From IMG/VR virus record IMGVR_UViG_3300045988_109049: DNA of 64,000 nucleotides. One strand, given 5' to 3'. The notes beneath the pieces are model-generated. The model ran no database searches, was not told where the DNA came from, and saw nothing but the letters and a program-made list of their open reading frames with translations. Within the stretch, counting starts at the first letter, position 1. The number at the start of each line of letters is the position of its first letter. The position numbers were made by a program, and so were the translations under genes. This stretch comes from a virus. Below are positions 1-64,000 of this stretch, in pieces.

Positions 1-2942
1 AGAGCCTTGCCATATATTCTATCAGCTGTAATCGTATTCTTCTCATTAAAAAACTCTCCAGCAAGAGATTCTATTCTCATCATTATTCTGCCAGTAGCTA
101 AATTAGATATACCAGAAAGAACATTAAGTGCTAGATTATTCATAGAAGTAACCTTATTTATGAAGTTAGCTACTTTGCCTTTGTCAATATTTGTTTTACC
201 AAATGTTCCTTCATCTGCCATATATTTTCCATACACTTGCATATTAAAGAAATCATTTAGTCTCTCTACAAATCTAGTTCCTTCTCCTTCTTTTGTCAAT
301 TTACTTTCGACTTTCCTACCTATTATTTTAAATTTCTCTATGAGTGGTTTACCACCTTGAGTCTGAACTACCTGTCTTTCCTTTAATAGATCCCTCCCTA
401 ATTCAAGTACATCAATAACTTTATTCATTTCATCAAAGTCATTAACCATTGCAGCATAAGCTGTAAGAGTACTTACGATATCAGTAGATAAATCATTTGC
501 ATCTTCTCCTTCCTTCAATTTAGTAAAGTAAATAGGAAGTACTTGTACCTCATTTCCCTCAAAGTCTTTTATGGTGGCTCTATCCCCAAAATCAACATCA
601 TCAGTTCTTCTAACAAACTCATCTTTAATACTTTCCCATATCTGTTTTACTCCAGACCTTACATTATTAGATGCTTTCACTCTTTCAAGTAAGTCTTTTC
701 TTATTTTAACAGCATTAGTAAGTGTAGTATATTTCTCTGGTAAGTACGAATCTAACTGAGACTTAATGTTCATTACAGTATCATAATATTCTTTCTGAGC
801 TTTATTCAATCTTTGATATTGTTTATTACCATAGATAGACATTCTAGGTACTTTCTTACCATTGACTATTTCCATATTAGCATCAAACCAAGCCTGTCTT
901 TCTCTTTTGTACTTCTCAGCATCTTCACCAATAGGGTTTTTCCCATACTTTTCATTAAGAGTTTTAAACATTTCCTTTAATTTCTCTTTGAATATAGCTT
1001 GATTGATTTCAGAGATATAATTACCACTTAAATTACCCTTGCTATCCCTCTCGAACATCCAATCAGTGTTCTTGATACCTGCCTTCTCAAGTTTAATAGT
1101 AGCAGCCTGTAACTGTTTCATTACATCAATAGTCCTGAACCTTGCTTGTTCTTTACTCTTCTTGACAGCTTGGTCCATTATTTTTAGAGCATAATCAGAG
1201 GAATCTGCCATACTATCAAGCCATCTATCGAAGAAAGAAATATCTTCATCAGCCATCTTTACTAGATCTTCAGCTTTAATAACTTTCCCCTTAAATTTAC
1301 CAAAAGGTATCATAATACTCTCTCCAATAAAGGGCTTAATGAAATCTATAAATAAAGGCATAGATACATCATTATACTTAACAAATAAGTCTCCAACTAG
1401 GATAGAAGCATTATCTAGTACTACTCTAACTCTCTGACCATATCTATTATCAGCATATCTCTCTTCATCTACTAATGCTTTTCTTATATCTTCTATAATG
1501 TTCTTATAAGAATACATGTAATTTCTTATATCTCTTAATACTGAAGCTCTCTCATTTACATTAGTTGCTGAGGTATCTCTTAACATCCCAAGTCTACTGC
1601 TTACTTTCTGTAGTTCTTCAAGAGCATTATTAAGAAAAGAATAAATTCCTTCAATTTCATTGTTATCATCTAGCTCCATTTCTAGTCTATCAATAAGGAG
1701 CCTTTGATTGGTACTAAACTGACTATTAGGATTTCTCTTTTCGTAAATCTTAAGTCTTTTAAGCTCATTATTAATAATATTCTGTAGTACTTTTCTATCT
1801 CTTTGAATTCTTTCATTGGTTTGATAGAATAGATCAGATGACTTGATATTATCTATACTTATCTCCTCATCCATTCTACCATTAAGGATATCCCTTGCTA
1901 ATCTACTAAAATCTTTATCTGCTTCATATATAGCTTTTTGTATCTGGTTGACATTTATGGTCTTGAAGAAGGATTTAATAGCTGAGATAACTCTCTCCAA
2001 TAAGTTCTTATAGGGTTTCTGTTCTATGGGTTCTGATTTTAACAAATGTTTTGCAAGTAATTTACCTGCTGCTTCCTTGGCTAATTTAGCAGTATCTCCA
2101 TTATAGAGTATATTATATGTATCATATTCATCACCAAGTATTTCATCTACGAGACCATTTGAATTTAGGTTATTGATTAATCTATTAATAATAGGAGACT
2201 CTCCCATAGCTTCAATAGCAAAGTGAGCAAACTCTTCAGGAAGAGCTTTCTCTCCTTCAATACCATTAGCCAACCTAATCATCTCTACTAATCCATTAGC
2301 TGCTGTTTTTGCTGTATCAAAATCAGTAACCCCATTAATACCCATTCTTTTCTCAAGATTTGTAAGAACTCCTGTTGTAACACCGTTAGCTGCTAGAATA
2401 TCTCTTAATCTATTATTGAGATTGGAATTGTATATCATTTTATCAGCTTCAATTGAATTGAGCCTATTTCTCTTTTCAACTTTTACTCCTATGAGTATTC
2501 TTGGTGATTCAGTATCTTGAATCTTAATGATTCTAGCTACATAATCATCTCTGAAATCTGAGGTTTGATTGAATGAGATTGCTTTCTGTAATAGTGTCTG
2601 ATAGTTCTCATCATTATTTATCCAAAGAGCGGGTCTATTCATTCCTCTCTTATAGTATCCAATATCTCTATTCAGCTTTTCAAGTACTTTAGACTCAGGA
2701 ATAACATCACTAAAATTAGTCTTTTTCAGCAAACTATTGATTGTGGGTTCATTGTTTTCATCTAATGTTAGCTTAGAATTCCAATTCTTAATAAATTCAC
2801 TACTCTTAGTAATTAAATAAAGTCTGGTAGCTTCTGATCTATTATTCCCAGTGTAGGCAAGCAAGCCCTTAAAGAGCTTGCTGTCTACTATCTGGCCTTT
2901 ATCATTTCTCACTTGAGGAATAATTGCACAATTTCTTGACAT
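1..2942 (-). CDS. Large virion-associated/ejected-type protein, N-terminal ~980 aa (gene runs off the window start)
   Basis: Not in the ORF track because it is open at the window edge. Hand translation from ATG 2942..2940 (MSRNCAIIPQVRNDKGQIVDSKLFKGLLAYTGNN...) stays open to position 1. No other minus-strand ORF >=60 aa is listed for 1-2948. Lies directly downstream of the giant RNAP gene. Confidence 0.6.
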   Translation of the reverse strand, partial: MSRNCAIIPQVRNDKGQIVDSKLFKGLLAYTGNNRSEATRLYLITKSSEFIKNWNSKLTLDENNEPTINSLLKKTNFSDVIPESKVLEKLNRDIGYYKRGMNRPALWINNDENYQTLLQKAISFNQTSDFRDDYVARIIKIQDTESPRILIGVKVEKRNRLNSIEADKMIYNSNLNNRLRDILAANGVTTGVLTNLEKRMGINGVTDFDTAKTAANGLVEMIRLANGIEGEKALPEEFAHFAIEAMGESPIINRLINNLNSNGLVDEILGDEYDTYNILYNGDTAKLAKEAAGKLLAKHLLKSEPIEQKPYKNLLERVISAIKSFFKTINVNQIQKAIYEADKDFSRLARDILNGRMDEEISIDNIKSSDLFYQTNERIQRDRKVLQNIINNELKRLKIYEKRNPNSQFSTNQRLLIDRLEMELDDNNEIEGIYSFLNNALEELQKVSSRLGMLRDTSATNVNERASVLRDIRNYMYSYKNIIEDIRKALVDEERYADNRYGQRVRVVLDNASILVGDLFVKYNDVSMPLFIDFIKPFIGESIMIPFGKFKGKVIKAEDLVKMADEDISFFDRWLDSMADSSDYALKIMDQAVKKSKEQARFRTIDVMKQLQAATIKLEKAGIKNTDWMFERDSKGNLSGNYISEINQAIFKEKLKEMFKTLNEKYGKNPIGEDAEKYKRERQAWFDANMEIVNGKKVPRMSIYGNKQYQRLNKAQKEYYDTVMNIKSQLDSYLPEKYTTLTNAVKIRKDLLERVKASNNVRSGVKQIWESIKDEFVRRTDDVDFGDRATIKDFEGNEVQVLPIYFTKLKEGEDANDLSTDIVSTLTAYAAMVNDFDEMNKVIDVLELGRDLLKERQVVQTQGGKPLIEKFKIIGRKVESKLTKEGEGTRFVERLNDFFNMQVYGKYMADEGTFGKTNIDKGKVANFINKVTSMNNLALNVLSGISNLATGRIMMRIESLAGEFFNEKNTITADRIYGKA

Positions 2943-2948
2943 ATCTTA

Positions 2949-5803
2949 TTAACTTAATAAATTTGTTGCACCACAAATACTGTCACCATTTTCATCTCTA
3001 TAATCTACATTAGGCTGAATAGACGTTACATCATTTTCTGAACCTGAGGGAATTTCAAGGGAAGAGCCATATATATCTTCATAAGCCTGTCTTAATGCAT
3101 CCTCACTAAAGGCCTCTCTGTACATTTCAGAATAAGCCAAATCCTCTTCTGTCATTTGAGGAGTTTCATAAGAAGTAACTGCTTCATCAATAACAGCATT
3201 AGGATTATAACCTTTCTTGTTCTTATCAATTACAGAAGTCATTTCACTTGCTTCCTTACCATACTCATATTCAATAAAGCTATTCTTGAATCCAAGTGGC
3301 TCAATCCTTCTATAGACGGCTACATTAGACTCTTCAACTCTATCTGCAGTTAATCTGTAATAAATATAGTTACCTTTGTTTCTTCTTGCAATGAAATCAA
3401 AGAAGTCATATACAGGACCATCAGGAGTATCTATTCTCTTCTTGATGATTTTTTTATCCCCAAAATTAGCATTTTCATCTATTACAAATGTAACTTCATC
3501 CTTAATCTCATTGTCTTCACCTATAAATGAAGTTGAGGTATCATCGGGAACTTCAGGAACAAGCTTTCTATTATCAAGGTGATTATAGATATACTGTTCA
3601 ACAAAGTTACTATAATCATCCTCAGATGTAAGGAGACTTCTCAGTGTTTCAATGTACTCTGGAACTGCATTTCTTACAGCTACAGGAGCCAAGTGAATAA
3701 ATGTGGAAGGACCAAATGCAAAGCCATTTCTGTAGAAGCTGTATCTGAATAAGTTAAGAGCAAGCTTTTGAGCTTCTGGGTTACTCATATATAATAGAGA
3801 AGTCCAGTCTCTCATATATCTTTCTCTTAGAGTGGGACTCAATTGACCAACATTCTTAAACACCACAGTGTCCACAGGATTTGTATCATTTGCCCTTATC
3901 ACTCTAAGTCTCTTAATAAACTCAAGGTCAGCTATATCCTCATTCTCTGCAACCACTTTCTTGAAGTAAGTTGGGAAATTATTGATGAAGTCCCTTCTCT
4001 TGTCAGCAGATGTAATCATCTTTGTAGGATTACCATTCTCATCTACTGAACTCCAATCAGGTTCTGCACCAAAGAAATCTGTCTTAGACATTATATAAGC
4101 AAGCAAATCATTGTGAATACTATTCATAGTCTTCACATTTAATCTACCTGTCTTTGTCATGTTTCTAAGAACATCAACTACCTCATCAAATGACTCAGTG
4201 AATTGAGGGAAATACTTGCTTAACATTCTCTCTGATTGCTTCAATCCAAGTGTGTAGAATGCCTGTAAGAAAGGCAATTTACTTGCAAGCAATTGCTCTC
4301 TTATGTTGTCAATGTCATCATTAAGAGAAATACTGTCACTGATTACACCTGCTCCTACGAGTGGAAACTTATCATTCTCCTCTATATCTTTCAAGAAGTC
4401 TTGGACCTTTTGGATTTTGAGTTTTGTATCAGCAATAGTTGGACCTGCTGCACCACCTTGAGTATCAGACCTTGTAGCTTGTACAAGTTTACCAAGACTA
4501 TCGGCAGTTCTCATGATTCTCTTAAATAGGAATCCTACAGCAACTTGCTTCTTATAGAATTCAACCTTGCTGTAATCAGAAGTCTGATTAGCACTTATGA
4601 TACCTGTCATTTCTTTTGCAATAAGAATGTTGTTCGCAAGGTCCTCAATTAAGAAATCATTGCTCTTATAATTATCATAAGTAATCTCTTCCATCATTGC
4701 AGCCTTCTTTTTGTATTCTACAAGAACTTCATCAATCACAGTGTCCTTATTTTTGCCTTCTCTACTCTCCCTAAAATAAGTCTGGGTAATATCCATAACA
4801 ATAGGTTGTGTCATAAGCAAACCTATCTCAATAGGGTTATAACCTAGTCTTGAAAGAAGCATAGAAGCATCAGCAGTGAATGTATTTTGGTTAATACCAG
4901 CCAACACAGGATCTTTCACATTATCCACAGATGCAGCCAAGAAACCTGCATTATTCTTTGATATAAACTCTTTGTCTTCATTCATAATGTTATGTAAAGA
5001 AATAAGTCTCTTCCCATTCAATATAAATGAGCCATTCTCTACATCAAGGCCTAATTCAGTATGTTGCATTAAAGCATGATTAGCATTATGATTTGCATAT
5101 ATACCTATCAGTTTTGCACCAGTCATATTCTGTTGATGAAGTTGTACTTGAGTTCTTGGAGAAATAGGGTCAAGTCTTTTCTTAGTTTTTTCAGTAAGCC
5201 TATCAAGTTCTTTTAAATCCATTGAAAGTAACTTAGTAATAATCGAGCCATCAGAAATATTTAAGTCTCTTTTTAAATCTGATTCATAGCTCGAACTAAG
5301 AATACTAATAATTCTTGCAGCTTTCTTTTGATAATCAAAACCACCTGGGTTAAGAATCTTAGAGGCTGTATCTGTATTCGTTAGAACTCCCCACATCATA
5401 TCTATCATCAAGTTGTTTCTTGCTTCAAGACTATTTTCTTGTGGAGTTTTATTAAAGTCATACTTTACTTTTCTAATCTTGTATGTATCAAGTCTGTACT
5501 TTTCCTTGTTTTCTTCAAACCATTTCTTAAACTCTACAGGTGCATTTGCAAAGTCCTCTAATAGATTTCCTGCCCTAAATAAGGTAGCTAATTCATCAAG
5601 TATTTTTTGCTCACCTTTGAAATCCTGCTTTGCTCTTCTGAAGTCAAACTTATCTACCTTGAATTCAGGAAGCATAATATACATCTTATCCACATCAAAG
5701 TCAGAACCTGACAGAGTGGTAATCTCAGCAGGAAGCATAATTGCAGAACCATTCTGTTGAGGTAAGAATCCCTTGATATACAGAGGAGCCATTGAATACT
5801 TAT
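2949..5803 (-). CDS. Giant virion-type RNA polymerase, exon 2 (C-terminal ~950 aa, carries the DxDxD metal-binding motif)
   Basis: SGSDFDVDKMY (about 5688-5702) matches the beta-prime NADFDGD-type catalytic loop. The size and position fit the crAss-like single-chain RNAP. The 5' limit is set at the inferred 3' splice site, not at the GTG at 5870 used by the ORF track. Confidence 0.65.
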
Positions 5804-6713
5804 CTTCAGTTGGTTGTTTTGTTATCTTACAGATGTTTATTCTGTAATTCTTTATGTTTCCATAAAGCACGGACTATATCTTCATCCTATAAGGATGTTG
5901 GGCACTCGTGGGTATATTATATTCTATTTTCATAGTTTCAATACCTAGTCTCTGAACCTTTTATAACCATTTAAGTTATAACTTGGCTGCTGATTGTCCC
6001 TACTTATTGAATTGTCACACACTTGCATATTCCCAGTAATAACCATATCTTTTCTGATGAGTTTTAATACCACTAATTATGTTAGCATCTTTCCTAATAT
6101 TTCCTAATTGTCTGGCAGCTTCTCTAATAGATTGGTAAGTATTTATAATATTACCATCATTATCTATTTGATTAATCTGTCTTTTATTAGGATTAGATTC
6201 TCTAAGTTTTAATCCTATTTTAACTGCTTTATTTCCATAACAGTTATTATAAGACTTAGTACACCATTCAAGATTTTCTACAGAATTATTAGTCTTATTT
6301 TCATCTTTGTGGTTTATACATTCCAAATTGTTAGGATTTGGAATAAAAGTATCAGCTACTATTCTATGTACTGCAATAGTTCTTTTCTTGTTAGTGTCAT
6401 CGTATAATTTCACTATAGGATAGCCACTACTATCAAGTACTGAGGATAAAGGTTTCAAAATGTTACCTTGCCTATAACTAAATACTTTACCACTTTTAGT
6501 TACTTTATAGCTTGGATATTCTCCAAATCTACTTTTAATATTAAATAGTTCTTCTTCCATATAATGTTTTTGTATAGATTTATATGTGCAAAGATACTAT
6601 AAATATTTGAATTATGCAAATTTTGTATCAATAATCTAACAGGATGTTCCAGCAATTCACCCAATTTATTATTCTTTAGTATTACTACTAAAGCGAGTCC
6701 CAATCTTTCGATT
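5804..6713 (-). mobile_element. Group I intron splitting the RNAP gene (boundaries +/- ~10 nt)
   Basis: Minus-strand core elements: P gaattgctggaaca (6645-6658), Q aatcagcagccaag (5982-5995), R ggttcagagacta (5946-5958), S agatatagtcc (5871-5881). These are followed by a GAAA-tetraloop hairpin (5850-5867) and a second hairpin (5827-5847). Contains an HNH ORF. Confidence 0.8.
6015..6560 (-). CDS. Intron-encoded HNH homing endonuclease
   Basis: INHKDENKTNNSVENLEWCTKSYNN is an HNH_3-type motif. The C-terminal IREAARQLG segment looks like a NUMOD/IENR-type DNA-binding repeat. The ORF lies between the P and Q elements of the intron. Confidence 0.75.
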   Translation of the reverse strand: MEEELFNIKSRFGEYPSYKVTKSGKVFSYRQGNILKPLSSVLDSSGYPIVKLYDDTNKKRTIAVHRIVADTFIPNPNNLECINHKDENKTNNSVENLEWCTKSYNNCYGNKAVKIGLKLRESNPNKRQINQIDNDGNIINTYQSIREAARQLGNIRKDANIISGIKTHQKRYGYYWEYASV

Positions 6714-9700
6714 AAACTCTATAACCAATCAACTTTCTAAGGTCTTCAGGCAACTTGTTGATGTCAAGTTCATGAGTCCCTTCCTTCATAAGAGGTTCAT
6801 AGAATTCTCTTGAATAAGCAGGCATATAACATTCGAGATATTTGATTCTCTTGTTCTCACCTTCTCCTTCAAATACCACATGAAGCTCATCAGTCAAGCC
6901 ATAATCAGATACCTGAATTAATGCTCCACCTCTAATCTTCTGCTTGGTAATTCTGCTCTTGATGATACTATTAAGAAGAGTCTGTACTCTTTGAGATTGT
7001 ACAGGATCAAATAATGGAATATTGAACTGACCATTCTCATTAAGGGTACAGGCTCTGACCATATCAATTCCATATCTCTGATTACCTCTAATCTCTTCAA
7101 GTAGTGCCTCCTCTATCTTCTTAGGGTCTTTGAATATATCATTCACATTCTTGAATGCTTGCAAGATATTCTCAGTATTGATTGCATTATACAGGTCCAG
7201 CCATTCCTGCTTGGTCATTTTCTTACCATCAACCTCAATAATAGCATCTGATGCAATATCAGCAGTAATCAACTTTCTAATCTGAGTACCTACAAGCTGC
7301 ACAGCATCAATAGCATGTTCAGGAGTTGCAGTCTGAATACCATAATCTTCATAGCTTATTTTATGTACTACATTAGGATTCTCAATACCATTAGGCATAG
7401 TAGTATTCTTCAATACCTCCTTTACTTGCCTGAAGTCACTAACCTCGTTAAGGTCAATAACACCTTGCTTCCCGACTTTAGTAGTAGATTCAAATTGAAC
7501 TACATCAATATTGTTCTCTTCCATGAATTCATTAATAGCTTTAAGCTTGCTTGATTTACTAAGTGGACCAGCTATTAACTCATGCATGGCAAGTAATAAG
7601 AATTCAGAGTTCTTATGCTGTACAGGAGTCTTAATACCAGTATGACCTTCTACACCACTCATGTTGCTAATTTGGGTATATACATAAGGTTTCTTAGTCT
7701 GCCAGATGATATTAAAGTCAGCAATGTTCCAAGTACCATTTTTGAAATTATTATATGCCTGCTCCATCTCATCTGTCCATTGGCCAGACATACCAAGTAT
7801 TGCTCTATAGGAGCTTAAACTTCTATAAGCCTGTGCATCTGCAACATTAACTGCCTTAAACTTGTTAATAATATTATCTCTATCCATCTTGGGCATTTCA
7901 CCTTTCTTAACTCTCTCATCAAGAACTGTTTCAATATCACTCAGTACTGAAGATACAACCTCATCATCCTTCAAGTAGATAGTTCTTTCCCAATCTCTAC
8001 CAATTCTTTCTCCCTTATAAGTAGCTTTGGTATTCATTCTAAGAGCTGGGGCATGAACCTCCTTATATCTCTTCTGAAAGTCCTCTACATTCTTATAGAA
8101 AGCTAAGTCGGTAGTAGTTAACTCAATAATTTGAGAAGTAGCTAATTTACTATTCCAGTAATACTCTCTTAATGCAGCTTTTGTATTATTCTTTACTATA
8201 AGGTTTTTGTTAATACTATCTGCTTCTTGTTTAGTAATATCTCCTCTTATAGACTTCTGATTTATTAAGTCTTTAATTTGTTGGAACAAATCTGTAGCAA
8301 CTCTATCATCTACTGGATTATTGTTGTTATAATCTTTCAATAACAACTCCATATCAGTAGTCCATAAAGTAGTACCAAGGATTTCTTTAGCTTTGATAAG
8401 AGACTTTGCAGTTCTTGAGTTCTGCTGTGATTGACCTGCAAAAGGTAAGTACTTATACTTTCCATTTGGTAACTCATCAAATAAACCAATTCTTGCCCAG
8501 TCTCTATATGCCTCTTCAAAGCCATTATCCATAACTTCTCTAAGAGTATCTCTAATGAATTCCTTTAACTCAGCACCACTGCCTTCCCTGCTCAATCTAC
8601 TCAATCTGTCAAGGAATGTTTCTCCATTATTATATCTAATGGAATTAAGTGCAGGTAAGAACTTAAACTCAGCTCCCCCTATACTCTTAATACTTCCATC
8701 CTTCTTCCTGGAAATATCATAGTTTGCTATAGGGGAGATGTTTGGATTATTATTCTGAAATTCCTCATCTCTTGCTCTGACAAGCATTATTCTGTCATAT
8801 TCTTGATTGACTAAATCAGTTAGTTTATCAAGGATAATATCATCATAAGTCAGCTTGTTCCCATTCTCATCATATTCAACTCCACTTACATACTTTCTGA
8901 ATCTAATGAATTCGGCAGAAGGAGAGTCTGAAAGAATAGGAACATGATACCAGGCCCACTTTACACTTGTTCTGCTGTCCTCTGGATCTCCCCAATATTC
9001 AGTAAGTAATGCTAAAGTATAGTCTAAGTCATCCCAATTAGTATAATCCACTTTATCAGAGTTCAATACTACTTTATGATTTAGGCCTCTTCTCATTTCC
9101 TCAGAGTTAACCAGTTGCTCTAACCAGTCACTTCTCCATCTCCCATCTTTAAAGAACCACTCATATTGCTTAAACTCAGTATTAATAAATTCTTCAAATC
9201 TCTTCCTATCTCCTCTTACATTCTTAAGCTGTTTAATTAACTTTCCAAGATAATTTGGGGTGACATGAGAGTAATAAGACTTATCATTCTCTCTAACACT
9301 ACTTTCAATAGCATCTTCAGTTACATTAGCCATCATATTTGCAATTGCACTATAAGCTGAACCAAATGTATTGATTAAGTCTCCTCTCTTCTCTATTCCA
9401 TCTTCTCCTGTTTCTGACTTTATTTCCCCCTTCTTGATTCCTTTGAATATAATATTCAATTGAGGTAGTAGGACCATAATAGGGTCAGTAAACTTAGCTG
9501 TATCAGAAGTTCTAATATCAGTTAGTGCATTTCTTAATATAGAGGGATTGGCATCAATACCAATCATATTCAACAGCTTTAGTATAGTTTTCCAGATCCT
9601 ATCATCCTCAAGAAGTTCTAATCTTGCTTCAGTATCCAAATTAGAGAATTTATTGTTTAGAGTTTCAACCCACTTAAGACCTTTTTCAGCATTTTCAATA

Positions 9701-11064
9701 TTTATGTCCCCATTCTTCTCATATACACTATCATTATCAAGTTGCATACCATTCTCATAGTTATCTCTCCAAGCATCAAGAAGGTAATATACACCTTCAG
9801 GCTTGTTAATAGCAATGGTTTGCATCTTGAATGTACCATCAAGCATCGTCTTTTTCTTCTGGATCCAATAGGGTATAAAATCCTTTCTAAAATCTTGATA
9901 GAACTGAGAAAATAGAGTATCATCTTTCTCAAGCAATTCTCTTACTTGAGCCACCCAGGGTTTATTCCTTTCAAGCTCCTGTATAAGAGGAATCATATCT
10001 TCAGAAGTAATCATATCTCTCAATTTATCAATAAGAGTTGCATGAACATAATCAGCATCTAAATACCTTAGATTACCCAAATCATCTTCCTCATACATTC
10101 CTTCATAGTCAAGCCTGGGTATTTCCCTAATAACTTTTCTAACTGCTTGAGATGATAATTCATGGGAACTAACTTGTCTAAAGTTAGTCATCCAGCCATC
10201 TTTAAAAGTCTCTTCCTTATTATAATCATCAGCTTGCTCATCAAGCTCACTGTATCCTTCAGGAGTATCATCATTTAAGTTAGCATCTTTAGGAGCAATA
10301 TAGTTCAAGTCAATTCTAACTCCTTCTGTCATTATGAGTAATGTGCTAGCTTCTTCTGCCAAAGGTTTAAAGTTATCAACAACTTTTCTATAAGCTTGTT
10401 CCTTATATACAGCTTTTCTTCTTGCAGCATCCAATTTTTGTTCATCAGAGAATCTTTCAGATTCATCTATAACACCCTCATCAATTAATGTCTGCTCTCT
10501 TGCATTTATTGCCCCAAGTTCAATTTGTACTCTATTCTCTTCTGTATCGTTGATATAGGATTGAAATATATCCAATACTCTATCAAATAATCCAGCAGGG
10601 GTGTATTTCTTTATGGCATCAAATCTATTAAGGGAGCTTAACTCCATCTGTAATTGTAATCTTTCTTCATCAGAAGCTGTATCCATTCTCTTATTAAGAG
10701 AATCATTCATTTCCTGTAGTGCTTTATCTACCTCATTACTAAAGAACCTTGCAATAAGACTTACTCTATCTCTTCTTGTTCTTGGATCAAAGTCTAAATC
10801 AACCTTAGCTTGTTCTTCAATAGAAGAGACCTTAGGAGCATCAAATGAAGGAGATAATGCTTCATCGAGCATCTCTACTGTATTTGCACTTCTTAGTTTA
10901 AATCTAAAATTATTAAGTTCTCTTACAGTAGGATACTCTTCAATAGATTTATTATTCTCTTTTTGCCACAAAGCTACAAGACCCTTTACAGATTCCTCTG
11001 TTTCATCTTGTAACTCCTTAGTTAGGTACCTAATCTCTTCAGTTGTTACTAAACAATTATTCAT
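6714..11064 (-). CDS. Giant virion-type RNA polymerase, exon 1 (N-terminal ~1450 aa)
   Basis: A 1450-aa ORF that ends in a stop immediately at the start of the intron sequence. It continues in frame with exon 2 after intron removal. Confidence 0.65.
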
Positions 11065-11092
11065 ATAATATACTTGTTAAATAAAACAATAG

Positions 11093-11124
11093 CAAAGGTA
11101 AGTATTTATCCTTAATAAACCAAG
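11093..11124 (-). promoter_or_regulatory. Candidate Bacteroidota-type promoter upstream of the RNAP gene
   Basis: Minus strand reads cTTGg, a 19-nt spacer, then TAccTTTG (-7 box TAnnTTTG at 11093-11100), about 28 nt upstream of the ATG at 11064. The -33 box is imperfect. Confidence 0.3.
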
Positions 11125-11287
11125 ATATTAAGTGTGAAAGTTACCATCAATTAATTTGATTACTAATTACAGTATGAAGAAATAAGAGGTTAATTTATAT
11201 ATTTACATCTAACCCCTTTAAGATGTTTATATTAATTTACTTTATCAGAATAAAGTAGCCTTTTGAATTCTTCCTTGACCTTAAGAA

Positions 11288-11333
11288 GAAAAAAAAATTA
11301 CTAAGGGAGTAACAAGATCTCTCCGTTACTCCC
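11288..11333 (-). terminator. Candidate intrinsic terminator after gene 11377-12003
   Basis: Stem gggagtaac/gttactccc (11305-11313 and 11325-11333), followed on the minus strand by a T9 run after a 7-nt gap. Confidence 0.4.
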
Positions 11334-11376
11334 ATTTGAAAATTTTCTAATATTGTCAGGAAGAGATGTAAATAGA

Positions 11377-12003
11377 TTACTCTACTACATATTTTACTCC
11401 ATTATAAATAAGATGTGAAATCGTATTTATATTTACATATCTTTCTCCAGTCTCTTTTTCTGTTCTTTTGATGTCCATATCCATACATTTATATTTACCA
11501 TCTCTAGAAACAAACTGCATCTTGTAACCTCTTAGTACTCTATCCTCTCCTTCAATATAATCCTTTACAGGATTGTTTTGAATGAATTCTAGAGCTTCCT
11601 TATAGGCTGTAGCCATAGACTTCTTTTGTCTTTTAGCTTTATCTATTAATGCAATAGCCTCAGCTCTTTGAGATTCTCTCTCAGACTCAAACTGTTTCTT
11701 AGTCTTAGCCTTGTCTTGTTTCTTGAAGACCACAGTGAATACCTCAGAGGACTTAATACCTTCAAAGATAGTTCTTATGCCCGGAGTACCATCTTTCTTA
11801 TCTTCCTTAGTAACCTTTACTTCTTTTTCATACTGGTCAGAAGTATTGAGCATATTATGAATATACTCATTGCTCAGACTTACAGTCTTACCACTCTCAA
11901 GATGTTCAAATACAACACTATCCTTCTTTATTTCTTTTACAATGTAATGGGACTCTTCTGAGAAGACGTCACCTACTTCAATTTCTGTAAGATTTACTTT
12001 CAT
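11377..12003 (-). CDS. Hypothetical protein
   Basis: ORF track. Tightly packed downstream of the vWA gene. Lys/Glu-rich middle segment. Confidence 0.5.
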   Translation of the reverse strand: MKVNLTEIEVGDVFSEESHYIVKEIKKDSVVFEHLESGKTVSLSNEYIHNMLNTSDQYEKEVKVTKEDKKDGTPGIRTIFEGIKSSEVFTVVFKKQDKAKTKKQFESERESQRAEAIALIDKAKRQKKSMATAYKEALEFIQNNPVKDYIEGEDRVLRGYKMQFVSRDGKYKCMDMDIKRTEKETGERYVNINTISHLIYNGVKYVVE

Positions 12004-12015
12004 GCTTTTATTATT

Positions 12016-12771
12016 TTAAGATATTACTTCTTTTGAATAAGCTGCATATACAGCAGTCATTTCAATATCACCACTTGCTTCAAAGCTATCCATGGTAGTC
12101 TTATAAAGGTCTCTTGTCCTTTCTCCTCCTCTTGCCAATGCAACAGCTTCAATAAGCTGTGAAGTCTTTAAGCTTGTACTGAAGGGGGCACTCACACCAT
12201 TAGTAATCTTTGAGAGTTCTTTATACCACTCAGTTTTATTTATAGTCACTGTATCAAACTTAATTCCTTTTTCAGCAGCTTTCCTAGCTTCTTCTCTCCA
12301 ATCAATTTGATTATTAACCACTTTGTTACCATAATGGTATCCTACTCCATGTGGTTCTGAATCTGCAATAAGGAGAACTGCTTTGATAGAACCCTCTCTC
12401 CAATTAGTCTCTTCTACTATCTTCTTAATGACAAGTTCATAGAATTCCTCTACATCGCCCCCACTTGTATTCTTTGCCTTGGTGACAAACTCTATAAGTC
12501 TAGTCTCATCATTAGTAAGCTCACATACTTGATATGCCTTACCAAATTTATCTTTTCTTGGCATATCACAATAATCACCAAAAGCTACTAATCCTATCCT
12601 TAAATTAGAATTCTGTTCAAAGAGTTTAGGGATCAGTTCCTTTATATTCAACTTAACTGCTTCAATGTAAGCCCACATAGAGCCAGTAGTATCAAATGCA
12701 ATCACCATATCAAGCATACTATCATTTAGAGGTGATTTTGTGTCTTTTTTCTTAACTAAATTCGTTCTCAT
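12016..12771 (-). CDS. von Willebrand factor A (vWA) domain protein
   Basis: VIAFDTTGSMWAY matches the MIDAS DxSxS/DxTxS motif at the first beta-strand. The downstream alternating pattern (LLIADSEPHG) fits a vWA Rossmann-like fold. Confidence 0.55.
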   Translation of the reverse strand: MRTNLVKKKDTKSPLNDSMLDMVIAFDTTGSMWAYIEAVKLNIKELIPKLFEQNSNLRIGLVAFGDYCDMPRKDKFGKAYQVCELTNDETRLIEFVTKAKNTSGGDVEEFYELVIKKIVEETNWREGSIKAVLLIADSEPHGVGYHYGNKVVNNQIDWREEARKAAEKGIKFDTVTINKTEWYKELSKITNGVSAPFSTSLKTSQLIEAVALARGGERTRDLYKTTMDSFEASGDIEMTAVYAAYSKEVIS

Positions 12772-12946
12772 ATTCTTTTTCTACTAAATACATTTCATCA
12801 TTTTCAGCATCATATGCGACAGCAGAGTTATAGGGAGTAAACTTGTGAGCCCAACAGAATTGAACAAAATTAAAAATATTTGAAAAGCAGAATATTTTAG
12901 GATTATCCTGCAGCCAGGCTTCTCTTAATTTATCTATATTCATCAT
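12752..12946 (-). CDS. Hypothetical small protein
   Basis: ORF track. Start and stop overlap both neighbouring genes. Confidence 0.4.
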   Translation of the reverse strand: MMNIDKLREAWLQDNPKIFCFSNIFNFVQFCWAHKFTPYNSAVAYDAENDEMYLVEKEYENEFS

Positions 12947-13827
12947 ACCAGTCCTCTTTTGATAAATTCTTCACTTAAAGGAATAGCTAATTCTCTCGCA
13001 CTAGGATGAGCATTAGGAGCACATCTTAATTCAAAGAAATGTTTCCAATCGTTAATAAAGCCAGTCATTACTAATTCTGTCTTTAAGGCATTAGGTAGTA
13101 CTGCTCTTGCTTGTTGAGGAGCCCAGGGATTATTCCTAAACCCAGTCTTATACCTCTTGTCAGGTATCTTATCTTCCCACTGTTTTAGTAAGTTAAGATA
13201 GTTAGCCTCGGCAGCTCTTAGTGCTACTAAGAATCCATTATAATAGGTATTACTTTCATAGTTATAATCCTCCAACCAGCAAGGTTCAATAAAGGTAAGC
13301 TCATTACCAAACTTGTCCTTAGAGTAGTTACAATAACGGGTACTCTCTTGAGCAAAGGAGAATACTCTATGTCTTACAAACTCATGTGATACACCTCTAT
13401 CACAGATAAAGTGTACAGTTATCCTCTTCTCATGGTACTCTGTAGGCTCACAGATATACTGTAAGTCATCAAGCCAGCCATTCTCTACTAACACTCTAAG
13501 GTTAGTAGTAACAGCTACTCTCCTCTGACCATCAACCTCACATACTTTGAAACCCTTTGAATAAGGGTTCTTAGTATATTTACCCCAACCATTAGCTTCT
13601 ATAGGCATTATAGTCTCCATAGGCATAGCTAGATACACTGTACCATGCTCCAACATGGCACCATGACCAGACTTAATCATTCTATCTACAAATCCTTTAG
13701 CAGAATCCTCTGTCATTTTATCTTCTGACTTATAACAGGTCCTTCCAGCTCTTTCTATGGCTTTATATATCCCATCTATTCCAGGTTCCTGTTCTAAAAT
13801 CTCCCATGAGGGTTTAATTAATTTCAT
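12943..13827 (-). CDS. thyX: Flavin-dependent thymidylate synthase ThyX
   Basis: VRHRVFSFAQESTRY is the ThyX RHRxxSxxxxSxR signature. Start moved to ATG 13827 (MKLIKPSWEI). The track start at 13836 is a TTG abutting the upstream stop. Confidence 0.85.
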   Translation of the reverse strand: MKLIKPSWEILEQEPGIDGIYKAIERAGRTCYKSEDKMTEDSAKGFVDRMIKSGHGAMLEHGTVYLAMPMETIMPIEANGWGKYTKNPYSKGFKVCEVDGQRRVAVTTNLRVLVENGWLDDLQYICEPTEYHEKRITVHFICDRGVSHEFVRHRVFSFAQESTRYCNYSKDKFGNELTFIEPCWLEDYNYESNTYYNGFLVALRAAEANYLNLLKQWEDKIPDKRYKTGFRNNPWAPQQARAVLPNALKTELVMTGFINDWKHFFELRCAPNAHPSARELAIPLSEEFIKRGLV

Positions 13828-13836
13828 ATACAACAA

Positions 13837-14082
13837 TTATTGATAAATAAATTTTAATAACTTCTCTTTTGATACCATCCCAGACAATTTCCTTAAAAGA
13901 TTACCTTCGTTATCTGTAACTAGAAGTGTGGGGAGTGACTTAATGTTATATTTGAGAGAAAGCCCTTCTCCATCCATAGAGTCTATATTAACACTTTCAT
14001 GCTCAATATTGCATTCTCTTAATAACTTTTCCAACTCTTTACATGGCCCACACCAATCAGCATATATCTTTATCACCTTCAT
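13837..14082 (-). CDS. Thioredoxin-like protein
   Basis: IKIYADWCGPCKELEKLL contains the WCGPC active site. ATG at 14082 is preferred over the extended track start at 14103. Confidence 0.8.
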   Translation of the reverse strand: MKVIKIYADWCGPCKELEKLLRECNIEHESVNIDSMDGEGLSLKYNIKSLPTLLVTDNEGNLLRKLSGMVSKEKLLKFIYQ

Positions 14083-14449
14083 TTGTTTCCTCCTCTTCTG
14101 CAATATCCACTATTTCCATACAATCTTCACACCAGTATTCATTATTTGCCCAATCTTCCTGTGCAAATTCTAAAGTATTAGCATCTACCCATGCATGCTT
14201 CAGAATACTTGTACCTCCACAATTATTACAATGTAGAGGTTTTCTATTATCTTCACAGCTTTCTTTCTCTTCTAGAGAGTTTAATACTAACTTTCTTGGC
14301 TCATCATCCTCCCATCTTACTTCTGGGAACTTAGAATCATCGCTAAGTATATCCCAAGCACCTTTGTCTGAAACCCAAACATAAGCAGTTTTTACAGGTT
14401 TCTCTTCAAATATGCTTAATTCTCCATCTCTATTTCTCGCAATATACAT
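14057..14449 (-). CDS. Hypothetical protein (Cys-containing C-terminal half)
   Basis: ORF track. CNNCGG...CEDC could form a zinc ribbon. Confidence 0.45.
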   Translation of the reverse strand: MYIARNRDGELSIFEEKPVKTAYVWVSDKGAWDILSDDSKFPEVRWEDDEPRKLVLNSLEEKESCEDNRKPLHCNNCGGTSILKHAWVDANTLEFAQEDWANNEYWCEDCMEIVDIAEEEETNEGDKDIC

Positions 14450-14499
14450 ATTTTATTCCTCCAAGAACTTTAATAGTACAAATATACCTATCATTGCCC

Positions 14500-14763
14500 T
14501 CATTTCGCATTGTCGTATGTAATTTCTCTCCAATAATTACTCCAAAGTCTAACTAATTGTTTTTCTGTATATGGTTCTGTTATACCCATATTTGCATTTA
14601 CATACCATATTCCGATGGAGTCAACAAGGATAAATCTATTCATGTCTACTTGATATATCTCATCATCGGGGTGTGCTTCCTTTACAGCAGTTGTACAGTC
14701 TCCATTTGTATAGCAGCTTGTTAGTATAATCGATACTAATAAAAGCAATAGGAATTTCTTCAT
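14500..14763 (-). CDS. Putative lipoprotein
   Basis: MKKFLLLLLVSIILTSC is a signal peptide with a lipobox Cys. ATG at 14763 follows the upstream stop at 14766. Confidence 0.55.
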   Translation of the reverse strand: MKKFLLLLLVSIILTSCYTNGDCTTAVKEAHPDDEIYQVDMNRFILVDSIGIWYVNANMGITEPYTEKQLVRLWSNYWREITYDNAK

Positions 14764-14765
14764 AG

Positions 14766-15566
14766 TTACTCCTCCCACTCGATTTTAATTGTGCCTAAAT
14801 ACGATGGTGGACAATTACTTACGGCTTCTTCTCTGTTAGGAAATACGCCAACAACTGATGTATCTCCATGATTATTTTTGCACAAGTTAATCCACCCCTC
14901 TTTCTTCTGGGGGAGCATCATTAAGTCATCTTTATATGTCGCGTCATCTTCAATTAGAACCTTACCTTTTTCATTATAACCATATACGGTTTCTTCTTTG
15001 GCAGTATCTTCTACCAAAGCAATGATTGGATAGCTTACGCCCTTGAATAAAAATTTTCTATCAAAGGAAATAATCCTTGCCTTTCTACCATCACGAGTAC
15101 ATACTGGCTTGCCAGCTTTGGCTGCTTCAAGGTCAAAGGGTTTAAGACTCAATTTCTTTTCTTCCATATTTTCTTTGTTTTGTTTAATTTCTACAAACAT
15201 TTCATTTATTAAGCATGAATATGTTGGATAATGATTTATGTGGCCATTCAATTTGCAGTCTCTTGAAAAATTATCATAAAAAGCACAATTATTACAAAGA
15301 GCATCAGAAACCTTTATTTTCTGGTATGATTTATTCTCTATCCTAATAGGCTCTCCGACCTTTTCAAGTTTCTTGAAGATTACAGATTTACCATCTTTTC
15401 TATAACATGATAAACATTCTCCTCTTATCTCAAATACATCACTACAATGAATATTACTCTTGGTATCTAAATCACAATTCTCACATCCAAGAGATTTTGT
15501 ATGAATACACTGATACCATTCTCCGTTGTACTCAAATATTTCTCCTACTTTTCTTTCCATAATCAT
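14766..15566 (-). CDS. Cys-rich hypothetical protein with a duplicated N-terminal module
   Basis: VGEIFEYNGEWYQC...CENC and VGEPIRIENKSYQK...CNNC look like two copies of one small module. Confidence 0.45.
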   Translation of the reverse strand: MIMERKVGEIFEYNGEWYQCIHTKSLGCENCDLDTKSNIHCSDVFEIRGECLSCYRKDGKSVIFKKLEKVGEPIRIENKSYQKIKVSDALCNNCAFYDNFSRDCKLNGHINHYPTYSCLINEMFVEIKQNKENMEEKKLSLKPFDLEAAKAGKPVCTRDGRKARIISFDRKFLFKGVSYPIIALVEDTAKEETVYGYNEKGKVLIEDDATYKDDLMMLPQKKEGWINLCKNNHGDTSVVGVFPNREEAVSNCPPSYLGTIKIEWEE

Positions 15567-15569
15567 ATT

Positions 15570-16097
15570 TCATTTTAAATCGAATATCTTACTTGAATCC
15601 CTAATAGAATCAATAGACATCTTAGCGCTTAATTGCCCCATAAATTCAGCAAAATTCATTGCCAAGTTCCAACTATTCCATTTGTGAGTAATCTCTACCA
15701 GTTCAAAAGCATTTAATTCGATAAGATTTTCGTTCTTTGTGCGAAGATCTTTAACAGCTTTTCGTATCGGTTCATATTTAGGACCTTTATATTTTGACGA
15801 GATGTCTATATCTCTCCTTTCAATAGTTCTGTATTCAGCTATATATGAAGGTAACATATTTGCTTGTATTGCATTATATACATCACTCTCCACGGGGCCA
15901 TATGGCATAGCATAGAAATTATCGAATATATCCAAAAGGTCATCGCCTCCTTCTTCCTTAGGAGCAGCAGCCAAAAACAGCAGTTTCATGGCTGTAAGTT
16001 TAGGAAACGGTTTGCCCTTAATCGTTTCATGATTATCCCGCCACTCTTCAAAAAGGTGGAGCATATAATCAAATGCCTCTATTTTATCTACTTTCAT
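15570..16097 (-). CDS. Panacea (DUF4065, SocA-like) antitoxin-domain protein
   Basis: LTAMKLLFLAA and FYAMPYGPVESDVYNAI match the Panacea/DUF4065 pattern (KLxKLLY ... W..GPV...vY). Confidence 0.5.
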   Translation of the reverse strand: MKVDKIEAFDYMLHLFEEWRDNHETIKGKPFPKLTAMKLLFLAAAPKEEGGDDLLDIFDNFYAMPYGPVESDVYNAIQANMLPSYIAEYRTIERRDIDISSKYKGPKYEPIRKAVKDLRTKNENLIELNAFELVEITHKWNSWNLAMNFAEFMGQLSAKMSIDSIRDSSKIFDLK

Positions 16098-16101
16098 AAT
16101 T

Positions 16102-16716
16102 TCACTTTACCAGTTCGAAATCATACACAAATACATAGGGGTTTCTCTCCCATGTGCCTTTACCGCTTACTTTATCAATTAGTGCAGCATAGGCTTCACG
16201 AGGTGTATCAAATAATTTTCCCGTTGAACACCAAGAAAAACCCTCTTGCTCATAGTAATTAATCCCCTCTGCCATACAATCAACATCAGATATATCCCGC
16301 AACCTCTCCACTCTTACGGCTGTTATCCTAACTCTGTGTGGCATTAGCTCCGGCTTCACATACATTTTATTTGTCCAGCCTGCACCGTTTGGGAATAAAT
16401 TAGGATTGCACTCATCATTGTAAAAGGAATTGTAGCTTTGAGCGGCGGCTACGATTTCACCTACTTTATACGGGAGTCGGAATATGCTACCTCCTTCCAG
16501 CTTTGCTCCATAACCACAGAACTCACAATAAACACTACCATCTTCGTTGACAACCAAACTCATGGGTTTGTCCTTCCAATATGCTGATTTATACCAACGA
16601 TGTACCGTAGAACAGTCCTCCGGTTGTGGATTCATTATCCGCCTTGTCTGAGTTTTTCTTCCTTCAAGTACGGCTTGTGTAAGTCCGTATTTATCATTGA
16701 ACATTATTTTTTTCAT
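16102..16716 (-). CDS. ASCH/PUA-like domain protein
   Basis: The N-terminus KIMFNDKYGLTQAVLEGRKTQTRRIM matches the ASCH opening motif (GxKTxExR). Confidence 0.45.
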   Translation of the reverse strand: MKKIMFNDKYGLTQAVLEGRKTQTRRIMNPQPEDCSTVHRWYKSAYWKDKPMSLVVNEDGSVYCEFCGYGAKLEGGSIFRLPYKVGEIVAAAQSYNSFYNDECNPNLFPNGAGWTNKMYVKPELMPHRVRITAVRVERLRDISDVDCMAEGINYYEQEGFSWCSTGKLFDTPREAYAALIDKVSGKGTWERNPYVFVYDFELVK

Positions 16717-16977
16717 ATTTCAATCGCCATTAATTAGATAAACTTCTGTAACCTCGTCGTCTCCATATATCTTACCCATAGAATAGACTTTTAAATTATT
16801 TTGGAACTTTCATAAGTTCGTCAATCAATTCTTGTACTGTCATATTCTTTTCTTTTTAAGTTTTCCACATTTTTTACATGTCAATAGGAGCTTATCACAA
16901 GTCTCATAACGAGTGATATGTAATATTATCCACTCATGTGAACATTGAAATTTCCTCAACCATTCCTTCATAAGATA

Positions 16978-17259
16978 TTACAAATTAAATCTCTTGATTT
17001 CTTCCTTAGTAAACCAATGTTCCAATTTCAAAGGCTTAAAGCTAAAAAGCATTTTGTTATAGGAATGTCTATCATAAATTTTATTCCATTCTTTATGCAT
17101 AGATTCATACTTATCAATATCTTCATATAATATGCGAAGCAGCTCATTATGAGCTCTATCTAGTATATACGTTCTGAAAACAAATACTTTTTCATTTCTT
17201 ATGAGAATATATAAGTTGGCTGCTACTATTAAAATTATAAAACTTATCAGTATGTTCAT
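16978..17259 (-). CDS. Small membrane protein
   Basis: MNILISFIILIVAANLYILI is a transmembrane helix. ATG at 17259 overlaps the upstream stop as ATGA. Confidence 0.45.
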   Translation of the reverse strand: MNILISFIILIVAANLYILIRNEKVFVFRTYILDRAHNELLRILYEDIDKYESMHKEWNKIYDRHSYNKMLFSFKPLKLEHWFTKEEIKRFNL

Positions 17260-17588
17260 TGCTTGTCTTCTTTCTTCAATTCCGTAATGAGGGCATCGGC
17301 ACATTCTATTGCATATTGCGCTTGTGCCATTGTATTTTTGAATCCTGTTGTATCATTGTTATGTTGTTCAGCAGCAGTCATCATATCTTTGGCTATCTCA
17401 TACCTACGTTGCTCCCAATCAATGTTCTTGTGTGGTTCTTCTTTAATAAATTCAAGCTCTGATTGCACGTATGTACACCAACTACGCTTGTTATCAACAT
17501 ATTGACGCTCCACTCCTCTTTTGGTGATAATATTTTCTGTCTGTGATACCTCTATGACTTCCCCTGTTGTTTTAACTTTCGCTTTCAT
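17256..17588 (-). CDS. Hypothetical protein
   Basis: ORF track; compact packing. Confidence 0.45.
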   Translation of the reverse strand: MKAKVKTTGEVIEVSQTENIITKRGVERQYVDNKRSWCTYVQSELEFIKEEPHKNIDWEQRRYEIAKDMMTAAEQHNNDTTGFKNTMAQAQYAIECADALITELKKEDKQ

Positions 17589-17603
17589 TTCTTTATTATA
17601 TCA

Positions 17604-17915
17604 TCAACATTTCTTAATTTCTACTTCTAGACTATCTACCTTCCACTCATTTAAATTACCTTTATCTGGTAGTATAATTTGGTCTCTTACTGCTCCTTCT
17701 ATATCACATTCTGAGTAGTCTATGTCTTCAAAGTAATCCCCATCTTCATCTACCCCTGAATCCACTATTGTATAGTCATCTACCCATATCGGTACTATCT
17801 TACTTAATGTTATAGTAGCTTCAACCTCAATTTTCCTACTTGAATTTGATTTTATATTCCATGGGGAATGATCATTATGTTCCACTCCTTCTGGATAATA
17901 TCCACTTTCAGTCAT
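17604..17915 (-). CDS. Highly acidic protein, candidate non-canonical HicB-like partner of HicA
   Basis: Overlaps the hicA stop by 4 nt. DEDGDYFEDIDYSECDIEGA loosely follows the HicB N-domain pattern DGxY...C...G. No DNA-binding domain is visible. Confidence 0.3.
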   Translation of the reverse strand: MTESGYYPEGVEHNDHSPWNIKSNSSRKIEVEATITLSKIVPIWVDDYTIVDSGVDEDGDYFEDIDYSECDIEGAVRDQIILPDKGNLNEWKVDSLEVEIKKC

Positions 17916-18121
17916 TTCTTCTTTTTCTTTAAGTTCGTATCTAGGTTATTCTCCTTAATCAACCTCCTAATAATCACGTCCTTAATGTTCTTCGGGATGC
18001 TGATATGCCTCCCTTCACTATTTATGTAAATAGAATGGCTTCCATTACATCTATCATAATAGAAGCCATTACTCTCTACCATTTTAATAAATTCTCTCCT
18101 TGTATATTGTTTTCTTTGCAT
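17912..18121 (-). CDS. hicA: HicA-family mRNA interferase toxin
   Basis: 69 aa. FIKMVESNGFYYDRCNGSHSIYINSEGRHISIPKN..VIIRRLIKENNL matches the HicA consensus, including the GSH catalytic His. Confidence 0.7.
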   Translation of the reverse strand: MQRKQYTRREFIKMVESNGFYYDRCNGSHSIYINSEGRHISIPKNIKDVIIRRLIKENNLDTNLKKKKK

Positions 18122-18137
18122 GGAATCTTTTTAAAAT

Positions 18138-18551
18138 CTACAAAATTCCTCTCATCTTTAGTAAAATCTCTACTCCATTCCAATCCACATAGGGTAATGT
18201 ACTATATTCATCATGCTTTAGTGGTATTCCAAGAGCACTATCATCTATATAAATATGTGCAAATATCTTTTTAGAGGAAGTCCAATTATGTTGGGTAGGA
18301 TTTTCATTGACACCATATAGAGGAATCTCGTTTTTACGAAACCAATCAATAGCTTCCTGAAGAGTATCCACAAGTCTAACACCCTCATTGGTAACACATT
18401 TATTGTTACAGTGACTCCTCATAGTATATAAGATAATTTGATGTTCTTTCTCTACTAGTTTTCTCAATACAGGTATTGCACCTATATCTTTACCTATTTT
18501 AGGGAACTCATGAGTTACACAAGTTCCATCAAAATCTACTGCTATTACCAT
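18138..18551 (-). CDS. HAD-superfamily phosphatase-like protein
   Basis: IAVDFDGTCV is HAD motif I (DxDGT). YIDDS near the C-terminus fits motif IV. Confidence 0.55.
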   Translation of the reverse strand: MVIAVDFDGTCVTHEFPKIGKDIGAIPVLRKLVEKEHQIILYTMRSHCNNKCVTNEGVRLVDTLQEAIDWFRKNEIPLYGVNENPTQHNWTSSKKIFAHIYIDDSALGIPLKHDEYSTLPYVDWNGVEILLKMRGIL

Positions 18552-18839
18552 CTACTTCCCTCCTTCGTTACTAGTTAGATATTCTATTTCAAATTCAGAT
18601 TTAGGAATCTCAAAGCAACAGTGAGTCCCAAATTCAACCCATCTTAGTTTATATCCCAAGGATTCAAGCCTTCTAGATAAAGGTGCTTTAGTACTAATGA
18701 TATTCACAAACTTATTATTTCCCATATAGTTTAATCCATTATTTCCTGTACCGTAGACTTTCCCTATCTTAGACAAATTAGGTCTACCAGGCTTATAGTA
18801 AAGCCCAGTAGCCTTGTGTTTCATTTTATACGGAATCAT
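18552..18839 (-). CDS. Hypothetical protein
   Basis: ORF track. Confidence 0.4.
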   Translation of the reverse strand: MIPYKMKHKATGLYYKPGRPNLSKIGKVYGTGNNGLNYMGNNKFVNIISTKAPLSRRLESLGYKLRWVEFGTHCCFEIPKSEFEIEYLTSNEGGK

Positions 18840-19254
18840 TACCAGTTTCTCTTTTATTCAACCACATCACAGTCATTATAGCATAATTAGCAAGATCCAG
18901 AAGGGTATCTTTAATAGACTCATTCTTAACCATAGCCTTCTTATTAACTAATGACTCCAGTCTATTCATCTTGTCTCCCATCCTTACTAGACCTGCTATA
19001 AGTCCAAACTTATTAAGAGAACAATCAAAGGAATTACCATAATCATGATTCTTAGCTGCATAAGTCTTAGCCATATTAGTAGTTATGTCCATAAAGGAAT
19101 CTACACTACTGTCAAGTTCTGGTCTTTGCCCTAAGATTTTCAGTTCATTCATTACAGACCTTATAGGATTTAAAGCCTCTATAGATACTCCTGCTCTTAT
19201 AGCATTTTCAAGTTTATCTATAAGATCTTTATACACTTTATTAATTTTTACCAT
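18826..19254 (-). CDS. DUF1599-like (nucleotide-modification-associated domain 1) protein
   Basis: AAKNHDYGNSF ... GLVRMGDKMNRLESL matches the KxxDYG...R..DKxxRL pattern as I recall it for DUF1599. Confidence 0.4.
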   Translation of the reverse strand: MVKINKVYKDLIDKLENAIRAGVSIEALNPIRSVMNELKILGQRPELDSSVDSFMDITTNMAKTYAAKNHDYGNSFDCSLNKFGLIAGLVRMGDKMNRLESLVNKKAMVKNESIKDTLLDLANYAIMTVMWLNKRETGNDSV

Positions 19255-19291
19255 TTCCTTAATTTATTTTTTTTTTACTATATTATCTTAA

Positions 19292-19609
19292 TTAATGAAC
19301 CCAGTAGGTTGGAAGAGGACCATTGTCATCAAGATATTCTCTATAGCTCTTTGGTAAGTCCTTTATTTTATAAGACTGATTAGTTCTAATATTTACTAGA
19401 ACATCTTCCCCCATAGAGGCTATAATATCACCCTTAACCATAATCTTCTCTCCATTGAATTCAAAGTCTTCTATACATAACTTATGTCTAGACACATCTG
19501 CATCCAACTTTACCCTATGGACAAAATATGCTCCAGATTTAACCATTATATCATACAGTACTTTAGCTATATCTTCTGCTATCTCTTCTGGAGCTTCGCA
19601 GTTGATTTC
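19292..19609 (-). CDS. polA: Family A DNA polymerase, exon 2 (C-terminal 105 aa)
   Basis: EINCEAPEEIAEDIAKVL continues motif C (compare Taq VHDELVLEAPKE) when joined to ...VTPYD of exon 1. Confidence 0.8.
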   Translation of the reverse strand, partial: EINCEAPEEIAEDIAKVLYDIMVKSGAYFVHRVKLDADVSRHKLCIEDFEFNGEKIMVKGDIIASMGEDVLVNIRTNQSYKIKDLPKSYREYLDDNGPLPTYWVH

Positions 19610-20473
19610 CACATATGTTACGAATATGTCGATTCCACATATTCTCTTTAGATTTCTCTAAAGGTCGGACTATATCTTATAAAAATCTCCACATATAGGC
19701 TAGTTGCCCATTGGTTAGATTTCTATCAGTGCTTTTCAGCTGCTCTTGCAGCTTACTCCATTTCTGGATAGTCTCTGAACTCCATAATTTATAAGAGTAA
19801 CAATTAATAGGATATTTAGCTAATATAGAATGAATAATATAGGCTCCCTCATATTTATTTATTCCTAAATAATATAATGGTCTGCTATGATTATTATCTA
19901 CTCTTACTTTAGCTTTTACTCCTATACTCTCAAAGAAAGGAATAAATACATTTTCTTGAATATTCAGAGAAAATTTCTGAGTATTAAGGTTGTAATATAA
20001 GTCCCTCTTATGAAGGCTCCCATCATCATAGAACCACAATGCTAAACCTAACTCATCAAGATTACTCACTACTTCTTCTATAGGGAGTTCCTTGATTAAT
20101 TTAAGTGAAAACCAAGCTCCTCCATAATAAGTATATATGGGAGTTTGGTTATAACCATTGCTGTCTACATGATTTATTTTGCCTTTACCAATTAATTGTT
20201 TTTTATACTCTAAGTATTCCTTATGCTTACAATTGGATGTATATATAGTACTACCACTATTAGTAGTAGATATGCAACCATCCCCTAATATAGCAGTAAG
20301 AAAAACCTGAGTTTGCTCTCTTGTAAAATCATAAAGCTGCTTATTGCCTATTTCTCTTAAGTTACTTAAAATCATATTTAATACTTTTACTAGTTTATTA
20401 TTACAATAATTCAGTGATTAAATCTTTAAGGGTTTCAAGCAATTAACACTGTTTTACTACAACAAAATTACTT
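19610..20473 (-). mobile_element. Group I intron in PolA motif C
   Basis: The 5' exon ends in gaT and the intron ends in G (19610). R ggagttcagagactatcc lies at about 19766-19783 and S aagatatagtcc at 19667-19678. These are followed by a GAAA hairpin, a second hairpin and cgtaacatatgtg before the splice site. Confidence 0.85.
19677..20375 (-). CDS. Intron-encoded LAGLIDADG homing endonuclease
   Basis: Two LAGLIDADG motifs: FLTAILGDGCIS and LALWFYDDGSL. The ORF 3' end runs through the R element and stops inside the S element. Confidence 0.8.
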   Translation of the reverse strand: MILSNLREIGNKQLYDFTREQTQVFLTAILGDGCISTTNSGSTIYTSNCKHKEYLEYKKQLIGKGKINHVDSNGYNQTPIYTYYGGAWFSLKLIKELPIEEVVSNLDELGLALWFYDDGSLHKRDLYYNLNTQKFSLNIQENVFIPFFESIGVKAKVRVDNNHSRPLYYLGINKYEGAYIIHSILAKYPINCYSYKLWSSETIQKWSKLQEQLKSTDRNLTNGQLAYMWRFL

Positions 20474-22438
20474 ATCGTAGGGTGTTACAGTAATTAACAC
20501 CTTGAATAATAAGTCATTACGTCTTAAGTATTCAAAAAAGTTTATCATGCTTACCTTATAACACAATGCTCCAGTATGCTGTATTCTGTAGTTGATAGAT
20601 TGCTTCTCAGAATCTACTTTCCTCTTGAAATACTCCTTAACCATCCTTACTGTATCACAGTCAGGAGAGCTAATCTTCATATCCCTATAATAATCCCAAA
20701 ATCCAGGTTCTTTAAATCTAGCTCTTACCTTAGCCATCCAGTTAAAGTCGTAGATGTAAGCCTTATACCCAACTTTAGGATTAAGGAGAATATAACCTTT
20801 CTGCATAACATCTTTTCTACAGAAGTCTTGATAAGTTTTAATACCTCTAAAACCCGACATATAAGCATTATATATCTTCTTAGCCTCTTCTATAGGTATT
20901 CCCTTATTATTAGATATAGTATTAGCATCACCTCCATAATTAATAGCAAATTCGATACCTTTAGCCTCATTCCTAAGAGAATGATACTTTTTCTTTATCT
21001 CATTTATAGGGATATCTCTAGGTATTTCTTTATAAGACATATATGCAGTCAAGCTATGTATATCTCCACTACCATGAATAAGCTCCTCTATAATTGCCTT
21101 ATCATTAGCAATATCAGCTAAAATATAAGTTTCTTGACCAGAATAATCAATACTTACCCACTTGTTACCATCCTCAGCTATAAAACAAGCTCTAGTTTCA
21201 GCATCAGCAGGCATATTAAGCATGTTTATATACTCAACCTTAGCTGACTTGTCCTTACCACCTGAGCTTATCCTTGCTGTATCCGTGCCCAATGAATTAA
21301 AGTTGGTATATAGCCTTCCAGTATCCCTATCTATCTGTTTAAGTACATTTGCCCCATAGGTACTGCACAGCTTCTTCATTTCCTTATACCTTATATATAA
21401 GGGAACAAGACTGCACTTATCTTTCTGAGGACCTAGTACCTTAGCTCCTATACTGTCCTTATCCTCATCATCTTCTTTATCCAGAGCAGTGGTATCGACT
21501 CCATATTTCTTGAATAAGGGGATAACTTGTTTAGGACTATTCCAATTGAGAGTTACCTGTGGTTCAATATTAAAACCTGAAAATAGATTACCTTGCCTAT
21601 CTATCTTAATGTATTTTGAGTCAGGCTCATGCTCTATAAGCCACTTATCCATTTCACTTTTGATACTATTAAGAACAGATTGATCATGTTCCATCTTCTT
21701 TTGCCACCTATCTCTATCTATTCTTATACCACAATAGCACATGTAAGCAATAGGAAGTATAGCCTTATTTTCATACTCCATGGCAGTAAGAAGTCCTTGC
21801 TTCTCCAATTGTTTCAGTTGTAATTCTCGTATCTTCTCAAGGTACTTTACATCATTAGCAGCATAAACTATAACATCTCCTGTAAGGCCTTTATAGATGA
21901 TTTGTCCTCTTATAGACTTATCCAGTTCTATTCCAAGGTACATTTCACCTAACTTCTTCAGATTCATATACAAGATATACTTAGCTTTCGAGCCTTTCTT
22001 GCTAGGGTCTGCTGGTATATAGTCATACCTAGAACACTGTATTTTATCCCATACTTCTGGACTTAGTACAGTAGGGTAACCCAACCACATTAATTTCTCT
22101 GCTAGAAATAAGTCATAGACATTACGAGGAACTATATGATATTTATAAAGCCACTGTAGGTCAAACTTAGCATTATGAAATAAGAAAAGCCTATCAGATT
22201 CAAGATAGTTTTCATATAAAGTAATATCTGTAGTAAGACAATCTATTACTACTTGAAAATCAAAGCACCCTAATTGCAATGACAAGAGCTTATCCTTATG
22301 ACAACTTAATCCACTAGTCTCGGTATCAACTCCTACAATTCTAAGAGGTTTAAGTAGGGATAGACTCTCGTCTACCCCTATTATTTTGTACTTCTCAGGT
22401 TCAAATAATTCTATATTTTTCGTAACTACATATATCAT
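20474..22438 (-). CDS. polA: Family A DNA polymerase with 3'-5' exonuclease domain, exon 1
   Basis: ExoI VGVDTETSGL, motif A SIDYSGQETYILA, motif B RNEAKGIEFAINYGG. The ORF stops one codon past the motif C Asp. Confidence 0.85.
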
Positions 22439-22707
22439 TATTCAAATATTATAATATGTCCATACCCTATTGAATAAATAATAGACTTAACAACTGCTCC
22501 AGCTTCTTTCAGGAACTCTCCTTCTATTATCATAGGACCTCCTGGTGGGGAAATAAATCTCTTAGTCTCCTCTACATATCCAGATTTCACATTTATATAA
22601 TCGTGCTTCAATACATAGGTTTTGGAATCTTTTCCACTCATATTCTTGAGTTTTCTTAGACAATTATCTATTCCTCCCCTAGAATTAAGTTTTATTATGT
22701 TATCCAT
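22438..22707 (-). CDS. Hypothetical protein
   Basis: ORF track; start/stop coupling with both neighbours. Confidence 0.4.
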   Translation of the reverse strand: MDNIIKLNSRGGIDNCLRKLKNMSGKDSKTYVLKHDYINVKSGYVEETKRFISPPGGPMIIEGEFLKEAGAVVKSIIYSIGYGHIIIFE

Positions 22708-23195
22708 TATTTCATATATGCTATCAAGTTTTTGAAATCAATGACATACTTATATTTTTCAAAGAATCTACTTCCTAAGATTCCATGGAGTTGTACACCG
22801 GATTCTTGCTTAATCACCTTGAATGCTGCATCTAAATCAGCCATACTGAACTCTTCTTCGAATTTTTTCCTTTTATATGTTACTGTAATTTTGCAAGAGC
22901 CAGTACTAACTTCATTTCCTTCAAATCCTACTACGCTAGATTCCCTATCAATGATTTCATGGTCTAGAAGAGGTAAAACAGAACTGTTTATATAGGATAA
23001 ATTACTACCTGTGTCCAATAGAAAATTTAATTTCTTTCTATTACAGTTAAATGTTGCTACTGGTAGCTCTGTTAAATCCATAGATTCTTTAAAGGAGATT
23101 TTACTATTGTTTCTATTCCTTACTTCCATGATGGTATTAGCAATAAAAGCTACTGCTAATACCATTAATATCACGATTATTATATCTAATATCAT
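22707..23195 (-). CDS. Membrane-anchored retropepsin-like aspartic protease
   Basis: N-terminal TM helix ILDIIIVILMVLAVAFIANTI, then FLLDTGSNLSYI (D-T/S-G active-site loop) and GILGSRFF (the ILG flap-region motif of clan AA). Confidence 0.5.
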   Translation of the reverse strand: MILDIIIVILMVLAVAFIANTIMEVRNRNNSKISFKESMDLTELPVATFNCNRKKLNFLLDTGSNLSYINSSVLPLLDHEIIDRESSVVGFEGNEVSTGSCKITVTYKRKKFEEEFSMADLDAAFKVIKQESGVQLHGILGSRFFEKYKYVIDFKNLIAYMK

Positions 23196-23218
23196 GCCTC
23201 ATAATTTTTTTTTAGTTA

Positions 23219-23758
23219 TTATCTAAGTCCAGTGGAACCAAGACCTCCTCTTTGTTTTCCTTCCAGATTCTCTACCTCAACTAATTTTATTCCAGAACTT
23301 AATAGCCATTTTAACTTCTGCCATATAGAAGCATGTTGGCTAAGTCCGATTTCAAATTGACAGATTCTGTCCCCCCTTTTAATAGAGGTTTCTCTCAATG
23401 GGGAGCAGATATAGTTCCACTCATCCTCTTCTCCTTTATAGAGATTATCTACAAAACCCAAACCATTAGGGATAAACAATCCTACCTTTCTAGGTGTGCT
23501 ACTCCTTGACAGTATTTTAGCTGTAAATCCTTTTGGTAATTCCATAGCTACCCCAAGTGGCACATAATAAGTTTCCATTGTTACATTTCTATATCCAACT
23601 TCATTTCCATCTTGATCTACTCTTCTCTTGAGAGTGCCTGATTGAGGGGCTGGAATATTCATATTTACAGCACTTCTTAAATCAATACAGTCTCCAAGTT
23701 TATTAATTTCAGGCATACAACCATCTACTAATACTTTTACCTTTATCTTAAGTTTCAT
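23219..23758 (-). CDS. dut: dUTPase
   Basis: Motifs GDCIDLRS (I), SRSS (II), GFVDNLYKGE (III) and GDRICQFEI (IV). There is an insertion between motifs I and II. Confidence 0.7.
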   Translation of the reverse strand: MKLKIKVKVLVDGCMPEINKLGDCIDLRSAVNMNIPAPQSGTLKRRVDQDGNEVGYRNVTMETYYVPLGVAMELPKGFTAKILSRSSTPRKVGLFIPNGLGFVDNLYKGEEDEWNYICSPLRETSIKRGDRICQFEIGLSQHASIWQKLKWLLSSGIKLVEVENLEGKQRGGLGSTGLR

Positions 23759-23781
23759 ATTTATTCTATATTTTTTTATTA

Positions 23782-23997
23782 TTAAAACAAATAATTATAA
23801 TCTACTATATGAGGAGGAGTCAAAGCTCTCTTCTTTTTAAACATAATTTTATTTCCTGTCATAAAAGAGATGCTATCTACGTTATATCCTATAGTTTCAA
23901 GGTACTCCTCTACATTATCTATTTTATTAGCCACCTCTTCTGGTATTTTTATACAATCCACGGTGGAACTTTGATGATCCAATACTACAATTTCCAT
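23782..23997 (-). CDS. Hypothetical small protein
   Basis: ORF track. Confidence 0.4.
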   Translation of the reverse strand: MEIVVLDHQSSTVDCIKIPEEVANKIDNVEEYLETIGYNVDSISFMTGNKIMFKKKRALTPPHIVDYNYLF

Positions 23998-24014
23998 AAT
24001 TAAATAGTTATTAG

Positions 24015-26579
24015 TTAATCACATCTTGAATAACCACAATTCATGCAGTGTGTACAACCTCCATCTCTAACTAGGTTTCCTCCACACTCTGGGCACACTT
24101 CTCCTTTAATCTCTGAAGATTTAATATACTTGGCTAATATTCTACACATGGCAGAACTGAAGGAAGTTATATTATCATTTACTTTTTTGGCTGTTTTAGT
24201 AATAAATTCAATGCTAACTCCATGTCTTAATAGCATTGATGAATACAAAGTAGCAGCTTTCTCCTCTATATTAGTATTAGCCAATTGTAAATCAGATAAT
24301 TGAATAAATTTACTATCAAAGCTGTAATGCATTTTACCCTTCTTGATAATCTTTCCTTTGTGGGGAGGAATATCGATAGGTCTCAGAGGTCTGAATGCAA
24401 AAACCTCATAAGGCTTCCCTTCTAATAGTCCTACAAGAACGATAAATTGCTCCCCCTTTACTCTGACTTGATGATAGTCAGCCTCGAGCTCTTTAGGTCT
24501 TTTAGGAGCCTGTCTATTATCTATTATAGCAGGCTTTTCTATCTTATTCAGAACTCCTTCTCTGCAGCCATCTCTGTATATAGTTTGTCCTTTGTTTCCA
24601 GTCTTCCATGCTTCTATATAGATATCAGCAATTTCTTCCTCAGTAATTTCTTTTGGGAGATTTATAGTAGAACTGATGCTATGGGTAATATATTTCTGTA
24701 TAATACCCTGCAACTTAATTCTCTGTCTCCAATTAATTTCTGATGCGGTAGATCCATAATAAGGACTATCCTTGAAAGCTATTTTGAGATACTCTATATC
24801 CTGTAACCTCTCCAGATATTCATTACTATTAAAGTTACCTCCAAATGTAGAAAAGCAAAGCCACTTTGCTAGATTAGGATGAACCACGGTAAATAGGGTA
24901 TATTTCTCCCCCTTCACATCTGTGTAGTCGGCTCTGTCATTAGGAGACATACATTTTCTTTTTCTTTCATAGAAAGGTAAAAACACAGGTTCAATACCAG
25001 AAGAACATTGAGCCATAATACTCACAGTACCTGTAGGTGCGACGGTTGACCAGCTTATATTCCTTCGACCATAACATCTCATTTTAGCAGTTGTTGAGGT
25101 GAAATTTTCATTAATGAAATTATACCACTCATTCTTACCAAAAACAAGTGATTCTTTGGTTTCAAACTCCTTGGATGCATCCCAGGCTGGGAATGCTCCT
25201 CTTTCAATAGCCATATCTATTTGAGCATCAAACTGACCATTGAATATAATCTTCATCAGTTGCTCTACATTTTCAATACCCTCGTCAGAGTCATATTTCA
25301 ATCCTAACATAGCTATGGCATCTGCTAACCCAGTAAACCCAAGACCTGCTCTTCTACCTCTTCTAGTAGTCTCCTTTATCCTATTCCACAGATTAAATTC
25401 TACAAAATCTTTTTCATCTTTAACTACATTTATGATTTTATCTATGGCTTCCAGTTCAAGATCTACTAAGTCATCTGCTAATCTCATAGCTTCATAAGAA
25501 TGTTTGTAGAGTAATTCTTCATTGATATGTGCCATATCTGTAAATGGATCTACTATGTAACTTGTTAAATTAATATGAATTAATCTACAACTATCAAAGG
25601 GACCCATTGGTATTTCACCGCAAGGATTTGTCCCGATCATCTTAAATTCTTCATAAACACCATCAGGAGCATAATTATGCATGGTACTTTCAAATATTAT
25701 TCCAGGTTCTGCAGTATTATATGCACAATGCATTAGAGTATTCCATAATTTTCTTGCTTTAATCTTTTTCAGATAAACCCTCTTATCAACGGAAAGAGAT
25801 TCTCCAATACAAAGCAACTTGTCATATTCCATCTCCTCTAGTTGTGATGGACTATAGTTAGTATATACTGGCCATCTAAGCAAATAATCCTTATCATCAA
25901 CTACTGCTTTCATAAATTCATCTGTAACCTTCACACTGATATTAGCACCAGTCACTTTAGTAAGATCTTGTTTCTTAGTGATAAATTCCTCAATATCAGG
26001 ATGATTTATATTTATACTTAACATTAAAGCTCCCCTACGGCCTCCTTGTGCTACCTCATTAGTAATATCAGAACATACTTCCATGAAAGAGGCTGCCCCT
26101 GTAGATACCTTTGCAGCATTATTTACTTTAGTTCCTCTTGGTCTCAAGTTGGATAGATCATAGCCAACACCTCCTCGTCTTTTCATAAGTTGAACCTGTT
26201 GACTTCTAGTATTCATTATGCTAGAATAACTATCTTCTGGAGATCCTATTACAAAGCAGTTAGATAAAGAGACTAATTTTCCTGTGCCTAATCCAGACAT
26301 GACAGAACCTCCAGGGATTACATACTTAAATCTTTTAAACAATTCGTATATATCCTCCTCTTTTAGCTCTTTCCTATTATATCCATAAGAGGATAACATT
26401 AATTTGTCCTTTTGACTGATAGAAGTATTATCTGCATATTCCCTCTCTATTCTACCAAATTCCTTAGCAAGTCTTCTATGCATATCATCAGGAGTTCTCT
26501 CTCCTTCCATAGCATACTTGTTTTTCCATGTAGAAGCTGCTAACTCATCTCCATTAAAGTAATTTAATAAATCATTCAT
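24015..26579 (-). CDS. nrdJ: Ribonucleotide reductase, class II (B12-dependent)-like
   Basis: TNPCGEIPM is the active-site Cys loop. C-terminal CPECGG...CTHCMNCG is a zinc ribbon. No NrdB-like partner is present in the window. A thioredoxin gene is nearby. Confidence 0.75.
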   Translation of the reverse strand: MNDLLNYFNGDELAASTWKNKYAMEGERTPDDMHRRLAKEFGRIEREYADNTSISQKDKLMLSSYGYNRKELKEEDIYELFKRFKYVIPGGSVMSGLGTGKLVSLSNCFVIGSPEDSYSSIMNTRSQQVQLMKRRGGVGYDLSNLRPRGTKVNNAAKVSTGAASFMEVCSDITNEVAQGGRRGALMLSININHPDIEEFITKKQDLTKVTGANISVKVTDEFMKAVVDDKDYLLRWPVYTNYSPSQLEEMEYDKLLCIGESLSVDKRVYLKKIKARKLWNTLMHCAYNTAEPGIIFESTMHNYAPDGVYEEFKMIGTNPCGEIPMGPFDSCRLIHINLTSYIVDPFTDMAHINEELLYKHSYEAMRLADDLVDLELEAIDKIINVVKDEKDFVEFNLWNRIKETTRRGRRAGLGFTGLADAIAMLGLKYDSDEGIENVEQLMKIIFNGQFDAQIDMAIERGAFPAWDASKEFETKESLVFGKNEWYNFINENFTSTTAKMRCYGRRNISWSTVAPTGTVSIMAQCSSGIEPVFLPFYERKRKCMSPNDRADYTDVKGEKYTLFTVVHPNLAKWLCFSTFGGNFNSNEYLERLQDIEYLKIAFKDSPYYGSTASEINWRQRIKLQGIIQKYITHSISSTINLPKEITEEEIADIYIEAWKTGNKGQTIYRDGCREGVLNKIEKPAIIDNRQAPKRPKELEADYHQVRVKGEQFIVLVGLLEGKPYEVFAFRPLRPIDIPPHKGKIIKKGKMHYSFDSKFIQLSDLQLANTNIEEKAATLYSSMLLRHGVSIEFITKTAKKVNDNITSFSSAMCRILAKYIKSSEIKGEVCPECGGNLVRDGGCTHCMNCGYSRCD

Positions 26580-27612
26580 TATTTAACCAATCTGTTATCA
26601 TGTTAGTTTTTGAAATATTTATAGGATATTCTACATTATTAGTAGAATAATGGTGGAGCTCTGATACTATCTTACTCCAATGCCTACATAAGTATTGCTT
26701 GTTTCTTCCATAGATGTGATCTTCAAATCCAACAGTATCCTCATATATCCATATGAGAGGTTTTTTATTATATTTATTGATTACTATAAATCTGTAATCT
26801 AATAATCTATAATTCTTATAAAGATCATCCTTATCTAGAGTTTGCCTTATAAGATACCAATAAAGCTGAGCTTGTATCCAATAATTCCAGTCTATAAAAG
26901 ATTTATAAAATTCCCATTCATTCTTTCCAGATGTTTTTAAATCACAAGGTATAATGGATTTATCCTTATGATTAACTACTAGTAAGTCCGCCATACATCT
27001 CAATGGGATCCCATTCCATTCTCCTTTGAACTTTAATTGATAAAACCTCTCTATTTCAGGATTAAATGGGTTATTAGGTTCAAAGTACCACTTAGTCATT
27101 CTATGTGTTTTCAATACTTCTACACATTCACAGGCACTTATGTAATCTTTAGTTGATACTAATGTTTTATCTTTGGATAAAAATAATAGAGAGTAATAAT
27201 CTCTACACTCTTCTTTTATCTTTCTTATTCTATAGGAGGCATACTTAGGATTGGAATAATATCCACAAGATTCCCCAATACTTGATATAATACTGTCTGG
27301 TATTTGCTCTATACTACTATAAGATTCATGGCATGTATTGAATAGCATTTTGGCTACCTGAGCCAGAGAGTCACTAATGTTAGGAAGTTCAGCTACCTCA
27401 TATCTTTTATTGAACTCTTCTTGACCATCTGTAAGAAGAGTATCTACCATACTACCAAATAACAAAGAAGGAGTCTCTACTTTATCATATAAATTCCTCA
27501 AACCATTAAATCCTTCTCTGTTAAATCTAGCTATAGTGGAATAAGAATAGGCTTGATCGGACCTATATTCCTCCTCATTTACTTTCCACGAAATATCATA
27601 TAAAGACTTCAT
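26572..27612 (-). CDS. PD-(D/E)XK family nuclease (RecB/Cas4-like exonuclease)
   Basis: MADLLVV...IIPCDLKTSG fits the D...(D/E)xK motif. ATG at 27612 (MKSLYDISW) is preferred over the TTG at 27645. Confidence 0.5.
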   Translation of the reverse strand: MKSLYDISWKVNEEEYRSDQAYSYSTIARFNREGFNGLRNLYDKVETPSLLFGSMVDTLLTDGQEEFNKRYEVAELPNISDSLAQVAKMLFNTCHESYSSIEQIPDSIISSIGESCGYYSNPKYASYRIRKIKEECRDYYSLLFLSKDKTLVSTKDYISACECVEVLKTHRMTKWYFEPNNPFNPEIERFYQLKFKGEWNGIPLRCMADLLVVNHKDKSIIPCDLKTSGKNEWEFYKSFIDWNYWIQAQLYWYLIRQTLDKDDLYKNYRLLDYRFIVINKYNKKPLIWIYEDTVGFEDHIYGRNKQYLCRHWSKIVSELHHYSTNNVEYPINISKTNMITDWLNNE

Positions 27613-27889
27613 AATCCGAATTATTAAAATCATTGGGCAATTCAAGCCTCATTAAATACACATCTACTTCAGATTTGAGTATATGTAAACCTTCTAGATC
27701 AATTTTAGCATATTCTGGTCTTGGGTGTTCACTAGTCACATTCTTTTTTACTTTAAGTATTGCCGAATCTACTAACTCTTTTAATGAAGAGAAATCTCGA
27801 CTGTCTAAGAATTTGTAACCCAAGTTAATATCTTTTTCAGGAAGTAAACTAATTAATTTTCTAATTCTCTCTACTGGTGTACTATTCAT
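27596..27889 (-). CDS. Hypothetical protein
   Basis: ORF track. Confidence 0.4.
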   Translation of the reverse strand: MNSTPVERIRKLISLLPEKDINLGYKFLDSRDFSSLKELVDSAILKVKKNVTSEHPRPEYAKIDLEGLHILKSEVDVYLMRLELPNDFNNSDYEVFI

Positions 27890-28379
27890 AATTCTTTATA
27901 ATTTCTATTGCTTGAAGAAGCTGTTTCTTAGTATATACCTCAAAATAAATAGATTTCTCTCCTTTTTCTAGGTGTAATCTATCTAGGTAATGCAGAAACA
28001 TCTTCTTTTTAATATAGAATACATCATTCTCTATCCCTTTGGCTTCAATATACACATTGAGATTATTATACTTAAAATAGAAATCTGGAGTATATCTAAT
28101 ACCTACCAATTTTCCAGTCTTCTGTACTAGCATCCTCGATGGACAATTATTTACCCCCTCCTCAAGTCTCTTGGCTACCTGTCTATCTGTCTCCTTATCA
28201 TAATAAGGGGTTATTGGTTGGAACCCCTCCCATAAAGTAAAAGTCTTAGGCTCATATTGAGGATTGAATCCATGTTGCAGAAGGATATTATAAAATCTCT
28301 TCTCTATAACACTCTTAAAGGTAATGCTACTATCCTTGCAGACAGTAGCATTCCTTATCTTTTTATTTGCAGTTTTCAT
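27882..28379 (-). CDS. T7 endonuclease I-like PD-(D/E)XK nuclease (junction resolvase candidate)
   Basis: IRYTPDFYF...VYIEAKG matches the PDF...E-x-K core of the phage endonuclease I family. Confidence 0.5.
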   Translation of the reverse strand: MKTANKKIRNATVCKDSSITFKSVIEKRFYNILLQHGFNPQYEPKTFTLWEGFQPITPYYDKETDRQVAKRLEEGVNNCPSRMLVQKTGKLVGIRYTPDFYFKYNNLNVYIEAKGIENDVFYIKKKMFLHYLDRLHLEKGEKSIYFEVYTKKQLLQAIEIIKNYE

Positions 28380-28954
28380 TTAAAGTCAAAACATTCTTGC
28401 GTTAGCAAATTTTGAAGCTCTTCCAATAATCCAAGAGCAATTTGGGCTTCTCTGGCAGATCTGAAAGCAGCGAAGTTTTTGTAATCCTTGATACATCCTT
28501 TTCTCAGGTTATAAACTTTCATACTAATTATATCTACCATATATATGTCAGGGCTATTACTAATATGATCTTCATAATTGGCATCTAGATCGATAGCTAT
28601 TTCCCTTAAGAACATAGTATATAGTGAAGCTGGACAAATATTAAGTAAGGTAAAAAGGAATTCCATAGAATTCTCTTCATTTAGACTGGATTTTTGGCAT
28701 ATTTTCCTAAGATAATACTCTACATCTTTTTCAGATTTAAGGGGTCCTTCTTCTAGATCTTCTCTCTCTACTATTAAACCTTTTTTAATTAGTTTACTTA
28801 TGCTATTAGAAAGTACAATAAATTCTTGAATTACAGAAAAGTAATCTCCCCTACGTACTCTTCTTATAACGTCACCCATTTTTACTTCTTCACCTGCTTT
28901 AGTGTAATACCTTTTCTTATTCATATTTTTCTGTTTAATGTCAATATTCTTCAT
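28376..28954 (-). CDS. Hypothetical protein
   Basis: ORF track. Confidence 0.4.
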   Translation of the reverse strand: MKNIDIKQKNMNKKRYYTKAGEEVKMGDVIRRVRRGDYFSVIQEFIVLSNSISKLIKKGLIVEREDLEEGPLKSEKDVEYYLRKICQKSSLNEENSMEFLFTLLNICPASLYTMFLREIAIDLDANYEDHISNSPDIYMVDIISMKVYNLRKGCIKDYKNFAAFRSAREAQIALGLLEELQNLLTQECFDFK

Positions 28955-29432
28955 ACCATTTTATGGAATACCCATAAATATCTCTTAATTTTTTATCTAT
29001 TTCATCAAATAGATAATGAGGCATCTTTGTCCCACTCCTTGCAAAGTATGCAGGATGCTCAATTTTTAAAATGTGATTAAATCTTTTATTAATATATAGA
29101 TCAAATGTTTGAGCTTGCTTACCGAATAATACATATATAATGGAACAAGAACATTCAGATAGATTCTTTAATAGTTTGGCTATGAATGGTCTCCAAACCA
29201 TGACATGAGAACCTATTTTATTCATCTCCACTGTGAGGGCAGAATTAATCATTAATATACCCTGCTTGGCCCAACTCTCTAAAGTTTGGTCAAAGATAAT
29301 ATTATTGTGGGGAATTTCAAAATCTATTACTGCTTCTTTTATCACTTGAAGAGAAGGAGATAAATTCTCTTCTAAGACTTCCTTCCTATTTCCAAATAAT
29401 ACACCAGTGGCTATTCCTTTCTGGGGATAAGG
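28941..29432 (-). CDS. ung: Uracil-DNA glycosylase (family 1-like), exon 2
   Basis: PYPQKGIATGVLF completes GQD|PY. Also present: NSALTVE..GSH, LFGKQAQ and EHPAYFARSG (compare HPSPLS). Confidence 0.8.
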   Translation of the reverse strand, partial: PYPQKGIATGVLFGNRKEVLEENLSPSLQVIKEAVIDFEIPHNNIIFDQTLESWAKQGILMINSALTVEMNKIGSHVMVWRPFIAKLLKNLSECSCSIIYVLFGKQAQTFDLYINKRFNHILKIEHPAYFARSGTKMPHYLFDEIDKKLRDIYGYSIKWYEEY

Positions 29433-30366
29433 CAATTTGTTACCCTAACAGCTCTTTATCTGTTAGTTCTATATGTTACCATATAGTTCGGACTATATCT
29501 TCATTGTTTACAATGCAGGGCACTCGTGTCAGGTTTATTATTTGAGCTATTCACCTGTTAGTCTCTGAACCTTCTACATACTTTTATGCTCTTCTGTAGC
29601 TTGGCTGCTGATTGACTCATTAAGTTGTTCCAGCAATTCACCCTGTTTATCCAGAACCCTTCTTTTACTATAAGTAATTAATTTATACTGCATAGATGGA
29701 ATAACAAAATCTTTAATCAGCTCTACAAATTTAGGAAAATCCTTAGCTTGCAGATACATACTATTATCATGCTTGCCTACAGTAAAATGTAAATCAAATT
29801 TATCTAATAATATATTAGCTAATAAAGATTGTTCTTCTAAAGTAAAAGAACAAGTAGATAAGATACATGAATTTTTAGTTACATAACCATCGTCCATATA
29901 CCATATAGCTAAACCTAAAGTATCCATATCTTTTACAAATTCTTCAAAAACTCTTTTATGACCATTAGAATCATAGTATTTTAATCTTATATTTGTAAAG
30001 ATAGGATGTAATCTAGATTTAAATCTATACCCTACTAATTCGTGTGAATATCTTTTATTATTTATATGATACTCAACTATAGGAGATACTAAATTATACT
30101 TATTTAGTATATTCCATTTATACTCAAGATATTCTTTTTGTTTTTCAGAATGTGCTATACTAAGACACATATTCTTAGTTTTACTTCCTACTGAACAAAA
30201 ACATCCATCTCCTAATAAACTTCCTATAAGAAGTTGTTTTAAGTCATTACCCATTTCTAAATCTTTATGATTCTTCATACTATCAAAATTTTTAATAGTA
30301 CAAAGATAAGGTATTTGACCTAATATTACAATACTTTAAGTAAATTATTTATAGTTACTTATTAAA
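29433..30366 (-). mobile_element. Group I intron in the UDG catalytic GQDPY motif
   Basis: The 5' exon ends in gaT (30367) and the intron ends in aaattG (29433). Q caatcagcagccaag lies at 29600-29613, R ggttcagagacta at 29559-29571 and S aagatatagtc at 29491-29501. These are followed by a GUAA hairpin, a second hairpin and ggtaacaaattg. Confidence 0.85.
29574..30278 (-). CDS. Intron-encoded LAGLIDADG homing endonuclease
   Basis: LLIGSLLGDGCF and LAIWYMDDGYV are the two LAGLIDADG motifs. Confidence 0.8.
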   Translation of the reverse strand: MKNHKDLEMGNDLKQLLIGSLLGDGCFCSVGSKTKNMCLSIAHSEKQKEYLEYKWNILNKYNLVSPIVEYHINNKRYSHELVGYRFKSRLHPIFTNIRLKYYDSNGHKRVFEEFVKDMDTLGLAIWYMDDGYVTKNSCILSTCSFTLEEQSLLANILLDKFDLHFTVGKHDNSMYLQAKDFPKFVELIKDFVIPSMQYKLITYSKRRVLDKQGELLEQLNESISSQATEEHKSM

Positions 30367-30552
30367 ATCCTGTCCCAGAAACACTACCTTCAAATCCTCG
30401 AATAGACATAACTTAAAAGCCCTAAACACATCAGTTTGCTTAGGGCATACAGACTTTATCATATACTCCTTAGATAATATATTCATTACATGATTAAGCT
30501 CTACTTTATCAATGACCTTCATCCAACCTCCAAAATATTCTTCTGTCGTCAT
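30367..30552 (-). CDS. ung: Uracil-DNA glycosylase, exon 1 (62 aa)
   Basis: Ends ...VVFLGQD. The next three codons and the stop are intronic. Confidence 0.8.
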
Positions 30553-31259
30553 TCCAGTGCTAGTAAATCGTCTATATTATTTTCTAAAAGATTATTTAGA
30601 GATTCATTTATATCTTCACCTTGAGGTGGAGGAATAGTCTTTATGAACTCTTCAGCATTATCTATTTTAACTTCCACTTGGCTTAGGTATCCATAATCTG
30701 CCAATTCCGAAAGGAATGCAGGAATAACCCTTTTAATTATATGTTTCTCTAATATACCTGGTCTATCTAACAAGAATAGTGTCGGAGACACATGTACTAC
30801 TATCTTTCTAGTAGGAGCTAACCTGCGATCCTTCAATACGTAACAGGAGTTAACCATTAGTAACATATTCATGCATCTATCTAATATTATTCCTCTGCAT
30901 CCATAGTACACCTGATCTTTACAAGACACTTTACTCAAGGAGAATGAATCAAATAAGGCTCTAATTAATGAGCTATTTCCTAATGCAGTATTCTCTTTTG
31001 AGTTTAAGAACACAGGAGTAACTATTCTACATTTTCTTGACAACAACTCATCTAACTTACTCCCAGATAGTTTAGAGAATCGGCTCCTCAGTATAGTGGG
31101 AATCTCTATATTCATATCCTCTTTTAGAGTAGCTTCAACAAGAATTCTATACGGGTTTGTATTGTTAATTCCATATAGTGGAGGGGCAGATACTGAGGGT
31201 CCACTAATTAATATTGCTTTGTGTAAGTCCTTTATATATTTTCCTGAAAAAATCATCAT
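30549..31259 (-). CDS. Hypothetical protein, last gene of the E2-like/JAB/E1 operon
   Basis: Start overlaps the E1 stop (31256-31259) and stop overlaps the UDG start (30549-30552). No motif recognised. Confidence 0.45.
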   Translation of the reverse strand: MMIFSGKYIKDLHKAILISGPSVSAPPLYGINNTNPYRILVEATLKEDMNIEIPTILRSRFSKLSGSKLDELLSRKCRIVTPVFLNSKENTALGNSSLIRALFDSFSLSKVSCKDQVYYGCRGIILDRCMNMLLMVNSCYVLKDRRLAPTRKIVVHVSPTLFLLDRPGILEKHIIKRVIPAFLSELADYGYLSQVEVKIDNAEEFIKTIPPPQGEDINESLNNLLENNIDDLLALE

Positions 31260-32206
31260 GATATAGTTTTAAAATACATAGTTTCTGCATTATATTCAGT
31301 ATAGAACGGAAGGTCCCTGTCTATAAGTGGATTACATTTATTTGCTATAAAATTGACAAACAAATTAACTATAACGGATCCAATCATATTAGCCATAAAA
31401 GTAGTTTGTTTATAACTGCATACAGTAGGATCGGCCTCAAAGTCTGAGAACAAATAAGGTTCATATCTTCGTATATTATCCATATCGTCTCCTTTTATAC
31501 AGAACACTTGAAATTCTTCTGCTGCCAATCTGCCATCTATAAACAGACATTCTTCTCGTCTTTCTTTGGGTAATTCTAACACCTTATCAGTCCAATTCTT
31601 AAAAGCATCTTTTCTAGCTTTCATATTATCGAACCCACAAATAGTTATTCCAGTTATGGTTGAAGAGGTATCCAGTTTTTTAGTTAAAGCTGAAACACTA
31701 TAATAGTCTGAATAATTTTCTATCATATCTGCTATAGCATTTGCCTTATAAAGACCTATTTGAGACTTACTATATAACTGTCCAGACAAATTAACTGTTT
31801 CTACCTTATCTGGGTCATATAAAGTTAGTGACCTGACATCCATTCTAGATAACATAAATACTACATAGCTTCCTATCCCTCCTAATCCAGCTACAGTAAT
31901 ATTTTGCTTAAGTATCTTATCGAACCAAAGGGCAGAGCTAAATCTCGATGTTTCTTCTTTTATTAATAAGGTCTCAGAATTTTCAGGAATTTTATCTATA
32001 ACCAAATCCTGATCTATTAGTGCAGATATTAACATAGAATGTTCTTCTTCATTAAGATAAAATCTACTACCTTCTACAGTAATTTCACTAACAAATTCTC
32101 CATCCATAATAACTTGCCTAATACTGGAAATAGCCTTTCCTTTGATTAACTCTATTAAGTCTCCTACAGGTAGTGATTCATTAGTGTTTTGATCTAAGCT
32201 TTTCAT
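31256..32206 (-). CDS. ThiF/MoeB/E1-like adenylyltransferase
   Basis: ITVAGLGGIGSYVVFML is the GxGxxG loop. LTLYDPDKVETVNLSGQLY corresponds to DxDxVexSNLxRQ with Gly in place of Arg. Also GLYKANAIA and ICGFDNMKARKD (DNxxxR). A Cys lies in PTVCSYKQT. Confidence 0.7.
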   Translation of the reverse strand: MKSLDQNTNESLPVGDLIELIKGKAISSIRQVIMDGEFVSEITVEGSRFYLNEEEHSMLISALIDQDLVIDKIPENSETLLIKEETSRFSSALWFDKILKQNITVAGLGGIGSYVVFMLSRMDVRSLTLYDPDKVETVNLSGQLYSKSQIGLYKANAIADMIENYSDYYSVSALTKKLDTSSTITGITICGFDNMKARKDAFKNWTDKVLELPKERREECLFIDGRLAAEEFQVFCIKGDDMDNIRRYEPYLFSDFEADPTVCSYKQTTFMANMIGSVIVNLFVNFIANKCNPLIDRDLPFYTEYNAETMYFKTIS

Positions 32207-32221
32207 ATTATCATTTCTCCT

Positions 32222-33406
32222 TTAAAAAATATAATCACTTAATATTTTAATACATTCTTCTATGTATATATTACTATCAAGCTTCTCTAATTCTTCTTTG
32301 ATTGCAGTAGCACATAATGTAACTATCTCATCATTATCCACTCCTTGTCCAACCAAATCCTCATCTATTGTATACCAACACAGGAATTCTATAAATCCTT
32401 CAGCCCACTTCTTGAACATCTCCAGTCCTTCTTCTCCCTTCCCAAATCTTCTTTCATATATAGGTATCATTCCTGCTACCCAAGATTTTATATTTATTTT
32501 ACTTTCTCTAGGGATAACCACACTTCCTGTTACCAATTGAAGGGTTAAAGACTTTGCCAGACCTTTATTAAAACTATACTTCTTTGTATCATCTCTAAAT
32601 TTTAAAGTCTGCTGTCTCTGACCTAAATCATCTTCTTCCATTAGATTATATATATCCTTTTGTGTCAATGGTTCAAACTTGGAAAAAGGCTTATACGTGT
32701 GAAGAGGAGGATCAAATCTACTATTTATTTTCTGAATCTTAGACTCCTCTATCTCTTTAAGTCTGGATTCTAACTCTGTATATTCACTACACCCTTCTAC
32801 TTCTATATCAAGATAGTAATATTCCAATTCCTCAGTATTAGTTCCTTCAAAATTTCGAACTTCCTTGATTTGGGTGTTACCAAAACTAGGATAGCAGAAA
32901 CTTTCCACAATACACTTGTTAACCAATCTTCTAGTTATGGCTGCTGTATAATTCCCTCTATTATTAACTATTAAGGAAACAAAGTGATTTCTATCCAATC
33001 CTTCCTCTTTCAGAGTTCTTATATCTGTTCCACTGAAGAAGGTATCCATGTTATTATGTGAATGGATTAATCCCATATGACAATCTAGCAGCTCAGGGTT
33101 GTTCGCTACATAACTGCATACATCAGGAGACATATCAAACTCCGTATAAGCAGAACTTCCGATATCCATAACACATATATCTTCACATTTTATGATTAGA
33201 CTTCTATCTTCAAAGGATCCCTCAGATGTAAAAAATAGAACTCCAGACCACTCATCTTTCCATACCTTTCTACATATGTATCTTATTTTTTCTTCTACTT
33301 TCTTCGGTATTATCATTTTATAAGTAGTAGAATTCTTGGTCATCTGAATTATTTGTTCCTCTGCTTTTTTCTGACTCATCTCTGAGACTTGATTTATTCC
33401 TTCCAT
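32222..33406 (-). CDS. JAB/JAMM (MPN+) metalloprotease domain protein with unknown ~200-aa C-terminal region
   Basis: DEWSGVLFF supplies the conserved Glu. HSHNNMDTFFSGTD is an exact HxHx7SxxD JAMM motif (about 33023-33064). The true start may be a downstream ATG (33379, 33343 or 33316). Confidence 0.7.
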   Translation of the reverse strand: MEGINQVSEMSQKKAEEQIIQMTKNSTTYKMIIPKKVEEKIRYICRKVWKDEWSGVLFFTSEGSFEDRSLIIKCEDICVMDIGSSAYTEFDMSPDVCSYVANNPELLDCHMGLIHSHNNMDTFFSGTDIRTLKEEGLDRNHFVSLIVNNRGNYTAAITRRLVNKCIVESFCYPSFGNTQIKEVRNFEGTNTEELEYYYLDIEVEGCSEYTELESRLKEIEESKIQKINSRFDPPLHTYKPFSKFEPLTQKDIYNLMEEDDLGQRQQTLKFRDDTKKYSFNKGLAKSLTLQLVTGSVVIPRESKINIKSWVAGMIPIYERRFGKGEEGLEMFKKWAEGFIEFLCWYTIDEDLVGQGVDNDEIVTLCATAIKEELEKLDSNIYIEECIKILSDYIF

Positions 33407-34631
33407 ATTTACAATTTACTAATTTTAATATTCTATTCAATAAAAAACCTATTATATCTGGATTTAAGATGGTAGTAACATAATTATTAATATTATCTCC
33501 TTCTGTTATATGAACTACTACTTCTTTCCCCTTAAATGTGCCCATCACTCCTAGATTAGATCTATTAATCTCTAAAACATCCCGGGTATTAGTAATTCTG
33601 TAAATACTATCCTTAAATACAAATACCTTGGTTAAAATATTTTCTAGAGACTCTTCCTCTTTTCTTATAATTCCTTTTTGATATATATATCTTCCTTTGG
33701 TATTAAACCAAGTGATAAATTCATTACTTACTAGTAGTATAAATTTCGTTATATTCATACCAATAGAGTAACCCCCATTTTTGTAATTGAAGATAAGTTT
33801 TTTCTGTTCTATGAAATATTTAATGAAATCATAAACCATAGGCTTCAAACATGATGGTATATATACCGAATCATTAAGACCGATATGATCTGTTTTAACA
33901 CTTCTGTTAGAAGCCACCTCCTCTAATCTCCTATAAGGACCTCCACTTAGGGATTCTGTTGCTACATACTTCTCCAATTCTACACAAAACAGTCTCCAAA
34001 TATCCAAATCATAAAGAACATTCAAGGAATTTACTGTATTTCTTATAGGACCACTTCCCAAACATACTTGAAGAAACTCTTTAGGGTTCCTCTTTGGTAT
34101 TCCACATACATGGGAATGCATATAGTCACAAAAATACTGTGTCATTGTATATTCCCCTCTATTAAGAAGGAAGGATCCTACCATAGTACCGTCCATATCT
34201 ATTGTTACTTTGACATATAGTTCAGTAATATCTATAAAATGATCATATTCATTACTAACTCTTACTTCTGGGAAATATACTATGATGTGAGACTGTATCT
34301 TACTCCCTAATTTCAATATTACCTCATCCAGAAGATCCCTAATGCTAGGGATACTACTTAGAATTTCATCAGGTATGTCCTTTATTAATTGTATATTAGA
34401 CATTTTTTTCTTTAACCTGGATGACTCCTCAGTGCCCAGTGCTGTTTCAATACTTATATTATCATAAGTTTTCGAGAATTCCTCTTCTATTTCTGAAATG
34501 GTAGGAACATCTTGTAAGTCTACCTTATCTTCTCCAAAGAAATCTTCGAATATTTCTAATACACTTGTTATATTTCGTAAACGTTCCTTACATATTGCTT
34601 CTATAACTTTCCTAGTTTTTTCCCCTATCAT
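33318..34631 (-). CDS. Candidate E2/UBC-like protein (437 aa)
   Basis: A beta-rich stretch is followed by YMHSHVCGIPKRNPKEFLQVCLGSGP. This resembles the UBC HPN...G.ICL catalytic region (about 34050-34125). It sits directly upstream of the JAB and E1 genes. Confidence 0.35.
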   Translation of the reverse strand: MIGEKTRKVIEAICKERLRNITSVLEIFEDFFGEDKVDLQDVPTISEIEEEFSKTYDNISIETALGTEESSRLKKKMSNIQLIKDIPDEILSSIPSIRDLLDEVILKLGSKIQSHIIVYFPEVRVSNEYDHFIDITELYVKVTIDMDGTMVGSFLLNRGEYTMTQYFCDYMHSHVCGIPKRNPKEFLQVCLGSGPIRNTVNSLNVLYDLDIWRLFCVELEKYVATESLSGGPYRRLEEVASNRSVKTDHIGLNDSVYIPSCLKPMVYDFIKYFIEQKKLIFNYKNGGYSIGMNITKFILLVSNEFITWFNTKGRYIYQKGIIRKEEESLENILTKVFVFKDSIYRITNTRDVLEINRSNLGVMGTFKGKEVVVHITEGDNINNYVTTILNPDIIGFLLNRILKLVNCKYGRNKSSLRDESEKSRGTNNSDDQEFYYL

Positions 34632-34641
34632 ATCATATAAT

Positions 34642-34674
34642 AAAAAAAAAGCAGGTAAGAAGAATCTTACCTGC
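34642..34674 (-). terminator. Intrinsic terminator between the Ubl-like gene and the E2-like gene
   Basis: Perfect 9-bp stem gcaggtaag/cttacctgc (34651-34659 and 34666-34674), followed on the minus strand by T9. Confidence 0.7.
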
Positions 34675-34691
34675 TAGTAAACAAACCTTTA

Positions 34692-35321
34692 TCAAACAAA
34701 ATCAAACATTTCATCAATCTCATCATCTGAGTAGGTGGAGAGCTCTTTTTTTGGCTTTACAGTGTTAGAGAAGTACTTACCATTAAGAATATTAGTAGCC
34801 TCCTCTCTTTCCAAAATTTCAGCATCTACCAAAGAGTCTAATAGGCATTTAATAGAGGTTTTCAATGAAGTTACTTCTTTCTCTAAATCACCTTTAGGAG
34901 CTTCTTTCTTAGATGTAGAACCGTGATGCTCTTCAACCAGTTTCAGAAGATCTTCAGATTTACACAGAGTATAATTTTTCCCGTACTTTCTAATACAGGC
35001 ATCCTCCAAGTGATATTCTTTTATACTATTGTAAATCTCTTTTCTATTTACAGCTCCAGATCTAATCTTTTTATTAGGAGAAGTCAACATGAACACAAGC
35101 TCATTAGTAGTCTGTCCTTTATAAAGGACATCATGAGGAAGAATAGAATCATTATTGATTAATTCAGTTTTTGAAAGTCCTTCATAGAATGTCATGTCAT
35201 GATAATTTACGCCTGATCTATCCAGATCTCTCTTCAGTTCCCCTAATGTAGTAGCACTAGACATAATTACTTTTTTCTCTTGTGTTCTCGTAGATACGAT
35301 TGTGATTTTTCTTGCTTCCAT
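34692..35321 (-). CDS. Candidate beta-grasp (ubiquitin-like) N-domain protein with helical middle and acidic C-terminal tail
   Basis: Residues ~5-88 (KITIVS..KKVIMS..TTLGELKRDLDRSGV..MTFYEG..ELVFMLTSPNKKIRSG) follow the beta-beta-alpha-beta-beta ubiquitin pattern and end at Gly. The protein tail is DDEIDEMFDFV. Confidence 0.35.
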   Translation of the reverse strand: MEARKITIVSTRTQEKKVIMSSATTLGELKRDLDRSGVNYHDMTFYEGLSKTELINNDSILPHDVLYKGQTTNELVFMLTSPNKKIRSGAVNRKEIYNSIKEYHLEDACIRKYGKNYTLCKSEDLLKLVEEHHGSTSKKEAPKGDLEKEVTSLKTSIKCLLDSLVDAEILEREEATNILNGKYFSNTVKPKKELSTYSDDEIDEMFDFV

Positions 35322-35365
35322 AATTAATTTTATTAAATGTTTTTTTTTTTTACTTTTTTTTTCTT

Positions 35366-36367
35366 TTATTTTTCGAATAATTCTTTCATTATTTTAATGA
35401 AGTCATTCTTGTCTTGAAGAGAATGATAAAGGCCTGATATATCATTATCTCCTTCGAATTTAGGTAATATCAAATTAGTAAATCCTGTGGATTTAGCCAG
35501 TTTCTCCCCATCTATAAGTCCTGCTTCATCATTATCAAATAATATGAATATCCTTTTATACCTTCTTTTAAGCTCATTAATAGCTGTGTTGCTTATTCTA
35601 TAGCCTTCTCCCTGAACAGCTAAGGATGGAATTCCGGTATTAGCCCATAAGCAAAGAGCGTCTTTTACAGAAGAACATATGCATACTGAATCTCCATATT
35701 CAGGTATTTTTGTCCACAAACTAATTACAGACAAGTCATGTTTGTTACTCCATTTATAACCATCTTTGTTAAATGGTTGGTAAATCTTCAAAGTAACCTT
35801 TCCTTCTTTACGTTCTACATACGCATAGGCATATTTATCTGCTGCATACACTCTTCTCACTCCATCCTTTATCACGATCTTATGAGATATAGGATAAACA
35901 TCAGCATATTTTAACCATTCCAGACTCACTCCAAAGGATTCCCAGTACTCTATATCATGTTTCCTCCACTCTCTTATTTTGCATTGTAAGTCAATTGACT
36001 TATTATAACTTTTAGTAGTAATTATACTGCAGGAATTATAAGGTCTTATATTAGAATTATTAGAGAATCTAAGCATATCCTTATCTATTCTTTCTAAAAC
36101 TTCTACATATGATATCCCCCATAGTTTAGACAGAAGGTCAAATAATCCTCCTCTGTCTCCTGTAGATAAATCAACATAAAATATTCTCTTTCCATCTCTA
36201 GAGTATAACCCAAAAGAAGGTCTTTTATCTTCTCTGAGAGGAGAATTTATTATACAAGGTATTTCAGTGATACCCAAATAAAAGTATAGAATACTAGATT
36301 CTGTTGTTTTCTTCAATATGTCCTCTAAGCTAATTGAAGATCTTCCAGAAATAAATGGCATATTCAC
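35366..36367 (-). CDS. DnaG-like Toprim primase
   Basis: VCICSSVKDALCLW and ILFDNDEAG are Toprim E...DxD motifs. The gene sits in the replication module. Confidence 0.65.
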   Translation of the reverse strand: MNMPFISGRSSISLEDILKKTTESSILYFYLGITEIPCIINSPLREDKRPSFGLYSRDGKRIFYVDLSTGDRGGLFDLLSKLWGISYVEVLERIDKDMLRFSNNSNIRPYNSCSIITTKSYNKSIDLQCKIREWRKHDIEYWESFGVSLEWLKYADVYPISHKIVIKDGVRRVYAADKYAYAYVERKEGKVTLKIYQPFNKDGYKWSNKHDLSVISLWTKIPEYGDSVCICSSVKDALCLWANTGIPSLAVQGEGYRISNTAINELKRRYKRIFILFDNDEAGLIDGEKLAKSTGFTNLILPKFEGDNDISGLYHSLQDKNDFIKIMKELFEK

Positions 36368-36386
36368 ATTATTTTTCTATTTATTA

Positions 36387-37313
36387 TTATTTATCAAACC
36401 ACGGAGAGGATTGCATTGGCATGTCAAAAGGAGATCCTGTCTGGGTCAAGTCATTATTGAAGTCAGTCGGTTCTATTGTGTACTCCTTTAAATCACAGAC
36501 TTCAAATTCTGTAGTAGGATAAGCTCCAGCGGCTTTTCTGTTTTGAAGTTCTTCATCCAGTTTGCTATAATCTGCTACACTATTCTTCAGGAACTTTTGA
36601 ACATAAACAGCTTGATACTGTTTGCCATCTTCAGTAGTTCTTACTCCGAATAGACCTTTGACTCTGTTCTTAGGCTGCAAAGAGATTGCTTCTTTCAATT
36701 CTGAATAATCTCCTTTGAAATAATTTTCAATCTTATCCAATCTAGCTTCCGCATCAGCTTTATTAGGAAGTTCTACCACTTCTCCATTGGATTTTCTATA
36801 GGATTTATTAGGAATATTTAAATATGCCTTCAAGAATCCTGTAAGATCCTCTTCCCCTATATAAGCTGGCCTAAAATCAGCAGGTTCGAACCAATTAAGA
36901 TTGGATGGAATAGTGCCAGATTTTGCATTTTCTATAGGCAGCCAAGTAGTTTCTCCATATTTATTTATTACTTGGACTTTGCTTCCATCTCTGTTATATC
37001 TAACCTCCCTGGCAATGAAGAAAGATATTTTAGTTTTCATATCAATTCCATTGCATTTCTCAGGGTCTGTCTGTACAATAAAATCTATTCTTACTTGAGG
37101 AACAGTATGTTTATCACCTTCTGGACCAACTTCAACTTCACTTAAATATGAAGGACCATCATTAATAGTGGTATTATACAATTTTTCTAGTGTTTCCTTA
37201 TCAGGATTAACAGCTAATACACCTACTGAGCCTACTCCAATATACTTTTTAACTACACTACCTTCTGTAGATTCACTACCCGTAGCAAAAGCCATAAAAA
37301 TCTTGTTTGTCAT
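36387..37313 (-). CDS. Putative ssDNA-binding protein (tentative)
   Basis: Assignment rests on position between primase and helicase genes and a beta-rich N-terminal half. No diagnostic motif was seen. Confidence 0.3.
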   Translation of the reverse strand: MTNKIFMAFATGSESTEGSVVKKYIGVGSVGVLAVNPDKETLEKLYNTTINDGPSYLSEVEVGPEGDKHTVPQVRIDFIVQTDPEKCNGIDMKTKISFFIAREVRYNRDGSKVQVINKYGETTWLPIENAKSGTIPSNLNWFEPADFRPAYIGEEDLTGFLKAYLNIPNKSYRKSNGEVVELPNKADAEARLDKIENYFKGDYSELKEAISLQPKNRVKGLFGVRTTEDGKQYQAVYVQKFLKNSVADYSKLDEELQNRKAAGAYPTTEFEVCDLKEYTIEPTDFNNDLTQTGSPFDMPMQSSPWFDK

Positions 37314-37339
37314 ATTTAATATTCTCTTTATATAATGTT

Positions 37340-37377
37340 AATAACAATAATAATAATAATAACAATAATAATAATAA
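37340..37377. repeat. (AAT)n microsatellite interrupted by AAC
   Basis: aataacaataataataataataacaataataataataa, in the intergenic gap upstream of gene 36387-37313. Confidence 0.8.
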
Positions 37378-37384
37378 ATTTTGT

Positions 37385-37816
37385 TTATACAAATTCTTTC
37401 AAGGTAGGTCCTTGAACATTCTGCTCTTTATCTTCATGATCTATTTCTACAGGATTTGCTACAGAAGCTACTACAGGATCTGAGAAGACTTCATCATGAA
37501 TCTCATATACCTTCTTCTCCTCATTGAATACTACTATATTCGACTTTGGTTCATATTTAGTTATTTTGATGGGTTTCCCGTTTCTATCCATCTTGCCAGT
37601 GTCCTCTACTACTCTAGTTATGAGCTCTTCACTAGAATGTCCAGTAAGTATTCTTACTCCAACTTCATGACCCTCTATCTCATTGATCAGATCTTCACAT
37701 TCTTTGTTCAATTCTCTTATTTGCTCCAACAATTTATTCTTCTTGGTAACTAAGGAGCTTACATTTTGTGCTACTCTTTTCACAGTAGCTAGTTGTCTAA
37801 TTGAAATTGTTTTCAT
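37385..37816 (-). CDS. Hypothetical protein
   Basis: ORF track; N-terminal coiled-coil-like segment. Confidence 0.45.
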   Translation of the reverse strand: MKTISIRQLATVKRVAQNVSSLVTKKNKLLEQIRELNKECEDLINEIEGHEVGVRILTGHSSEELITRVVEDTGKMDRNGKPIKITKYEPKSNIVVFNEEKKVYEIHDEVFSDPVVASVANPVEIDHEDKEQNVQGPTLKEFV

Positions 37817-37817
37817 A

Positions 37818-38078
37818 TTAATAAGCTAAAATTGTTTTGTTATTACTATCTCTTATTTCTACTATATTTAATTTATTCTTGTAGTACTCTAGTATTTCAG
37901 TAAAGCATCTATCCGCTACACCAATGCTAAAAAGGATTGTAATAAAACATTTTGTTAATTCTGTATCTTTATTATGTTCTACACAACAATACTCTAGGAA
38001 CAACTCCATCATAGCTGTTCTAGTTAGTTTCCCTCCTGCATTGTTATTTATTATTTTAACTACGGTTTCCCTATCCAT
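37818..38078 (-). CDS. Hypothetical small protein
   Basis: ORF track. Confidence 0.4.
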   Translation of the reverse strand: MDRETVVKIINNNAGGKLTRTAMMELFLEYCCVEHNKDTELTKCFITILFSIGVADRCFTEILEYYKNKLNIVEIRDSNNKTILAY

Positions 38079-38445
38079 AAATCTCCTTTAACTTATCTAC
38101 TATTATAGATAAATCATTAGGGATCTCATCAGGAAGATCATCCAATGCCCCAAGACTGTCTTTAGCAGGATACTCCCCGTCAAATTCTTTCACAAAGTGT
38201 TTAATGGGTTTTTTATTCTCTGCGTCATATCCTACCTTGCCAAATAGAATAATATCGAACTTACCTTCAGGTGTTATATAGTCATCCACCATCTTTCCAG
38301 TAGTCTTAAACTTATAAGAAATGGAATCACCATTTTTATCTTTATACTCCTCATAGTGGGCACAACAGATAATATTCTTATTCTCCGGGAATCCCTTAAA
38401 GGCATCAAATATAAGACCCACACCATAGCCAATCTGCTTAGGTGT
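38071..38445 (-). CDS. AAA_24/Sak4-like RecA-family ATPase, exon 2
   Basis: TPKQIGYGVGLIF... continues exon 1 in frame after intron removal. The combined length of ~256 aa is typical for this family. Confidence 0.6.
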   Translation of the reverse strand, partial: TPKQIGYGVGLIFDAFKGFPENKNIICCAHYEEYKDKNGDSISYKFKTTGKMVDDYITPEGKFDIILFGKVGYDAENKKPIKHFVKEFDGEYPAKDSLGALDDLPDEIPNDLSIIVDKLKEIYG

Positions 38446-39420
38446 CATTTTGTTACCCTAAAGGCTTTTTATCCTTTAGTTCTATAGTTTCTTGCATTGT
38501 TACCATAGTTCAGCATACATTTTCATCCTCTAATTGAGGAGTCGGATACTCTTGGATACATTATATTCTCTATATAATAGAGGTTCAGTATCTATGCGTT
38601 ACACTGTGCAGTCCTTTTATCTACTGCATTTAGCACGGTATTAAGTGCTTTATCCCTTTTTCTTTTCAAAAACACTGTAGCATCTTTATACAGATAGTCA
38701 AAGATAGCTTTTCTTACTTTTATACTATAACTAAAATGTAAACTCCAATAGGGAGTGGTCTTTCTATTCTCTTTATAGATTACCCATTTTAGTTCAGGTA
38801 TAGCTGTTAAAAACCTATCTTTAATTTGCTCTGCAAATTTAGGTGAGTTACAAATCATACTGAAATGTCTATCACCAATAGACCCATCTCCATCCATAAA
38901 ACCTCTTATGAAATCTCTTTCATACTCCTGAGGTATATTAGGAAATTCAAAATCAGAATCATAAGTTTTTCTTGGTTGTATATTATATAAAGACCTTAAA
39001 TCATTTATAAGTTCCTTATCACATATTTGAAGAATAGTAGTTTGTTTCCTATTACCACTAGGTTGATAATATCTAAGATTGTTATCAGGAGCTATCTCTC
39101 TCTGTATTAATCTTAAAATTTCATCATCTTCAGATACACATCCAAATCTCAATCTTATTAATTTACTAGGTCTGTCTTTTCTTACTGATTCTTCTATAGA
39201 ACCATCAGCTACTAAATAGCCTAAAATATAGGCTTTAACTTCAGAGTCGATTATTTTAAAATAATCACTTTTGTGTTCCTTCTTATTAGGAATAAAGTCT
39301 CTCATATTATTTATATTTTGGTTGGCAAATATATAAATAATTTATGAGATATGCAATACCCTTCACCGTTTTTACCCGATTATTTTCACATAGATTGCTC
39401 TATGCAGGGACACACATTCT
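38446..39420 (-). mobile_element. Group I intron in the ATPase gene (divergent family member)
   Basis: The 5' exon ends in gaT (39421) and the intron ends in ggtaacaaaatG (38446). The 3' hairpin architecture is the same as in the UDG intron. The P7 halves are changed together: gcata (38593-38597) and tatgc (38513-38517). Confidence 0.7.
38592..39305 (-). CDS. Intron-encoded LAGLIDADG homing endonuclease
   Basis: ILGYLVADGSI and FIRGFMDGDGSI. Confidence 0.8.
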   Translation of the reverse strand: MRDFIPNKKEHKSDYFKIIDSEVKAYILGYLVADGSIEESVRKDRPSKLIRLRFGCVSEDDEILRLIQREIAPDNNLRYYQPSGNRKQTTILQICDKELINDLRSLYNIQPRKTYDSDFEFPNIPQEYERDFIRGFMDGDGSIGDRHFSMICNSPKFAEQIKDRFLTAIPELKWVIYKENRKTTPYWSLHFSYSIKVRKAIFDYLYKDATVFLKRKRDKALNTVLNAVDKRTAQCNA

Positions 39421-39816
39421 ATCCCATCCACCCTTCATGGCATTCGCCATATAGAAATCCTGAGCAAGATAATTCATATCATCTATAATAATATTCTTAT
39501 AGGGTGATTTCTTTATTATGTTAACAATTTCTGCAACCGCTGCAAATCTGTCAAGTCCTGTAAGATTATCTACCTGTACCCTATTTCCTGTAGCAAGAGT
39601 ATTTATATTTATAAGTTTCTGTGTAGGTTTACCTACATTCTCTACTCCGATACTACCCTCAATCAATTTAAAGTCAGGGTTAGGAACACCTCTGCCAATA
39701 CATTGGATAACATAGGTTTCTTTTGGATCAAGTCCCTTAATACCTAATTTATCCCTACCACAATAAGAAGTGGTTTTTCCAAACCCACTCTTTGCTAAAA
39801 CAAGTATCTTAGCCAT
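39421..39816 (-). CDS. AAA_24/Sak4-like RecA-family ATPase, exon 1
   Basis: Walker A VLAKSGFGKTT and Walker B-like NIIIDDMNYL. The exon ends ...KGGWD. Confidence 0.6.
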
Positions 39817-39823
39817 TCTAATT

Positions 39824-41014
39824 CTACTTTTTAAATTTGTTATACTTCTTATTTATTTTTCTTATTCTATAAGTGATAAAAGACTTATGTACCTTTTTTC
39901 CTCCCTTCTCTTCCTCTGATTCCAAAAAGTTATATACTTTCTGTATAGCTACCCTCTCAGTAGGTAAGGGCAATTCATGAAATACAGATGCTGCTCCATC
40001 GAAATATAAGGGGTATATATTACCTCCACTTCCACTATGTCTATCCTCTAAAATAGAGAGAAATCTTATTTTCTTTTTGAATTTGGTTATGTCATATCCC
40101 TCAAACTCTCTCAAACCATACTTAAAAGGACTGAATAATCCGAATATATAATCTATATCCCTTGAAGTTACCTTGCAATCTCCTAAACCATCCGTAGTGG
40201 GATAGAGCATATTCAACTTCCTATTTTCAATTCCTTCTTGACTTTGAGCTTGATGTTGCACAGCTACTATATGATATTCCAACTGGTCTCTTAAAGTTAG
40301 GAAGTATTTACTCATTTTCTCTATATTCTCTATCTTATTATAGCCTGACTCTCTAGATAAATTAGTAAAGTTATCTAAGATTATAACATGATAACATTCA
40401 GGGTCATTCCATTCAAAATAGTCGGAAACTTCTATATCTTTTAACTTTTCGGACAAACTATCTTTCACCTGTACAGTCTTTTTATGCAAAGTTCCCCTGG
40501 ATAAAGCATATTCTCTACAGAACTTATTAATGCCCGTGGGATTTTTTACATCATCTATAAAGGTCACTATCTCTTGGAATTTTTCAATATAAGTTTTATA
40601 TCTTTCAGATTCTATAAGTTCTAGTTCCCTCTCACCTAAAAGTTTCTCTTTCGATACTGACTTTAGTTGCTGGGTATCTATTCTTATATTATCCAACCTA
40701 AATAGTAAATGACATAAAAAATCGTAAAACTTGTCTGTTTTACTCATCTCTAAAGTAAAGTATAGAATCTTGAGATTATAGCTAGCATTTTTCTCTATTA
40801 TATCAAATATAGGTTCATATACTAACATGTAATCTACTAACTTACTCTTTCCAACTTTTTGTGAAGCAGTTATTATACCATATCTTTTTTTCTCAAATCC
40901 AGGAAAATCATAACTCATTCTCTTGAAGGGAATAGGAATACAGTTGGTTTTTCCTTCTATGATTCTATCTCTCCTTTCCTTTAAATCCTTTATAGCTCTA
41001 GAATAATCTTCCAT
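39824..41014 (-). CDS. DnaB-like replicative helicase
   Basis: Walker A ITASQKVGKSKL, Walker B HVIILDNF, and HIVAVQHQAQS typical of the RecA-like DnaB C-domain. Confidence 0.6.
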   Translation of the reverse strand: MEDYSRAIKDLKERRDRIIEGKTNCIPIPFKRMSYDFPGFEKKRYGIITASQKVGKSKLVDYMLVYEPIFDIIEKNASYNLKILYFTLEMSKTDKFYDFLCHLLFRLDNIRIDTQQLKSVSKEKLLGERELELIESERYKTYIEKFQEIVTFIDDVKNPTGINKFCREYALSRGTLHKKTVQVKDSLSEKLKDIEVSDYFEWNDPECYHVIILDNFTNLSRESGYNKIENIEKMSKYFLTLRDQLEYHIVAVQHQAQSQEGIENRKLNMLYPTTDGLGDCKVTSRDIDYIFGLFSPFKYGLREFEGYDITKFKKKIRFLSILEDRHSGSGGNIYPLYFDGAASVFHELPLPTERVAIQKVYNFLESEEEKGGKKVHKSFITYRIRKINKKYNKFKK

Positions 41015-41017
41015 ACA

Positions 41018-41620
41018 TTAACTTAATTGAGTAGTCCAATCACTTCTAAGGTCGTCTGTCTGCCCTGCATTCTCAATGTAACTAATCAGCTCAGAGTCTC
41101 CCTCTACTTCTCCTGAAGCTCCTACTTTTTCCTTAAATATGAAATACTTCAACAGTCTCATATACGTGTAGTTCCCATTGAATCCTTCTACATACTTTTT
41201 AGTAGCCTGAATTATCTGTTCATCTGTATATTCATTACCATACTTTTTAAAGAATAATTTAAGCCTTCTCACAATTAAGGCTAGTCCATCTGCCCAATAA
41301 TAACTTGTACCTGCTTTTTTCCCTTTAGGAAATATTGCTTTCATTTGCTGAGCTAAACTAACCAATCTGTCTTGTGGTTCTTGCTCTTTACTAGAATCTA
41401 ATATTACTGAGTCTAATACTGTAGAACCTTCATTGGTCAGTTTCCATCCTATAGGTTGTCTGTACTCATCTCTATCTGCTGTAATGAATCCTTTTTCAAT
41501 AAGGCCGATTTCAGCTTTCTTTAAGTCAGCCTTATTGAATATGGATAACATTAAGAGAACTTCTCCCAGGCATAAACTATTTTGGGTTATAGCCATTTCA
41601 TTTAAACATATTGTAGTCAT
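41018..41620 (-). CDS. Hypothetical protein (replication-module associated)
   Basis: ORF track. Start/stop coupled between the two helicase genes. Confidence 0.4.
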   Translation of the reverse strand: MTTICLNEMAITQNSLCLGEVLLMLSIFNKADLKKAEIGLIEKGFITADRDEYRQPIGWKLTNEGSTVLDSVILDSSKEQEPQDRLVSLAQQMKAIFPKGKKAGTSYYWADGLALIVRRLKLFFKKYGNEYTDEQIIQATKKYVEGFNGNYTYMRLLKYFIFKEKVGASGEVEGDSELISYIENAGQTDDLRSDWTTQLS

Positions 41621-42840
41621 AGTTCCAGGTCCTCCAACTTGTAAATCTTAGTTATATATTTTTTATTTACTCCTTCTAGAACATTCCTAAGATATTCAGT
41701 ATCTCTGGTATTTTCATAGTAGAAGATGAACTGGATAGGATCTTCAGCTCTTAAACTTCTACCAAATTTTTGAATAAATGCTCTTTCCTGTCCATCTAGT
41801 TGTACAATTATTCCAACCTCAATATCAGTTAAGTTTTGTCCTTCCTGCAACATTCCGACAGCAAATAGGTTATTTATTCTCTTACGATTAAAATCATCTA
41901 TTATCTGTAAAGAATCAACCCTCTTGGAATGTATGGCATTTTGACCTCCTAATTGCTCAGCTTGTTCTATACTGGTACAAAAACATATAAGTCTTTTGTT
42001 ACTTACTTTGCAAAGTAGAGACCTTACGACATCTGTCTTTAATTCCCCCAAGAATCTTTTCCTCTTTGATCCAGTTTGAAGCCATTTGTTCTTGATGAAT
42101 TCTTGTCTCCTTAATAGAAATAGATTCTTCCAATATTCGAATTGATTGGACAAATAATCATATTTCTGTTGCTCACTGCAGTGTATAACTAGGGTTGCAT
42201 TCGGGTATTTATTCTTATTTCTTAAATACATCCACCTATCTTGGAATAAACATTCATAGGTGACTCTATCTTCCTTTTTCCCCCACTCCTCTACTATGGT
42301 ACAGGTGTAATGTTCCTTATTCAAAGACAATGGAATAAGATATACTTTAGGTTCAGGAAGCATCTTCCACTCTAATGCTTTTTTAAGTGGAATTTTCGAG
42401 ACTAGAAATTCACCGAAAATTCTTGTCAGGGCTTGAATTACAGAATCAGGAAGAGTAGCAGAAAGTAATATTACATTGTCTACAGGCATACTGGATAGAA
42501 TATCCATCTTTAGATCAGTACCCAGATGGTGAGCTTCATCAAAGATAATTAAATCCCAATACGTGTTTCTATATTTAGCTAGAGAGGCATAACACTCTAT
42601 ATTGATATTGTTGGACTTGAACTTCCATTTGGCTAATTCTACCTCCCAATTCGATTTATGAGCAGTTTCAGCTACCACTAAAAGAACCTTTAATTCTCTC
42701 TCCTTTTTTCTGCTCTGTAAATAATTAGCCATTTCTATAGCTACTCTGGACTTCCCCAAGCCAGTAGCCCATAGTAGGGCTACTCTTGGGTTCCTCCTAA
42801 TTAATCTTATTGCATCTTGCTGTAAATCTTCTCTATTCAT
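41617..42840 (-). CDS. Superfamily 2 (DEAH/SNF2-like) helicase
   Basis: Motif I WATGLGKS, motif II IIFDEAHHLG, motif III LLSAT, motif VI QKFGRSLR. Confidence 0.7.
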   Translation of the reverse strand: MNREDLQQDAIRLIRRNPRVALLWATGLGKSRVAIEMANYLQSRKKERELKVLLVVAETAHKSNWEVELAKWKFKSNNINIECYASLAKYRNTYWDLIIFDEAHHLGTDLKMDILSSMPVDNVILLSATLPDSVIQALTRIFGEFLVSKIPLKKALEWKMLPEPKVYLIPLSLNKEHYTCTIVEEWGKKEDRVTYECLFQDRWMYLRNKNKYPNATLVIHCSEQQKYDYLSNQFEYWKNLFLLRRQEFIKNKWLQTGSKRKRFLGELKTDVVRSLLCKVSNKRLICFCTSIEQAEQLGGQNAIHSKRVDSLQIIDDFNRKRINNLFAVGMLQEGQNLTDIEVGIIVQLDGQERAFIQKFGRSLRAEDPIQFIFYYENTRDTEYLRNVLEGVNKKYITKIYKLEDLEL

Positions 42841-43202
42841 GTTAATTCTTTATTAAGAAACTCCGATATAGATCTTATCATCTTTGCAAGTCTAGGACTA
42901 TTCTCTTTAATCTCCACTACCCATATCGTGCACTCATGAGGATCATCCGGGTAACTCGCTTTGACTGCTATTTGTGTTATTAGAATTATGAACCATGCTA
43001 TATTAAACCACGGAACTAATAATAAGAGCCACATTATGATACGCAAAGGAGTAAGAGGGAGCCTTCTACTGGAATCCCTATCTAATCCCCAATGCTGAGA
43101 ATAATAGCTAGGACCTGAAGATGTTTGTGTATAATCATATACGGTAATATTCTTCCATATGAAGCCTATTACCATCATAGCCAGCACTATAAAAATAATC
43201 AT
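42837..43202 (-). CDS. Membrane protein
   Basis: Predicted TM helices IIFIVLAMMVIGFIW and IIMWLLLLVPWFNIAWFIILI. Confidence 0.5.
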   Translation of the reverse strand: MIIFIVLAMMVIGFIWKNITVYDYTQTSSGPSYYSQHWGLDRDSSRRLPLTPLRIIMWLLLLVPWFNIAWFIILITQIAVKASYPDDPHECTIWVVEIKENSPRLAKMIRSISEFLNKELT

Positions 43203-43203
43203 A

Positions 43204-44007
43204 TTATTTACTTATTTTACTTATATCTAAAAATACTCCGCTGTTTCCATTAGAAGTTACTGTAGGTACAGTACCATTCCACTTTTCAATCCACATTTGT
43301 TGTAATATTTGAGGAGTTAAAGATTTGGTTCTTAGAATATTGGCTTCATACTCAGCTTGTGCTGCTATTACTTTCTTTTGAGCCTCAGCTTTGACAATAG
43401 CCAATTCATTTTCCGCTTTTTGGCTCTTTTGTACAGCCTCATTTTTACTATTTATGGCTTCTATCAGAATTTTAGGATATTGTAACCCTGATGTAAGCTG
43501 CTCAAGTTGAAAATTTTCTTCTAATAATTCCTTAGATAGTTTATCCTCTATAGCTTTTTCAAATTCTTCTCTTTTACTAACTAGTTCATCAGTAGTATAA
43601 GCATTTAATTGTATTCTAAAAGCATTTCTCACATAATTATATAGGGTAGTATTAATAACCTCTGTAATATTTACCTTTCTATATTTCTTAAATACTTCAG
43701 CTGACTTACCGTCGACTATCTTAAGGGAAATGGTAGGATCTACTACAAAAGAACTGCCATCTTTAGCATTAACGCTAAATGGAGGATAATCCACAGTTTG
43801 AACGAATGTAGGATACTCATAAATAGCAGTTGTTATAGGATTATACCATACCATTCCAGTTACTAATGTAACCTTATCAACCCCTTTGTCGTCTCCATAA
43901 AGATTGACTTTGATACCTTCATAACCTGCATCTACTCTCTCAGCACAACTAGATACGGAAAGTATTAGTAATGCAACTAGTAATCCAAAAATAAATTTAC
44001 TTTTCAT
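43204..44007 (-). CDS. SPFH/band-7 (prohibitin-like) lipoprotein
   Basis: Signal peptide plus lipobox LILSVSSC. GYEGIKVNLYG opens an SPFH-like domain. C-terminal coiled coil: AENELAIVKAEAQKKVIAAQAEYEAN. Confidence 0.5.
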   Translation of the reverse strand: MKSKFIFGLLVALLILSVSSCAERVDAGYEGIKVNLYGDDKGVDKVTLVTGMVWYNPITTAIYEYPTFVQTVDYPPFSVNAKDGSSFVVDPTISLKIVDGKSAEVFKKYRKVNITEVINTTLYNYVRNAFRIQLNAYTTDELVSKREEFEKAIEDKLSKELLEENFQLEQLTSGLQYPKILIEAINSKNEAVQKSQKAENELAIVKAEAQKKVIAAQAEYEANILRTKSLTPQILQQMWIEKWNGTVPTVTSNGNSGVFLDISKISK

Positions 44008-44200
44008 CTTTTTTACTTTTTAATTTTATTATTGTTAAACATTTGGTTTTGATTGAAATAATCGATAGGAATATGATAATAAAGAATCCAATTATATTCT
44101 CTACTGTATTAGATGTGGACATCATTACTAATCCTATATTAAGTATAGTAACAAATAGGATAAGCCACACTGCTAACTTAATTATTGTACTTGTTCTCAT
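43997..44200 (-). CDS. Small two-TM membrane protein
   Basis: Hydrophobic segments AVWLILFVTILNIGLVMM and IIGFFIIIFLSIISI. Confidence 0.45.
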   Translation of the reverse strand: MRTSTIIKLAVWLILFVTILNIGLVMMSTSNTVENIIGFFIIIFLSIISIKTKCLTIIKLKSKKDEK

Positions 44201-44227
44201 TTTTGAATAGTATTATCAAGAGTAGAA

Positions 44228-44767
44228 TTACCAAACAGTCTGTATTCTTTCTCTTAGCTGTTTATTATTACAGCATATATAGTTAAAGAGCTTACTAATG
44301 GTTTTATATGTATCATAAATACCACATAAATCCCCTCCCTTTTCATCTAGTTCGTTTGATACACACAGCATATCCAATTTGTTCTTTGGAGCTTCCATAG
44401 TATTCAACACTTGATTAGTTAATTCGATTACAGTATTTCCTGAAGATATAAAATCATCTACCATTATGACAGGAGAATTAGTCGGAATACAAAGAGATCG
44501 TCCCTCATGATGACTTCTTGGAAATCCATATACCACAACATCTCTTCCCATTTCTACCAGTTTGGTAGCTATTCCACCTAACAATATATTTCCAGATCTA
44601 TTAGTTCCGACTAAATATAATGTTCCTATCTTCTTATCATATGCTTTCAAAATGTTCTGAACTACACTATGTATATAATCAACGTTCAACATAAAGTATT
44701 CCCCAGTAGGGTAAGTGCAATCTACATATTTGTCATAGTATAGTAACTTTGCATTAGTTGTTTTCAT
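44228..44767 (-). CDS. Type I phosphoribosyltransferase
   Basis: PVIMVDDFISSGNTVIELT is the PRPP-binding motif (hydrophobic x4-DD-x-xxxGxT). Confidence 0.65.
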   Translation of the reverse strand: MKTTNAKLLYYDKYVDCTYPTGEYFMLNVDYIHSVVQNILKAYDKKIGTLYLVGTNRSGNILLGGIATKLVEMGRDVVVYGFPRSHHEGRSLCIPTNSPVIMVDDFISSGNTVIELTNQVLNTMEAPKNKLDMLCVSNELDEKGGDLCGIYDTYKTISKLFNYICCNNKQLRERIQTVW

Positions 44768-44785
44768 TATTATTTGTTCTAAGGT

Positions 44786-44821
44786 AAAAAAAAAAGCAAG
44801 GTAAGTACCTCCTTACCTTGC
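44786..44821 (-). terminator. Intrinsic terminator
   Basis: 10-bp stem gcaaggtaag/cttaccttgc, followed on the minus strand by T10. Lies downstream of gene 44838-45260. Confidence 0.7.
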
Positions 44822-44837
44822 TTTATTCCATTATTGG

Positions 44838-45260
44838 TTAATCCTCAAATATAACATAAGAATCAACTATGCCTCCAAGAGATTTGGCCAGCTCATTGAC
44901 ATTGAACTCTACTCTAACTTTCACCGGGAGGCTCAACCAATATGATTTTCTGTTCCAATATTTTTTTGGAACATCATTAACCATTCCCTCATAAGCATCC
45001 CTGCTTATATTTATAATCTGCTTGGCAGGCTTGAACTTTCTGGTAGTGTAATGTATTACCTCCGGCTTTTCCTTTTTCTTTCCATCTACTCTTATAGTAT
45101 GGACGATTACCTTCTCCGGATCTTCTGCAGTTTCCTTCTTAAATATCTTCTTTCCATTTTTTAATACTTTTACTTTACGAGTTGTTTTAAGGCACTCCTC
45201 CTTGCTAAACATTGTTCTTCCTGGAAGAATAATGGTTAGACTTAACTTAGTTTCCATCAT
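44838..45260 (-). CDS. Hypothetical basic protein
   Basis: ORF track; Lys-rich. Confidence 0.45.
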   Translation of the reverse strand: MMETKLSLTIILPGRTMFSKEECLKTTRKVKVLKNGKKIFKKETAEDPEKVIVHTIRVDGKKKEKPEVIHYTTRKFKPAKQIINISRDAYEGMVNDVPKKYWNRKSYWLSLPVKVRVEFNVNELAKSLGGIVDSYVIFED

Positions 45261-45262
45261 AT

Positions 45263-45508
45263 TTAGTCGATAATTAGGGTATCTTTATAAATATTGTCTC
45301 CACATTCATCACAATGCGCTATTAATTCTGATTCTCCCATTATTTCTACTGCTTGAATTAGTAAAGTTCTTAATAACTCCTCATTATCTATCTTCTCTAT
45401 GACCTTTAGAGCTTTCTCTTTAAATTCTTTGGGATCTAAATCTATAGTCTCAACTCCATCTATTGTTAAAGAATGAGCCATGCATCCAGATGTATATTCT
45501 ATTTTCAT
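45263..45508 (-). CDS. Hypothetical small protein
   Basis: ORF track. Confidence 0.4.
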   Translation of the reverse strand: MKIEYTSGCMAHSLTIDGVETIDLDPKEFKEKALKVIEKIDNEELLRTLLIQAVEIMGESELIAHCDECGDNIYKDTLIID

Positions 45509-45564
45509 GTCATTTAGTTAAATTTTCTGTTAATATCTATCCTCATTTCCATATTTGTTTTTTT

Positions 45565-45924
45565 TTATTTCAATTCAACAGGTTCATCTTCCCATGTAAG
45601 ATCCCTACCTATAAGTTTCTTAATAGAGCCTTTTGGGAGAACAACTAAGTAATCTAATTTGTTACCATCAGAATCAAATTCAAAATTATCCCAGAATGAA
45701 AGAACTTCTATAGCTTTTCCCCTATCCATTTTGAATGGACTATTGTAAGTTGCTCTACTATACCTTTTACCATCTCCATCGACTATACAACTTATCCCAT
45801 TAGAAGCGCACTTATCACATAAAACAGGATCACATTTTTTGTATCTCTTATAATATCCACTTCTGTATAAAGAATAATCTGATATTATTTCCGTACCATC
45901 CTTATTAACCGCCAGATATGCCAT
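45565..45924 (-). CDS. Hypothetical protein
   Basis: ORF track. Confidence 0.45.
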   Translation of the reverse strand: MAYLAVNKDGTEIISDYSLYRSGYYKRYKKCDPVLCDKCASNGISCIVDGDGKRYSRATYNSPFKMDRGKAIEVLSFWDNFEFDSDGNKLDYLVVLPKGSIKKLIGRDLTWEDEPVELK

Positions 45925-46100
45925 ACTGTATAATTTATTTCTTTAATATTACAAATAATTTTACTCTTACTTATAGTTCACAAATTTGTGGAGCATGAGG
46001 GATTCGCGAAGTTAGTAATTTCTTTAATATTCCAAAATAATTTCTATTATACTGTTATCTATGTGCTTGATTATTCTTAACTTTGTACAAAACTTAAAAT

Positions 46101-46661
46101 ATGGAGTTATACAAACAGAAAAGAAAACTAGTAACTGTCACTTGTGATTACTGTAGAGAGAGTTTCTCTAAACCAGAATCAGAGTATAAAAGAAATATTA
46201 AATTAGGCAGACATAACTTTTGTTCAAGGTCTTGTTGCGGTAAATACATTGCATCTCTCAACAAGCCTCTTACTCAAGCTCAAATAGGGTCTAGAAACTC
46301 TATAAGAAACTATAGTAGTAATAGAAATGATGAGTACACACCATTTAGAGAAATTCTAAGAACCGTAAGAAACAGGTGTAAAGAATTTAATCTAGATTTA
46401 CCTTATCTTGTGGAACTTTGGAACTCACAAAATGGTATTTGTCCTTATACAAGACTTAAACTTGTTTTACCTACTTGGAATACTAATCCTGACATAAGAT
46501 ATAGAGCTTCACTTGACAGAATAGATTCTTCTAAAGGATATATTAAAGGTAACGTGCAATTTGTTGCGACTCCTATCAATTATCTTAAAGGAACTATGTC
46601 AGATGAGACTACTAAAGCTTATCTCAGAGAAATTGCCGCTTCTATTTTCATAGAAGATTAG
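46101..46661 (+). CDS. Free-standing HNH endonuclease on the opposite strand to all neighbours
   Basis: GICPYTRLKL...ASLDRIDSSKGYIKGNVQFVATPINYLKG is an HNH core. There is an N-terminal CxxC...C..CC zinc-finger-like region. A TAacTTTG box lies about 25 nt upstream. Confidence 0.65.
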   Translation: MELYKQKRKLVTVTCDYCRESFSKPESEYKRNIKLGRHNFCSRSCCGKYIASLNKPLTQAQIGSRNSIRNYSSNRNDEYTPFREILRTVRNRCKEFNLDLPYLVELWNSQNGICPYTRLKLVLPTWNTNPDIRYRASLDRIDSSKGYIKGNVQFVATPINYLKGTMSDETTKAYLREIAASIFIED

Positions 46662-46900
46662 ACTATATCATCACCTCAATAATTTGAGGGTAGGACGCTC
46701 AAGCTGGTAATTAAGGAGACTGTACTCCTCCAGTAGTCGTTGCACTTTCATTAGGTGTACCTAATGCTTAGCTCAGGATTGGCATGATAAAAGCTAGTTC
46801 TGAGCTTTTATTTTAGCGTTCCCTGAGTTCATCCTATTTTGTAAATACTATCACTAGTAAGCGGGTCCGAACTTAAACCCTCGTCTTACTAACTTTTAAT
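46600..46900 (-). ncRNA. ORF-less group I intron-like ribozyme core without identifiable coding exons
   Basis: Minus-strand elements: P gaactcaggg (46821-46830), P5 hairpin (about 46788-46810), Q aatcctgagc (46771-46780), P6 hairpin (46750-46765), R caacgactac (46733-46742), S gatatagtc (46661-46669), GAAA hairpin (46639-46656). P and Q pair perfectly (CUCAGG/CCUGAG). The ends are not defined. Confidence 0.6.
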
Positions 46901-47732
46901 AAAAGAATTTCACATGTTTACCACTTTGATATGTAGTAGGTTCTCTACTGGGGTCAACCGATAGTTGACAGATCCACCACTCTATTTAATCTAATAGAGA
47001 AATCTTCATAAGGAGTTATAAGAATTAAAATTGAAGGGTCACACCCTCTGCATACACCAGGCAGCTTGCTCCTAACTAATAAACAAACTATATATAATAT
47101 TAAAGGTGTATTGAAAGTAGGTATAGCCTTATTAACTTCCTTCTTGACCCTATTATTCACCTTTCTGTTTCCAAGCAGGTGAGGCTCAGCCTACAAGTTA
47201 GGCGGCAGCTCTATAAGTGTTGCCAGTTAAAGTTTTGATGTCTTTCCATCAGTCTTTACATGTTCTCTTACCAAATAATTAGCAATCAAAACCAAATCAT
47301 GCCCCATATTATAGTGGAAGAAGTTGTTAATACTGATTTTTTTTTGCTGTATGTAACATCTTCTTCCACCTATAGTCAATCTCTTTTCATTTTTCTTACT
47401 TTCTTTCCAGATTTCATTTTCTCTGTCTTTTTCACCTGGAGTTCTTCATTACTGTAATCATTAATATTTATTCTTTTCATTTTTCTATTTCGTCTTACTG
47501 AAAAATAACTTGAATATTGTTTTCCAAATACCGGATCTTTGTTTCTCAGGCTGTTGAGTGTTCTCCATTGCAGTCTTTCTGTTATAGTTTACACTCTTCT
47601 TCCCTACTGTGATAAAGACAGTATTTGTCTTGTCATTTGAGTCTTTCCTAGATAGGGCTGTCTTCTTCCTTAGTAAATCTTCTTTTAGTTGTCATTTTCT
47701 TTAGAATTGGTTAAAAATATAAATAGTTATAG

Positions 47733-47804
47733 TGGCTCCTCCCAGATTCGAACTGGGATTAGAGGCTTAGAAGGCCACTGTTCTTTCCATTGAACTAAGG
47801 AGTC
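47733..47804 (-). tRNA. tRNA-Arg (anticodon UCU)
   Basis: Hand-folded cloverleaf. Acceptor GACUCCU/AGGAGCC has one A-C mismatch. D arm GUUC/GAAC. Anticodon loop CUUCUAA. T arm CCCAG-UUCGAAU-CUGGG. No encoded CCA. Confidence 0.7.
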
Positions 47805-47959
47805 TTTTAAAAATGATAGTCTATTCCTATCAGTCAAATAAACAAAAATCTTTATTGAATCTGAGAAAGGTATAAGTGTTTTGCTATACGTATAATTGCT
47901 ATTGAACCTATATTACTCCTATCTTTCATGGGCTTTTTGTATTATTATGATTTCCTGCG

Positions 47960-48031
47960 CACTCCTAATAGGAATCGAACCTATATCTACTCTCTAGAAG
48001 AGAATTGTTCTATACATTGAACTATAAGAGT
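47960..48031 (-). tRNA. tRNA, best fold gives anticodon UCU (Arg)
   Basis: Acceptor ACUCUUA/UAGGAGU, D arm GUUC/GAAC, anticodon stem AUUCU/AGAGU with loop CUUCUAG, T arm AUAGG-UUCGAUU-CCUAU. Confidence 0.6.
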
Positions 48032-48066
48032 GTATATTGCCTATCTTCGCAGATTAGCAATTCGTT

Positions 48067-48798
48067 TTAAAATAAATTAAGTACTTCTTTCCCTAGAATT
48101 TTAATTGCTTTTTCTGCATCCTCAGGATTCTTAAAGTAGATAATACCTGCATGTTGTGTTCCCTCATGTTCAAATACTTCGATCTCCCCATCTTTATAGA
48201 GTTTCCCTATAAAGTATCCAGCATTTTCTGTAGTTTTTTCCCAAGTTTTATTGAAGTACTCAGCAATGAACTTTAAATGTGCTAATGTTTGTTGTTTTGT
48301 TACTTCTTTTGCTGTAAGTGGAAAAATCTTTCTTCGACCTATAATAGCCGTCATGATATATTCAAGATCTATATTTAATTCACTTTCCTTGAAAGTACTC
48401 AATGCTAGTGTTCTTAGTGCTAAATTATCACTGTTGTACCATTCTCTTGCTTGTTCTAATGTTACTTTTATTGTTCTAGATTCTTCCGTGATTGCTTCTC
48501 GTTTATTTAAGTTGTGATATGTTTCTGGTATGCTACCATTTATTAATCCTATTGGTTGATTAATACATTTTCCGTTTATTCTGGTGATATAGATATCCTT
48601 AAGAACCAAACCTTTCTGTCTCCTTTTTGTACTTGGATCAAATCCTACTACCATCATTTGAGGGCAATATCTAGGATCTTCGATCATATCATATTGTTTA
48701 ACTAAGTCATAGTTACATAAAAATTTGTACTTTTTATAGTTAGGGATTTCACTAACTGGTACTTTATGATCTGTAAATATTACTATTATTGTTCTCAT
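48067..48798 (-). CDS. Hypothetical protein
   Basis: ORF track. Confidence 0.5.
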   Translation of the reverse strand: MRTIIVIFTDHKVPVSEIPNYKKYKFLCNYDLVKQYDMIEDPRYCPQMMVVGFDPSTKRRQKGLVLKDIYITRINGKCINQPIGLINGSIPETYHNLNKREAITEESRTIKVTLEQAREWYNSDNLALRTLALSTFKESELNIDLEYIMTAIIGRRKIFPLTAKEVTKQQTLAHLKFIAEYFNKTWEKTTENAGYFIGKLYKDGEIEVFEHEGTQHAGIIYFKNPEDAEKAIKILGKEVLNLF

Positions 48799-48811
48799 GT
48801 TATCTTTTTTT

Positions 48812-49024
48812 TTATTTGTTTAACCATTTATCTAGAGTTAATTTTTTCAATTCTTCTTTAGAAATAGTCTTGTAACAGATATAACACATGGATATTATTA
48901 TAGTTATGAAGTGTAGGAAGTACCCATTGTCATATATGCTATCTACTCCTGCTAAGAAGAAAAAAGACAAAAGGAATGTTACATATAGCAACACTCCTTT
49001 TATAATCAGTTTTATGACTCTCAT
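48812..49024 (-). CDS. Small membrane protein
   Basis: Two hydrophobic helices: VLLYVTFLLSFFFLAGV and FLHFITIIISMCYICY. Confidence 0.45.
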   Translation of the reverse strand: MRVIKLIIKGVLLYVTFLLSFFFLAGVDSIYDNGYFLHFITIIISMCYICYKTISKEELKKLTLDKWLNK

Positions 49025-49124
49025 CTTACTTACTTTTTTGAACTATTATCTTGTGCTGTAAGATATATAAAGAATGCTCCTGTTAATAACAAGCATAAGA
49101 TTGTGTAATAAGGTTCTTCCATGG

Positions 49125-49355
49125 TTATTTCCATATTATAGTTACTGTGTTTTGTATTAAATGTGCTTCTTGTTCTGTTATTGGAATTAACTTATCAAAA
49201 CATTTAATATAGGCACATTTTATTTCTGTATAACTCTCAATTACCTTTATATTTTTGGTGTGATGTTCTGAAAGATAATTTTTATATATCTCTCTTGAGA
49301 GTATGTAATTATCTGAACTACATATTCTCGACTTTCTAAATTTGGTTCTTGACAT
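49125..49355 (-). CDS. Hypothetical small protein
   Basis: ORF track. Confidence 0.35.
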   Translation of the reverse strand: MSRTKFRKSRICSSDNYILSREIYKNYLSEHHTKNIKVIESYTEIKCAYIKCFDKLIPITEQEAHLIQNTVTIIWK

Positions 49356-49548
49356 AGTTTTAATTGTTTGTTAGTCTGTTATTTGCATTTTACACCTAAA
49401 ACTTATTGCAACAAGTATACTCATTATCTCTCGATTTATATAAATCTGCAAGCAACATTGTCATTATCTCTCATAAGAAACTGGTGTCCTCAATGACTTG
49501 GAAAGTTATTAAGTTTTTAATTAATCCCTATAAGGGATAATTTATATA

Positions 49549-49869
49549 TTAATCATCATAAGGTCTGACAAAAGTATATACATATATATTAAGTTCTTCA
49601 TTATATGAGAGCTTATAGTATACATGAAGAGCATTTAACATGGAGGGTTCTTTATCATTTTTCAGTTGATATAAACCTTCATTCCATATTGCCTCTTTCT
49701 CATAACCAAGTTCACTCTCCATAATAGAAGCAATGGCTTTTCTTACATGAGGATAATTCTCATCGTTTGTCTTTATATGATATACTTTGTGTTGAGTATA
49801 GTCATTATTAGACAATTGTGGCTGATACTTTATCTGATAAAGTATACCATTATAGAAGTGTTTGGACAT
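49549..49869 (-). CDS. Hypothetical protein
   Basis: ORF track. Confidence 0.45.
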   Translation of the reverse strand: MSKHFYNGILYQIKYQPQLSNNDYTQHKVYHIKTNDENYPHVRKAIASIMESELGYEKEAIWNEGLYQLKNDKEPSMLNALHVYYKLSYNEELNIYVYTFVRPYDD

Positions 49870-50049
49870 TTTTAGGAGATTTGATTCTATAATGTGTTCA
49901 GTAAATTTAGTTATATTTTACAGATAATACTTAAGAGAGTATAATCTGCTAATCATTCTTATTTTGTACTAGACTTTAATAGTTCAAACCTGTTAGTATA
50001 AATTACTATTAATACTAAAAGGATTGAAACTATTAAAGCTTAGAGGAAT

Positions 50050-50075
50050 AAAAAAAAAGGGTACATAGTACCCTT
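50050..50075 (-). terminator. Intrinsic terminator after the 86-aa gene
   Basis: Stem aagggtac/gtaccctt with a 3-nt loop, followed on the minus strand by T9. Confidence 0.65.
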
Positions 50076-50078
50076 TCT

Positions 50079-50339
50079 TTAGAATGATGCAAGTACAGGT
50101 GCTCCACCATTACCCTCTTCATGTAGAAGCCAGAAGCTATCTCCGTCAGGAGTAGTGACATTGCTGAGCATAGGATTTGTGGGAATTCCTTTTGATGCTA
50201 CAGCTCCAGTACTACTTCCAAATGTAAAGAAGAGTTTGTCTGTCTTAGGATTCCTCTTAACATCAATGCGTGAAACATGCATTTTGTCCTTAAATTGCTC
50301 AACAGTTAAAGTTGCATTGAATACAAGATTATTTCCCAT
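50079..50339 (-). CDS. Hypothetical small protein (first gene of the minus-strand block)
   Basis: ORF track. It has its own strong terminator, which suggests a discrete and possibly abundant transcript. Confidence 0.5.
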   Translation of the reverse strand: MGNNLVFNATLTVEQFKDKMHVSRIDVKRNPKTDKLFFTFGSSTGAVASKGIPTNPMLSNVTTPDGDSFWLLHEEGNGGAPVLASF

Positions 50340-50523
50340 AATGGTAATAATTTAATTGTTAGATAATAAGTTAATACCGGGGGAATATCCCCACTGGCTA
50401 AGTGATGGGGGAGGTTTGGTTGGTGTACATCTCTCTCATATAAAACAAGCCAAGAAAAAAAAATAAAAAAAAAAAATAAAAAATAAATTTTTCATAGCAC
50501 CGAAATAAAATCTCACTAAATAA

Positions 50524-50555
50524 TTTGCATATATTATTTATTTTGCTTACATTTG
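50524..50555 (+). promoter_or_regulatory. Bacteroidota-type promoter (-33 TTTG / -7 TAnnTTTG)
   Basis: TTTG (50524-50527), a 20-nt spacer, then TAcaTTTG (50548-50555). Faces the plus-strand gene block. Confidence 0.45.
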
Positions 50556-50895
50556 TACCTGTTGAGAATATCTACAGTTCTTATCTCTCCAGAGATTCAT
50601 ACCATAAAGTTGATGTACAGGCTTTGGAGATGAATAGGGTAGTAGTTCCAAATAGGAATGAGGTAACCCCTATACAAAAACTGTCTTGGTTATAAGGAGT
50701 GGTAGCCTACCAATGTAGATGAGAAAAGGTTGAGGGTAAAAGGCTCTTGGGGTAAACCGCCCACTATGAAATTCCAAGATAAGGGGATACAGTAATGTAT
50801 CCTCTAATGGATTTAAAAAAAATTTAACAAATCCATAAGGGATAACTATACCCTAAAGGAAATGAAGTAAAGTATAAAAATAAAAGAAAAGTAAC

Positions 50896-51489
50896 ATGAA
50901 AGAAATCATTGTAGGAAGTAATGACAGTAGATCATACTTATCTTCATCGAGTATGTTATCTAGATTGTGGCATTCTCTGTTCTTTAGAACTCAATCTAAG
51001 AATATTTTCGAGCAACTAGAAACTACTATTAATGGAATCAAGATATCTTGTTTTGATTTAGTAATAAGTTTTAATCAAAAGACTTTAAAGTGGGAATTTG
51101 CTAATAAGAGATTTAGATATAAATCTAATTACACATTATTTGATATACTTGATATTCTTCAAAAAGAAAATAAAGATATATACGTTAGATTAAGTCTAGG
51201 AAAAATATCTTATATGGAAGACAATGAAGGATTTACACACTTATGCAACTATTTAGAGAAAAATTATCCTAAAATCAGATTTTTTGGTGGATGTAGGATA
51301 AAAGATAATAAGCAACTTTATAAATTTGACTCTAATATAGCAGAATCAGATATCCATCTATGGGTAGCTTCTTCAATGGAAGATTCTAAATGGTATGAGA
51401 AGGTACTTCCGAAATTATACTCCAGAAGAAGGAATAAAGAGAATTACTTAAAGATAAAACCAGGAATAAACTTGTTCGATTTTGTATAA
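50896..51489 (+). CDS. Hypothetical protein
   Basis: ORF track; first plus-strand gene. Confidence 0.5.
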   Translation: MKEIIVGSNDSRSYLSSSSMLSRLWHSLFFRTQSKNIFEQLETTINGIKISCFDLVISFNQKTLKWEFANKRFRYKSNYTLFDILDILQKENKDIYVRLSLGKISYMEDNEGFTHLCNYLEKNYPKIRFFGGCRIKDNKQLYKFDSNIAESDIHLWVASSMEDSKWYEKVLPKLYSRRRNKENYLKIKPGINLFDFV

Positions 51490-51507
51490 AATTCATAATC
51501 AATTATA

Positions 51508-51639
51508 ATGTATAAAATACAAGAAAAATTAGATGAGATAATAAAGAACCAAGAGATCCTTAATAAAATTCAAGTGGCTATTTATGATCTATTACTAAGG
51601 ATAGAAAGTAAAATGCCATCTGGGGAAAAGAGTTCTTAA
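51508..51639 (+). CDS. Possible 43-aa helical peptide
   Basis: Below the ORF-track cutoff. ATG 51508, MYKIQEKLDEIIKNQEILNKIQVAIYDLLLRIESKMPSGEKSS. Fills an otherwise empty gap in the gene block. Confidence 0.3.
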   Translation: MYKIQEKLDEIIKNQEILNKIQVAIYDLLLRIESKMPSGEKSS

Positions 51640-51731
51640 GAAATTATTTAGCGGATATAGCTGGAACTATAACAGCAGAATTAGGATTAGTTGACATATT
51701 AAATGAGATAAAGAAAAGATAAGAAAAACTT

Positions 51732-52052
51732 ATGAAAAAATTAATTATTGAATGTAACGGAAATATAGTTAAAGTTAACTTGACTGTAAATAACACACAA
51801 ATTATAGATTCTTACAAAATAAAATCAGTACATGATATGATGGATATATTAGATAAGGTAAGAGAATCCAGTAAGGACTTTTATGCAGTGCATCATAGAG
51901 GTATTGTAGGAATGATAAATGAATGGAGAGCTCATAATCTTCTTTATAATTTACATATAAAGAGAGATAGAACAGGAACTGTTGATCTTAATAAAGATCA
52001 AAGTATATGGGCAAAAATAGCTTATGCTATTTTATCTTTTCTATACTTTTAA
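51732..52052 (+). CDS. Hypothetical protein
   Basis: ORF track. Confidence 0.45.
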   Translation: MKKLIIECNGNIVKVNLTVNNTQIIDSYKIKSVHDMMDILDKVRESSKDFYAVHHRGIVGMINEWRAHNLLYNLHIKRDRTGTVDLNKDQSIWAKIAYAILSFLYF

Positions 52053-52072
52053 CATAAAATAACTAAGAATTA

Positions 52073-52104
52073 TTTGTATAATTAAATAATTATGTCTACC
52101 TTTG
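52073..52104 (+). promoter_or_regulatory. Bacteroidota-type promoter
   Basis: TTTG (52073-52076), a 20-nt spacer, then TAccTTTG (52097-52104), 26 nt upstream of ATG 52130. The -7 box lies within the palindrome gtctacctttgtagac. Confidence 0.45.
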
Positions 52105-52129
52105 TAGACATATAAATATTGTAACAATT

Positions 52130-52576
52130 ATGTATGAAGATATATTATTAACTCCTTTAGATTCTTCAAGAAAAGAAGAAATAAATAGCCCTCAAGATTT
52201 ATTTATCTCCTTCTTGAACAAATTAGAAGGGTGGAAAACTAAATGTAAGAATCTTCACTGGGCTGCTCCAAAGAAAAACATACATGTGTATCTAGATGAG
52301 TTCCTTGATATTTTAGGAGATTATCAAGATGGCTTAGCTGAAGGTTATATGGGAATTTTAGGAAAGATGCAACCTAATGTAATAAAGGGTATTCCAAGTG
52401 ATACGTTAAATGCTATGGATTTTATAGAGGAAGTAAGATCGGATACTCTTTTATTTTATAACAAAATACCTCAAGAAACTATATATAAGGGGATAACATC
52501 TGAGTGTGAGACCTTTATACAAAATATTAATAAGTATAGATATTTATTCGGTCTATGTGATATCAGGCCTTATTAA
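52130..52576 (+). CDS. Hypothetical protein
   Basis: ORF track. Confidence 0.5.
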   Translation: MYEDILLTPLDSSRKEEINSPQDLFISFLNKLEGWKTKCKNLHWAAPKKNIHVYLDEFLDILGDYQDGLAEGYMGILGKMQPNVIKGIPSDTLNAMDFIEEVRSDTLLFYNKIPQETIYKGITSECETFIQNINKYRYLFGLCDIRPY

Positions 52577-52680
52577 TATATTTTGCTCCCTTCTTCCAAT
52601 GATTAGGAAATCAGTTTTGTACTCTGAGAATAAAGGTTTGAATCCTTTAGGGAGCTCTAAACTTTAATAGTTTACAAATA

Positions 52681-52842
52681 ATGGATGTACAAAGAGTAAT
52701 GAGTGTTTATGTGGGAAGCACAGTAAGAGAAGTTGTTGACTATGCCAACAAACATCTTGTAAAAAAAGATGATATTGTGACTATAATGGAGCGTGGAACT
52801 CAAATCTATCTTATTTATTATAAGCCTATCGCAGTTCAATAA
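52681..52842 (+). CDS. Possible 53-aa protein
   Basis: Below the track cutoff. MDVQRVMSVYVGSTVREVVDYANKHLVKKDDIVTIMERGTQIYLIYYKPIAVQ has globular-looking composition. It is on the same strand as the block and is preferred over the antisense 64-aa track ORF. Confidence 0.4.
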   Translation: MDVQRVMSVYVGSTVREVVDYANKHLVKKDDIVTIMERGTQIYLIYYKPIAVQ

Positions 52843-52854
52843 AATAATATTAAT

Positions 52855-53136
52855 ATGGAGAAGCAAGAAACAGTAGAAAGAGAGCTAATGTCTCAAGAAG
52901 AGTTTGAGAAATATATAGAAGATAATAGTGGATTAAAAACTTTTGAAGCTGTTGGAAGATATAAATCGGTAGGAAGAGCTTATAGAAGAAATCATATAAC
53001 AAGAAATGGGCTTATCATACCAAAGAGACCATTTAATAATAGAAAGAATACTTCTAAAAGAAAAGGAGCTCATAGTAGAAGTGTGAATGAATATAAAAAG
53101 AGAATCTATGAACAAATTAAGTATCTCAGAAGATAA
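52855..53136 (+). CDS. Hypothetical basic protein
   Basis: ORF track; Arg/Lys-rich C-terminal half. Confidence 0.45.
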   Translation: MEKQETVERELMSQEEFEKYIEDNSGLKTFEAVGRYKSVGRAYRRNHITRNGLIIPKRPFNNRKNTSKRKGAHSRSVNEYKKRIYEQIKYLRR

Positions 53137-53332
53137 GCATAGCAAAGAAGATTATGAGCGCATCCCAGTATCTTACTGTAGAAATTGCCTATCTTTAAGT
53201 ATCATGAAGATAGATGATGATGACCCAGAATTAGATTACTGTGATGAATGTGGAAGCACATCTATCCTAGTAACGGATATAGCAAAATGGAGAGAGCTAT
53301 ATAAAGAAAAATATGGAAAATATTTAGTTTAA
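53108..53332 (+). CDS. Zinc-ribbon protein
   Basis: CRNC...CDECG forms two CxxC pairs. ATG at 53108 is preferred. Confidence 0.45.
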   Translation: MNKLSISEDKHSKEDYERIPVSYCRNCLSLSIMKIDDDDPELDYCDECGSTSILVTDIAKWRELYKEKYGKYLV

Positions 53333-53339
53333 TAATATA

Positions 53340-53636
53340 ATGAAGGAGAATATGGAAAAACCGGAAGTAAAAGAGAATGAAAAAATGAGTTATGAACAAT
53401 TAGAGAATGTAGCTCATCAACTAAGTGAACAAGTAAGACAATTATATGCAAAACTACAAGAAGCTAATCTTGAGAATATGTTTAAGAGATTAGATTATTT
53501 ATTTAGAGTTGTGGAAAATGCTCATTCATTTAGTGTAGATTTTGTCAATAAATGTACTTCAGAAATAGAGTCTTTAATGACTCTTCCTGACCCTGAAGAT
53601 GAACCTAAAGAAGATTCAGGACAATCTGAAAATTAA
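53340..53636 (+). CDS. Hypothetical acidic coiled-coil protein
   Basis: ORF track. Confidence 0.45.
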   Translation: MKENMEKPEVKENEKMSYEQLENVAHQLSEQVRQLYAKLQEANLENMFKRLDYLFRVVENAHSFSVDFVNKCTSEIESLMTLPDPEDEPKEDSGQSEN

Positions 53637-53640
53637 ACAT

Positions 53641-54024
53641 ATGAATAGGAAAGCTAATAATGTTATTAGAATTCCTACTTCACTAGATGGTAAATTTTTC
53701 GAATATTGGTTTAAGTTTCTTAGACCTTTCCATAGTCTAACAGATAGAGAAATAGATGTCATTGCATGCTTTGTAAAGCATAGATATGAGCTTAGTAAAG
53801 TTATCAAAGATAATGATATACTTGATAAAGTTACTATGAGTGAAGATACTAAAAGAAAAGTGAGGGAAGAGTGTAATATAACTCTTCCGCACTTTCAAGT
53901 AATTATGGGAAAGCTAAGAAAGAATGGAGTAATAATAAATGGTAAAATAAATCCCAGGTTTATACCAAACTTAGAGGAAGAATGTAATGCTTTTCATTTA
54001 TTACTGTACTTTGAATTAAAATGA
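53641..54024 (+). CDS. Possible DNA-binding/regulatory protein
   Basis: SLTDREIDVIACFVKH resembles the first helix of LuxR/sigma-70 region 4-type HTH domains. ATG at 53641 avoids overlap with the upstream gene. Confidence 0.3.
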   Translation: MNRKANNVIRIPTSLDGKFFEYWFKFLRPFHSLTDREIDVIACFVKHRYELSKVIKDNDILDKVTMSEDTKRKVREECNITLPHFQVIMGKLRKNGVIINGKINPRFIPNLEEECNAFHLLLYFELK

Positions 54025-54299
54025 GGTACGAAGATATTCTGAATAAGGTTGCTACAGATTTAAACATTCCTGTTGAAGTAGTAAGATTAGCCTATAAATC
54101 TTATTGGGAGTTCATAAGGCAAACTATTCAATCCTTACCATTAAAGGATAATCTAAGTGAAGAGGAGTTCTCTAAATTAAGAACTAATTTTAATATTCCA
54201 AGCCTAGGGAAACTATCTTGCACATTTGATAGAATGACCAGGATGAAAAAGAGATTCGAATATATAAGTAAATTAAGAAAGAAAGATAAATATGATTAA
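54021..54299 (+). CDS. HU/IHF-like DNA-binding protein
   Basis: MRYEDILNKVATDLNIPVEVVRLAYKSYWEFIRQTI and IPSLGKLSCTF follow the HU helix-helix then GFGxF beta-arm pattern. Confidence 0.45.
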   Translation: MRYEDILNKVATDLNIPVEVVRLAYKSYWEFIRQTIQSLPLKDNLSEEEFSKLRTNFNIPSLGKLSCTFDRMTRMKKRFEYISKLRKKDKYD

Positions 54300-54717
54300 A
54301 GTAAAAAAGATACGTCCTATGTTCACTACATTAGTGACTACCATGAATAAGTATGAGAATGATGTAAAAACCTCTACTGGCCTAATAGATACAAGTAGAC
54401 AAAAAGGGACTCTAAAAGAATATCAGACAGTACTTGCTGTAGGAGACTCAGTAAGAGGAATTAATGTAGGAGATATTGTATGTATAAATCCTTCTAGATT
54501 TGCGGTTAAGAAACATAAGGAAGGATCATTAAAAGATGGTATCGTTACTGATAATCCAGTTGTAACCTATAATTTCGATATTATCGAACTTGATAATAAA
54601 CAATGTTTATTACTTCAAGACAGAGATATTGATTTTGTAATTGAAGATTATGAGGAAATTCCAGATGTGGCTCCTTCAAATATAATCATACCTAGGAAAG
54701 AGAAAATTCTTTCCTAA
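54292..54717 (+). CDS. GroES/gp31-like fold candidate
   Basis: IRPMFTTLVTT...TSTGLIDTS...VLAVGDSV...VGDIVCINP parallels GroES IRPLhDRVlV...aGGIvl...VlAVG...vGDiV. Confidence 0.3.
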   Translation: MIKVKKIRPMFTTLVTTMNKYENDVKTSTGLIDTSRQKGTLKEYQTVLAVGDSVRGINVGDIVCINPSRFAVKKHKEGSLKDGIVTDNPVVTYNFDIIELDNKQCLLLQDRDIDFVIEDYEEIPDVAPSNIIIPRKEKILS

Positions 54718-54724
54718 ATTCAGG

Positions 54725-54770
54725 AAGGCCAGTCAGTTAGTTGGCTGGCCTTTCTTTTATTTTTTTTTTC
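54725..54770 (+). terminator. Intrinsic terminator
   Basis: Stem aaggccag/ctggcctt (54725-54732 and 54745-54752), followed by tttcttttatttttttttt. Confidence 0.65.
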
Positions 54771-54787
54771 CTTAATTTTCTTTATTT

Positions 54788-55129
54788 ATGAGTATAGAAG
54801 ATATTATAGAGTCTTTGAATAGGTACATACGTCTAGAAAGAAATGAACAAGGGATCTCTGTTAACAGCCATCTGGTTTTGCAAAGAATTGTAGAGCCTAA
54901 TTCAACATTTAAATCATATAAGAAGTATGAATGGATAGTATGGCTAATTGATAATGATTCTAAATATAGAATTCTCACAGTATCTCTTGTAGAAAAAGTC
55001 CTGAAAGATCAGGAAGAGAAAATAAATAAGAGATTATGTAATTCTTTATTAGAAGCTCTTTTTAGATTTATAAGAACTGAGGATTACAATCAAATAGTAA
55101 ATGGTAATTATAAGGGAGGAAGTCTATGA
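54788..55129 (+). CDS. Hypothetical protein
   Basis: ORF track. Confidence 0.45.
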   Translation: MSIEDIIESLNRYIRLERNEQGISVNSHLVLQRIVEPNSTFKSYKKYEWIVWLIDNDSKYRILTVSLVEKVLKDQEEKINKRLCNSLLEALFRFIRTEDYNQIVNGNYKGGSL

Positions 55130-55665
55130 GGTTATTAAAATATGAAGGATTTAAATTGACATTTGAACCGGAGTTACTTACCATAAAAGTCTTTAAGAAG
55201 CTTCATCAGAGAGATAAAACCAAAGATAAAAGTAAATTTTTACAGGAGTTAGGGTATATATATTTTTTTGTAGATCCTAGATCTGATTTTCAAATATATA
55301 CTGATGAAGAGGAGAGACATAAAAAGATATTAGAAGGTATAGGAGTTTCTGACACTTGGAAGATAGATAAAGATTTACAAGAAGCTATAGATTATTATGC
55401 TAAATTCAAACCGATATCAGCTCTGTTATTAGATGATACTAGAGCTATGATTAATGGATACAGAAGCAAGTTAAGAGCTTTAACAGCTACTATGGCTGAT
55501 CTGGATGTGAAAGAAACAAAAGATGTAGGAAGTATAATAAAGCAAATACCTTCTCTAGTAAAAGATTTGGATGAAGCTGAAAAGGCAATTACTAAGGAAA
55601 TTGCTTCAAATGATAGAGTAAGAGGTAGTGTAGAAAAATCCATGTATGAAGATCTTATACTGTAG
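55126..55665 (+). CDS. Hypothetical protein (position compatible with a small terminase subunit)
   Basis: Lies immediately upstream of TerL. The evidence is positional only. Confidence 0.3.
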   Translation: MRLLKYEGFKLTFEPELLTIKVFKKLHQRDKTKDKSKFLQELGYIYFFVDPRSDFQIYTDEEERHKKILEGIGVSDTWKIDKDLQEAIDYYAKFKPISALLLDDTRAMINGYRSKLRALTATMADLDVKETKDVGSIIKQIPSLVKDLDEAEKAITKEIASNDRVRGSVEKSMYEDLIL

Positions 55666-55676
55666 CATATTTTATT

Positions 55677-57935
55677 ATGGATGAAGAAGTATTAATACAA
55701 ACTAATGAATATCAAACTCCTATAACCAGAGAACTTTTATCTAAATATCCAGATGAAGTGGTAGAGCAATTTATGGACTTCATTTCTACAGTTCCTTTTA
55801 TTCAGAATCTTATTTCTTCTTCTAGACCAAAAATAGAAGATTTACCCAGAGATAAGTATAATAGAGCTATTATAGATATAACTAACCCACCAATATATAA
55901 AGATGCAGATTATTTCAGGCAATCTGCATTGTATTTTCTAAAAGAAGGGGTATATACAAAACTTATACCTAATCCTAATCCTAATAGTGAGTATAGAAGA
56001 TTCTGGGATAGAGAAATAGATAGATGCTATAATGGTCTCTTAAGAGAATCTGATGGAATGTGGATTCCAGGATATTTATATTGGTTCCTCAATTATTGTC
56101 CAATGATGATAAATGAATATCAGAAGGGCAAAAAGAAAGCTATAAGAAAGGAGGGATTCGGGCTATTCTTTGAAGGAATTTGGCTACGGTATCTATACCT
56201 TAATGACGCCAGAGAAGAAGGCCATCATGCTGCAGAGCTTGCTAAGAGAGGTTGTAGTAAAAGTTACTCATTGGCATCTATAATGTCAAAAAATTTGATA
56301 ATAGGGGAGTCTGTGGAAACTCAAAGAAGAAATATTACAGTTCTCACAGCATACCAAAAGGAGTATCTTAGAGATGATAAGGATGGAACTTTAAGTAAGT
56401 TTGTTCCTACTTTATCTCACTTGTCAAAATACACTCCATTTCCTAGACTAATGATTAAACAGTCATCTAATGAGATGACCTGGCAAATGGGATATAAGGA
56501 TGAGTATGGGAAACTTCAAGGGTCACTAAATATGGTTATGGGGGTATCTGCTAAAGATGACTCTGATAAGTTAAGAGGAAAGAGAGGTTGGATATTATTT
56601 GAAGAGTTTGGTAACTTTAGTGGACTACTGGAGCTTTACGATGTTACTAGAAAATCAGTAGAAGATGGTGATTTTACTTTCTCTCTAATGTATCTTGTGG
56701 GTACAGCCAACAATAAAGAATCTAATTTCCAGTCTGCTAAAACTTTATTATATGCTCCCAGTTCTTATAATATAAAAGAAGTAAAAAATGTATATGATAA
56801 GAAAGGTCAAGGAAAAGATTACTTCGCATATTTCTTTCCAGCTTACTTAAATAGAGCAGGATGCTTTAATGAAGATGGAATATCGGATGTAGTAATGGCC
56901 CTATTACAAATATTGAATAATAGATATAAAGCAAAATATGGGGCTGATCCAACCTCAGTATTAAGAGTAATAGCAGAAGATCCTATTACTCCTGCAGAAG
57001 CTATTATAAAGGTAAAAGATGCTTATTTTAATGTACAAGCTCTTAATGAGAGAGCTTCTCAATTGGATAAAAATCCTAGCCTATATAATGATATATATGT
57101 TGGGGAATTATATATTGATGGAGAAGGAGAAGTAAAATTCAGACCAACTGATAGTACTCCTATACGGAGTTATCCAGTTGATAATGATACTAAGGGAGCA
57201 TTGGAGATATATGCTATGCCTGAAAAGGACAAATCTGGTAAAGTATTCAATAACAGGTATATTATAGGAGTAGACCCTGTTGATAATGATGTAGCTGAAT
57301 CCTCTTCATTATACTCATGCTTTGTATTCGATTTATTTACTGATACCATAGTAGCTGAGTTTACTGGAAGAAATCCTTTTGCTGATGATAATTTTGAGAT
57401 AACAAGATTATTATGTTTGTTCTATAATGCAAGATGTTTGTATGAGAGTAATAAGAAAGGAATATATGCATATTTTAAAGTTAAAAGAAGTGTTCATCTT
57501 TTAGCTGAAACTCCAGAGTATCTTAGAGACAAACAACTTATAAAGTACAGTAATGTTGGATCTAATGCATATGGAGTAAATGCCAGTTCTGCTATTAATA
57601 ATTATGCTAATTCTTTATTACGAGATTGGTTTAATAAGCTAGTTCCCATAGTTATAGAAAGGGAGGATGGGACTTCAGATCAAGTAAATGTTCCAGTAAT
57701 ATATACTTTAAAAACAAGAGCTTTAATAGAAGAGGCTATACAATTTAATCCTGAAATCAATGTAGATAGAATAAGAGCTATGGGAATGGTTATGATATAT
57801 AGACAAGAATATATTATAAGATATGGTGATAATATGAATGCTGAGTCTAGAGAAAAATATGATGAGGACGATTTAAGTAATGATCCCTACTTTAGAAATA
57901 ACTACGATCTTAGATTTGGCAGTAAATTTAGCTAA
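55677..57935 (+). CDS. terL: Terminase large subunit
   Basis: Walker A-like AKRGCSKSY, Walker B-like GWILFEEFG, nuclease-domain IIGVDPVDND. Lies directly upstream of the portal-sized gene. Confidence 0.65.
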   Translation: MDEEVLIQTNEYQTPITRELLSKYPDEVVEQFMDFISTVPFIQNLISSSRPKIEDLPRDKYNRAIIDITNPPIYKDADYFRQSALYFLKEGVYTKLIPNPNPNSEYRRFWDREIDRCYNGLLRESDGMWIPGYLYWFLNYCPMMINEYQKGKKKAIRKEGFGLFFEGIWLRYLYLNDAREEGHHAAELAKRGCSKSYSLASIMSKNLIIGESVETQRRNITVLTAYQKEYLRDDKDGTLSKFVPTLSHLSKYTPFPRLMIKQSSNEMTWQMGYKDEYGKLQGSLNMVMGVSAKDDSDKLRGKRGWILFEEFGNFSGLLELYDVTRKSVEDGDFTFSLMYLVGTANNKESNFQSAKTLLYAPSSYNIKEVKNVYDKKGQGKDYFAYFFPAYLNRAGCFNEDGISDVVMALLQILNNRYKAKYGADPTSVLRVIAEDPITPAEAIIKVKDAYFNVQALNERASQLDKNPSLYNDIYVGELYIDGEGEVKFRPTDSTPIRSYPVDNDTKGALEIYAMPEKDKSGKVFNNRYIIGVDPVDNDVAESSSLYSCFVFDLFTDTIVAEFTGRNPFADDNFEITRLLCLFYNARCLYESNKKGIYAYFKVKRSVHLLAETPEYLRDKQLIKYSNVGSNAYGVNASSAINNYANSLLRDWFNKLVPIVIEREDGTSDQVNVPVIYTLKTRALIEEAIQFNPEINVDRIRAMGMVMIYRQEYIIRYGDNMNAESREKYDEDDLSNDPYFRNNYDLRFGSKFS

Positions 57936-57969
57936 AAAGAATGTTAGGAATTAATAAACTACTTATATT

Positions 57970-58001
57970 ATTGTTTTAGAAAGCAGTTTCACGTAACTTT
58001 G
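57970..58001 (+). promoter_or_regulatory. Candidate Bacteroidota-type promoter upstream of the portal gene
   Basis: aTTG (57970-57973), a 20-nt spacer, then TAacTTTG (57994-58001). Confidence 0.35.
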
Positions 58002-58023
58002 TAAAGAATAAAATGAATCAAAT

Positions 58024-60426
58024 ATGTCTGAATTAATAAATTTACCTCCACAGCAATTACCATTCTCCAAGAAGAATAAGAAGTGGAGAAAGGCACATCT
58101 TGATTGGGCTGACTCTAAAACTTTCTTCAACTATAGTCTTGTAAGAAAATCTGTAATTCATAAAAAGATCAATTATGACCTTTTGAATGGAAAACTTCAT
58201 ATGTCAGATATAGAATTAGTGTTGAACCCTGATAGTATAAAGGCTGGATTTGTTCCAGATAGGATTCAGCATTATCCTATTATGAATAGCAAATTAAATG
58301 TGTTAAGAGGTGAAGAATCTAGAAGAGTCTTTGATTATAGAGTAATTGTAACTAATCCAAATGCTATCTCTGAAATAGAGAATAATAAGAAGGAAGAGCT
58401 ATTACAGAACCTACAGAAACTAATGGCTGATACATCTAAATCTGAGGAAGAATTTAACCAAGAATTAGAAAAACTTAATGATTATTATACCTATGAGTGG
58501 CAAGACATGCGGGAGATAAGGGGGAATGCTATTCTTAATCACTATGTTAAAGAATATAATATCCCATTATTATTCAATAATGGCTTCATGGATGCAGTCA
58601 CTGTAGGTGAAGAAATATATCAATGTGATATTGTTGGGGGAGAGCCTGTAATAGAAAGACTTAATCCTTTAAAGGTTAGAATATTCAAATCAGGTTATTC
58701 TAATAAAATAGAAGATGCTGATATAATTATAATAGAGGATTATTGGAGCCCTGGTAGAGTTATAGATACATATCATGATGTCTTAAGTAAAAAAGATATT
58801 GAATATATAGAGAATATCCCTGACCATATTGGTCAAGCATCTATTGATTCAATGGATAATATAGATGAAAGATTTGGATATGTAAATAACCATATGGTAG
58901 GAGAAGAGATAAGTACAGATGGGTTCTATTTTGACCCCTTTAATCTATTCTCAGATTCTATCTCAAATTCTTTACTCCCTTACGATCTAGCAGGCAATAT
59001 TAAAGTGCTAAGAATGTATTGGAAATCTAGAAGGAGAATAAAGAAGGTTAAATCCTATGATCCAGAGACTGGGGAAGAAGTTTATAATTTCTTTCCTGAA
59101 ACTTACATTATAGATAAGGATAATGGAGAGGAGGAGCAAATATTTTACATAAACGAAGCTTGGGAAGGTACTAAGATAGGAACTGATATTTATGTAAATA
59201 TGAGACCTAGAGTAGTACAATATAATAGATTATCTAATTCATCTAGATGTCATTTCGGTATTATAGGAAGTATATATAATCTTAATGATAGTAGGCCATT
59301 TTCTTTAGTCGATATGATGAAGAGATATAATTATTTCTATGATGTTATTCATGATAGACTAAATAAGATAATGGCTAGAAACTGGGGAAAACTATTAAGA
59401 TTAGATTTCGCCAAAATTCCGAAGAAATGGGATATAGAAAAATGGATGTATTATGCCAAAGTTAATGGTATAGCAGTTGAAGATAGCTTCAAAGAAGGTA
59501 ATATAGGAGCTGCTAGTGGAAAACTTGCAGGAGCTCTTAATAATTCCTCTTCTGGAGTAATAGATGCTGAGTTTGGAAATTCTATTCAATCACAGATTAA
59601 CCTTCTTGAGTTTATCAAGATGGAGATGTCTGAGGTGGTTGGGATTACTAGACAAAGAGAAGGACAAATAAGTAATAGAGAGACAGTAGGAGGAGTGGAA
59701 AGAGCTACCTTACAATCTTCTCATATAACTGAATGGTTGTTTGTTGTACATGATGATGTAAAGAGACGAGTATTAGAGTGTTTTCTGGAAACAGCTAAGA
59801 TAGCTTTTAAGGGAAGAAGTAAAAAGTTCCAATATATTTTATCAGATAATTCCATGAGAATTATGGATATAGATGGGGATGAATTTGCAGAAGCTGACTA
59901 TGGTTTAGTTGTTGACAATAGCCAAGGTACTCAAGAATTAGCACAGAAACTGGACATGTTAGCACAAGCTGCTTTACAAAATCAAGCATTATCATTCTCT
60001 ACAATCATGAGATTATATAATTCTAGTTCTTTAGCTGAAAAGCAGAGATTAGTAGAGAGAGATGAACAAGCTATACAAGCAAGAAATGCCCAAGCTCAAC
60101 AGCAACAATTACAGACTCAGCAACAAATAGTCCAATTAGAGAATGAACAGAGATTAGCTGAGATGCAGCAGAAAGAACAAGCTAATATAAGGGATAATGA
60201 AACTAAAATCATTGTGGCTCAGATACAGGCTAATAGTAAGGAAGATGGAATAAGTGAGCCTGAAACTGATGATGATAGAGCTAATTTAAGAGAGAAAATT
60301 AGAGAGTTCGATGAAAAGCTTAAACTAGAAAAAGAGAAACTTTCCTTTGAAAGGAAAAAACACTCTGATGATATAAGAATAAAAGAGAAATCTTTACAAA
60401 ACAAAAATACTAACTCTAATAAATAA
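58024..60426 (+). CDS. Portal protein (putative)
   Basis: 800 aa, immediately after TerL. Long Gln-rich coiled coil near the C-terminus. No diagnostic motif can be read by eye. Confidence 0.55.
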   Translation: MSELINLPPQQLPFSKKNKKWRKAHLDWADSKTFFNYSLVRKSVIHKKINYDLLNGKLHMSDIELVLNPDSIKAGFVPDRIQHYPIMNSKLNVLRGEESRRVFDYRVIVTNPNAISEIENNKKEELLQNLQKLMADTSKSEEEFNQELEKLNDYYTYEWQDMREIRGNAILNHYVKEYNIPLLFNNGFMDAVTVGEEIYQCDIVGGEPVIERLNPLKVRIFKSGYSNKIEDADIIIIEDYWSPGRVIDTYHDVLSKKDIEYIENIPDHIGQASIDSMDNIDERFGYVNNHMVGEEISTDGFYFDPFNLFSDSISNSLLPYDLAGNIKVLRMYWKSRRRIKKVKSYDPETGEEVYNFFPETYIIDKDNGEEEQIFYINEAWEGTKIGTDIYVNMRPRVVQYNRLSNSSRCHFGIIGSIYNLNDSRPFSLVDMMKRYNYFYDVIHDRLNKIMARNWGKLLRLDFAKIPKKWDIEKWMYYAKVNGIAVEDSFKEGNIGAASGKLAGALNNSSSGVIDAEFGNSIQSQINLLEFIKMEMSEVVGITRQREGQISNRETVGGVERATLQSSHITEWLFVVHDDVKRRVLECFLETAKIAFKGRSKKFQYILSDNSMRIMDIDGDEFAEADYGLVVDNSQGTQELAQKLDMLAQAALQNQALSFSTIMRLYNSSSLAEKQRLVERDEQAIQARNAQAQQQQLQTQQQIVQLENEQRLAEMQQKEQANIRDNETKIIVAQIQANSKEDGISEPETDDDRANLREKIREFDEKLKLEKEKLSFERKKHSDDIRIKEKSLQNKNTNSNK

Positions 60427-60431
60427 ATAAG

Positions 60432-61490
60432 ATGTTAAGAGTAAAGGATATAATTATTTCAGAGTCTGCTCCGAATGATTCAAAAGTTGGATGGATAACC
60501 ATTAGTAATGGAAAGCCTGTACTTAGATTCAATATAAATGGAGTATGGAAGGATATGACGGAAAAGACTGATAACCCAGGAGAGGATGTAGATAATTATT
60601 ATAGAATATTAGTAGATCCGGCTGGAGGTCTTTGGTTGCTGTCCATATATGGAGATGCAGATTTGAACAATGATGAGCAGACTACTGATATGACCGCAGT
60701 TTGTTTCAGTACTGAAGAATCCTTAATGAGATGGAGATTTGTTGCCGGATACACTGTTGGTCAGTATAAGGCATTAACTGGAGAAACTATTTCAAATGAA
60801 ATTGATTTTGATGATAAGCATCAATTTCCATTATATATTGACTCAGATTTAATTAGTTCAGCAAAATATGGTCAATTAGAAGACACAGATACTTTAACAG
60901 AGATACTCCAAAGGTTATGGGGTAATTGTGGGGAAGGAACTGTAAGACAGTTTACAGACGGCTATGGAAACATATACAATGTATCTAAAGTAGCAGATAG
61001 TAATACTGTTTCAGTAATTAAGTATTTTCCAGAAGAACAATGGGTAACCTTTTTATTTGGGTCTAATGTAAGCTTCTCTGATAATGCTGCTATAATAGCA
61101 GCTATGAATGGAGGGAGCACAGTTACTATAGATTTAGCAGATATACAATCTATTATATCTTCTACTAGATATGGAAATACAGATAATTCTAATGTTACCC
61201 TTTATCCTAATCAGACAGTATGGTGTTCTGTAGCTGCAGAAGCATTAAATGTTACCATCAATACAGATGGTAGGGAAAAAAGTAGTGCGATGTCAGGAGT
61301 AAGTTATTTGGCTTGTAAACCTTATGTTAAGACTATAAATCTTACAGCTGGAGCCAATATCAGTATATTTCCAAGTGGTCCCTTGAGCTTAACAGGCAGT
61401 GGAAACAAATTAGTACAATTTACCTTCGTAAAAACAAGTGAAGGAATTGCTTATGAGGTTTATGTTAGTAAATTAGGAGAAGATTTTTAA
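60432..61490 (+). CDS. Putative virion structural/appendage protein
   Basis: Position after portal; beta-rich, Ser/Thr/Asn-rich composition. Confidence 0.35.
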   Translation: MLRVKDIIISESAPNDSKVGWITISNGKPVLRFNINGVWKDMTEKTDNPGEDVDNYYRILVDPAGGLWLLSIYGDADLNNDEQTTDMTAVCFSTEESLMRWRFVAGYTVGQYKALTGETISNEIDFDDKHQFPLYIDSDLISSAKYGQLEDTDTLTEILQRLWGNCGEGTVRQFTDGYGNIYNVSKVADSNTVSVIKYFPEEQWVTFLFGSNVSFSDNAAIIAAMNGGSTVTIDLADIQSIISSTRYGNTDNSNVTLYPNQTVWCSVAAEALNVTINTDGREKSSAMSGVSYLACKPYVKTINLTAGANISIFPSGPLSLTGSGNKLVQFTFVKTSEGIAYEVYVSKLGEDF

Positions 61491-61494
61491 GATT

Positions 61495-63243
61495 ATGGGA
61501 GTGATAAGAAAATTAAAAGATAAAGAACTGGTTGGAGGAACCCAAGATGAAGAAGTTTATCCTATAACAAGTACACAATCAGTTTATAATAGCCAGAATA
61601 AGACATTGGATCAGCTGTTAGCTCTTAATCTTCCAATAAATATTTCTGCCAATTATTCTGCCAATTATTCTGCCACTGCATACTCTCTTCAAGAGGCTAT
61701 AAGTGCAGTTCCCTTATATGATAGAAGGATTGGATTTGTAGGAACATTTTTATCTAAGGATTTGACTCCGAATAAGTGGGTAACCATACAGTATAATGGT
61801 GTATCTGTAGATAGTAGTGCTTGGGTTAACCCTGATAATTGGGTTCAGATGTTATCTGAGTTAGATATAGTACAATCTATTGGAGAGTCTGAAGATAAAG
61901 TGATGAGTCAGAAAGCTATAAAAGAGTATGTTGAAAGAAATAAAGACTCTACAGTAACGTATGACTTATCTTTATTTGAAGCATTATCTTTTGGAGATAA
62001 TGTCAGCAATGCTTTTGTACCTATATCTGGTGGATTTGAAGGCATGTCTAAGTTTCCTTCTATAGGGGATAAGGTAGCTAACGTAGCTTATGGTTCTATC
62101 CAAGGAGTGGTAATATTCTCTGGGATAGAACTAAGAACAGGCAGAAAAGTGGTAATATATACGAGTTATGGAGGAGTAAATACTATATATATCAATAACA
62201 ACTCTGTCTCTAATATATCCAGAACTCATGTATATAATTTTGCCTTATTAAAGACTATTAACGGTGATAGCATGTCTTCAGAACTTAGAGCTGCATTTAT
62301 ACCAGTGGGGGGTAATGAATTAATTCCTCCTAGAGCTGGAGATGTAGCTGTTTCAGCCGGATCCTCTGAAAGTGCCGTATTTGTTTCAGTTACCTATGAT
62401 GATAGTGCCTATACCATTCATTATATAGTAAATGATGAGCATAGGATGATAAAAGCATCTTCCGATTGGGTGATACAGGACTATACTGTATATAGCTTAC
62501 CAGAGTTAAAATACTCAATAGAAGCTCTAACCGCTAAATTACCTTTATCTAGATTTCTAGTACTTCAAACCGGAGACTCACAAGTAAATGTTGCTAAAGC
62601 ATTAGGTATGAGTTCTAGTGCTACTAGTGGTATGATAACTACTTCATTGATTAGATTAAGTACTGTTCCTGTAATTAATCTAGTGTCTAATAACGCTGAT
62701 ACTAGTGAGAATAGAATAAAGTGCAATATAAGTGAATTTTCTGAGATTATAGGTACTTCAGCTAAAACCTTGCATAGAATATCTTTTATTTATATGGGTA
62801 AGGCATATGATTATGACTTCTATGCAAAAGATAATAATGAATACACTGTTAGAGTTACAGTGGGCGGATTAAATGTGGAGACCCTGTCATTTGTTAATAT
62901 TCAGGCTCTGAATGGTTCTTCTAATGTCAATACTATAAAAACTGCTTTAAAAATAGATAGTTCAAAATCCATTAAGTCTAGACTGGAAGAGCTATCAAAA
63001 TGTACAGTAGTATTAACGGATGATGATGCAAGTGACAATTTTGAGGATAGAACTTATGTAAATTTATATAAAAGTAGAAAGAGTATAAATTCTACTTCAT
63101 ATGCAGGTGTAGCTATGACCTATATGAGTTCGAATTATATACAAACTACTTTCTTCTATAATCCAACTCCGGAAGAGGAAGATTTAGATTATTCAAAAAC
63201 ACATAGAGAGGTCTATTTATTGGGTGAACCTTCAATTGACTAA
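61495..63243 (+). CDS. Putative tail-fibre/appendage protein
   Basis: Composition and position. Contains the internal tandem duplication ANYSANYSA. Confidence 0.35.
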   Translation: MGVIRKLKDKELVGGTQDEEVYPITSTQSVYNSQNKTLDQLLALNLPINISANYSANYSATAYSLQEAISAVPLYDRRIGFVGTFLSKDLTPNKWVTIQYNGVSVDSSAWVNPDNWVQMLSELDIVQSIGESEDKVMSQKAIKEYVERNKDSTVTYDLSLFEALSFGDNVSNAFVPISGGFEGMSKFPSIGDKVANVAYGSIQGVVIFSGIELRTGRKVVIYTSYGGVNTIYINNNSVSNISRTHVYNFALLKTINGDSMSSELRAAFIPVGGNELIPPRAGDVAVSAGSSESAVFVSVTYDDSAYTIHYIVNDEHRMIKASSDWVIQDYTVYSLPELKYSIEALTAKLPLSRFLVLQTGDSQVNVAKALGMSSSATSGMITTSLIRLSTVPVINLVSNNADTSENRIKCNISEFSEIIGTSAKTLHRISFIYMGKAYDYDFYAKDNNEYTVRVTVGGLNVETLSFVNIQALNGSSNVNTIKTALKIDSSKSIKSRLEELSKCTVVLTDDDASDNFEDRTYVNLYKSRKSINSTSYAGVAMTYMSSNYIQTTFFYNPTPEEEDLDYSKTHREVYLLGEPSID

Positions 63244-63247
63244 TATT

Positions 63248-63577
63248 ATGAATGTTAGACATGATGATGATTTTAAAATTTCTGTAAATTTTGTTGGAGA
63301 GGATGGCACTCCATTAAATAACTCTGAGGTAAAGTTTAACTTTGTTTATCAAGATTGCGAAGGTAATAAATATGAAGTATCTTTCGATGGAACAACCAGA
63401 TTGAATAATGTAGTCAAAGATGATCGTGTTGTAATTATATTTAATGCTAACACGTTTCAGAGAGGCCAACTATCTGTAACAAGGAGATACCAAGTGGATG
63501 ATAGTGATTTTAATGATGGGGTATGGAACTACAGTTCTCCTCAAGGTAGTGAATTAATAGATGTGATTATAATATAA
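63248..63577 (+). CDS. Small beta-rich (Ig-like?) structural protein
   Basis: ATG at 63248 (MNVRHDDDFKISVNF...) avoids the overlap created by the track's alternative start. Confidence 0.35.
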   Translation: MNVRHDDDFKISVNFVGEDGTPLNNSEVKFNFVYQDCEGNKYEVSFDGTTRLNNVVKDDRVVIIFNANTFQRGQLSVTRRYQVDDSDFNDGVWNYSSPQGSELIDVIII

Positions 63578-63583
63578 TTAGAT

Positions 63584-64000
63584 ATGCAAGATTCCTGTAT
63601 TACAGTACAAATACCAGTCGTAGAAGAAGAAATAATCTGTCCACAACCTCAGATTCAAGTACAAGAAAAAGTAGTAGTTCCAGCTATTGTTCAAAAACCT
63701 AAATTCATTCCCGACCCGTCATGGGGAAATCTTGACGAATGCCCGGATAATGACATTTGGTTTGTGGTGACAGACGATAAACCGACGACATTTGAAGATT
63801 ATATTTTTGTGCAGTACTCCTCTTTTGATGTAAAAAGTTATAAGATAGATTGGGGAGACGGTAGTGAAATTTATACCGCTATCGCCCCAGCGACTACCAA
63901 TATAACAAACCATAAATATTTAAAAGGAACTGGCAGAATAGATACTAATGGCAGGGAATTTTGGATAATGAAGGTTACGTATGAATTACATTCGATTGAC
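63584..64000 (+). CDS. Structural protein with PKD-like motif, N-terminal 139 aa (runs off the window end)
   Basis: Not in the ORF track. Hand translation from ATG 63584 is open to 64000. YKIDWGDGSE resembles the PKD-domain WDFGDGS motif. Confidence 0.45.
   Translation, partial: MQDSCITVQIPVVEEEIICPQPQIQVQEKVVVPAIVQKPKFIPDPSWGNLDECPDNDIWFVVTDDKPTTFEDYIFVQYSSFDVKSYKIDWGDGSEIYTAIAPATTNITNHKYLKGTGRIDTNGREFWIMKVTYELHSID

Follow-up and report, generated by a model that had tools for sequence, protein, structure and literature searches.

How can a gene be restored by a group I intron that does not end in the nucleotide on which such introns rely? This question is raised by the virion RNA polymerase (RNAP) gene of a crAss-like gut phage (IMG/VR record IMGVR_UViG_3300045988_109049), which lies on the minus strand of the window analysed here, a stretch of 64,000 nucleotides, and is split by a group I intron that carries an HNH ORF. 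As a near-universal though not absolute rule, such introns end with a G (omega-G) that is used to finish splicing. An initial annotation of the locus took a terminal G for granted; the evidence says that the present intron lineage lacks one at its 3' splice site. The phage is Mahlunavirus-like, belongs to the Steigviridae (the crAss001 family) and has at least three introns, located in the RNAP, DNA polymerase I (PolA) and UDG genes.

The two giant ORFs of 1450 and 973 amino acids form one RNAP gene interrupted by an HNH group I intron, as the initial annotation had proposed, a view supported by intron-less homologues and by the match of the interruption to the Rfam model RF00028 (Intron_gpI; 5850-6093, 54.4 bits against a gathering score of 50, E=4.8e-11). 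On the minus strand, exon 1 (6715..11064, 1450 codons, from the ORF list and homologue alignments stopping at 6715/6716) ends with ...LIGYRV, its last base being U6715, the -1 U. The intron (5814..6714, 901 nt), recognised as an insertion relative to three intron-less homologues, by the Rfam match and by covariation, starts with UAAUCG, an in-frame stop, and ends with ...GAUAACAAAACAA. Exon 2 (2949..5813) begins with PTEDKYSMAPLY... and the joined protein, ...LIGYRV|PTEDKYSMAPLY..., is open over 2404 amino acids with no internal stop; the DFDVD catalytic loop lies 37 codons beyond this junction, rather than about 30 as first estimated. When aligned to the solved RNAP of phi14:2 (gp66, 6VR4), the spliced protein gives a match (E=1e-20) that spans the junction and includes GSDFDVDKMY, and phi14:2 itself reads IGYRIPNQ...GSDFDIDKMY across the site. 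The single chain, the DxDxD catalytic loop and the homology to gp66 are those of a crAss-type virion RNAP, and relatives carry an uninterrupted protein of 2401-2431 amino acids annotated as 'putative RNA polymerase'.

The limits of the insertion are set without sliding ambiguity by three uninterrupted relatives, cr128_1, cr85_1 and Kehishuvirus tikkala. In the alignment with cr128_1 (91.5% identical), 7299..6715 is directly contiguous with 5813..5302, and the same break is found with the two others. Across the insertion site cr128_1 reads LIGYRVPTEDKYSMAPLY; the intron-less site is ...TATAGAGTT|CCAACTGAAG..., where the Val codon of the conserved motif GYR(V/I)P meets the Pro codon. The limits proposed earlier, 6726..5804, are thus replaced by 6714..5814, and the alignment to uninterrupted crAss-like RNAPs supports LIGYRV|PTEDKYSM as the junction. 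As had been suspected, part of the intron lies within the called downstream ORF (2949..5870): the first 19 codons of this ORF, MLYGNIKNYRINICKITKQ, are intron RNA (P9, P9.1 and the tail). The PTED codons that follow vary at third positions only, among intron-bearing alleles sampled without constraint on the exon.

The intron folds into a conserved ribozyme. A hand-drawn P1-P9.1 fold has 96.3% of its cells paired over 13 distinct relatives and 34 compensatory (double-change) pairs, compared with 16.3+/-2.5 in shuffled controls (0/500) and 3-9 in slid controls; relatives that lack the ORF reach 77.8 and 100 bits against the Rfam model. The Rfam score and the covarying fold establish a conserved catalytic core (P3-P8 with the P, Q, R and S elements), in which R (GTTCAGAGACTA, 5957-5946) and S (AGATATAGTC, 5881-5872) had already been correctly recognised. 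These elements contain the two strands of P7, GAGACUA (5946..5952) and UAGUCC (5871..5876), which are invariant in 13/13 sequences. The bulged A5951 adjoins the pair G5950-C5872, which by established analogy would be the guanosine-binding pair, its counterpart presumably being G264-C311 of Tetrahymena. Double changes support P2 (6674..6693, GUAA loop; 5/8 pairs), P7.1 and P7.2 (5911..5945, between P7 and P3'; 4/5 and 2/4 pairs), P9 (5850..5867; 2/7) and P9.1 (5827..5847; 4/7), the latter two being the GAAA-capped hairpin and the second hairpin of the initial annotation. P7.1 and P7.2 are IA-type peripheral elements that, judged by their presence between P7 and P3', point to subgroup IA (IA2-like).

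An ORF of 181 amino acids (6015..6560, minus strand) occupies the loop in which the P5 extension ends, and at its 3' end it overlaps the 3' strand of P5b by a few codons. It matches Pfam HNH_3 (4e-8, 33 bits, above cut-off), the I-HmuI_NUMOD-like model below cut-off (19.6 bits) and, from residue 16 to 176 and over its full length, the SPO1 homing endonuclease I-HmuI (PDB 1U3E, E=2.7e-12), to which it is homologous. The product is thus a putative nuclease of the I-HmuI type, with an HNH domain and a NUMOD-like DNA-binding tail. Natural versions of the intron without this ORF exist: the ribozyme is kept in relatives L010 (318 nt) and L014 (a mini-intron of 260 nt). None of the phage records in INPHARED has this intron at the RNAP site, similarity in that collection being confined to the HNH gene.

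The probable splice sites can be read from the pairings that surround them. In P1 (6695..6719, minus strand), the exon bases GAGUU (6719-6715) are matched by GACUC of the guide together with a wobble G (6699-6695), and 6714-6700 forms the inner stem with a GAAA loop. Because the pair G6717-C6697 covaries (GC in 10, GU in one and AU in two of 13 sequences), the register is fixed, with the U6715.G6699 wobble at the 5' splice site. The P10 guide UUGG (6700..6703), contiguous with P1, pairs with the exon-2 start CCAA (5813-5810), in 11/13 sequences at +1 and in all 13 at +2 to +4; in the L014/L020 lineage P10 has moved to +2..+5 (CAAC/GUUG), and this helix is kept by different pairs in the two lineages. 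P9.0 is formed by C5816-A5815 and U5869-G5868 (CA/UG). Together, P1, P10 and P9.0 have 96% of their cells paired, compared with 22-48% in slid registers. Since P9.0 and P10 hardly vary, if at all, inside the RNAP-intron family, their support comes from these slid-register controls and from the comparison of paralogues.

Such paralogues are present in the same window. The introns of the PolA (about 19.6 kb) and UDG (about 29.4 kb) genes share the layout of the RNAP intron, with P9, P9.1 and a GUAACA-tail, the hairpin and tail lying inside the intron, but they end in G at homology-defined junctions; the three sister introns invoked in the initial annotation thus hold for these two and not for the element at 46.6 kb. 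In each intron, positions 2-3 of J7/9 form pairs with the dinucleotide that precedes omega, as AC/GU, AA/UU or UG/CA, and as AU/AU in the second intron of L010. The PolA intron has a contiguous P1 (CUACGAU/GUUGUAG) and P10 (GAAAU/AUUUU); for the UDG intron, derivation by eye gave no convincing P10. A possible partner of the GAUAACA tail of the RNAP intron, UGUUA at 6641-6637, is complementary to it but was rejected, as L006 and L008 do not keep the pairing and L014 lacks the segment.

In the RNAP intron the 3' tail (5814..5826, minus strand) reads GAUAACA-AAA-CAA and is GAUAACA-NNN-CAA in 49/49 copies, A5814 being the terminal (omega) nucleotide; all 49 copies end with ...CAA before CCAAC, where an omega-G would be expected. 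The copies come from viral and metagenomic contigs of many samples, with exon identity falling to about 80%. Of the three scans by which they were collected, two required CCAACNGARGAYAA directly after a gap of 42-72 nt, so that copies with other exon-2 starts would be missed. The P9.0 pairs of the G-ending paralogues covary with the CA/UG of the RNAP intron, which puts omega at A5814, and homology, P10 and P9.0 all point to this same nucleotide.

We consider it probable that the mobile IA-type group I intron that splits the RNAP gene, with its I-HmuI-like HNH ORF in the P5 extension, is spliced at U6715|C5813 with A5814 as its terminal nucleotide. In this scheme, an exogenous guanosine held in the canonical G-C pocket of P7 would attack after U6715, itself held in P1 by the U.G wobble with G6699. 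The freed 3'-OH of U6715 would then attack the A5814-C5813 bond, positioned by P10 (CCAA/UUGG, stacked directly on P1) and by P9.0 (CA/UG), to yield ...AGAGUU|CCAACU... and an RNAP of 2404 amino acids. With a terminal A and an unchanged G-C pocket, the choice of the 3' splice site would rest on P9.0 and P10 alone. The comparisons show the limits of the intron relative to intron-less alleles, its covarying fold, the P1 register and the invariant terminal A; from these we infer that splicing occurs and that A5814 is the leaving nucleotide in place of omega-G, which would make this a natural omega-A intron. In Tetrahymena, omega-G-to-A mutants are blocked in exon ligation, and a terminal A should be a poor ligand for the canonical G-C pocket, which is invariant here; ligation may thus be slow or depend on something else.

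That difficulty is what lends weight to the best of the alternatives, namely that ligation fails or is not needed and that two RNAP polypeptides assemble, the N-terminal part ending at UAA 6714-6712 and the C-terminal part being re-initiated. Without omega-G the second step of splicing should be severely impaired, the intron opens directly with the in-frame stop, and a split enzyme is conceivable given that cellular RNAPs have their two DPBB domains on separate subunits. However, no conserved start codon is found upstream of PTED. In 9/49 copies an in-frame TAA comes after GUG 5870, and the Met of KYSM is missing in L010. In addition, the PTED codons behave as translated, the break falls within the conserved GYRVP motif, and the compensatory upkeep of P1, P10 and the whole ribozyme would be hard to explain if ligation were irrelevant. 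We therefore regard two separate polypeptides as unlikely.

Splicing at an omega-G further upstream appears less likely still. The G-ending 3' sites 5850, 5826, 5807 and 5804 were enumerated against the U-ending 5' exons 6716, 6715, 6714 and 6723; G5807 yields UAA or UAG. The claim that only omega-G at 5804 restores the frame does not hold, as G5826 (after P9.1) and G5850 (after P9) are both in frame with U6715 and open in the window, the RNAP gaining 4 (ITKQ) or 12 amino acids, respectively. G5826 is invariant (49/49), the Rfam alignment ends at G5850, and either could be a minor cryptic site. They are excluded as the splice site by the tails of 9/49 copies, which read AUA ACA UAA CAA and so carry an in-frame stop; apart from this stop, the RNAP exons are long and open in most of these nine genomes, and those whose end can be seen terminate with TAA. 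Moreover, the changes in P9.1 are RNA-compensatory, no insertion is present at this point in the intron-less alleles or in 6VR4, the corresponding hairpin and tail are intronic in the paralogues, and neither site can form P10.

The model of the initial annotation, with the 3' site after G5804 and a 5' exon ending at U6714 or U6723 (LIGYRVY|KYSM or LIGY|KYSM), has a terminal G, a 5' exon ending in U and a preserved frame in its favour, but we hold it to be very improbable. It removes PTED or RVPTED, which the intron-less homologues retain, including a Pro that is shared even with phi14:2 gp66 (6VR4), which has IGYRIP at this spot, and leaves the third-position variation of the PTED codons in intron-bearing alleles without explanation. 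The exon start AUAAGU could not form P10, and the U6723 option conflicts with the covariation-supported P1; together with the P9.0 covariation, this evidence moves the junction to 6715|5813. Finally, the idea that the terminal A arose by faulty sequencing or assembly, or by a recent mutation that inactivated an intron in decay, has nothing in its favour beyond prior expectation and is effectively refuted by the identical CAA end of 49 independent contigs with exons diverged to about 80% identity and a covarying ribozyme.

A natural group I intron with a non-G 3' terminus is not without precedent: the Cbu.L1917 intron in the 23S rRNA of Coxiella burnetii, described by Raghavan et al., reportedly self-splices with an A at this end. 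Cbu.L1917 interrupts a bacterial rRNA gene in a single lineage, has no HNH ORF and belongs to another subgroup (IB2, PMC10136302), whereas the RNAP intron lies in a protein-coding gene, keeps its non-G end in 49 or more phage contigs and occurs alongside omega-G paralogues in the same genome. In other respects the RNAP intron resembles phage IA2-type introns that encode HNH nicking endonucleases (the Bacillus phage SPO1/SP82 DNA polymerase introns with I-HmuI/I-HmuII and the cyanophage Pf-WMP3 intron with I-PfoP3I, PMC3428280), with which it shares a protein gene interrupted at a highly conserved motif, an IA-type core with P7.1/P7.2, an HNH ORF in a peripheral loop, a P1 with a U.G wobble and a P10 of 4 bp; it differs by its host, a crAss-type single-chain virion RNAP, by the location of the ORF in the P5 extension and by its terminal A instead of G. 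The intron passages of Yutin et al. 2021 (PMC7886860) describe self-splicing introns with homing endonucleases in Crassvirales core genes, among them the block of transcription genes. The introns are reported chiefly for the Delta and Zeta groups, and the alpha-gamma group is given as free of mobile-element insertions; the Steigviridae phage described here has at least three introns, and the terminal-A feature was not found in those passages.

In annotations of these abundant gut phages, the two parts of the RNAP should be joined at LIGYRV|PTED: ORF callers put 19 spurious intron-derived codons in front of exon 2, and splice-site finders that demand a terminal G misplace the junction. Several core genes of Steigviridae crAss phages thus prove to be hosts of mobile introns. 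While omega-G is regarded as essentially universal, a non-G terminus is conserved here in 49 independent copies; with canonical paralogues in the same genome and the mini-intron of 260 nt, a second step without omega-G becomes directly testable and, if true, the sister introns that keep omega-G would provide a natural matched system for this step of group I splicing. On balance, and somewhat less firmly than for the splice sites themselves, we favour the view that phage introns of one widespread lineage dispense with omega-G in splicing an essential gene, with a conserved terminal A and an unchanged G-C pocket, and that slow exon ligation may throttle the production of the virion RNAP.

The virion RNA polymerase (RNAP) gene appears in the ORF list as two giant minus-strand ORFs of 1450 aa (11064..6712) and 973 aa (5870..2949), with a 181-aa ORF (6560..6015, same strand) between them. 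Among annotated phages the closest is cr128_1 (Mahlunavirus rarus, Steigviridae; 91.5% identity), in which the gene is undivided and encodes one 2431-aa "putative RNA polymerase". The cr128_1 DNA, which reads ...RKLIGYRVPTEDKYSMAPLYIKGF... across the insertion site, aligns to 7299..6715 and then to 5813..5302 without a gap on its own side, and the alignment breaks identically in cr85_1 and Kehishuvirus "tikkala". The inserted DNA is thus 6714..5814 (901 nt); the differing flanking bases (T/C and T/A) leave the boundary no room to slide. Joining 6715 to 5813 yields an open product of 2404 aa, and the phi14:2 gp66 polymerase, whose structure is solved (6VR4), aligns across the junction (IGYRIPNQ...GSDFDIDKMY), indicating that the insertion splits Val/Ile from Pro in the conserved GYR(V/I)P motif; DFDVD lies 37 codons downstream. 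By homology, the predicted splice junction is therefore 6715|5813.

The inserted DNA is a group I intron, as the initial annotation had recognized: (i), it matches Rfam Intron_gpI at 6093..5850 (54.4 bits against a gathering score of 50, E=4.8e-11); (ii), it carries R (5957-5946) and S (5881-5872) elements and, (iii), its fold covaries. P1, P2, P3-P9, P7.1/7.2, P9.1 and P9.0 were drawn on the window sequence and pairs were counted over 13 distinct relatives (alignment A1, ORF loop trimmed). A standard pair occupied 96.3% of the cells, versus 89.1% after shuffling and 35-45% in slid registers, and 34 pairs were changed on both sides, versus 16.3+/-2.5 in shuffled alignments (0/500 reached 34) and 3-9 in slid registers. 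P7 is invariant, including a G-C pair that would correspond to the guanosine-binding site, and the extra P7.1/P7.2 helices make the intron IA-type. The 181-aa ORF lies in the loop of a P5 extension, its last codons overlapping P5b. It combines a Pfam HNH_3 domain (4e-8) with a NUMOD-like tail and aligns along its whole length with I-HmuI (PDB 1U3E; E=2.7e-12), which identifies it at the sequence level as an HNH homing endonuclease, again as first annotated. The overlap with the called downstream ORF is equally real, this ORF starting at 5870 and the intron running down to 5814. In themselves, the intron, its HNH gene and the overlap are ordinary. Phage genes interrupted at conserved motifs by HNH-bearing group I introns are a classical finding. 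I-HmuI, to which the ORF is homologous, is listed with I-HmuII, I-BasI and I-PfoP3I among the HNH endonucleases of phage DNA-polymerase introns (PMC3428280).

Three pattern scans (IMG/VR twice, metagenome contigs once) brought up another 48 copies, all at the identical site and in crAss-like contigs of ~95-100 kb. Two lineages, represented by loci L010 (318-nt intron) and L014 (260 nt), lack the HNH ORF and reach 77.8 and 100 bits against the Rfam model. In another locus (L019; ~350 nt upstream of element S, the locus ending early), a different ORF between P7 and P3', the P7.1/7.2 position, replaces or adds to the HNH gene in P5, which suggests ORF swapping within one intron backbone. Some relatives contain a second group I intron ~42 codons downstream (L010, 2675-2951, minus strand; also L005, 2136-2281). 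In L010 it lies inside the catalytic motif (GSDFD|VDKEY; 83.8 bits; canonical omega-G), leaving the N-terminal half of the catalytic loop on a short ~125-nt exon between the two introns.

At the 5' splice site, exon GAGUU (6719-6715) pairs with GACUC plus a wobble G (6699-6695) to form P1. At the G6717-C6697 pair, 10 distinct sequences have G-C, 1 has G.U and 2 have A-U (L010 and L017, of which L018 is an identical copy), a pattern that fixes the P1 register with U6715 opposite G6699. P10 forms directly 5' of the wobble G, where guide bases UUGG (6703-6700) pair with the CCAA that opens exon 2 (5813-5810), so that a single uninterrupted guide holds both exons end to end. The L014/L020 lineage has GUUGA as its guide; there the +1 pair is lost and positions +2..+5 pair in its place (CAAC/GUUG). 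The first exon-2 codons, recovered by a scan without exon constraint, differ solely at third positions (ACT/ACG/ACA, GAA/GAG, GAT/GAC), and L010 exon 2 shows a serine switch (TCA->AGT); these codons thus behave as translated sequence. One metagenome contig (L024) has a frame-breaking deletion that begins in exon 2, ~18 nt after the junction (CCAACTGAGGATAAGTAT followed by CATGCTTCC...), and probably reflects misassembly or a defective genome. We consider it unlikely that the RNAP is made as a split, unspliced protein, since this arrangement comes without a conserved start codon and does not account for why P1, P10 and the PTED codons are under selection.

With these homology-defined boundaries, the intron ends ...GAUAACAAAACAA, with A5814 as its final nucleotide. 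As read from sequence comparison, the notable result of this analysis is that a conserved A occupies the terminal position at which an omega-G is expected. J7/9 is GUG, the S-to-exon spacing is 57 nt and the tail is GAUAACA-NNN-CAA in all 49 copies (NNN being AAA in 23, UAA in 9, AUA in 9, CAA in 5, and AAU, UCA and UUA in 1 each). The paralogous introns of the DNA polymerase I (PolA) and uracil-DNA glycosylase (UDG) genes share the P9 / P9.1 / (G/C)GUAACA-tail architecture, and both end in G by homology. In each intron compared, positions 2-3 of J7/9 complement the dinucleotide preceding omega: AC with GU in PolA, AA with UU in UDG, UG with CA in the RNAP intron and AU with AU in the second RNAP intron of L010. 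Covariation of P9.0 among the paralogues is independent evidence that omega of the RNAP intron is A5814. A 3' site at G5850 or G5826 has only a slim chance of being correct. Joined to U6715, both are in frame in the window, adding 12 and 4 aa, contrary to the initial claim that 5804 alone restores the frame; however, in 9 of the 49 copies that frame reads AUA ACA UAA CAA, the RNAP exons of most of these genomes are otherwise long and open, and TAA is a genuine stop there because exon 2 ends in TAA wherever its end falls within the locus. P9.1, moreover, changes in the compensatory manner of an RNA helix and not as coding sequence does. G5807 as 3' site creates UAA or UAG. The originally proposed omega-G at 5804, with junctions LIGY|KYSM or LIGYRVY|KYSM, is wrong by homology and can be set aside as highly improbable, as it would remove the conserved Pro of GYR(V/I)P together with the rest of PTED and has no P10. 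In Tetrahymena, an omega-G->A change reportedly stops exon ligation unless the binding pair is altered too (Been and Perrotta, 1991), whereas the binding pair of the RNAP intron is unchanged. One precedent for a non-G terminus is, judging by a title in the reference list of PMC3428280, Coxiella Cbu.L1917, which "lacks the canonical Omega G".

Rfam gives two more Intron_gpI matches in the window, at 29.5 kb and 46.7 kb (86 bits each), and R and S elements occur a third time at 19.7 kb, pointing to a further intron that Rfam missed. This PolA intron (19610-20473, minus strand), absent from the Rfam matches of the window scan even at E<=1, lies between ...TVTPYD and EINCEAPEE..., a junction colinear with the uninterrupted PolA of crAss001 and cr112_1, which sets omega-G at G19610. 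It has canonical ends (U -1, omega-G) and a P10 contiguous with P1, and its LAGLIDADG_2 ORF (20375-19677) runs through the ribozyme core up to element S; cr128_1 has this intron too. The UDG intron (29433-30366, minus strand; LAGLIDADG_2 ORF at 30278-29574, 1.9e-33) splits a GQD|PY motif (GQD|PYPQKG). From its sequence, cr128_1 UDG appears to lack it, and the cr128_1 match begins exactly at 29432, giving a canonical omega-G at G29433. The match at 46639-46908 (minus strand, 86 bits) has no minus-strand ORF >=80 aa on either side and runs into the end of a 186-aa ORF on the opposite strand (46101-46661), itself a weak zf-FCS match; the region is 98.8% identical in cr128_1, where it is annotated solely as hypothetical protein or endonuclease. 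Phage tRNA genes, two tRNA-Arg(TCT) and a third tRNA, lie at 47732-47804 (-), 47959-48031 (-) and 52585-52656 (+). Yutin et al. 2021 (PMC7886860) describe dense introns in the crAss Delta and Zeta groups and alpha-gamma genomes without such insertions; the Steigviridae genome studied here carries at least three introns, in the RNAP, PolA and UDG genes.

What the first reader, a model, noticed from the sequence alone, without database searches (positions are those of the whole stretch)
5804..46900. One intron family occupies five sites in a single phage genome; three of the four coding insertions follow a GAT codon, two of them at catalytic Asp residues
The five copies share near-identical blocks in the same order: cggactatatcttcat, a hairpin, gggcactcgtg, tagtctctgaacc and cttggctgctgattg. 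They also share the same 3' tail.

They carry three LAGLIDADG ORFs, one HNH ORF or no ORF. This suggests spread within the genome by ectopic or reverse-splicing transposition, with later endonuclease swapping.

Three insertions follow a GAT (Asp) codon: UDG GQD, PolA motif C YD and ATPase GGWD. The first two of these are catalytic residues. The fourth insertion, in the RNAP, follows a U and lies ~30 codons upstream of the RNAP metal loop.

Four of the interrupted products are needed for transcription or replication. Infection would therefore depend on splicing efficiency.
Basis: partly seen in the sequence, partly recalled or inferred. Interest (0 to 1): 0.68.

Follow-up and report, generated by a model that had tools for sequence, protein, structure and literature searches.

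The report
Five unrelated introns in one phage
This gut (crAss-like) phage carries five self-splicing group I introns, but they are separate acquisitions from a widespread phage intron pool rather than one family that multiplied inside the genome; two have unusual details, a non-standard last base in one and a tmRNA host gene for another.

Summary
The window is a crAss-like phage (Steigviridae), about 92% identical to phage cr128_1. It holds five group I introns, all on the minus strand:
- A: virion RNA polymerase, 5814-6714, HNH ORF.
- C: DNA polymerase A, 19610-20473, LAGLIDADG ORF.
- B: uracil-DNA glycosylase, 29433-30366, LAGLIDADG ORF.
- D: Sak4-like ATPase, 38446-39420, LAGLIDADG ORF.
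- E: 46007-46875.

Each window intron is closer to an intron in another phage than to any intron in its own genome. Intragenomic spread of one family is therefore not supported.

Confirmed points:
- Three insertions follow GAT codons (GQD|PY, YD|E, GGWD|T).
- Introns A, B and D are missing from close relatives with clean junctions, so they look like recent mobile acquisitions.

New points:
- E is not intergenic. It splits the T-loop of a phage tmRNA gene and carries an antisense HNH-like ORF.
- A ends in A, not the canonical G, in ten genomes, with matching P9.0 and P10 pairings.

High intron density in crAss-like phages is already published (Yutin 2021).

The parts
5814..6714 (-). Intron A (901 nt) in the virion RNA polymerase gene. 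5' splice site after U6715 (..AGAGUU|UAAUCG). The last nucleotide is A5814 (..GAUAACAAAACAA|CCAAC), not G.
   Evidence: Clean indel against four intronless alleles. Rfam 54.4 bits. P1 5 bp and P10 4 bp. Same intron at the same site in 9 IMG/VR contigs.
6015..6560 (-). HNH homing endonuclease ORF (181 aa). From its position between the two halves of the core, I place it in the P5 loop of intron A.
   Evidence: Pfam HNH_3 E 4e-8, plus an I-HmuI NUMOD-like match that is below Pfam's cut-off. PHROG 59 HNH endonuclease, 9e-36.
6715..11064 (-). RNA polymerase exon 1 (1450 codons).
   Evidence: ORF list. Continuous 2431-aa CDS in cr128_1. Spliced junction peptide is 99.2% identical to cr128_1.
2949..5813 (-). 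RNA polymerase exon 2. The DFDVD metal-binding motif lies 38 codons after the junction.
   Evidence: The DFDxD motif as the catalytic site of the crAss RNAP comes from bioRxiv 10.1101/2020.03.07.982082.
19610..20473 (-). Intron C (864 nt) in DNA polymerase A, between Asp and Glu of motif C (PYD|EINCE). Last nucleotide is G19610.
   Evidence: P1 7 bp and P10 5 bp. Truncated Rfam hit of 34 bits, E 2e-7. Intronless homologues are continuous across the junction. Present in cr128_1.
19677..20375 (-). LAGLIDADG ORF (232 aa) of intron C.
   Evidence: Pfam LAGLIDADG_2, 4e-11.
29433..30366 (-). Intron B (934 nt) in uracil-DNA glycosylase, at GQD|PYP. Last nucleotide is G29433.
   Evidence: Clean indel against cr128_1. 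Rfam 85.9 bits. All 40 listed UDG homologues are unsplit.
29574..30278 (-). LAGLIDADG ORF (234 aa) of intron B. It starts upstream of P3 and, from its coordinates, appears to run on into P6 of the core.
   Evidence: Pfam LAGLIDADG_2, 1.9e-33. Only 28% identical to the intron C ORF.
38446..39420 (-). Intron D (975 nt) in the Sak4-like ATPase, at GGWD|TPKQ. Last nucleotide is G38446. P7 is a variant, GCAUA/UAUGC.
   Evidence: P1 5 bp and P10 4 bp. All 30 listed homologues are unsplit; cr85_1 is 93% identical and continuous. 72% identity over 155 nt to capsid and terminase gene introns of other phages. Covariation in P7, P7.1 and P9.1. No Rfam hit.
38592..39305 (-). LAGLIDADG_3-type ORF (237 aa) of intron D.
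   Evidence: Pfam LAGLIDADG_3, 2.2e-7. PHROG 4645 endonuclease, 1.6e-38.
46007..46875 (-). Intron E (869 nt) in the T-loop of a tmRNA gene (GAGGGUU|...|CGAAUCCCUC). Last nucleotide is G46007.
   Evidence: Four IMG/VR contigs lack it exactly at 46876|46006. Rfam tmRNA hit of 61.3 bits, E 5e-22, on the intronless alleles. P1 5 bp and P10 5 bp. Ribozyme core 86 bits.
46101..46661 (+). HNH/EndoVII-like ORF (186 aa), encoded antisense inside intron E, downstream of P9.
   Evidence: PHROG 3322 endonuclease 7e-20; PHROG 1035 endonuclease VII; PHROG 3118 HNH endonuclease. The same arrangement occurs in cr1_1 and cr6_1.
46876..47305 (-). tmRNA exon 1. Starts GGGGCAUGAUUUGG and ends in the first two T-loop bases.
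   Evidence: The homologous region of cr106_1 is annotated 'transfer-messenger RNA, SsrA'.
45986..46006 (-). tmRNA exon 2: the rest of the T-arm and the 3' strand of the acceptor stem (CGAAUCCCUCAUGCUCCACAA).

Best explanation
The window carries five independent group I introns with the extra helices of subgroup IA. Each was acquired separately from a cosmopolitan pool of phage introns.

Shown here:
- Each intron sits in a conserved gene: virion RNAP, PolA, UDG, Sak4-like ATPase and tmRNA.
- Four of the five (A, C, D, E) have a guide sequence that pairs with both their own flanking exons, with a U.G wobble at the 5' splice site. In B this pairing is weak and its guide sequence is not securely assigned.
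- Each carries its own nuclease gene, in a different position.

Inferred mechanism:
- During co-infection, the intron-encoded endonuclease cuts the intronless allele of a related phage. Repair then copies the intron in (DNA-level homing).
- The ribozyme splices itself out of the RNA, which keeps the host gene functional.
They are not traces of recent intragenomic duplication.

Two special cases:
- The RNAP intron lineage ends in A rather than G, so its exon-ligation step is probably non-canonical and perhaps slow.
- The fifth intron interrupts the tmRNA T-loop between loop bases 2 and 3. This is the subsite so far reported only in Bacteroidia.
For: Identity and structure:
- Rfam group I hits.
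- P1 with U.G, plus an adjacent P10, for A, C, D and E.
- In-frame excision restores GQDPY, YDE and the RNAP and ATPase sequences.

Mobility:
- A and B are absent from the 92%-identical cr128_1 with base-exact junctions, and its ATPase gene has no intron.
- None of the 30-40 listed GenBank relatives has an intron at the A, B or D site.
- E is absent from 4 IMG/VR contigs.
- A is present in 9 IMG/VR contigs, with compensatory changes in P2 and P9.1.

Separate origins:
- Nearest neighbours of every intron lie in other phages and other genes.
- The nuclease families differ and the ORFs sit in different positions.

Prior literature:
- High group I intron density in crAss-like phages (PMC7886860).
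- Group I introns in the tmRNA T-loop (PMC11915505).
Against: - No RNA data: splicing and homing are inferred, not observed.
- A-B similarity (64%, with several exact blocks of 13-16 nt) is above background. An old shared ancestry within crAss-like phages cannot be excluded.
- The outgroup sample is small (about 18 introns), and the tree uses a 215-nt segment with simple distances.
- Intron A lacks the last G that the standard mechanism needs, while its P7 G-binding helix looks canonical.
- B has only a weak P1/P10 (3 + 1 bp).
- D is not recognised by the Rfam model.
Confidence: 0.75

Rival explanations
1. One reading: one intron lineage multiplied inside this genome by ectopic or reverse-splicing transposition, and its endonuclease genes were later swapped.
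For: - A and B share exact core blocks and about 64-69% identity.
- B and D share a 41-nt tail at 85% identity.
- Three target sites end in GAU.
Against: - Every intron has a closer relative outside the genome.
- The shared blocks and the tail are also present in Clostridium and Proteus phage introns.
- The guide sequences differ completely between the five introns.
- E and C show no specific similarity to the others.
- cr128_1 has C and E but not A, B or D. That pattern fits stepwise gain from outside.
Confidence: 0.08
2. The introns are ancient at these sites and were lost precisely from most relatives. On this view the polymorphism reflects loss, not gain.
For: - C and E are shared with cr128_1.
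- Intron A copies in IMG/VR differ by about 10%, with compensatory changes, so that lineage is not brand new.
Against: - It would need many independent precise deletions across 30-40 relatives.
- The exon DNA flanking A is 88-90% identical to cr128_1. That is about as diverged as the intron A copies are from each other.
Confidence: 0.1
3. Intron A is a dead insertion. Either the RNA polymerase is made as two polypeptides, or splicing uses the upstream G5826 and adds four residues.
For: - The element ends in A, not G.
- A stop codon follows exon 1 immediately.
- G5826 is in frame in the window and would add ITKQ.
Against: - In L020 and L021 the 12-nt tail reads IT*Q in frame. L023 has the same tail sequence.
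- There is no start codon between that stop and the conserved PTEDKYSM codons. Those codons vary only synonymously, so they are translated.
- P10 (CCAA/UUGG) and a covarying P9.0 (UG with CA) point to the exact boundary.
- The split would fall 38 residues before the catalytic DFDVD.
Confidence: 0.12

Closest known systems
Group I introns of crAss-like phages (Yutin et al. 2021, Nat Commun, PMC7886860)
   Same: Multiple self-splicing group I introns with endonuclease ORFs in core genes of one crAss-like genome. [quoted passage not shown]
   Different: That paper stresses the Delta and Zeta groups and detected introns through their protein domains. This genome is a crAss001-like Steigviridae phage. 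The sites are RNAP, PolA motif C, UDG, Sak4-like ATPase and tmRNA, and the splice sites are mapped to the base.
Classical phage subgroup IA introns (T4 td/nrdB/sunY, SPO1 DNA polymerase, Staphylococcus phage Twort). This comparison is from my own knowledge.
   Same: Extra helices between P7 and P3', a GAUAUAGUC-type P7 strand, HNH or other homing endonuclease ORFs in peripheral loops, and insertion in conserved nucleotide-metabolism or polymerase motifs.
   Different: Only similarity was shown, to related Clostridium, Staphylococcus, Proteus and Flavobacterium phage introns. The formal subgroup was not assigned.
Group I introns in the tmRNA T-loop (tmRNA database paper, PMC11915505; Williams 2002, 'invasion by an intron', from memory)
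   Same: The intron splits the T-loop of tmRNA. The site between loop bases 2 and 3 corresponds, by my numbering of the paper's text, to the 'position 3' subsite that the paper found only in class Bacteroidia.
   Different: - Here the tmRNA is phage-encoded.
- The intron is 869 nt; that survey found none above 700 nt.
- Its ORF is HNH/EndoVII-like and antisense. The survey searched with Pfam/HMMER for LAGLIDADG genes and reported only those, and few of them (36 of 883).
Coxiella burnetii 23S rRNA intron lacking the canonical omegaG (Raghavan et al. 2007, J Bacteriol). The title is cited in PMC11270868; details are from memory.
   Same: A natural group I intron whose last nucleotide is not G.
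   Different: That one is in a bacterial rRNA gene. Here the host is an essential phage protein gene, the feature is conserved in 10 genomes, and the P9.0 pairing covaries with it. Splicing is untested here.

Membership tests
Group I intron (Rfam RF00028) | Match to the covariance model of the catalytic core | tested here: met
   A 54.4, B 85.9 and E 86 bits, all at or above the gathering score of 50. The 3' half of C scores 34 bits, E 2e-7, below gathering. D has no hit. So this is met for three, partly for C, and not met for D by this test.
Group I intron | 5' splice site after a U that forms a U.G wobble in P1 with an internal guide sequence; 3' exon pairs next to it (P10) | tested here: met
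   P1 + P10 base pairs: A 5+4, C 7+5, D 5+4, E 5+5. B is weak at 3+1.
Group I intron | Last intron nucleotide is G (omega G) | tested here: not met
   Met for B, C, D and E. Not met for A: the last base is A in the window and in all 9 IMG/VR copies.
Group I intron | Removal restores an uninterrupted, conserved host gene | tested here: met
   The spliced RNAP, UDG, PolA and ATPase peptides align in one piece with intronless homologues. Intronless tmRNA alleles score 61 bits for RF00023.
Group I intron | Self-splicing with guanosine in vitro or in vivo | not testable with these tools
   No RNA data are available.
   In both local-alignment scores and the NJ tree, each intron groups with introns of other phages.
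Mobile (homing) intron | Presence/absence polymorphism with exact junctions among close relatives | tested here: met
   A and B against cr128_1. D against 30 homologues. E against 4 IMG/VR contigs. C is shared only with cr128_1.
Mobile (homing) intron | Encoded endonuclease cuts the intronless target site | not testable with these tools
   Only family assignments are available: HNH_3, LAGLIDADG_2, LAGLIDADG_3 and HNH/EndoVII-like.
tmRNA (RF00023) as host gene of intron E | Full-length match to the tmRNA model, with tRNA-like ends and a tag reading frame | tested here: met
   L033 61.3 bits and L029 60.8 bits, model positions 1-374. The window exons match the intronless L033 allele across the splice junction; over exon 1 as a whole the two are 94.6% identical. 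The tag GNTYRAAA is inferred by eye. ARAGORN did not call the gene.

The most novel reading that the evidence does not exclude
The RNA polymerase intron belongs to a lineage that splices with a terminal adenosine in place of the near-universal terminal guanosine. The feature is kept in at least ten phage genomes inside an essential gene, and the P9.0 pairing has co-evolved with it (J7/9 UG with CA-A, against AA with UU-G in intron B and AC with GU-G in intron C). It could act as a built-in brake on production of the virion polymerase.
Probability: 0.45. Interest if true: 0.6.

Novelty: new member of a known kind. Interest (0 to 1): 0.4.

Why it matters
The headline idea, one intron family multiplying inside a phage genome, does not hold, and intron-rich crAss-like phages are already described. 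Three results remain useful:
- Base-exact maps of five introns. These correct the annotation of the close relative cr128_1: its PolA is listed in pieces and its tmRNA region has no annotation.
- A clean case of recent intron gain between 92%-identical phages.
- Two testable oddities: an intron in an essential gene that lacks the canonical last G, and a phage tmRNA split by an intron that carries an antisense nuclease gene. The first bears on how strict the guanosine requirement of group I splicing is in nature.

Tried and rejected
- Intron E in a tRNA. I first read the Rfam boundaries (46639-46908) as the whole intron and tested a tRNA-Arg(UCG) host. ARAGORN found nothing on the spliced sequence. 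Intronless contigs later showed the true boundaries, 46875-46007, and a tmRNA host.
- G5826 as the 3' splice site of intron A, adding four residues. Rejected because the 12-nt tail contains an in-frame TAA in L020 and L021; L023 has the same tail.
- GAT as a general property of this intron lineage. The exon ends of nine outside introns gave no consistent pattern. Only Proteus terminase (IWLD|) and the Bajarodcaudo virus 1 RNAP (SDFD|) fit.
- A bacterial origin for intron E. One genome-contig scan gave five MAG contigs, several with tRNA arrays and possibly phage contigs. This was inconclusive, apart from an ORF-less copy in a tmRNA-like T-loop on a Muribaculaceae MAG contig.
- Literature searches for natural introns ending in A. 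These found only the Coxiella title. The paper itself is not held.
Full report
**What the window is**

A 12-kb query matches uncultured phage cr128_1 (Crassvirales, Steigviridae, Mahlunavirus) at 91.6% identity. A whole-window comparison is collinear with that genome at 73-98% identity. Nearly all genes from 2949 to 48798 lie on the minus strand.

**Checking the observation**

- Rfam finds group I introns at 46639-46908 (86 bits), 29469-29716 (85.9) and 5850-6093 (54.4), all on the minus strand. A permissive scan of the whole window adds none.
The PolA intron matches two of them with 1-3 mismatches. The other two introns match none.
- Pairwise BLAST gives A-B 69% over 208 nt, A-D 66% over 149 nt and a B-D tail of 71% over 83 nt. 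C is weak, and E shows nothing beyond a 14-nt core motif.
- ORF types are HNH_3 with a sub-threshold NUMOD-like match (A), LAGLIDADG_2 (B and C; only 28% identical to each other) and LAGLIDADG_3 (D).

**Exact boundaries**

- Comparison with cr128_1 gives base-exact indels. Intron A is 5814-6714, between GTT and CCA. Intron B is 29433-30366, between GAT and CCT.
- Reading frames and intronless homologues fix C at 19610-20473 (PYD|EINCE) and D at 38446-39420 (GGWD|TPKQ).
- Four introns have a guide sequence that pairs with both flanking exons, with U.G at the 5' splice site. P1 + P10 base pairs are A 5+4, C 7+5, D 5+4 and E 5+5. B is weak at 3+1.
- D is missed by Rfam. However, it is 72% identical over 155 nt to capsid and terminase gene introns of other phages. 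An alignment of D with three of these relatives shows covariation, including P7 GCAUA/UAUGC changing to GCGUA/UACGC.

**Is it one family that spread inside the genome?**

No.

- The B core matches Clostridium phage CPQ4 at 75.5% over 179 nt. It also matches introns in a Clostridium tape-measure gene, a Proteus terminase gene, Flavobacterium and Staphylococcus phages, and the dUTPase intron of other crAss phages.
They also have the same P9 hairpin and the GAUAACAAAAUG tail.
- I compared a 215-nt 3' core across 23 introns with one method.

| Pair within the window | Identity | Pair with an outside intron | Identity |
|---|---|---|---|
| A-B | 64% | B - CPQ4 | 73% |
| A-D | 55% | A - Bajarodcaudo virus 2 capsid intron | 71% |
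| B-D | 52% | D - capsid introns of Bajarodcaudo virus 1 and cr128_1 | 65% |
| C - others | 41-47% | E - cr6_1 | 66% |
| E - others | 38-46% | | |

- By local-alignment score, C's best match is a cr128_1 capsid-gene intron.
- No two window introns are sisters in the tree.

**Are the sites polymorphic?**

Yes.

- cr128_1 lacks A and B, and its ATPase gene is continuous. It has C and E.
- In GenBank phages, all listed homologues are unsplit at the UDG site (40), the ATPase site (30) and the RNAP site (40). Only cr128_1 shares the PolA intron.
- Nine IMG/VR contigs carry intron A at the same site.
- The simplest reading is separate gains by endonuclease-mediated homing from a shared phage intron pool. 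This step is inferred.

**The GAT pattern**

- Three of the four coding insertions follow GAT. A simple null gives P of about 0.003-0.009, but the test is post hoc.
- Two sites are catalytic Asp residues by established knowledge: the family 1 UDG GQDPY motif and PolA motif C.
- Two outside introns also follow GAT at functional motifs: Proteus terminase IWLD| and Bajarodcaudo virus 1 RNAP SDFD|. Others do not.
- I take this as the known tendency of homing endonucleases to target conserved motifs, combined with the required U at position -1. It is not a family-specific rule.

**Intron E sits in a tmRNA gene**

- Four IMG/VR contigs are contiguous from window 46876 to 46006. The inserted element is therefore 46875-46007 (869 nt). 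It ends in G and contains the plus-strand ORF 46101-46661.
- That ORF matches endonuclease, endonuclease VII and HNH PHROGs.
- The intronless alleles give a full-length tmRNA hit of 61.3 bits, E 5e-22. The junction reads GAGGG UU|CGAAU CCCUC AUGCUCC A, so the intron lies between T-loop bases 2 and 3.
- The Rfam intron hit took a tmRNA helix for P1. The true P1 is GGGUU/GACCC, with P10 CGAA/UUCG.
- The cr106_1 homologue is annotated as SsrA.
- The tmRNA database paper reports T-loop introns at four subsites. Position 3 was seen only in Bacteroidia, homing endonuclease genes were rare and of the LAGLIDADG type, and no intron exceeded 700 nt (PMC11915505).
- The same ribozyme-plus-antisense-nuclease unit occurs in cr1_1 and cr6_1. 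cr6_1 and an ORF-less copy on a Muribaculaceae MAG contig show the same split T-arm.

**Intron A ends in A**

- Four intronless alleles read AGAGTT|CCAAC. The insert ends GAUAACAAAACAA.
- All nine IMG/VR copies end in CAA before CCAAC. The three bases before that CAA vary: UAA, AUA, AAA or AAU.
- In L020 and L021 the only nearby upstream G would create an in-frame UAA; L023 has the same tail. The first exon 2 codons (PTEDKYSM) change only synonymously. So the boundary must lie at the A.
- P10 (CCAA/UUGG) abuts P1.
- The two bases before the last nucleotide covary with J7/9: B has AA with UU-G, C has AC with GU-G and A has UG with CA-A.
- The P7 G-binding helix is identical in A and B. No compensating change is visible, so splicing efficiency is an open question.
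- The one precedent I could document is the Coxiella 23S rRNA intron, from its title only.

**Verdict**

The phenomenon is known (PMC7886860). The terminal A of the RNAP intron and the intron-split phage tmRNA are worth an experiment.

Noticed in passing
window 45986-46006 and 46876-47305 (minus strand): The phage encodes a tmRNA of about 451 nt once spliced. ARAGORN misses it even in intronless alleles. A likely tag frame is GGC AAC ACU UAU AGA GCU GCC GCC UAA, giving GNTYRAAA, read by eye against the Rfam alignment.
   Followed up: partly
L012 2336-2457 and 1054-1199; L011 1601-1801: RAGATH-7-assoc, RAGATH-9 and RAGATH-22 RNAs score above gathering in the non-coding regions of cr6_1 and cr1_1 that also hold the E-type intron. 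The RAGATH-7-assoc hit lies directly upstream of the intron, so it may be part of that phage's tmRNA exon 1.
   Followed up: no
L004 (cr128_1 record 73757-76913): The major capsid gene of cr128_1 is annotated in three pieces. Two group I cores are detectable nearby, one resembling intron D and one resembling intron C. The capsid gene lies outside this window.
   Followed up: partly
L009 6035-6930 (Bajarodcaudo virus 1): A related phage has a different LAGLIDADG-bearing group I intron in the same RNA polymerase gene. It sits directly after the first two Asp residues of the catalytic motif (GSDFD|), about 40 codons downstream of the intron A site.
   Followed up: partly
window 14525-15872: The window has about 1.35 kb absent from cr128_1, with ORFs 14766-15566 and 15570-16097. 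The next 0.8 kb is replaced by unrelated sequence.
   Followed up: no
window 52585-52656 (+): Rfam calls a third tRNA here (53.8 bits) that ARAGORN does not report. The two tRNA-Arg(TCT) genes at 47732-47804 and 47959-48031 are found by both tools.
   Followed up: no
window 30367-34735 and 38088-41023: The replication module is much more diverged from cr128_1 (73-83% identity, or not alignable by BLAST) than the flanking regions (88-98%). This suggests modular exchange. The ATPase is closest to cr85_1 at 93% amino-acid identity.
   Followed up: no

Follow-up and report, generated by a model that had tools for sequence, protein, structure and literature searches.

The PolA locus and its intron

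The DNA analysed here (the window; 64,000 nucleotides of IMG/VR record IMGVR_UViG_3300045988_109049) belongs to a crAss-like (Steigviridae) phage to which the intron-containing phage cr128_1 is 91% identical. A group I intron of the IA type, 864 nt in length, occupies window positions 20473..19610 (minus strand) inside the PolA gene and contains an open reading frame (ORF) for a LAGLIDADG homing endonuclease. The main features of the locus are as follows:

20474..22438, minus strand: PolA exon 1, with the 3'-5' exonuclease domain, the greater part of the polymerase domain and the C-terminal end ...VTPYD
19610..20473, minus strand: group I intron, with P7.1 and P7.2 present and P2 absent
19677..20375, minus strand: LAGLIDADG homing-endonuclease ORF, 699 nt and 232 aa, with the motifs ILGDGC and FYDDGS
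19292..19609, minus strand: PolA exon 2, EINCEAPEE... through the C-terminus ...LPTYWVH, based on alignment to the crAss001/IAS PolA

Exon 1 matched the Pfam families DNA_pol_A (E = 7e-44) and DNA_pol_A_exo1 (E = 3e-17). Its last codons are ...CCC UAC GAU, up to window position 20474; the intron starts with AAGUAA (20473), behind the U of the P1 U.G pair, and ends with ...AUAUGUG, of which the final letter is the omega-G at 19610; exon 2 opens with GAA AUC AAC UGC GAA GCU from 19609. Without splicing the PolA frame continues as AAG UAA and meets an in-frame stop at intron nt 4-6. It is a phase 0 insertion that separates the Asp codon of PolA motif C from the Glu codon. When the exons were joined in silico, the product read ...VTPYD|EINCEAPEE (...LITVTPYDEINCEAPEE), which rebuilds motif C of the intron-less PolA. 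Together with the alignment to the crAss001/IAS PolA, which places the insertion between the Asp and Glu codons, this bears out the intron boundaries and the motif C position that had been proposed in an earlier note on this DNA. The alignment of the spliced PolA with intron-less homologues is free of gaps over the junction, and removal of the intron restores an intact host gene. In crAss001 gp64 and IAS virus gp041 the junction stretch is unbroken and does not vary, and 51 further viral contigs also have it unbroken. The predicted ligated RNA junction is ...CCCUACGAU|GAAAUCAAC, and the intron-less sequence that the endonuclease would target (crAss001 PolA) is ACTCCTTATGATGAAATTAATTGTGAAGC.

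The GenBank record of cr128_1, the nearest relative, lists a truncated DNA polymerase I and, after it, two hypothetical proteins, and the intron is unannotated. The reading that takes this form, with no intron and a PolA made as two polypeptides from either side of a free-standing endonuclease gene, can practically be dismissed: motif C would be cut between its two catalytic carboxylates, exon 2 lacks its own start codon at the junction, and the gap is bridged by a complete, covariation-supported ribozyme whose P1 and P10 pair and covary with the exons.

Structure of the ribozyme

The helices and core elements were placed as follows:

20457..20480, minus strand: P1, exon CUACGAU (20480-20474) with the internal guide GUUGUAG (20463-20457)
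20468-20464 with 19609-19605, minus strand: P10, guide AUUUU with exon 2 GAAAU, three covarying pairs
20451-20446, minus strand: P3 5' strand, CAGUGU, from alignment covariation and RNAalifold
20441-20436, minus strand: P4 5' strand, UGCUUG, pairing with P4' at 20343-20338
20431-20429, minus strand: P5 5' strand, CCU
20423-20417 with 20382-20376, minus strand: P5a, AUUUAAU with AUUAAAU, enclosing the P5b hairpin
20337-20326 with 19790-19779, minus strand: P6, 5' strand GCUUUAUGAUUU
19778-19768, minus strand: J6/7 and P7 5' strand (R element)
19767-19758, minus strand: P7.1, CCA-GAAA-UGG
19753-19738, minus strand: P7.2, AGCUGC-AAGA-GCAGCU, covarying
19732-19727, minus strand: P3', GCACUG, pairing with 20451-20446
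19724-19681, minus strand: P8, covarying and in the Rfam alignment
19610..19676, minus strand: non-coding 3' part of the ribozyme, with S element GAUAUAGUCC, P7 3' strand, P9, P9.1 and omega-G
19673-19668, minus strand: P7 3' strand
19663-19646, minus strand: P9, GAAA loop
19644-19622, minus strand: P9.1

A model of 12 helices was tested on 18 sequences, four of them without the ORF, with slid partners and 500 shuffles as controls. The cells were paired in 94.4% of cases versus 35-43% with slid partners; both sides had changed in 40 of the 77 pairs (compensatory changes), the covariation score was 0.455 against 0.06-0.10, and the observed values were reached in none of the 500 shuffles. P1 was paired in all 18 sequences, each with the U.G pair, and two of its pairs covary with the exon; the omega-G is invariant in the alignment. 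P3, P4, P5, P6 and P8 covary; the 6 bp of P7 are invariant. For P5a, compensatory changes were seen in the relatives L010 and L019 when the alignment was read by eye, and the helix was partly recovered by single-sequence folding. P1, P3, P4, P5, P6, P7.1, P7.2, P8 and P9 were found independently by RNAalifold, and the mini-intron folded with z = -4.7. The extra helices P7.1 and P7.2 lie between the P7 5' strand and P3', which is a trait of subgroup IA.

The R and S consensus elements, GUUCAGAGACUA and AAGAUAUAGUC, align to the Rfam Intron_gpI model (RF00028). In E-value mode the model scored 35.1 bits (E = 6e-7; the gathering score, an operational threshold rather than a biological criterion, is 50) and placed J6/7-P7, P3', P8, P7' and P9 at 19646..~19800, which is where the core had been put before from the letters of the sequence. 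The 5' half of this alignment (19880-19800) was forced and is wrong. A search of the window at the gathering threshold returned three other introns, the PolA intron not being among them; its score stays under that threshold, formally a miss, as the ~535-nt ORF body in P6 interrupts the model and the 5' half is misaligned. The ORF-less introns L061 and L064 exceeded the gathering score (50.6 and 51.3 bits), and for the ORF-less L049 and L054 there was no Rfam report at that score. Two other pairings were discarded. P4'/P6 directly upstream of R, where AUUAGCUAAAUAUCC resembles GCAGCCAAG, was rejected since covariation and the ORF-less relatives put P4' at 20343-20338, and a CAGUG/CACUG pairing within the 5' leader was dropped on the same two grounds.

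The endonuclease ORF and its overlap with the core

The ORF product matched the Pfam family LAGLIDADG_2 (PF03161, E = 4e-11), and its initial assignment to the LAGLIDADG endonucleases stands. The best Foldseek match of its AlphaFold2 model (mean pLDDT 90.8) was I-SceI (1r7m_A, E = 8e-9, TM 0.62-0.65), and the bI3 maturase was also among the matches. I-SceI was recognised only by this fold search; sequence searches of the PDB with the single sequence and with a profile gave no real match. Pfam, AlphaFold2 and Foldseek together indicate an alpha-beta-beta-alpha-beta-beta-alpha repeat fold with two LAGLIDADG helices and conserved acidic residues. The product has 347 homologues; D32, G33, D117, S120 and others do not vary across 63 of them, and D118 and G119 hardly do.

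About 138 of the 699 nt of the ORF are ribozyme core (114 nt at the 3' end and 24 nt at the 5' end):

20326..20349, minus strand: 5' overlap, codons 9-17, with P5' AGG, J5/4 CAA, P4' UAAGCA and the P6 5' strand GCUUUAUGAUUU
19677..19790, minus strand: 3' overlap, 114 nt, the last 38 codons, with P6', J6/7, P7, P7.1, P7.2, P3', P8 and the stop

The AUG of the ORF lies in L5, one base past the end of the P5a 3' strand. The P6 helix joins codons 13-16 to codons 196-199 of one gene, and the bulk of the endonuclease gene occupies the loop of P6. The R element is read in the ORF frame as UCA GAG ACU AUC CAG (SETIQ), and the stop UAA (19679-19677) is located in J8/7, directly 5' of the S element GAUAUAGUC. 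Sequence and Rfam alignment bear out the earlier note on the course of the ORF, which passes through R, P3' and P8 and ends where the S consensus begins. The overlap of ~100 nt given there is correct for the span from R to the stop (102 nt) but not for the total, as the P6 3' strand (19790-19779) and the P5', J5/4, P4' and P6 5' strand (20349-20326) had been missed.

Third codon positions are invariant at 62-76% in the core segments (76% in the 3' overlap) versus 21% in the ORF body, and the ORF-less relatives retain the P5'-P4'-P6 sequence of the 5' overlap. The peptides of the overlap (WSSETIQKWSKLQExLKS and the N-terminal leader) are largely dictated by the RNA. Two frames are in use over P5'-P4'-P6: the encoded peptide is DN(K/Q)QL in the majority of homologues, while others have N(G/R)QSAAL. 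Both ends of the ORF vary among the homologues: start positions differ, and the tail after SETI ranges from 16 to 60 residues, with 33, 38 or 49 the commonest; tails of 49 residues continue through the S element as QDIVR. The overlap matches the known phenomenon named "core creep" by Edgell et al. (2011), of which ends in core helices, variable extensions and a core sequence independent of the ORF were all found.

It is very improbable that the overlap is an artefact of ORF calling, that is, that the true protein starts later or ends earlier and the core is touched by non-functional read-through. Edgell et al. caution about predicted ORFs (PMC3073962), and residues 1-18 are predicted by AlphaFold2 to be disordered. 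However, past the AUG at 20375 no ATG, GTG or TTG occurs before the first LAGLIDADG helix (residue 19), and in relatives whose DNA was checked the first in-frame AUG is located at P5'/P4' or upstream of it. Among the listed homologues, those whose leader is non-standard have the P4'-encoded peptide too, except for the N-terminally truncated P0098. At the other end, no stop interrupts the frame between R and at least P3' in the 120 listed homologues, apart from early ones in a few (P0109, L066), and any stop upstream of R would fall in the conserved YSYKLW helix. The C-terminus of I-SceI may resemble YKLWSSET, a likeness that plays no part in the argument.

The C-terminal tail was modelled by AlphaFold2 as two helices (residues 200-215 and 222-230, pLDDT about 87-95), which suggests that the RNA-dictated tail may not be a mere passenger; the confidence could itself stem from RNA-imposed conservation in the alignment. 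These helices would fit a protein that doubles as a maturase binding its own intron, with the RNA-encoded tail or leader recruited for the maturase role or for DNA binding, and so would the near invariance of W198, S199, S200, E201, T202, Q204, W206, K208 and Q210 in 63 homologues, the bI3 maturase among the fold matches and the LAGLIDADG maturase activity known in a Thermotoga bacterial intron (PMC3984707). We nevertheless consider such a dual role unlikely. ORF-less introns conserve these nucleotides to the same degree, so RNA constraint alone suffices for the conservation of the tail; moreover, the tail has only 16 residues in some members (P0109, L066) and is extended in others, and both catalytic acidic motifs are intact, as in an active nuclease.

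Related introns

Members of one intron family occupy an identical D|E position in PolA genes that have diverged from each other (PYD|E, VHD|E), and guide and exon show covariation. The ORF-less relatives keep the same ribozyme core, and the ORF-less L049 and the ORF-containing L055 have an identical 183-nt 3' half. An intron-less PolA allele is 90% identical to the exons of the window, and the intron-containing cr128_1 is 91% identical. This presence/absence polymorphism among PolA alleles of about 90% identity lends indirect support to cleavage of the intron-less allele near the insertion site. These data demonstrate the intron's boundaries and structure, its overlap with the ORF, that the ORF was gained and lost, and that the ORF ends vary. 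A pattern scan with TTATGGAGYTCAGAGACTA also matched L038, L041, L042 and L044; these matches are due to chance and lie at the start of an unrelated protein-coding gene.

Splicing, homing and translation

The locus very probably holds a mobile IA-type group I intron with an I-SceI-like endonuclease gene that reaches into the core from both sides ("core creep"). The intron RNA would pair with the flanking exon codons in P1 and P10 and fold the P3-P9 core, after which it presumably self-splices to yield the message for a complete polymerase; the predicted endonuclease would cut intron-less PolA alleles and drive homing. A translating ribosome and a folded core would be mutually exclusive on one RNA, in which case the endonuclease would be made after splicing (from the excised intron), from unspliced precursors, or at a cost to polymerase expression. 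This anatomy makes it reasonable to infer that translation and folding compete, and T4 I-TevI offers an experimental precedent (PMC3073962, PMC3984707).

The same anatomy would entail no real competition if the endonuclease were made only from the excised intron or from an intron-internal transcript, with the polymerase unaffected, and we give this somewhat less than an even chance. The motif TAnnTTTG, which matches the Bacteroides -7 promoter consensus, is found in L5 of six divergent lineages (L047; L048/53/68/73; L054; L055/65; L069; L076), 20-45 nt upstream of the ORF start. In T4, I-TevI is expressed late from its own promoters (PMC3073962, PMC3984707). The clade of the window, however, has TAnnTTTG only in the P1/P10 guide (intron nt 4-11), where it is not conserved in L011 or L019, and this sole match was rejected as a promoter of the window's intron. 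By our rough estimate, ~0.7 chance matches are expected per intron because the motif has six specified bases and the DNA is AT-rich.

Returning to competition on one RNA, the overlap might be more than a relic and act as a regulatory switch in which ribosomes melt P4, P6, P7 and P3, and the core-dictated WSSETIQKWSKLQExLKS, modelled as a helix, might perhaps also have become a functional element of the enzyme; we regard this as decidedly unlikely. If true, endonuclease synthesis and maturation of the polymerase mRNA would be mutually exclusive during infection, and the recruited core peptide would be a protein segment with a sequence written by RNA structure.

Comparison with known introns

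The T4 td intron with I-TevI is also IA-type, from a phage and in an essential gene of DNA metabolism (PMC3073962). In both introns the endonuclease ORF lies in the P6 region, its 3' end contributes to core helices, and splicing would have to be shielded from translation. I-TevI, however, is a GIY-YIG enzyme with an overlap of 20 nt (P6a/P7) at the 3' end only, whereas the PolA intron has a LAGLIDADG enzyme and an overlap of ~138 nt at both ends (P5' to P6, P6' to P8). The sequestering hairpin and late promoter are features of T4 td; no internal promoter or start-codon-sequestering element was established in the window's copy of the PolA intron.

The ORFs of the Synechococcus lividus LSU rDNA intron (LAGLIDADG, 81-nt overlap, P6/P7/P3/P8/P9.0/P9) and the B. 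thuringiensis nrdF intron (GIY-YIG, 56-nt overlap) traverse the catalytic core (P6, P7, P3, P8) as in the PolA intron, and the former shares its enzyme family (Edgell, Chalamcharla and Belfort 2011, Table 1; PMC3073962). Overlaps at both the 5' and 3' ends are possible according to the same authors. These two are bacterial chromosomal introns with one or a few sequences each, whereas the PolA intron family (347 proteins and ORF-less siblings) shows two frames over the same helices and several stops. The phage PolA host gene and the longer overlap set the PolA intron apart from the core-creep cases of that table.

PolA introns of the T7-like phages PhiI and W31 lie at E. coli Pol I site 881 according to PMC3428280, a site in the HDE of motif C, at or adjoining the D882|E883 used by the window's intron. 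Those of SPO1, SP82, Bastille and Pf-WMP3 are at site 674 and that of phiL7 at site 676 (PMC3428280). All these introns encode HNH nicking endonucleases, in contrast to the LAGLIDADG enzyme of the window, and the published phages infect Proteobacteria, Bacillus and cyanobacteria, not Bacteroides. I-SceI (PDB 1r7m, 5a0m) is, like the ORF product, a monomeric, two-motif LAGLIDADG protein of about 230 residues, but the sequence identity is ~20% and the source of I-SceI is an rRNA intron of yeast mitochondria. In crAss-like phages, a study that gives no RNA structures recognised group I introns by the endonuclease domains found within core genes, for the most part in the Delta and Zeta groups (MCP, PolB, primase) (Yutin et al. 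2021, PMC7886860). The window's intron comes from the same phage order, but resides in PolA of a Steigviridae phage.

The PolA intron is a new, well-documented case of phenomena already published, namely core creep, PolA introns near motif C and introns of crAss-like phages, and it leaves the current understanding of group I introns unchanged. The PolA of this phage and its relatives is publicly mis-annotated as a truncated PolA and two hypothetical proteins, and the gene is correctly readable only after the intron has been recognised. The family constitutes a large natural data set on core creep, with hundreds of genes whose first and last codons are ribozyme helices, and it also holds siblings that lost the ORF, two frames over the same helices and several stop positions. 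It lets one ask whether RNA-imposed peptides stay neutral passengers or gain function, and allows testing how a phage keeps translation of the endonuclease from spoiling the splicing of an essential gene.

Splice junction and insertion site

The reading frame of PolA exon 1 (22438..20474, minus strand) ends in ...VTPYD; the codons that follow, AAG UAA, place a stop in frame at intron nt 4–6. The intron itself ends in ...AUAUGUG at 19610, after which the frame resumes as EINCEAPEE... and continues to 19292 (minus strand). Joining 20474 to 19609 yields LLFKVLITVTPYDEINCEAPEE, a stretch that is continuous and identical in gp64 of crAss001 and differs by one residue (I/C) in gp041 of the IAS virus; the sequence coding for PYDEINCEA was also found without interruption in 51 further viral contigs. 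The intron is therefore inserted between the motif C Asp and Glu codons of PolA, in phase 0. The earlier note had rebuilt motif C by joining the exons at 20474/19609, and intron-less PolA is indeed continuous across this junction. Elsewhere in exon 2 (∼19325–19475, minus strand), the C-terminus of the window PolA carries an in-frame insertion of ∼50 residues (CIEDFEFNGEKIMVKG...KSYREYLD) between DADVSRHKL and DNGPLPTYWVH, which is lacking from the PolA of crAss001 and the IAS virus in the alignment.

Structure of the ribozyme

At the gathering score, Rfam detected three group I introns elsewhere in the window and left the PolA intron unreported. In E-value mode, Rfam Intron_gpI matched the latter with 35.1 bits (E = 6e-7) at 19646..19880. 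Alignment was good for GUUCAGAGACUA (R), an insertion, P3', P8, AAGAUAUAGUC (S) and P9, in agreement with the core placement (R, P3', P8, S) proposed from the sequence alone; the 5' half of the alignment was forced. A structure model was built by comparison of the family sequences, and its window coordinates were verified.

Elements of the structure model (window coordinates, minus strand)
P1: exon CUACGAU 20480-20474, guide GUUGUAG 20463-20457
P10: AUUUU 20468-20464, exon 2 GAAAU 19609-19605
P2: absent
P3: CAGUGU 20451-20446, GCACUG 19732-19727
P4: UGCUUG 20441-20436, UAAGCA 20343-20338
P5: CCU 20431-20429, AGG 20349-20347
P5a: AUUUAAU 20423-20417, AUUAAAU 20382-20376
P6: GCUUUAUGAUUU 20337-20326, AAAUUAUGGAGU 19790-19779
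P7: GACUAU within 19778-19768, AUAGUC 19673-19668
P7.1: 19767-19758, hairpin CCAGAAAUGG
P7.2: 19753-19738, hairpin AGCUGCAAGAGCAGCU
P8: 19724-19681, long hairpin
P9: 19663-19646, hairpin with GAAA loop
P9.1: 19644-19622, hairpin
Omega-G: 19610, G

Covariation was assessed in 18 sequences (14 with the ORF), each with 8 nt of exon per side; the interior of L5 was removed in all, and the ORF body was cut from the 14. The model (77 pairs in 12 helices) showed standard pairs in 94.4% of cells, compared to 35–43% when the 3' partners were slid by 1–3 columns. Two-sided changes were seen in 40 pairs versus 10–19 for the slid controls, the covariation score was 0.455 versus 0.06–0.10, and none of 500 shuffles matched the observed values. 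Compensatory changes were present in P1, P10, P3, P4, P5, P6, P7.2, P8, P9 and P9.1; P7 was invariant across the 18 sequences and P7.1 showed no compensatory changes. RNAalifold, in which the pseudoknot cannot be drawn, independently recovered P1, P3, P4, P5, P6, P7.1, P7.2, P8 and P9, and the fold of the window mini-intron (−84.6 kcal/mol, z = −4.7) agreed with the model as an independent check. Relative to the window, family intron L019 has joint changes at intron nt 32, 137 and 695 (third base of J3/4 from U to C; first P6 pair from G.U to A.C), which would fit a J3/4-P6 base triple, in one lineage only.

Overlap of the endonuclease ORF with the core

The ORF (20375..19677, minus strand) encodes 232 residues and matches Pfam LAGLIDADG_2 (E = 4e-11). 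With intron position i defined as window 20474 − i, it spans 99-797.

Overlap of ORF and core (intron numbering)
5' overlap, codons 9-17: P5' 125-127, J5/4, P4' 131-136, P6 5' strand 137-148
3' overlap, last 38 codons: P6' 684-695, J6/7 and P7 696-706, P7.1, P7.2, P3' 742-747, P8 750-793
ORF stop UAA, 795-797: in J8/7, immediately 5' of GAUAUAGUC

The ORF thus reads through R and stops directly before the S element, as had been noticed. The ∼100 nt of overlap estimated at that time fits the stretch from R to the stop (102 nt); with P6' the 3' part comes to 114 nt, and with a further 24 nt at the 5' side the total is 138 nt of the 699-nt ORF.

P6 pairs codons L-Y-D-F with codons K-L-W-S of one and the same protein, and these codons covary in relatives (L-L-S-L with K-R-W-S in L055; L-H-L with R-W-S in L048). 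The P3' codon is T (ACU), V (GUA) or I (AUC/AUU), tracking the opposite strand (CAGUGU, CUACGU, CGAUGU, CAAUGU). In seven lineage representatives, third codon positions were invariant in 21% of the ORF body, 62% of P5'-P6a and 76% of J6/7-P3'; the value for P8 was 12%, yet P8 covaries. Among the best 120 of 347 protein homologues, nearly all contain W(S/P)(S/P)ETIQKWSKLQExLKS, and the tail after SETI is usually 33, 38 or 49 residues long (range 16–60). In the 49-residue tails the UAA is lost and the S element is read as (Q/E)DIVR. CAA or GAA replaces the J8/7 stop in L069 (intron nt 878-906) and in homologues P0049, P0065, P0076, P0079 and P0080, where the reading frame, as (Q/E)DIVR, crosses the S element and P7 3' strand and enters P9; L066 and P0109 have an early stop near P3'. 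In most members the P5'-P4'-P6 segment encodes (D/G/E)N(K/Q)QL, and in about 20 a frame shifted by one base gives N(G/R)QSAAL; the position of the AUG varies, often within P5'. Judged from these comparisons, the nucleotides of the overlap segments are kept for the RNA, and the third-position invariance, variable tails, two frames and shifting AUG are what would be predicted under "core creep", a process by which a loop-inserted ORF grows into the core via stop-codon loss or a new start codon (PMC3073962).

An AlphaFold2 model of the endonuclease (63 homologues) had a pLDDT of 90.8, in which residues 1–18 lack order and residues 19–30 form the first LAGLIDADG helix. The best fold matches were I-SceI (E = 8e-9, TM 0.62–0.65) and I-WcaI. 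The acidic residues are invariant or nearly so in both motifs, as expected for an active nuclease. The RNA-dictated tail was modelled as helices 200–215 and 222–230 (pLDDT about 87–95) and may be part of the protein fold; alternatively, these values may partly reflect conservation imposed by the RNA.

Relatives of the intron

Scanning of viral contigs, guided by protein in one round and by DNA patterns in three, recovered 31 distinct full-length introns of the same family, all inserted at PolA D|E. The host genes are quite divergent, with exon ends ...PYD, ...VHD and ...AHD and exon 2 starting with EIN, EVN, EIV or EYL. Four introns (L049, L054, L061, L064) lack the ORF. L049 differs from the ORF-containing L055 at one of the first 109 nt and is identical in the 183-nt 3' half; otherwise the two differ only in the middle stretch, 77 nt versus 633 nt. 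L049 probably arose through ORF deletion, since remnants of ORF codons persist in its P6 loop (CTAAGTAAT.ACAATTA). The ORF-less L061 (50.6 bits) and L064 (51.3 bits) reach the Rfam gathering score. Their contigs (100–155 kb) belong to very intron-dense phages, with four or five group I introns at this score within 3 kb around PolA (L061, 5307-8053; L064, 11614-13596).

Other introns in the window

A second LAGLIDADG ORF (30278..29574, minus strand, 234 residues, ending ...NESISSQATEEHKSM*; region 29469-30278) runs across the P3-P4-P5-P4'-P6 region of a further group I intron (Rfam 85.9 bits), and its UAG stop lies just 5' of GGUUCAGAGACUA; by sequence, this phage thus has another case of ORF/core overlap. 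The downstream exon (29435..28941, minus strand) is uracil-DNA glycosylase-like by eye. A third intron (54.4 bits; region 5850-6560, minus strand) interrupts the gene for a giant protein (11064..6712 and 5870..2949), and an HNH-type ORF (6560..6015, minus strand) overlaps the first ∼79 nt of its Rfam match. A strong match at 46639-46908 (minus strand, 86 bits; associated range 47732-48031, minus strand) lies in a ∼1.2-kb stretch without an ORF of at least 70 residues on its own strand, downstream of two tRNA-Arg(TCT) genes; no gene is annotated in the equivalent stretch of phage cr128_1. The 3' end of this intron shares 23 nt with an oppositely oriented HNH-like endonuclease ORF (46101-46661, plus). 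The match may represent an orphan ribozyme, or the intron of an unrecognised RNA or small gene.

Proposed mobility and expression

The intron-bearing cr128_1 (uncultured crAss-like phage; Steigviridae, Asinivirinae, Mahlunavirus) is 91% identical to the window region, and across the junction the window exons share 90% identity with an intron-less allele (L104). In the cr128_1 record (GenBank MT774392 / NC_055885, 30639-33785) the PolA annotation covers exon 1 alone and ends at the intron; hypothetical proteins stand in place of the endonuclease ORF and exon 2, and there is no intron feature. A search of 50,697 GenBank phage records found the endonuclease encoded only in cr128_1 (two records) and in one unverified scaffold.

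By analogy, the RNA would fold, guanosine would attack immediately 3' of the U in the P1 U.G pair, and exon ligation would yield the full PolA mRNA; the UAA at intron nt 4–6 would free exon 1 ribosomes ahead of core entry. The endonuclease would cleave intron-less PolA alleles of co-infecting phages, into which the intron would be copied. Among the family introns, covariation shows the guide sequence adapted to differing exon sequences.

In the window's clade the ORF AUG abuts P5a, a weak all-A-U helix, and excised intron or unspliced RNA probably serves as the mRNA for the ORF. In six divergent lineages (L047, L048, L053, L054, L055, L068, L069, L073, L076), L5 contains TAnnTTTG at 20–45 nt before the start of the endonuclease; the ORF-less L054 also retains this motif, which is absent from L5 in the window's clade. 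It resembles the Bacteroides −7 promoter box and may be a candidate internal promoter for a separate endonuclease transcript in several relatives.

Ribosomes translating the ORF would unwind first P5, P4 and P6 and then P6, P7, P3 and P8; translation and catalysis should therefore be mutually exclusive on one RNA molecule. In T4, translation of I-TevI is delayed because of such a conflict (PMC3073962, PMC3984707).

Comparison with published systems

Published PolA introns occupy E. coli Pol I sites 674, 676 and 881, the last within HDE of motif C in the T7-like PhiI and W31 (PMC3428280). Group I introns have been reported in crAss-like phages, mostly of other families and in other genes, without RNA structures (PMC7886860). 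ORF/core overlap has been described and named before; the listed cases span 9 to 81 nt, among them a Synechococcus lividus LAGLIDADG ORF that covers P6/P7/P3/P8/P9 (PMC3073962), compared to 138 nt here. The overlap in the PolA intron is longer than in the published examples found and does not represent a new principle; the intron is an unusually well-documented case of an ORF/core overlap of the kind already described.

Follow-up and report, generated by a model that had tools for sequence, protein, structure and literature searches.

A block of five genes among the replication genes of a crAss-like phage appears to encode a self-contained pathway for processing and activating a ubiquitin-like (Ubl) protein, one that is fixed in the replication block of Steigviridae and Fipvunavirus, a reading to which we give a probability of roughly 0.55. 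The combination of a Ubl, an E1-like enzyme and a JAB protease, without a recognisable E2, suggests a virus-encoded protein-tagging system. Steigviridae are very abundant crAss-like phages of the gut, and the cassette is conserved within their DNA-replication genes. A literature search found no paper that describes it, in keeping with an earlier reading made without database searches (the sequence-only reading), which was aware of no such cassette characterised in a crAss-like phage replication module.

The window is a stretch of 64,000 nucleotides (IMG/VR record IMGVR_UViG_3300045988_109049). Its closest record is cr128_1 (Steigviridae), at 77% nucleotide identity, which bears out the earlier assignment to a crAss-like phage. 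Five minus-strand ORFs lie at positions 30549-35321 and are flanked, also on the minus strand, by the genes for a DnaG-type primase upstream (35366-36367; PHROG DNA primase 1.7e-41; Pfam Toprim_2) and UDG downstream (28941-30552). The UDG gene carries a group I intron (Rfam Intron_gpI, 85.9 bits, 29469-29716) with a LAGLIDADG gene inside; its two halves align to positions 16-67 and 68-202 of phrog_12143, and the region has Pfam UDG and LAGLIDADG_2 matches. The cassette genes that the sequence-only reading had placed between primase and UDG were recovered as ORFs, and their placement within a replication and recombination module holds. Their translational coupling, also proposed, is real in part: ATGA overlaps join the gene for a 236-residue protein to those for E1 and UDG on its two sides, and the genes for a 437-residue protein and JAB overlap by 89 nt, with the JAB start Met kept in 75 of 80 homologues. 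The coupling is uneven, however, with 15 nt between the JAB and E1 genes and 60 nt between the genes for the 209- and 437-residue proteins. Within those 60 nt is a strong terminator-like hairpin (34650-34675, minus strand; 11-bp stem, T9 tail). A hairpin and T-run occur at the equivalent position, with differing stem sequences, in 45 of 73 distinct related loci, including that of the Flavobacterium phage FpV4, and would make the transcript of the 209-residue protein commoner than those of the enzymes.

The gene adjoining the primase (34692-35321, minus strand) encodes the 209-residue precursor, Ubl-X, which consists of an N-terminal ubiquitin-like beta-grasp, a conserved tail ending in Gly and a conserved C-terminal domain (X) with an acidic tail; its homologues form more than 5,100 90% clusters. 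In the AlphaFold model (mean pLDDT 76) residues 1-80 fold as a ubiquitin-like beta-grasp, the order being beta-beta-alpha-beta-beta...beta, and Foldseek against the PDB returned ubiquitin variants, UBX, SUMO1 and the bacterial Ubl 8tyx_A (E values of 5e-4 to 5e-3, probability 1.0). Model and search thus agree on the beta-grasp that had been suspected at this N-terminus. The Ubl domain proper (residues 1-89; 35055-35321, minus strand) terminates in K84-K-I-R-S88-G89, where K84, S88 and G89 are invariant even in the FpV4 homologue at 29% identity, and the tail is modelled as disordered (pLDDT <50 at residues 84-90). The motif K-x-[IVL]-[KR]-S-G is present in 76 of the 81 ORFs that match the Ubl-X family; three of the other five are separate X halves of split genes and two are one-residue variants. 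In three loci (L014, L018 and L029) a homing-endonuclease gene interrupts the Ubl-X gene two codons past Gly89, so that the Ubl stands alone, with SG-KF or SG-IC at its end. These natural variants indicate that the covalent Ubl-X link is dispensable and that the junction is a true domain boundary.

The X domain (residues 90-209; 34695-35054, minus strand) has no Pfam family. Its model shows three short helices, a variable linker, a helical region and the conserved acidic tail S-x-Y-S-D-D-E-I-D-x-M-F, and its conserved residues are E95, I100, K101, K115, T118, L125, L128 and E201. On visual impression, residues 93-134 resemble an HeH/SAP motif and the tail resembles SSB-type acidic tails.

The JAB/JAMM metallopeptidase (394 residues; 32222-33406, minus strand) exceeds the Pfam Prok-JAB cutoff (E 2.8e-6; 27.6 bits, cutoff 25). 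The JAB domain spans about residues 30-165, and the remainder is a 230-residue C-terminal extension. The JAMM site is complete (E52, H115-x-H117-x7-S125-x-x-D128), and at least 97% of the 80 homologues compared keep each of these five residues. Its closest matches of known structure are weak (E 0.011-0.17) and include P. furiosus JAMM1 (E 0.011), an Rpn11-like protein and CSN5.

The E1-like adenylating enzyme (316 residues; 31256-32206, minus strand) has a variable N-extension (residues 1-87) and a single ThiF/UBA5-type adenylation domain (88-305) that matches Pfam ThiF (E 6.7e-18; 65.1 bits, cutoff 28.1). By sequence it is related to the Ubl-activating enzymes UBA5 (the best match in a single-sequence PDB search, 6e-7), Cap2 (PADLOC, E1 domain, 8.5e-13) and BilD (PADLOC, 8.8e-8). 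It contains the motifs G107-L-G-G-I-G112, Y130-DPDKVETVNL and D193-NMKAR198. Residues R88, G107/G109/G110, D131, D133, K154, D193, R198 and C263 are invariant, and the invariant ATP-site set comprises the G-loop, ribose Asp, Lys, Mg-Asp (DN..R) and N-terminal Arg. Position 142, however, is Gly across the whole phage family, whereas the Arg of N-L-x-R-Q is kept in the aligned MccB and UBA5, so full adenylation activity is not assured. Conserved CxxC pairs, the zinc site of ThiF, MoeB and UBA5, are absent from the phage E1. C263 may correspond to the catalytic Cys of UBA5, judging by the UBA5 sequence and a non-significant alignment segment. Locus scans with the family's own conserved peptides placed all closer relatives of the enzyme within the same phage cassette, rather than among MoeB/ThiF enzymes with unrelated neighbours; remoter ThiF-family matches, from phages and plasmids, have unrelated surroundings, among them CBASS and a MoaD/YcaO cluster. 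The JAB and E1 assignments of the sequence-only reading are therefore upheld, and the motifs it quoted for these and the 437-residue protein are all in place, the Pfam ThiF and Prok-JAB scores arguing that they are not chance occurrences.

The same reading had described the 437-residue protein (33318-34631, minus strand) as E2-like, citing the segment H172-S-H174-V...Q-V-C190-L-G, an assignment that fails here. None of 28 members of the family matches UBC or Prok-E2 models, NCBIfam and PADLOC returned nothing, the family profile finds no E2 in the PDB, and hhalign probabilities are no higher than 1% for UBE2D2 or for Cap2. Foldseek, run on a reasonable model (mean pLDDT 75), likewise finds no E2, the best PDB match having an E value of 0.8 and the BFVD matches being confined to its own family. 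As far as these tools can see the protein has no UBC-like fold; none of the tests run supports an E2, and it is instead an orphan family of 571 homologues, about 360-445 residues each, all from contigs of roughly 95 kb. A variable helical N-domain, a conserved central domain and a C-terminal alpha/beta domain make up the protein. The conserved core (residues 112-233; 33933-34298, minus strand) runs in the order helix, four strands, H-x-H, Cys-bearing loop and two helices, and only residues 117-240 are aligned by tblastn with Flavobacterium phages. The family's invariant core is Y-x-H-S-H...C-x-G...E-S; scored over very divergent homologues, including those of FpV4, L095 and L097, the invariant residues are N127, R158, Y170, H172, S173, H174, C190, G192, E226, S227, G230 and P232. 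C190 and E1 C263 are the two invariant cysteines of the block.

The fifth conserved member, the 236-residue orphan (30549-31259, minus strand), has 411 representatives at 50% clustering, each of about 230-260 residues, and no Pfam or PDB match. Its conserved residues are Y118, Y119, G120, G123, D127, P159 and F162, with no conserved Cys or His. In FpV4 and L097, the protein after E1 shares by eye the motif Y-x-G-x-G-[IFY]-I with it.

About 80 IMG/VR loci are not truncated by a contig end, and essentially all of them keep the five-gene order, as do 11 MAG contigs, crAss001 (gp79-gp75), cr128_1, a bajarodcaudo virus and FpV4. Searches by tblastn with the Ubl, the 437-residue protein and E1 retrieved the identical 74 records out of 50,697 phage records. 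With this strict synteny and identical phyletic distribution the genes behave as one module, of which no cellular version was found. Because the block keeps its place among the primase, UDG, Sak4 and helicase genes, it more likely serves the phage as a housekeeping system than as an accessory anti-defence one.

From these parts we infer the following chemistry. The 209-residue product would be made as a Ubl-X fusion, probably in excess over the enzymes given the terminator-like hairpin after its gene. JAB would cleave past the invariant ...K-I-R-S-G89, giving a Gly-ended Ubl and a separate X protein. The E1-like enzyme would adenylate Gly89, and the Ubl may next sit as a thioester on Cys263. 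The Ubl could go straight to a target amine, as happens in the archaeal SAMP and Thermus TtuB systems, which have no E2, or could pass via Cys190 of the 437-residue protein acting as a non-UBC analogue of an E2/E3, and JAB could additionally undo the conjugation. Candidate targets are proteins of the replisome, those of recombination, or a host factor on which replication depends. Several features count against this scheme: the Ubl tail ends S-G where G-G might be expected, no E2 is recognisable, E1 has lost the N-L-x-R-Q Arg, and its profile matches the peptide-modifying enzymes MccB and PaaA as well as it does UBA5.

It is also conceivable, though unlikely, that JAB just cuts a Ubl-X polyprotein, as in ubiquitin-ribosomal protein fusions or as proposed for lambda gpI/gpK, and that no conjugation takes place. 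The beta-grasp would then be a solubility or assembly chaperone or a non-covalent adaptor, X would be the real replication factor and E1 would either bind the Ubl or have another substrate to adenylate. The loss of the normally invariant Arg from E1 and the lack of any E2 found in the cassette are consistent with this, as is the nature of X, a conserved domain with a conserved acidic tail: since the sequence beyond Gly89 is itself a conserved domain, Ubl-X could act uncleaved. The fusion occurs in FpV4 and all distant loci and is ancestral, and lambda tail assembly likewise pairs a Ubl that has a C-terminal domain with a JAB but with neither E1 nor E2 (PMC1779556). However, the other ATP-site residues of E1 and Cys263 are invariant over very wide divergence, which argues for catalysis, E1 is never missing from the block in the loci surveyed and the Gly-ending tail is retained in the split variants.

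Sulfur transfer is a distinctly doubtful alternative to Ubl conjugation. The Ubl would be a carrier of the ThiS/MoaD/TtuB type, trimmed by JAB and adenylated by E1 to form a thiocarboxylate, with the Cys of the 437-residue protein as a persulfide relay, and the sulfur would thiolate a nucleotide, tRNA or cofactor during infection. The best NCBIfam matches of E1 are indeed ThiF models (9.5e-20 and 2.7e-16), but they score well under the curated cutoffs (71 against 159 bits); GenBank labels E1 homologues 'thiamine biosynthesis protein', and triads of JAB, E1 and Ubl without an E2, which was not found in this cassette either, are typical of such operons (PMC1779556). The top 50 Foldseek matches of the Ubl, however, are of ubiquitin, SUMO, UBX and DIX types, none of them carrying a ThiS or MoaD description, and no annotated locus has a rhodanese, cysteine desulfurase, PP-loop or ThiG/MoaE-like neighbour. 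The Ubl is, moreover, fused to a conserved 120-residue domain and ends S-G.

There is little probability that E1 instead follows MccB/PaaA-like chemistry, adenylating a protein or peptide C-terminus so that the product is non-canonical (a peptidyl-nucleotide, a cyclised C-terminus or a protein-nucleotide link, for example) and not one protein joined to another. By family profile, MccB (9.8e-11) and PaaA (4.5e-10) are among its best solved relatives, level with UBA5 (2e-10), but the alignment extends over profile positions of about 90-180 only, the generic nucleotide-binding half. The minimal FpV4 enzyme, of 228 residues, lacks an N-terminal peptide-clamp domain, the block contains no short precursor-peptide gene, and the cassette itself encodes a genuine beta-grasp whose Gly tail is conserved.

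Least probable is counter-defence against host Ubl immunity (Bil, CBASS type II), with JAB removing host Ubl marks from the proteins of the phage and with the phage Ubl and E1 serving as decoys or tagging host defence proteins. Phage structural proteins are known targets of host Ubl systems (PMC11601596), and Cap2/BilD and Cap3-type proteins are relatives of E1 and JAB, but that resemblance is confined to common superfamily domains. Genes for anti-defence tend to be variable and accessory, whereas this block is constant in position and content in every related genome, within core replication genes.

The proposed processing and activation system shares with the archaeal SAMP/UbaA/HvJAMM1 and Thermus TtuB/TtuC/JAMM systems a small Gly-ended beta-grasp, a single-domain ThiF/MoeB-type E1, a JAMM peptidase and the lack of a recognisable E2, and, by sequence, no solved structure is closer to the phage JAB than that of P. 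furiosus JAMM1. Those systems are cellular, and in them the Ubl is a sulfur carrier as well; the phage block has its Ubl fused to the X domain and ending S-G, two extra conserved orphan proteins and an E1 without the N-L-x-R-Q Arg. The UFM1 pathway also resembles it, in that its Ubl precursor needs C-terminal trimming to a single Gly and that UBA5 has a single adenylation domain, with the Cys apparently in the crossover loop, but it is eukaryotic, with a dedicated E2 (UFC1) and an E3, and has no JAMM protease.

The gene content had earlier been likened to CBASS, Bil, Bub and PRTRC, and the block belongs to none of these. CBASS type II is approached through the E1 adenylation domain (PADLOC E1-E2 models) and weakly through JAB (PADLOC Cap3-type, 0.0017), but Cap2, an E2-E1 fusion, works without a separate Ubl and conjugates the CD-NTase itself, and the phage block has no CD-NTase, effector or E2 domain. 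PRTRC is likewise a multi-gene block of mobile elements, with a ThiF-type E1, a JAB, a Ubl, extra uncharacterised proteins and DNA-handling genes nearby; PRTRC_ThiF, however, gives the phage E1 35.8 bits against a cutoff of 144.75, and the PRTRC A, B, C, E, F and ParB models have no matches in the cassette. Bil (BilA-D) also combines Ubl, JAB and E1 in a single operon and conjugates without an E3 (PMC11601596), and its likeness extends to the BilD match of E1 and the Foldseek match of the Ubl to 8tyx_A, but it is a host-encoded defence with a true UBC-type E2 (BilB). The gpI (TAPI) and gpK (TAPK) proteins of lambda and T1 are, like the crAss block, phage-encoded, with a Ubl that has a conserved C-terminal Gly, a linker and a second small domain, and that Gly is the predicted cleavage site of the JAB (PMC1779556). 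E1 is missing from the lambda pair, which belongs to a tail-assembly module and has its JAB fused to an NlpC/P60 peptidase, whereas the crAss-type block includes an E1 and lies in a replication module.

Five minus-strand genes between the primase and UDG genes of this crAss-like phage (Steigviridae) form a cassette (30549-35321) encoding a ubiquitin-like (Ubl)/E1/JAB system with a fusion precursor and two orphan partners. The ORFs encode Ubl-X (209 aa; 34692-35321), in which an N-terminal Ubl (residues 1-89) is fused to a part termed X (residues 90-209), a 437-aa orphan (33318-34631), a JAB protein (394 aa; 32222-33406), an E1-like protein (316 aa; 31256-32206) and a 236-aa orphan (30549-31259). 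The cassette is flanked upstream by a DnaG-type primase gene (35366-36367, minus strand; PHROG 1.7e-41) and downstream by the UDG gene (28941-30552, minus strand), which is in two parts. Genes for a Sak4-like annealing protein, a PD-(D/E)XK/exonuclease VIII-like nuclease and a resolvase-like protein are found nearby, with RNR also among the neighbours. The G+C content of the cassette region is ~32% and the strand bias is constant throughout; elsewhere in the window, the coding strand and GC skew flip near 49-50 kb, where the G+C content falls to 29%. Among GenBank records, that of the crAss-like phage cr128_1 (Steigviridae, Mahlunavirus) is closest, with 77% nucleotide identity.

The last 89 nt of the gene for the 437-aa protein are also the first 89 nt of the JAB gene, in another frame (33318-33406), and an overlap of ~50-125 nt is also present in cr128_1, the cultured phage crAss001 and the Flavobacterium phage FpV4. 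The JAB start Met, 89 nt inside the upstream gene, is kept in 75 of 80 homologues. A programmed frameshift joining the two proteins was rejected because both this Met and the C-terminal Y-L of the 437-aa protein are conserved, with JAB in the +1 frame. Between the Ubl-X gene and the four enzyme and orphan genes lies a terminator-like hairpin with an 11-bp stem and a T9 tail (34650-34675, minus strand). A hairpin and T-run occur at the same place after the Ubl-X gene in 45 of 73 distinct related loci, with differing stem sequences, and this positional conservation suggests that transcripts of Ubl-X outnumber those of the enzymes.

Several genes of the window are, or appear to be, interrupted by mobile elements. 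A group I intron (29469-29716; Rfam, 85.9 bits) with a LAGLIDADG homing-endonuclease ORF (29574-30278) divides the UDG gene between a 65-aa N-terminal part (30355-30552) and a 164-aa C-terminal part (28941-29435, minus strand); the same interruption is found in only ~12 of 86 related loci. A second group I intron (5850-6093, minus strand; 54.4 bits), with an HNH endonuclease ORF (6015-6560, minus strand), separates ORFs of 1450 aa (6712-11064) and 973 aa (2949-5870), which look like the halves of one very large gene. A third (46639-46908, minus strand; 86 bits) is adjacent to a 186-aa ORF (46101-46661, plus strand) that looks like an HNH-type endonuclease. In the region 38071-39305 (minus strand), the Sak4-like annealing protein is apparently truncated, as its 125-aa ORF covers positions 112-211 only of the PHROG model; a 237-aa endonuclease ORF (phrog_4645, 1.6e-38) adjoins it, so that a mobile endonuclease seems to have split this gene as well. 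The window also carries three tRNA genes (47733-47804; 47960-48031, minus strand; 52585-52656, plus strand).

Of 80 IMG/VR loci retrieved through the E1, essentially all that are uncut by a contig end keep the gene order p308 - primase - Ubl-X - 437-aa protein - JAB - E1 - 236-aa protein - UDG. The cassette order is the same in crAss001 (gp79 to gp75), cr128_1, bajarodcaudo virus 1 and FpV4 (gp53 to gp49), although in the last the UDG gene is relocated beside the primase gene. In tblastn searches of 50,697 phage records, Ubl-X, the 437-aa protein and the E1 each matched the same 74 records with an identical organism breakdown, namely Steigviridae, Fipvunavirus and two unclassified phages; the E1 search gave three additional distant ThiF matches, and prototype crAssphage is absent from the 74 records. 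A scan of prokaryotic genomes, one per species for 185,579 species, revealed 11 loci; all of these are the same phage block on MAG contigs, and a cellular origin of the cassette was therefore rejected. Divergent copies of the whole cassette were seen on two very long MAG contigs, one of 639 kb (L095, Bacilli MAG) and one of 374 kb (L097, Puia sp. MAG), possibly as crAss-like elements that are integrated or were mis-assembled. The ThiF matches on plasmids belong to CBASS or to a MoaD/YcaO cluster and are unrelated to the cassette.

A beta-grasp protein with a conserved Gly tail, an E1 whose active site is almost complete and an intact JAMM peptidase are inherited together here, a combination characteristic of systems in which the C-terminus of a Ubl is exposed and activated. 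The reading we favour, with a probability of roughly 0.55, is processing and activation of the phage Ubl followed by its transfer to a target, each chemical step of which we infer. The JAB protein would cut Ubl-X after Gly89 and the E1 would adenylate this residue, with a thioester on C263 possibly formed next. The Ubl could pass straight to its target, as happens in the E2-less SAMP and TtuB systems, or could alternatively travel via C190 of the 437-aa protein; the JAB protein may also reverse the conjugation.

The AlphaFold model of Ubl-X (mean pLDDT 76) contains a beta-beta-alpha-beta-beta...beta domain at residues 4-80; residues 1-80 are modelled at pLDDT 78-92, while residues 84-90 are disordered and followed by helices. 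Foldseek searches of the PDB with the Ubl matched ubiquitin variants, UBX, SUMO1 and DIX domains and the bacterial Ubl 8tyx_A (E 5e-4 to 5e-3, probability 1.0), with target-normalised TM-scores of 0.45-0.72 among single-domain matches, so that model and search both give a beta-grasp fold. The Ubl fold ends K84-K-I-R-S88-G89, where K84, S88 and G89 are invariant even in the FpV4 homologue (29% identity). The motif K-x-[IVL]-[KR]-S-G is present in 76 of the 81 ORFs matching the Ubl-X family; the other five are three separate X halves of split genes and two one-residue variants. The motif ends in S-G, not G-G, and G89 is internal in most genomes. Conserved positions of X are E95, I100, K101, K115, T118, L125, L128 and the acidic tail Y-S-D-D-E-I-D-x-M-F. 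No Pfam family matches this domain, and its resemblance to HeH/SAP is a visual impression that Pfam does not support.

G89 is also a natural split site. In three contigs of related phages the Ubl-X gene is split two codons past the invariant S-G (L014, 3473-4008; L018, 3697-3947; L029, 3320-3800), such that the Ubl ORF terminates S-G-K-F* or S-G-I-C* and X reopens as its own ORF beginning M-N-T-N-N-M-T-R-T-E-A-Y. The insert in L014 is an HNH/NUMOD-type homing-endonuclease gene, from its translation read by eye, and the site in L018 and L029 holds such a gene or its remnant; an intron was rejected, as there is no Rfam intron at the split. These contigs are of full-genome size (96-98 kb), so Ubl and X apparently need not be covalently joined, with Gly89 a true module boundary. 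Two residues beyond the Gly of the Ubl are as expected for a precursor that a peptidase would trim.

The candidate for such trimming, the JAB protein, matches Pfam Prok-JAB (PF14464) with 27.6 bits against a cutoff of 25. The residues of its JAMM zinc site, E52, H115, H117, S125 and D128 (E...H-x-H-x7-S-x2-D), are those of the family signature and are conserved in 80 JAB homologues. The nearest solved sequences are JAMM1 of P. furiosus and Rpn11-like proteins, with weak E-values of 0.011-0.12, and the C-terminal extension of 230 aa is without assignment. Processing only, with release of the Ubl and no conjugation, would draw on this same junction and peptidase; beside the E1 that is inherited with them, it is a rather unlikely account of the cassette.

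The E1-like protein matches Pfam ThiF (PF00899) with 65.1 bits against a cutoff of 28.1 (E 6.7e-18), in agreement with the model for the E1-like superfamily (ThiF/MoeB/UBA), and its homologues in FpV4 and crAss001 match ThiF too. The G-loop (G107/G109/G110), the ribose Asp D131, K154, and the Mg-binding D193 with R198 of its D-N-x-x-x-R motif each show at least 97% conservation among 85 sequences. R88, D133 and C263 are likewise conserved among the 85 homologues, C263 being invariant; it may correspond to the crossover-loop Cys of UBA5 (Cys250), ThiF (Cys184) and MoeB (Cys187), judging by a non-significant alignment segment. Judged from these residues, the predicted active site is almost complete. 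The exception is the Arg of the N-L-x-R-Q motif, an ATP phosphate contact, which the whole phage family lacks.

The relationships of this protein bear on two further alternatives. A sulfur-carrier pathway, in which the Ubl and E1 would serve sulfur transfer, is unlikely. The E1 matches the ThiF, MoeB and UbaA models of NCBIfam, together with PRTRC_ThiF and Ube1, every one of them far under its cutoff, and is a superfamily member that falls outside all curated families. No conserved CxxC pairs were found in the E1 family. Chemistry like that of MccB is improbable. In searches of the PDB the family profile is nearest to MccB, UBA5 and PaaA (each ~1e-10) and the single sequence is nearest to UBA5 (6e-7). 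Gly142 (31781-31783) occurs throughout the phage family at the position where the aligned MccB and UBA5 have the N-L-x-R-Q Arg. In PADLOC the E1 matches the E1 half of Cap2 (8.5e-13) and BilD (8.8e-8).

The 437-aa protein has 571 detectable homologues, all from crAss-sized contigs. Its core comprises residues 112-233, while the N-terminal helical domain is variable or absent, and N127, R158, Y170, H172, S173, H174, C190, G192, E226, S227, G230 and P232 are invariant in very divergent homologues. The sequence-only reading had made this protein a UBC-like E2, and this central claim was not borne out. No UBC or Prok-E2 model of Pfam matched any of 26 family members (E up to 10) or the FpV4 and crAss001 homologues (E up to 1), and there was no E2 match in NCBIfam or PADLOC. 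The family profile found no E2 in the PDB, only weak YbbR matches (E 0.14), and hhalign gave probabilities of 1.1% against UBE2D2 and 0.25% against a plasmid Cap2. With the structural model, whose central domain has a pLDDT of ~70-95, the best Foldseek match in the PDB had an E-value of 0.8 with no E2 in the top 50, and BFVD returned its own family only. The rest of the sequence-only interpretation stands, and the motifs it quoted for the cassette were all found, with the residue numbers it had assigned.

The order of elements in the model is a helix, four strands, H-x-H, a loop with the Cys, and two helices, which is weakly compatible with a UBC core and is not a fold match. Y170-x-H172-S-H174 lies 16 residues ahead of the invariant C190, and the invariant residues could equally fit a catalytic Cys with an adjacent His or an H/H/C metal site, possibly with E226 as a further ligand. 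A four-ligand zinc site of H172, H174, C190 and C216 was rejected because C216 is Leu in FpV4.

The 236-aa orphan is represented by 411 proteins at 50% clustering, all of similar length. No match was found in Pfam or the PDB and the family contains no conserved Cys or His. The possibility that an E2 is hidden in this protein was rejected on this ground and because hhalign against UBE2D2 and against the 437-aa family was null. By eye, the E1 of FpV4 and of L097 is followed by a protein that has a Y-x-G-x-G-[IFY]-I motif like that of the 236-aa family.

We tentatively extend the favoured reading of processing, activation and transfer to a possible scheme in which Steigviridae and their Flavobacterium-phage relatives run their own Ubl conjugation during infection. 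The Ubl would be carried as a thioester by the 437-aa protein, whose fold would be new and unlike UBC, making it an analogue and not a homologue of E2/E3; the modifier would be freed from its fusion with a replisome-associated protein and attached to replication proteins of the phage or to proteins of the host. The fixed place of the cassette in the replication block argues for such a housekeeping role in the phage cycle over an accessory anti-defence role, and the same fixed position makes counter-defence, in which the cassette would act against host systems, the least probable of the alternatives.

Prokaryotic Ubl systems are currently seen as serving host defence (CBASS, Bil), plasmid biology (PRTRC) or sulfur transfer. 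Here, a complete-looking set of Ubl, E1 and JAB proteins with two orphans is a fixed feature of the replication module throughout a family that is among the most abundant phages of the human gut. If conjugation occurs, these phages would be tagging with a Ubl for their own life cycle, and the system could uncover a conjugating enzyme unrelated to UBC; should the 437-aa protein prove to be the thioester carrier, viruses of bacteria would be seen to encode a Ubl system for housekeeping, and with it a conjugating enzyme of a new class. Without conjugation, the system would still be a new use of E1/JAB/beta-grasp chemistry. The question of conjugation is directly testable in cultured members: crAss001, which grows on B. 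intestinalis, and DAC15 and DAC17, which grow on B. thetaiotaomicron. The database records examined give names to individual genes only: 'thiamine biosynthesis protein', 'metalloprotease domain containing protein' or 'E1 enzyme family protein'. No paper describing the cassette was found in the literature on crAss phages with ubiquitin, ThiF or thiamine; the genes are unmentioned in the Crassvirales review and Yutin 2021, and a gut-phage protein family similar to UBA5 is noted briefly in a 2026 preprint. The only phage Ubl case in the literature searched is the lambda tail-assembly Ubl/JAB pair.

The phage block is not a member of the known bacterial systems with which it shares components. For PRTRC, the E1 scores 35.8 bits with PRTRC_ThiF against a cutoff of 144.75, and the PRTRC A, B, C, E, F and ParB models had no match among the six proteins scanned (the five cassette proteins and the primase). 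It is not a type II CBASS, as the phage E1 is single-domain, with no E2-E1 fusion and, by its neighbours, no CD-NTase. Bub systems are defined by a DUF6527 protein (BubE) and Ubl-E2 or E2-E1 fusions (PMC11601596), and no Pfam match to 6E/DUF6527 or to such fusions was found in any of the five cassette proteins. Bil systems are defined by a BilD-type E1 (IAD-AAD-CYS) and a BilB E2 (PMC11601596); the phage E1 matches the adenylation core of BilD only partially (8.8e-8), no E2 match was found, and the E1 of FpV4 is 228 aa in total. In its proposed mode of working, the phage block is most like the E2-independent SAMP/UbaA/JAMM system of archaea and TtuB of Thermus; the architecture of its precursor most resembles that of the lambda gpI/gpK pair (PMC1779556).
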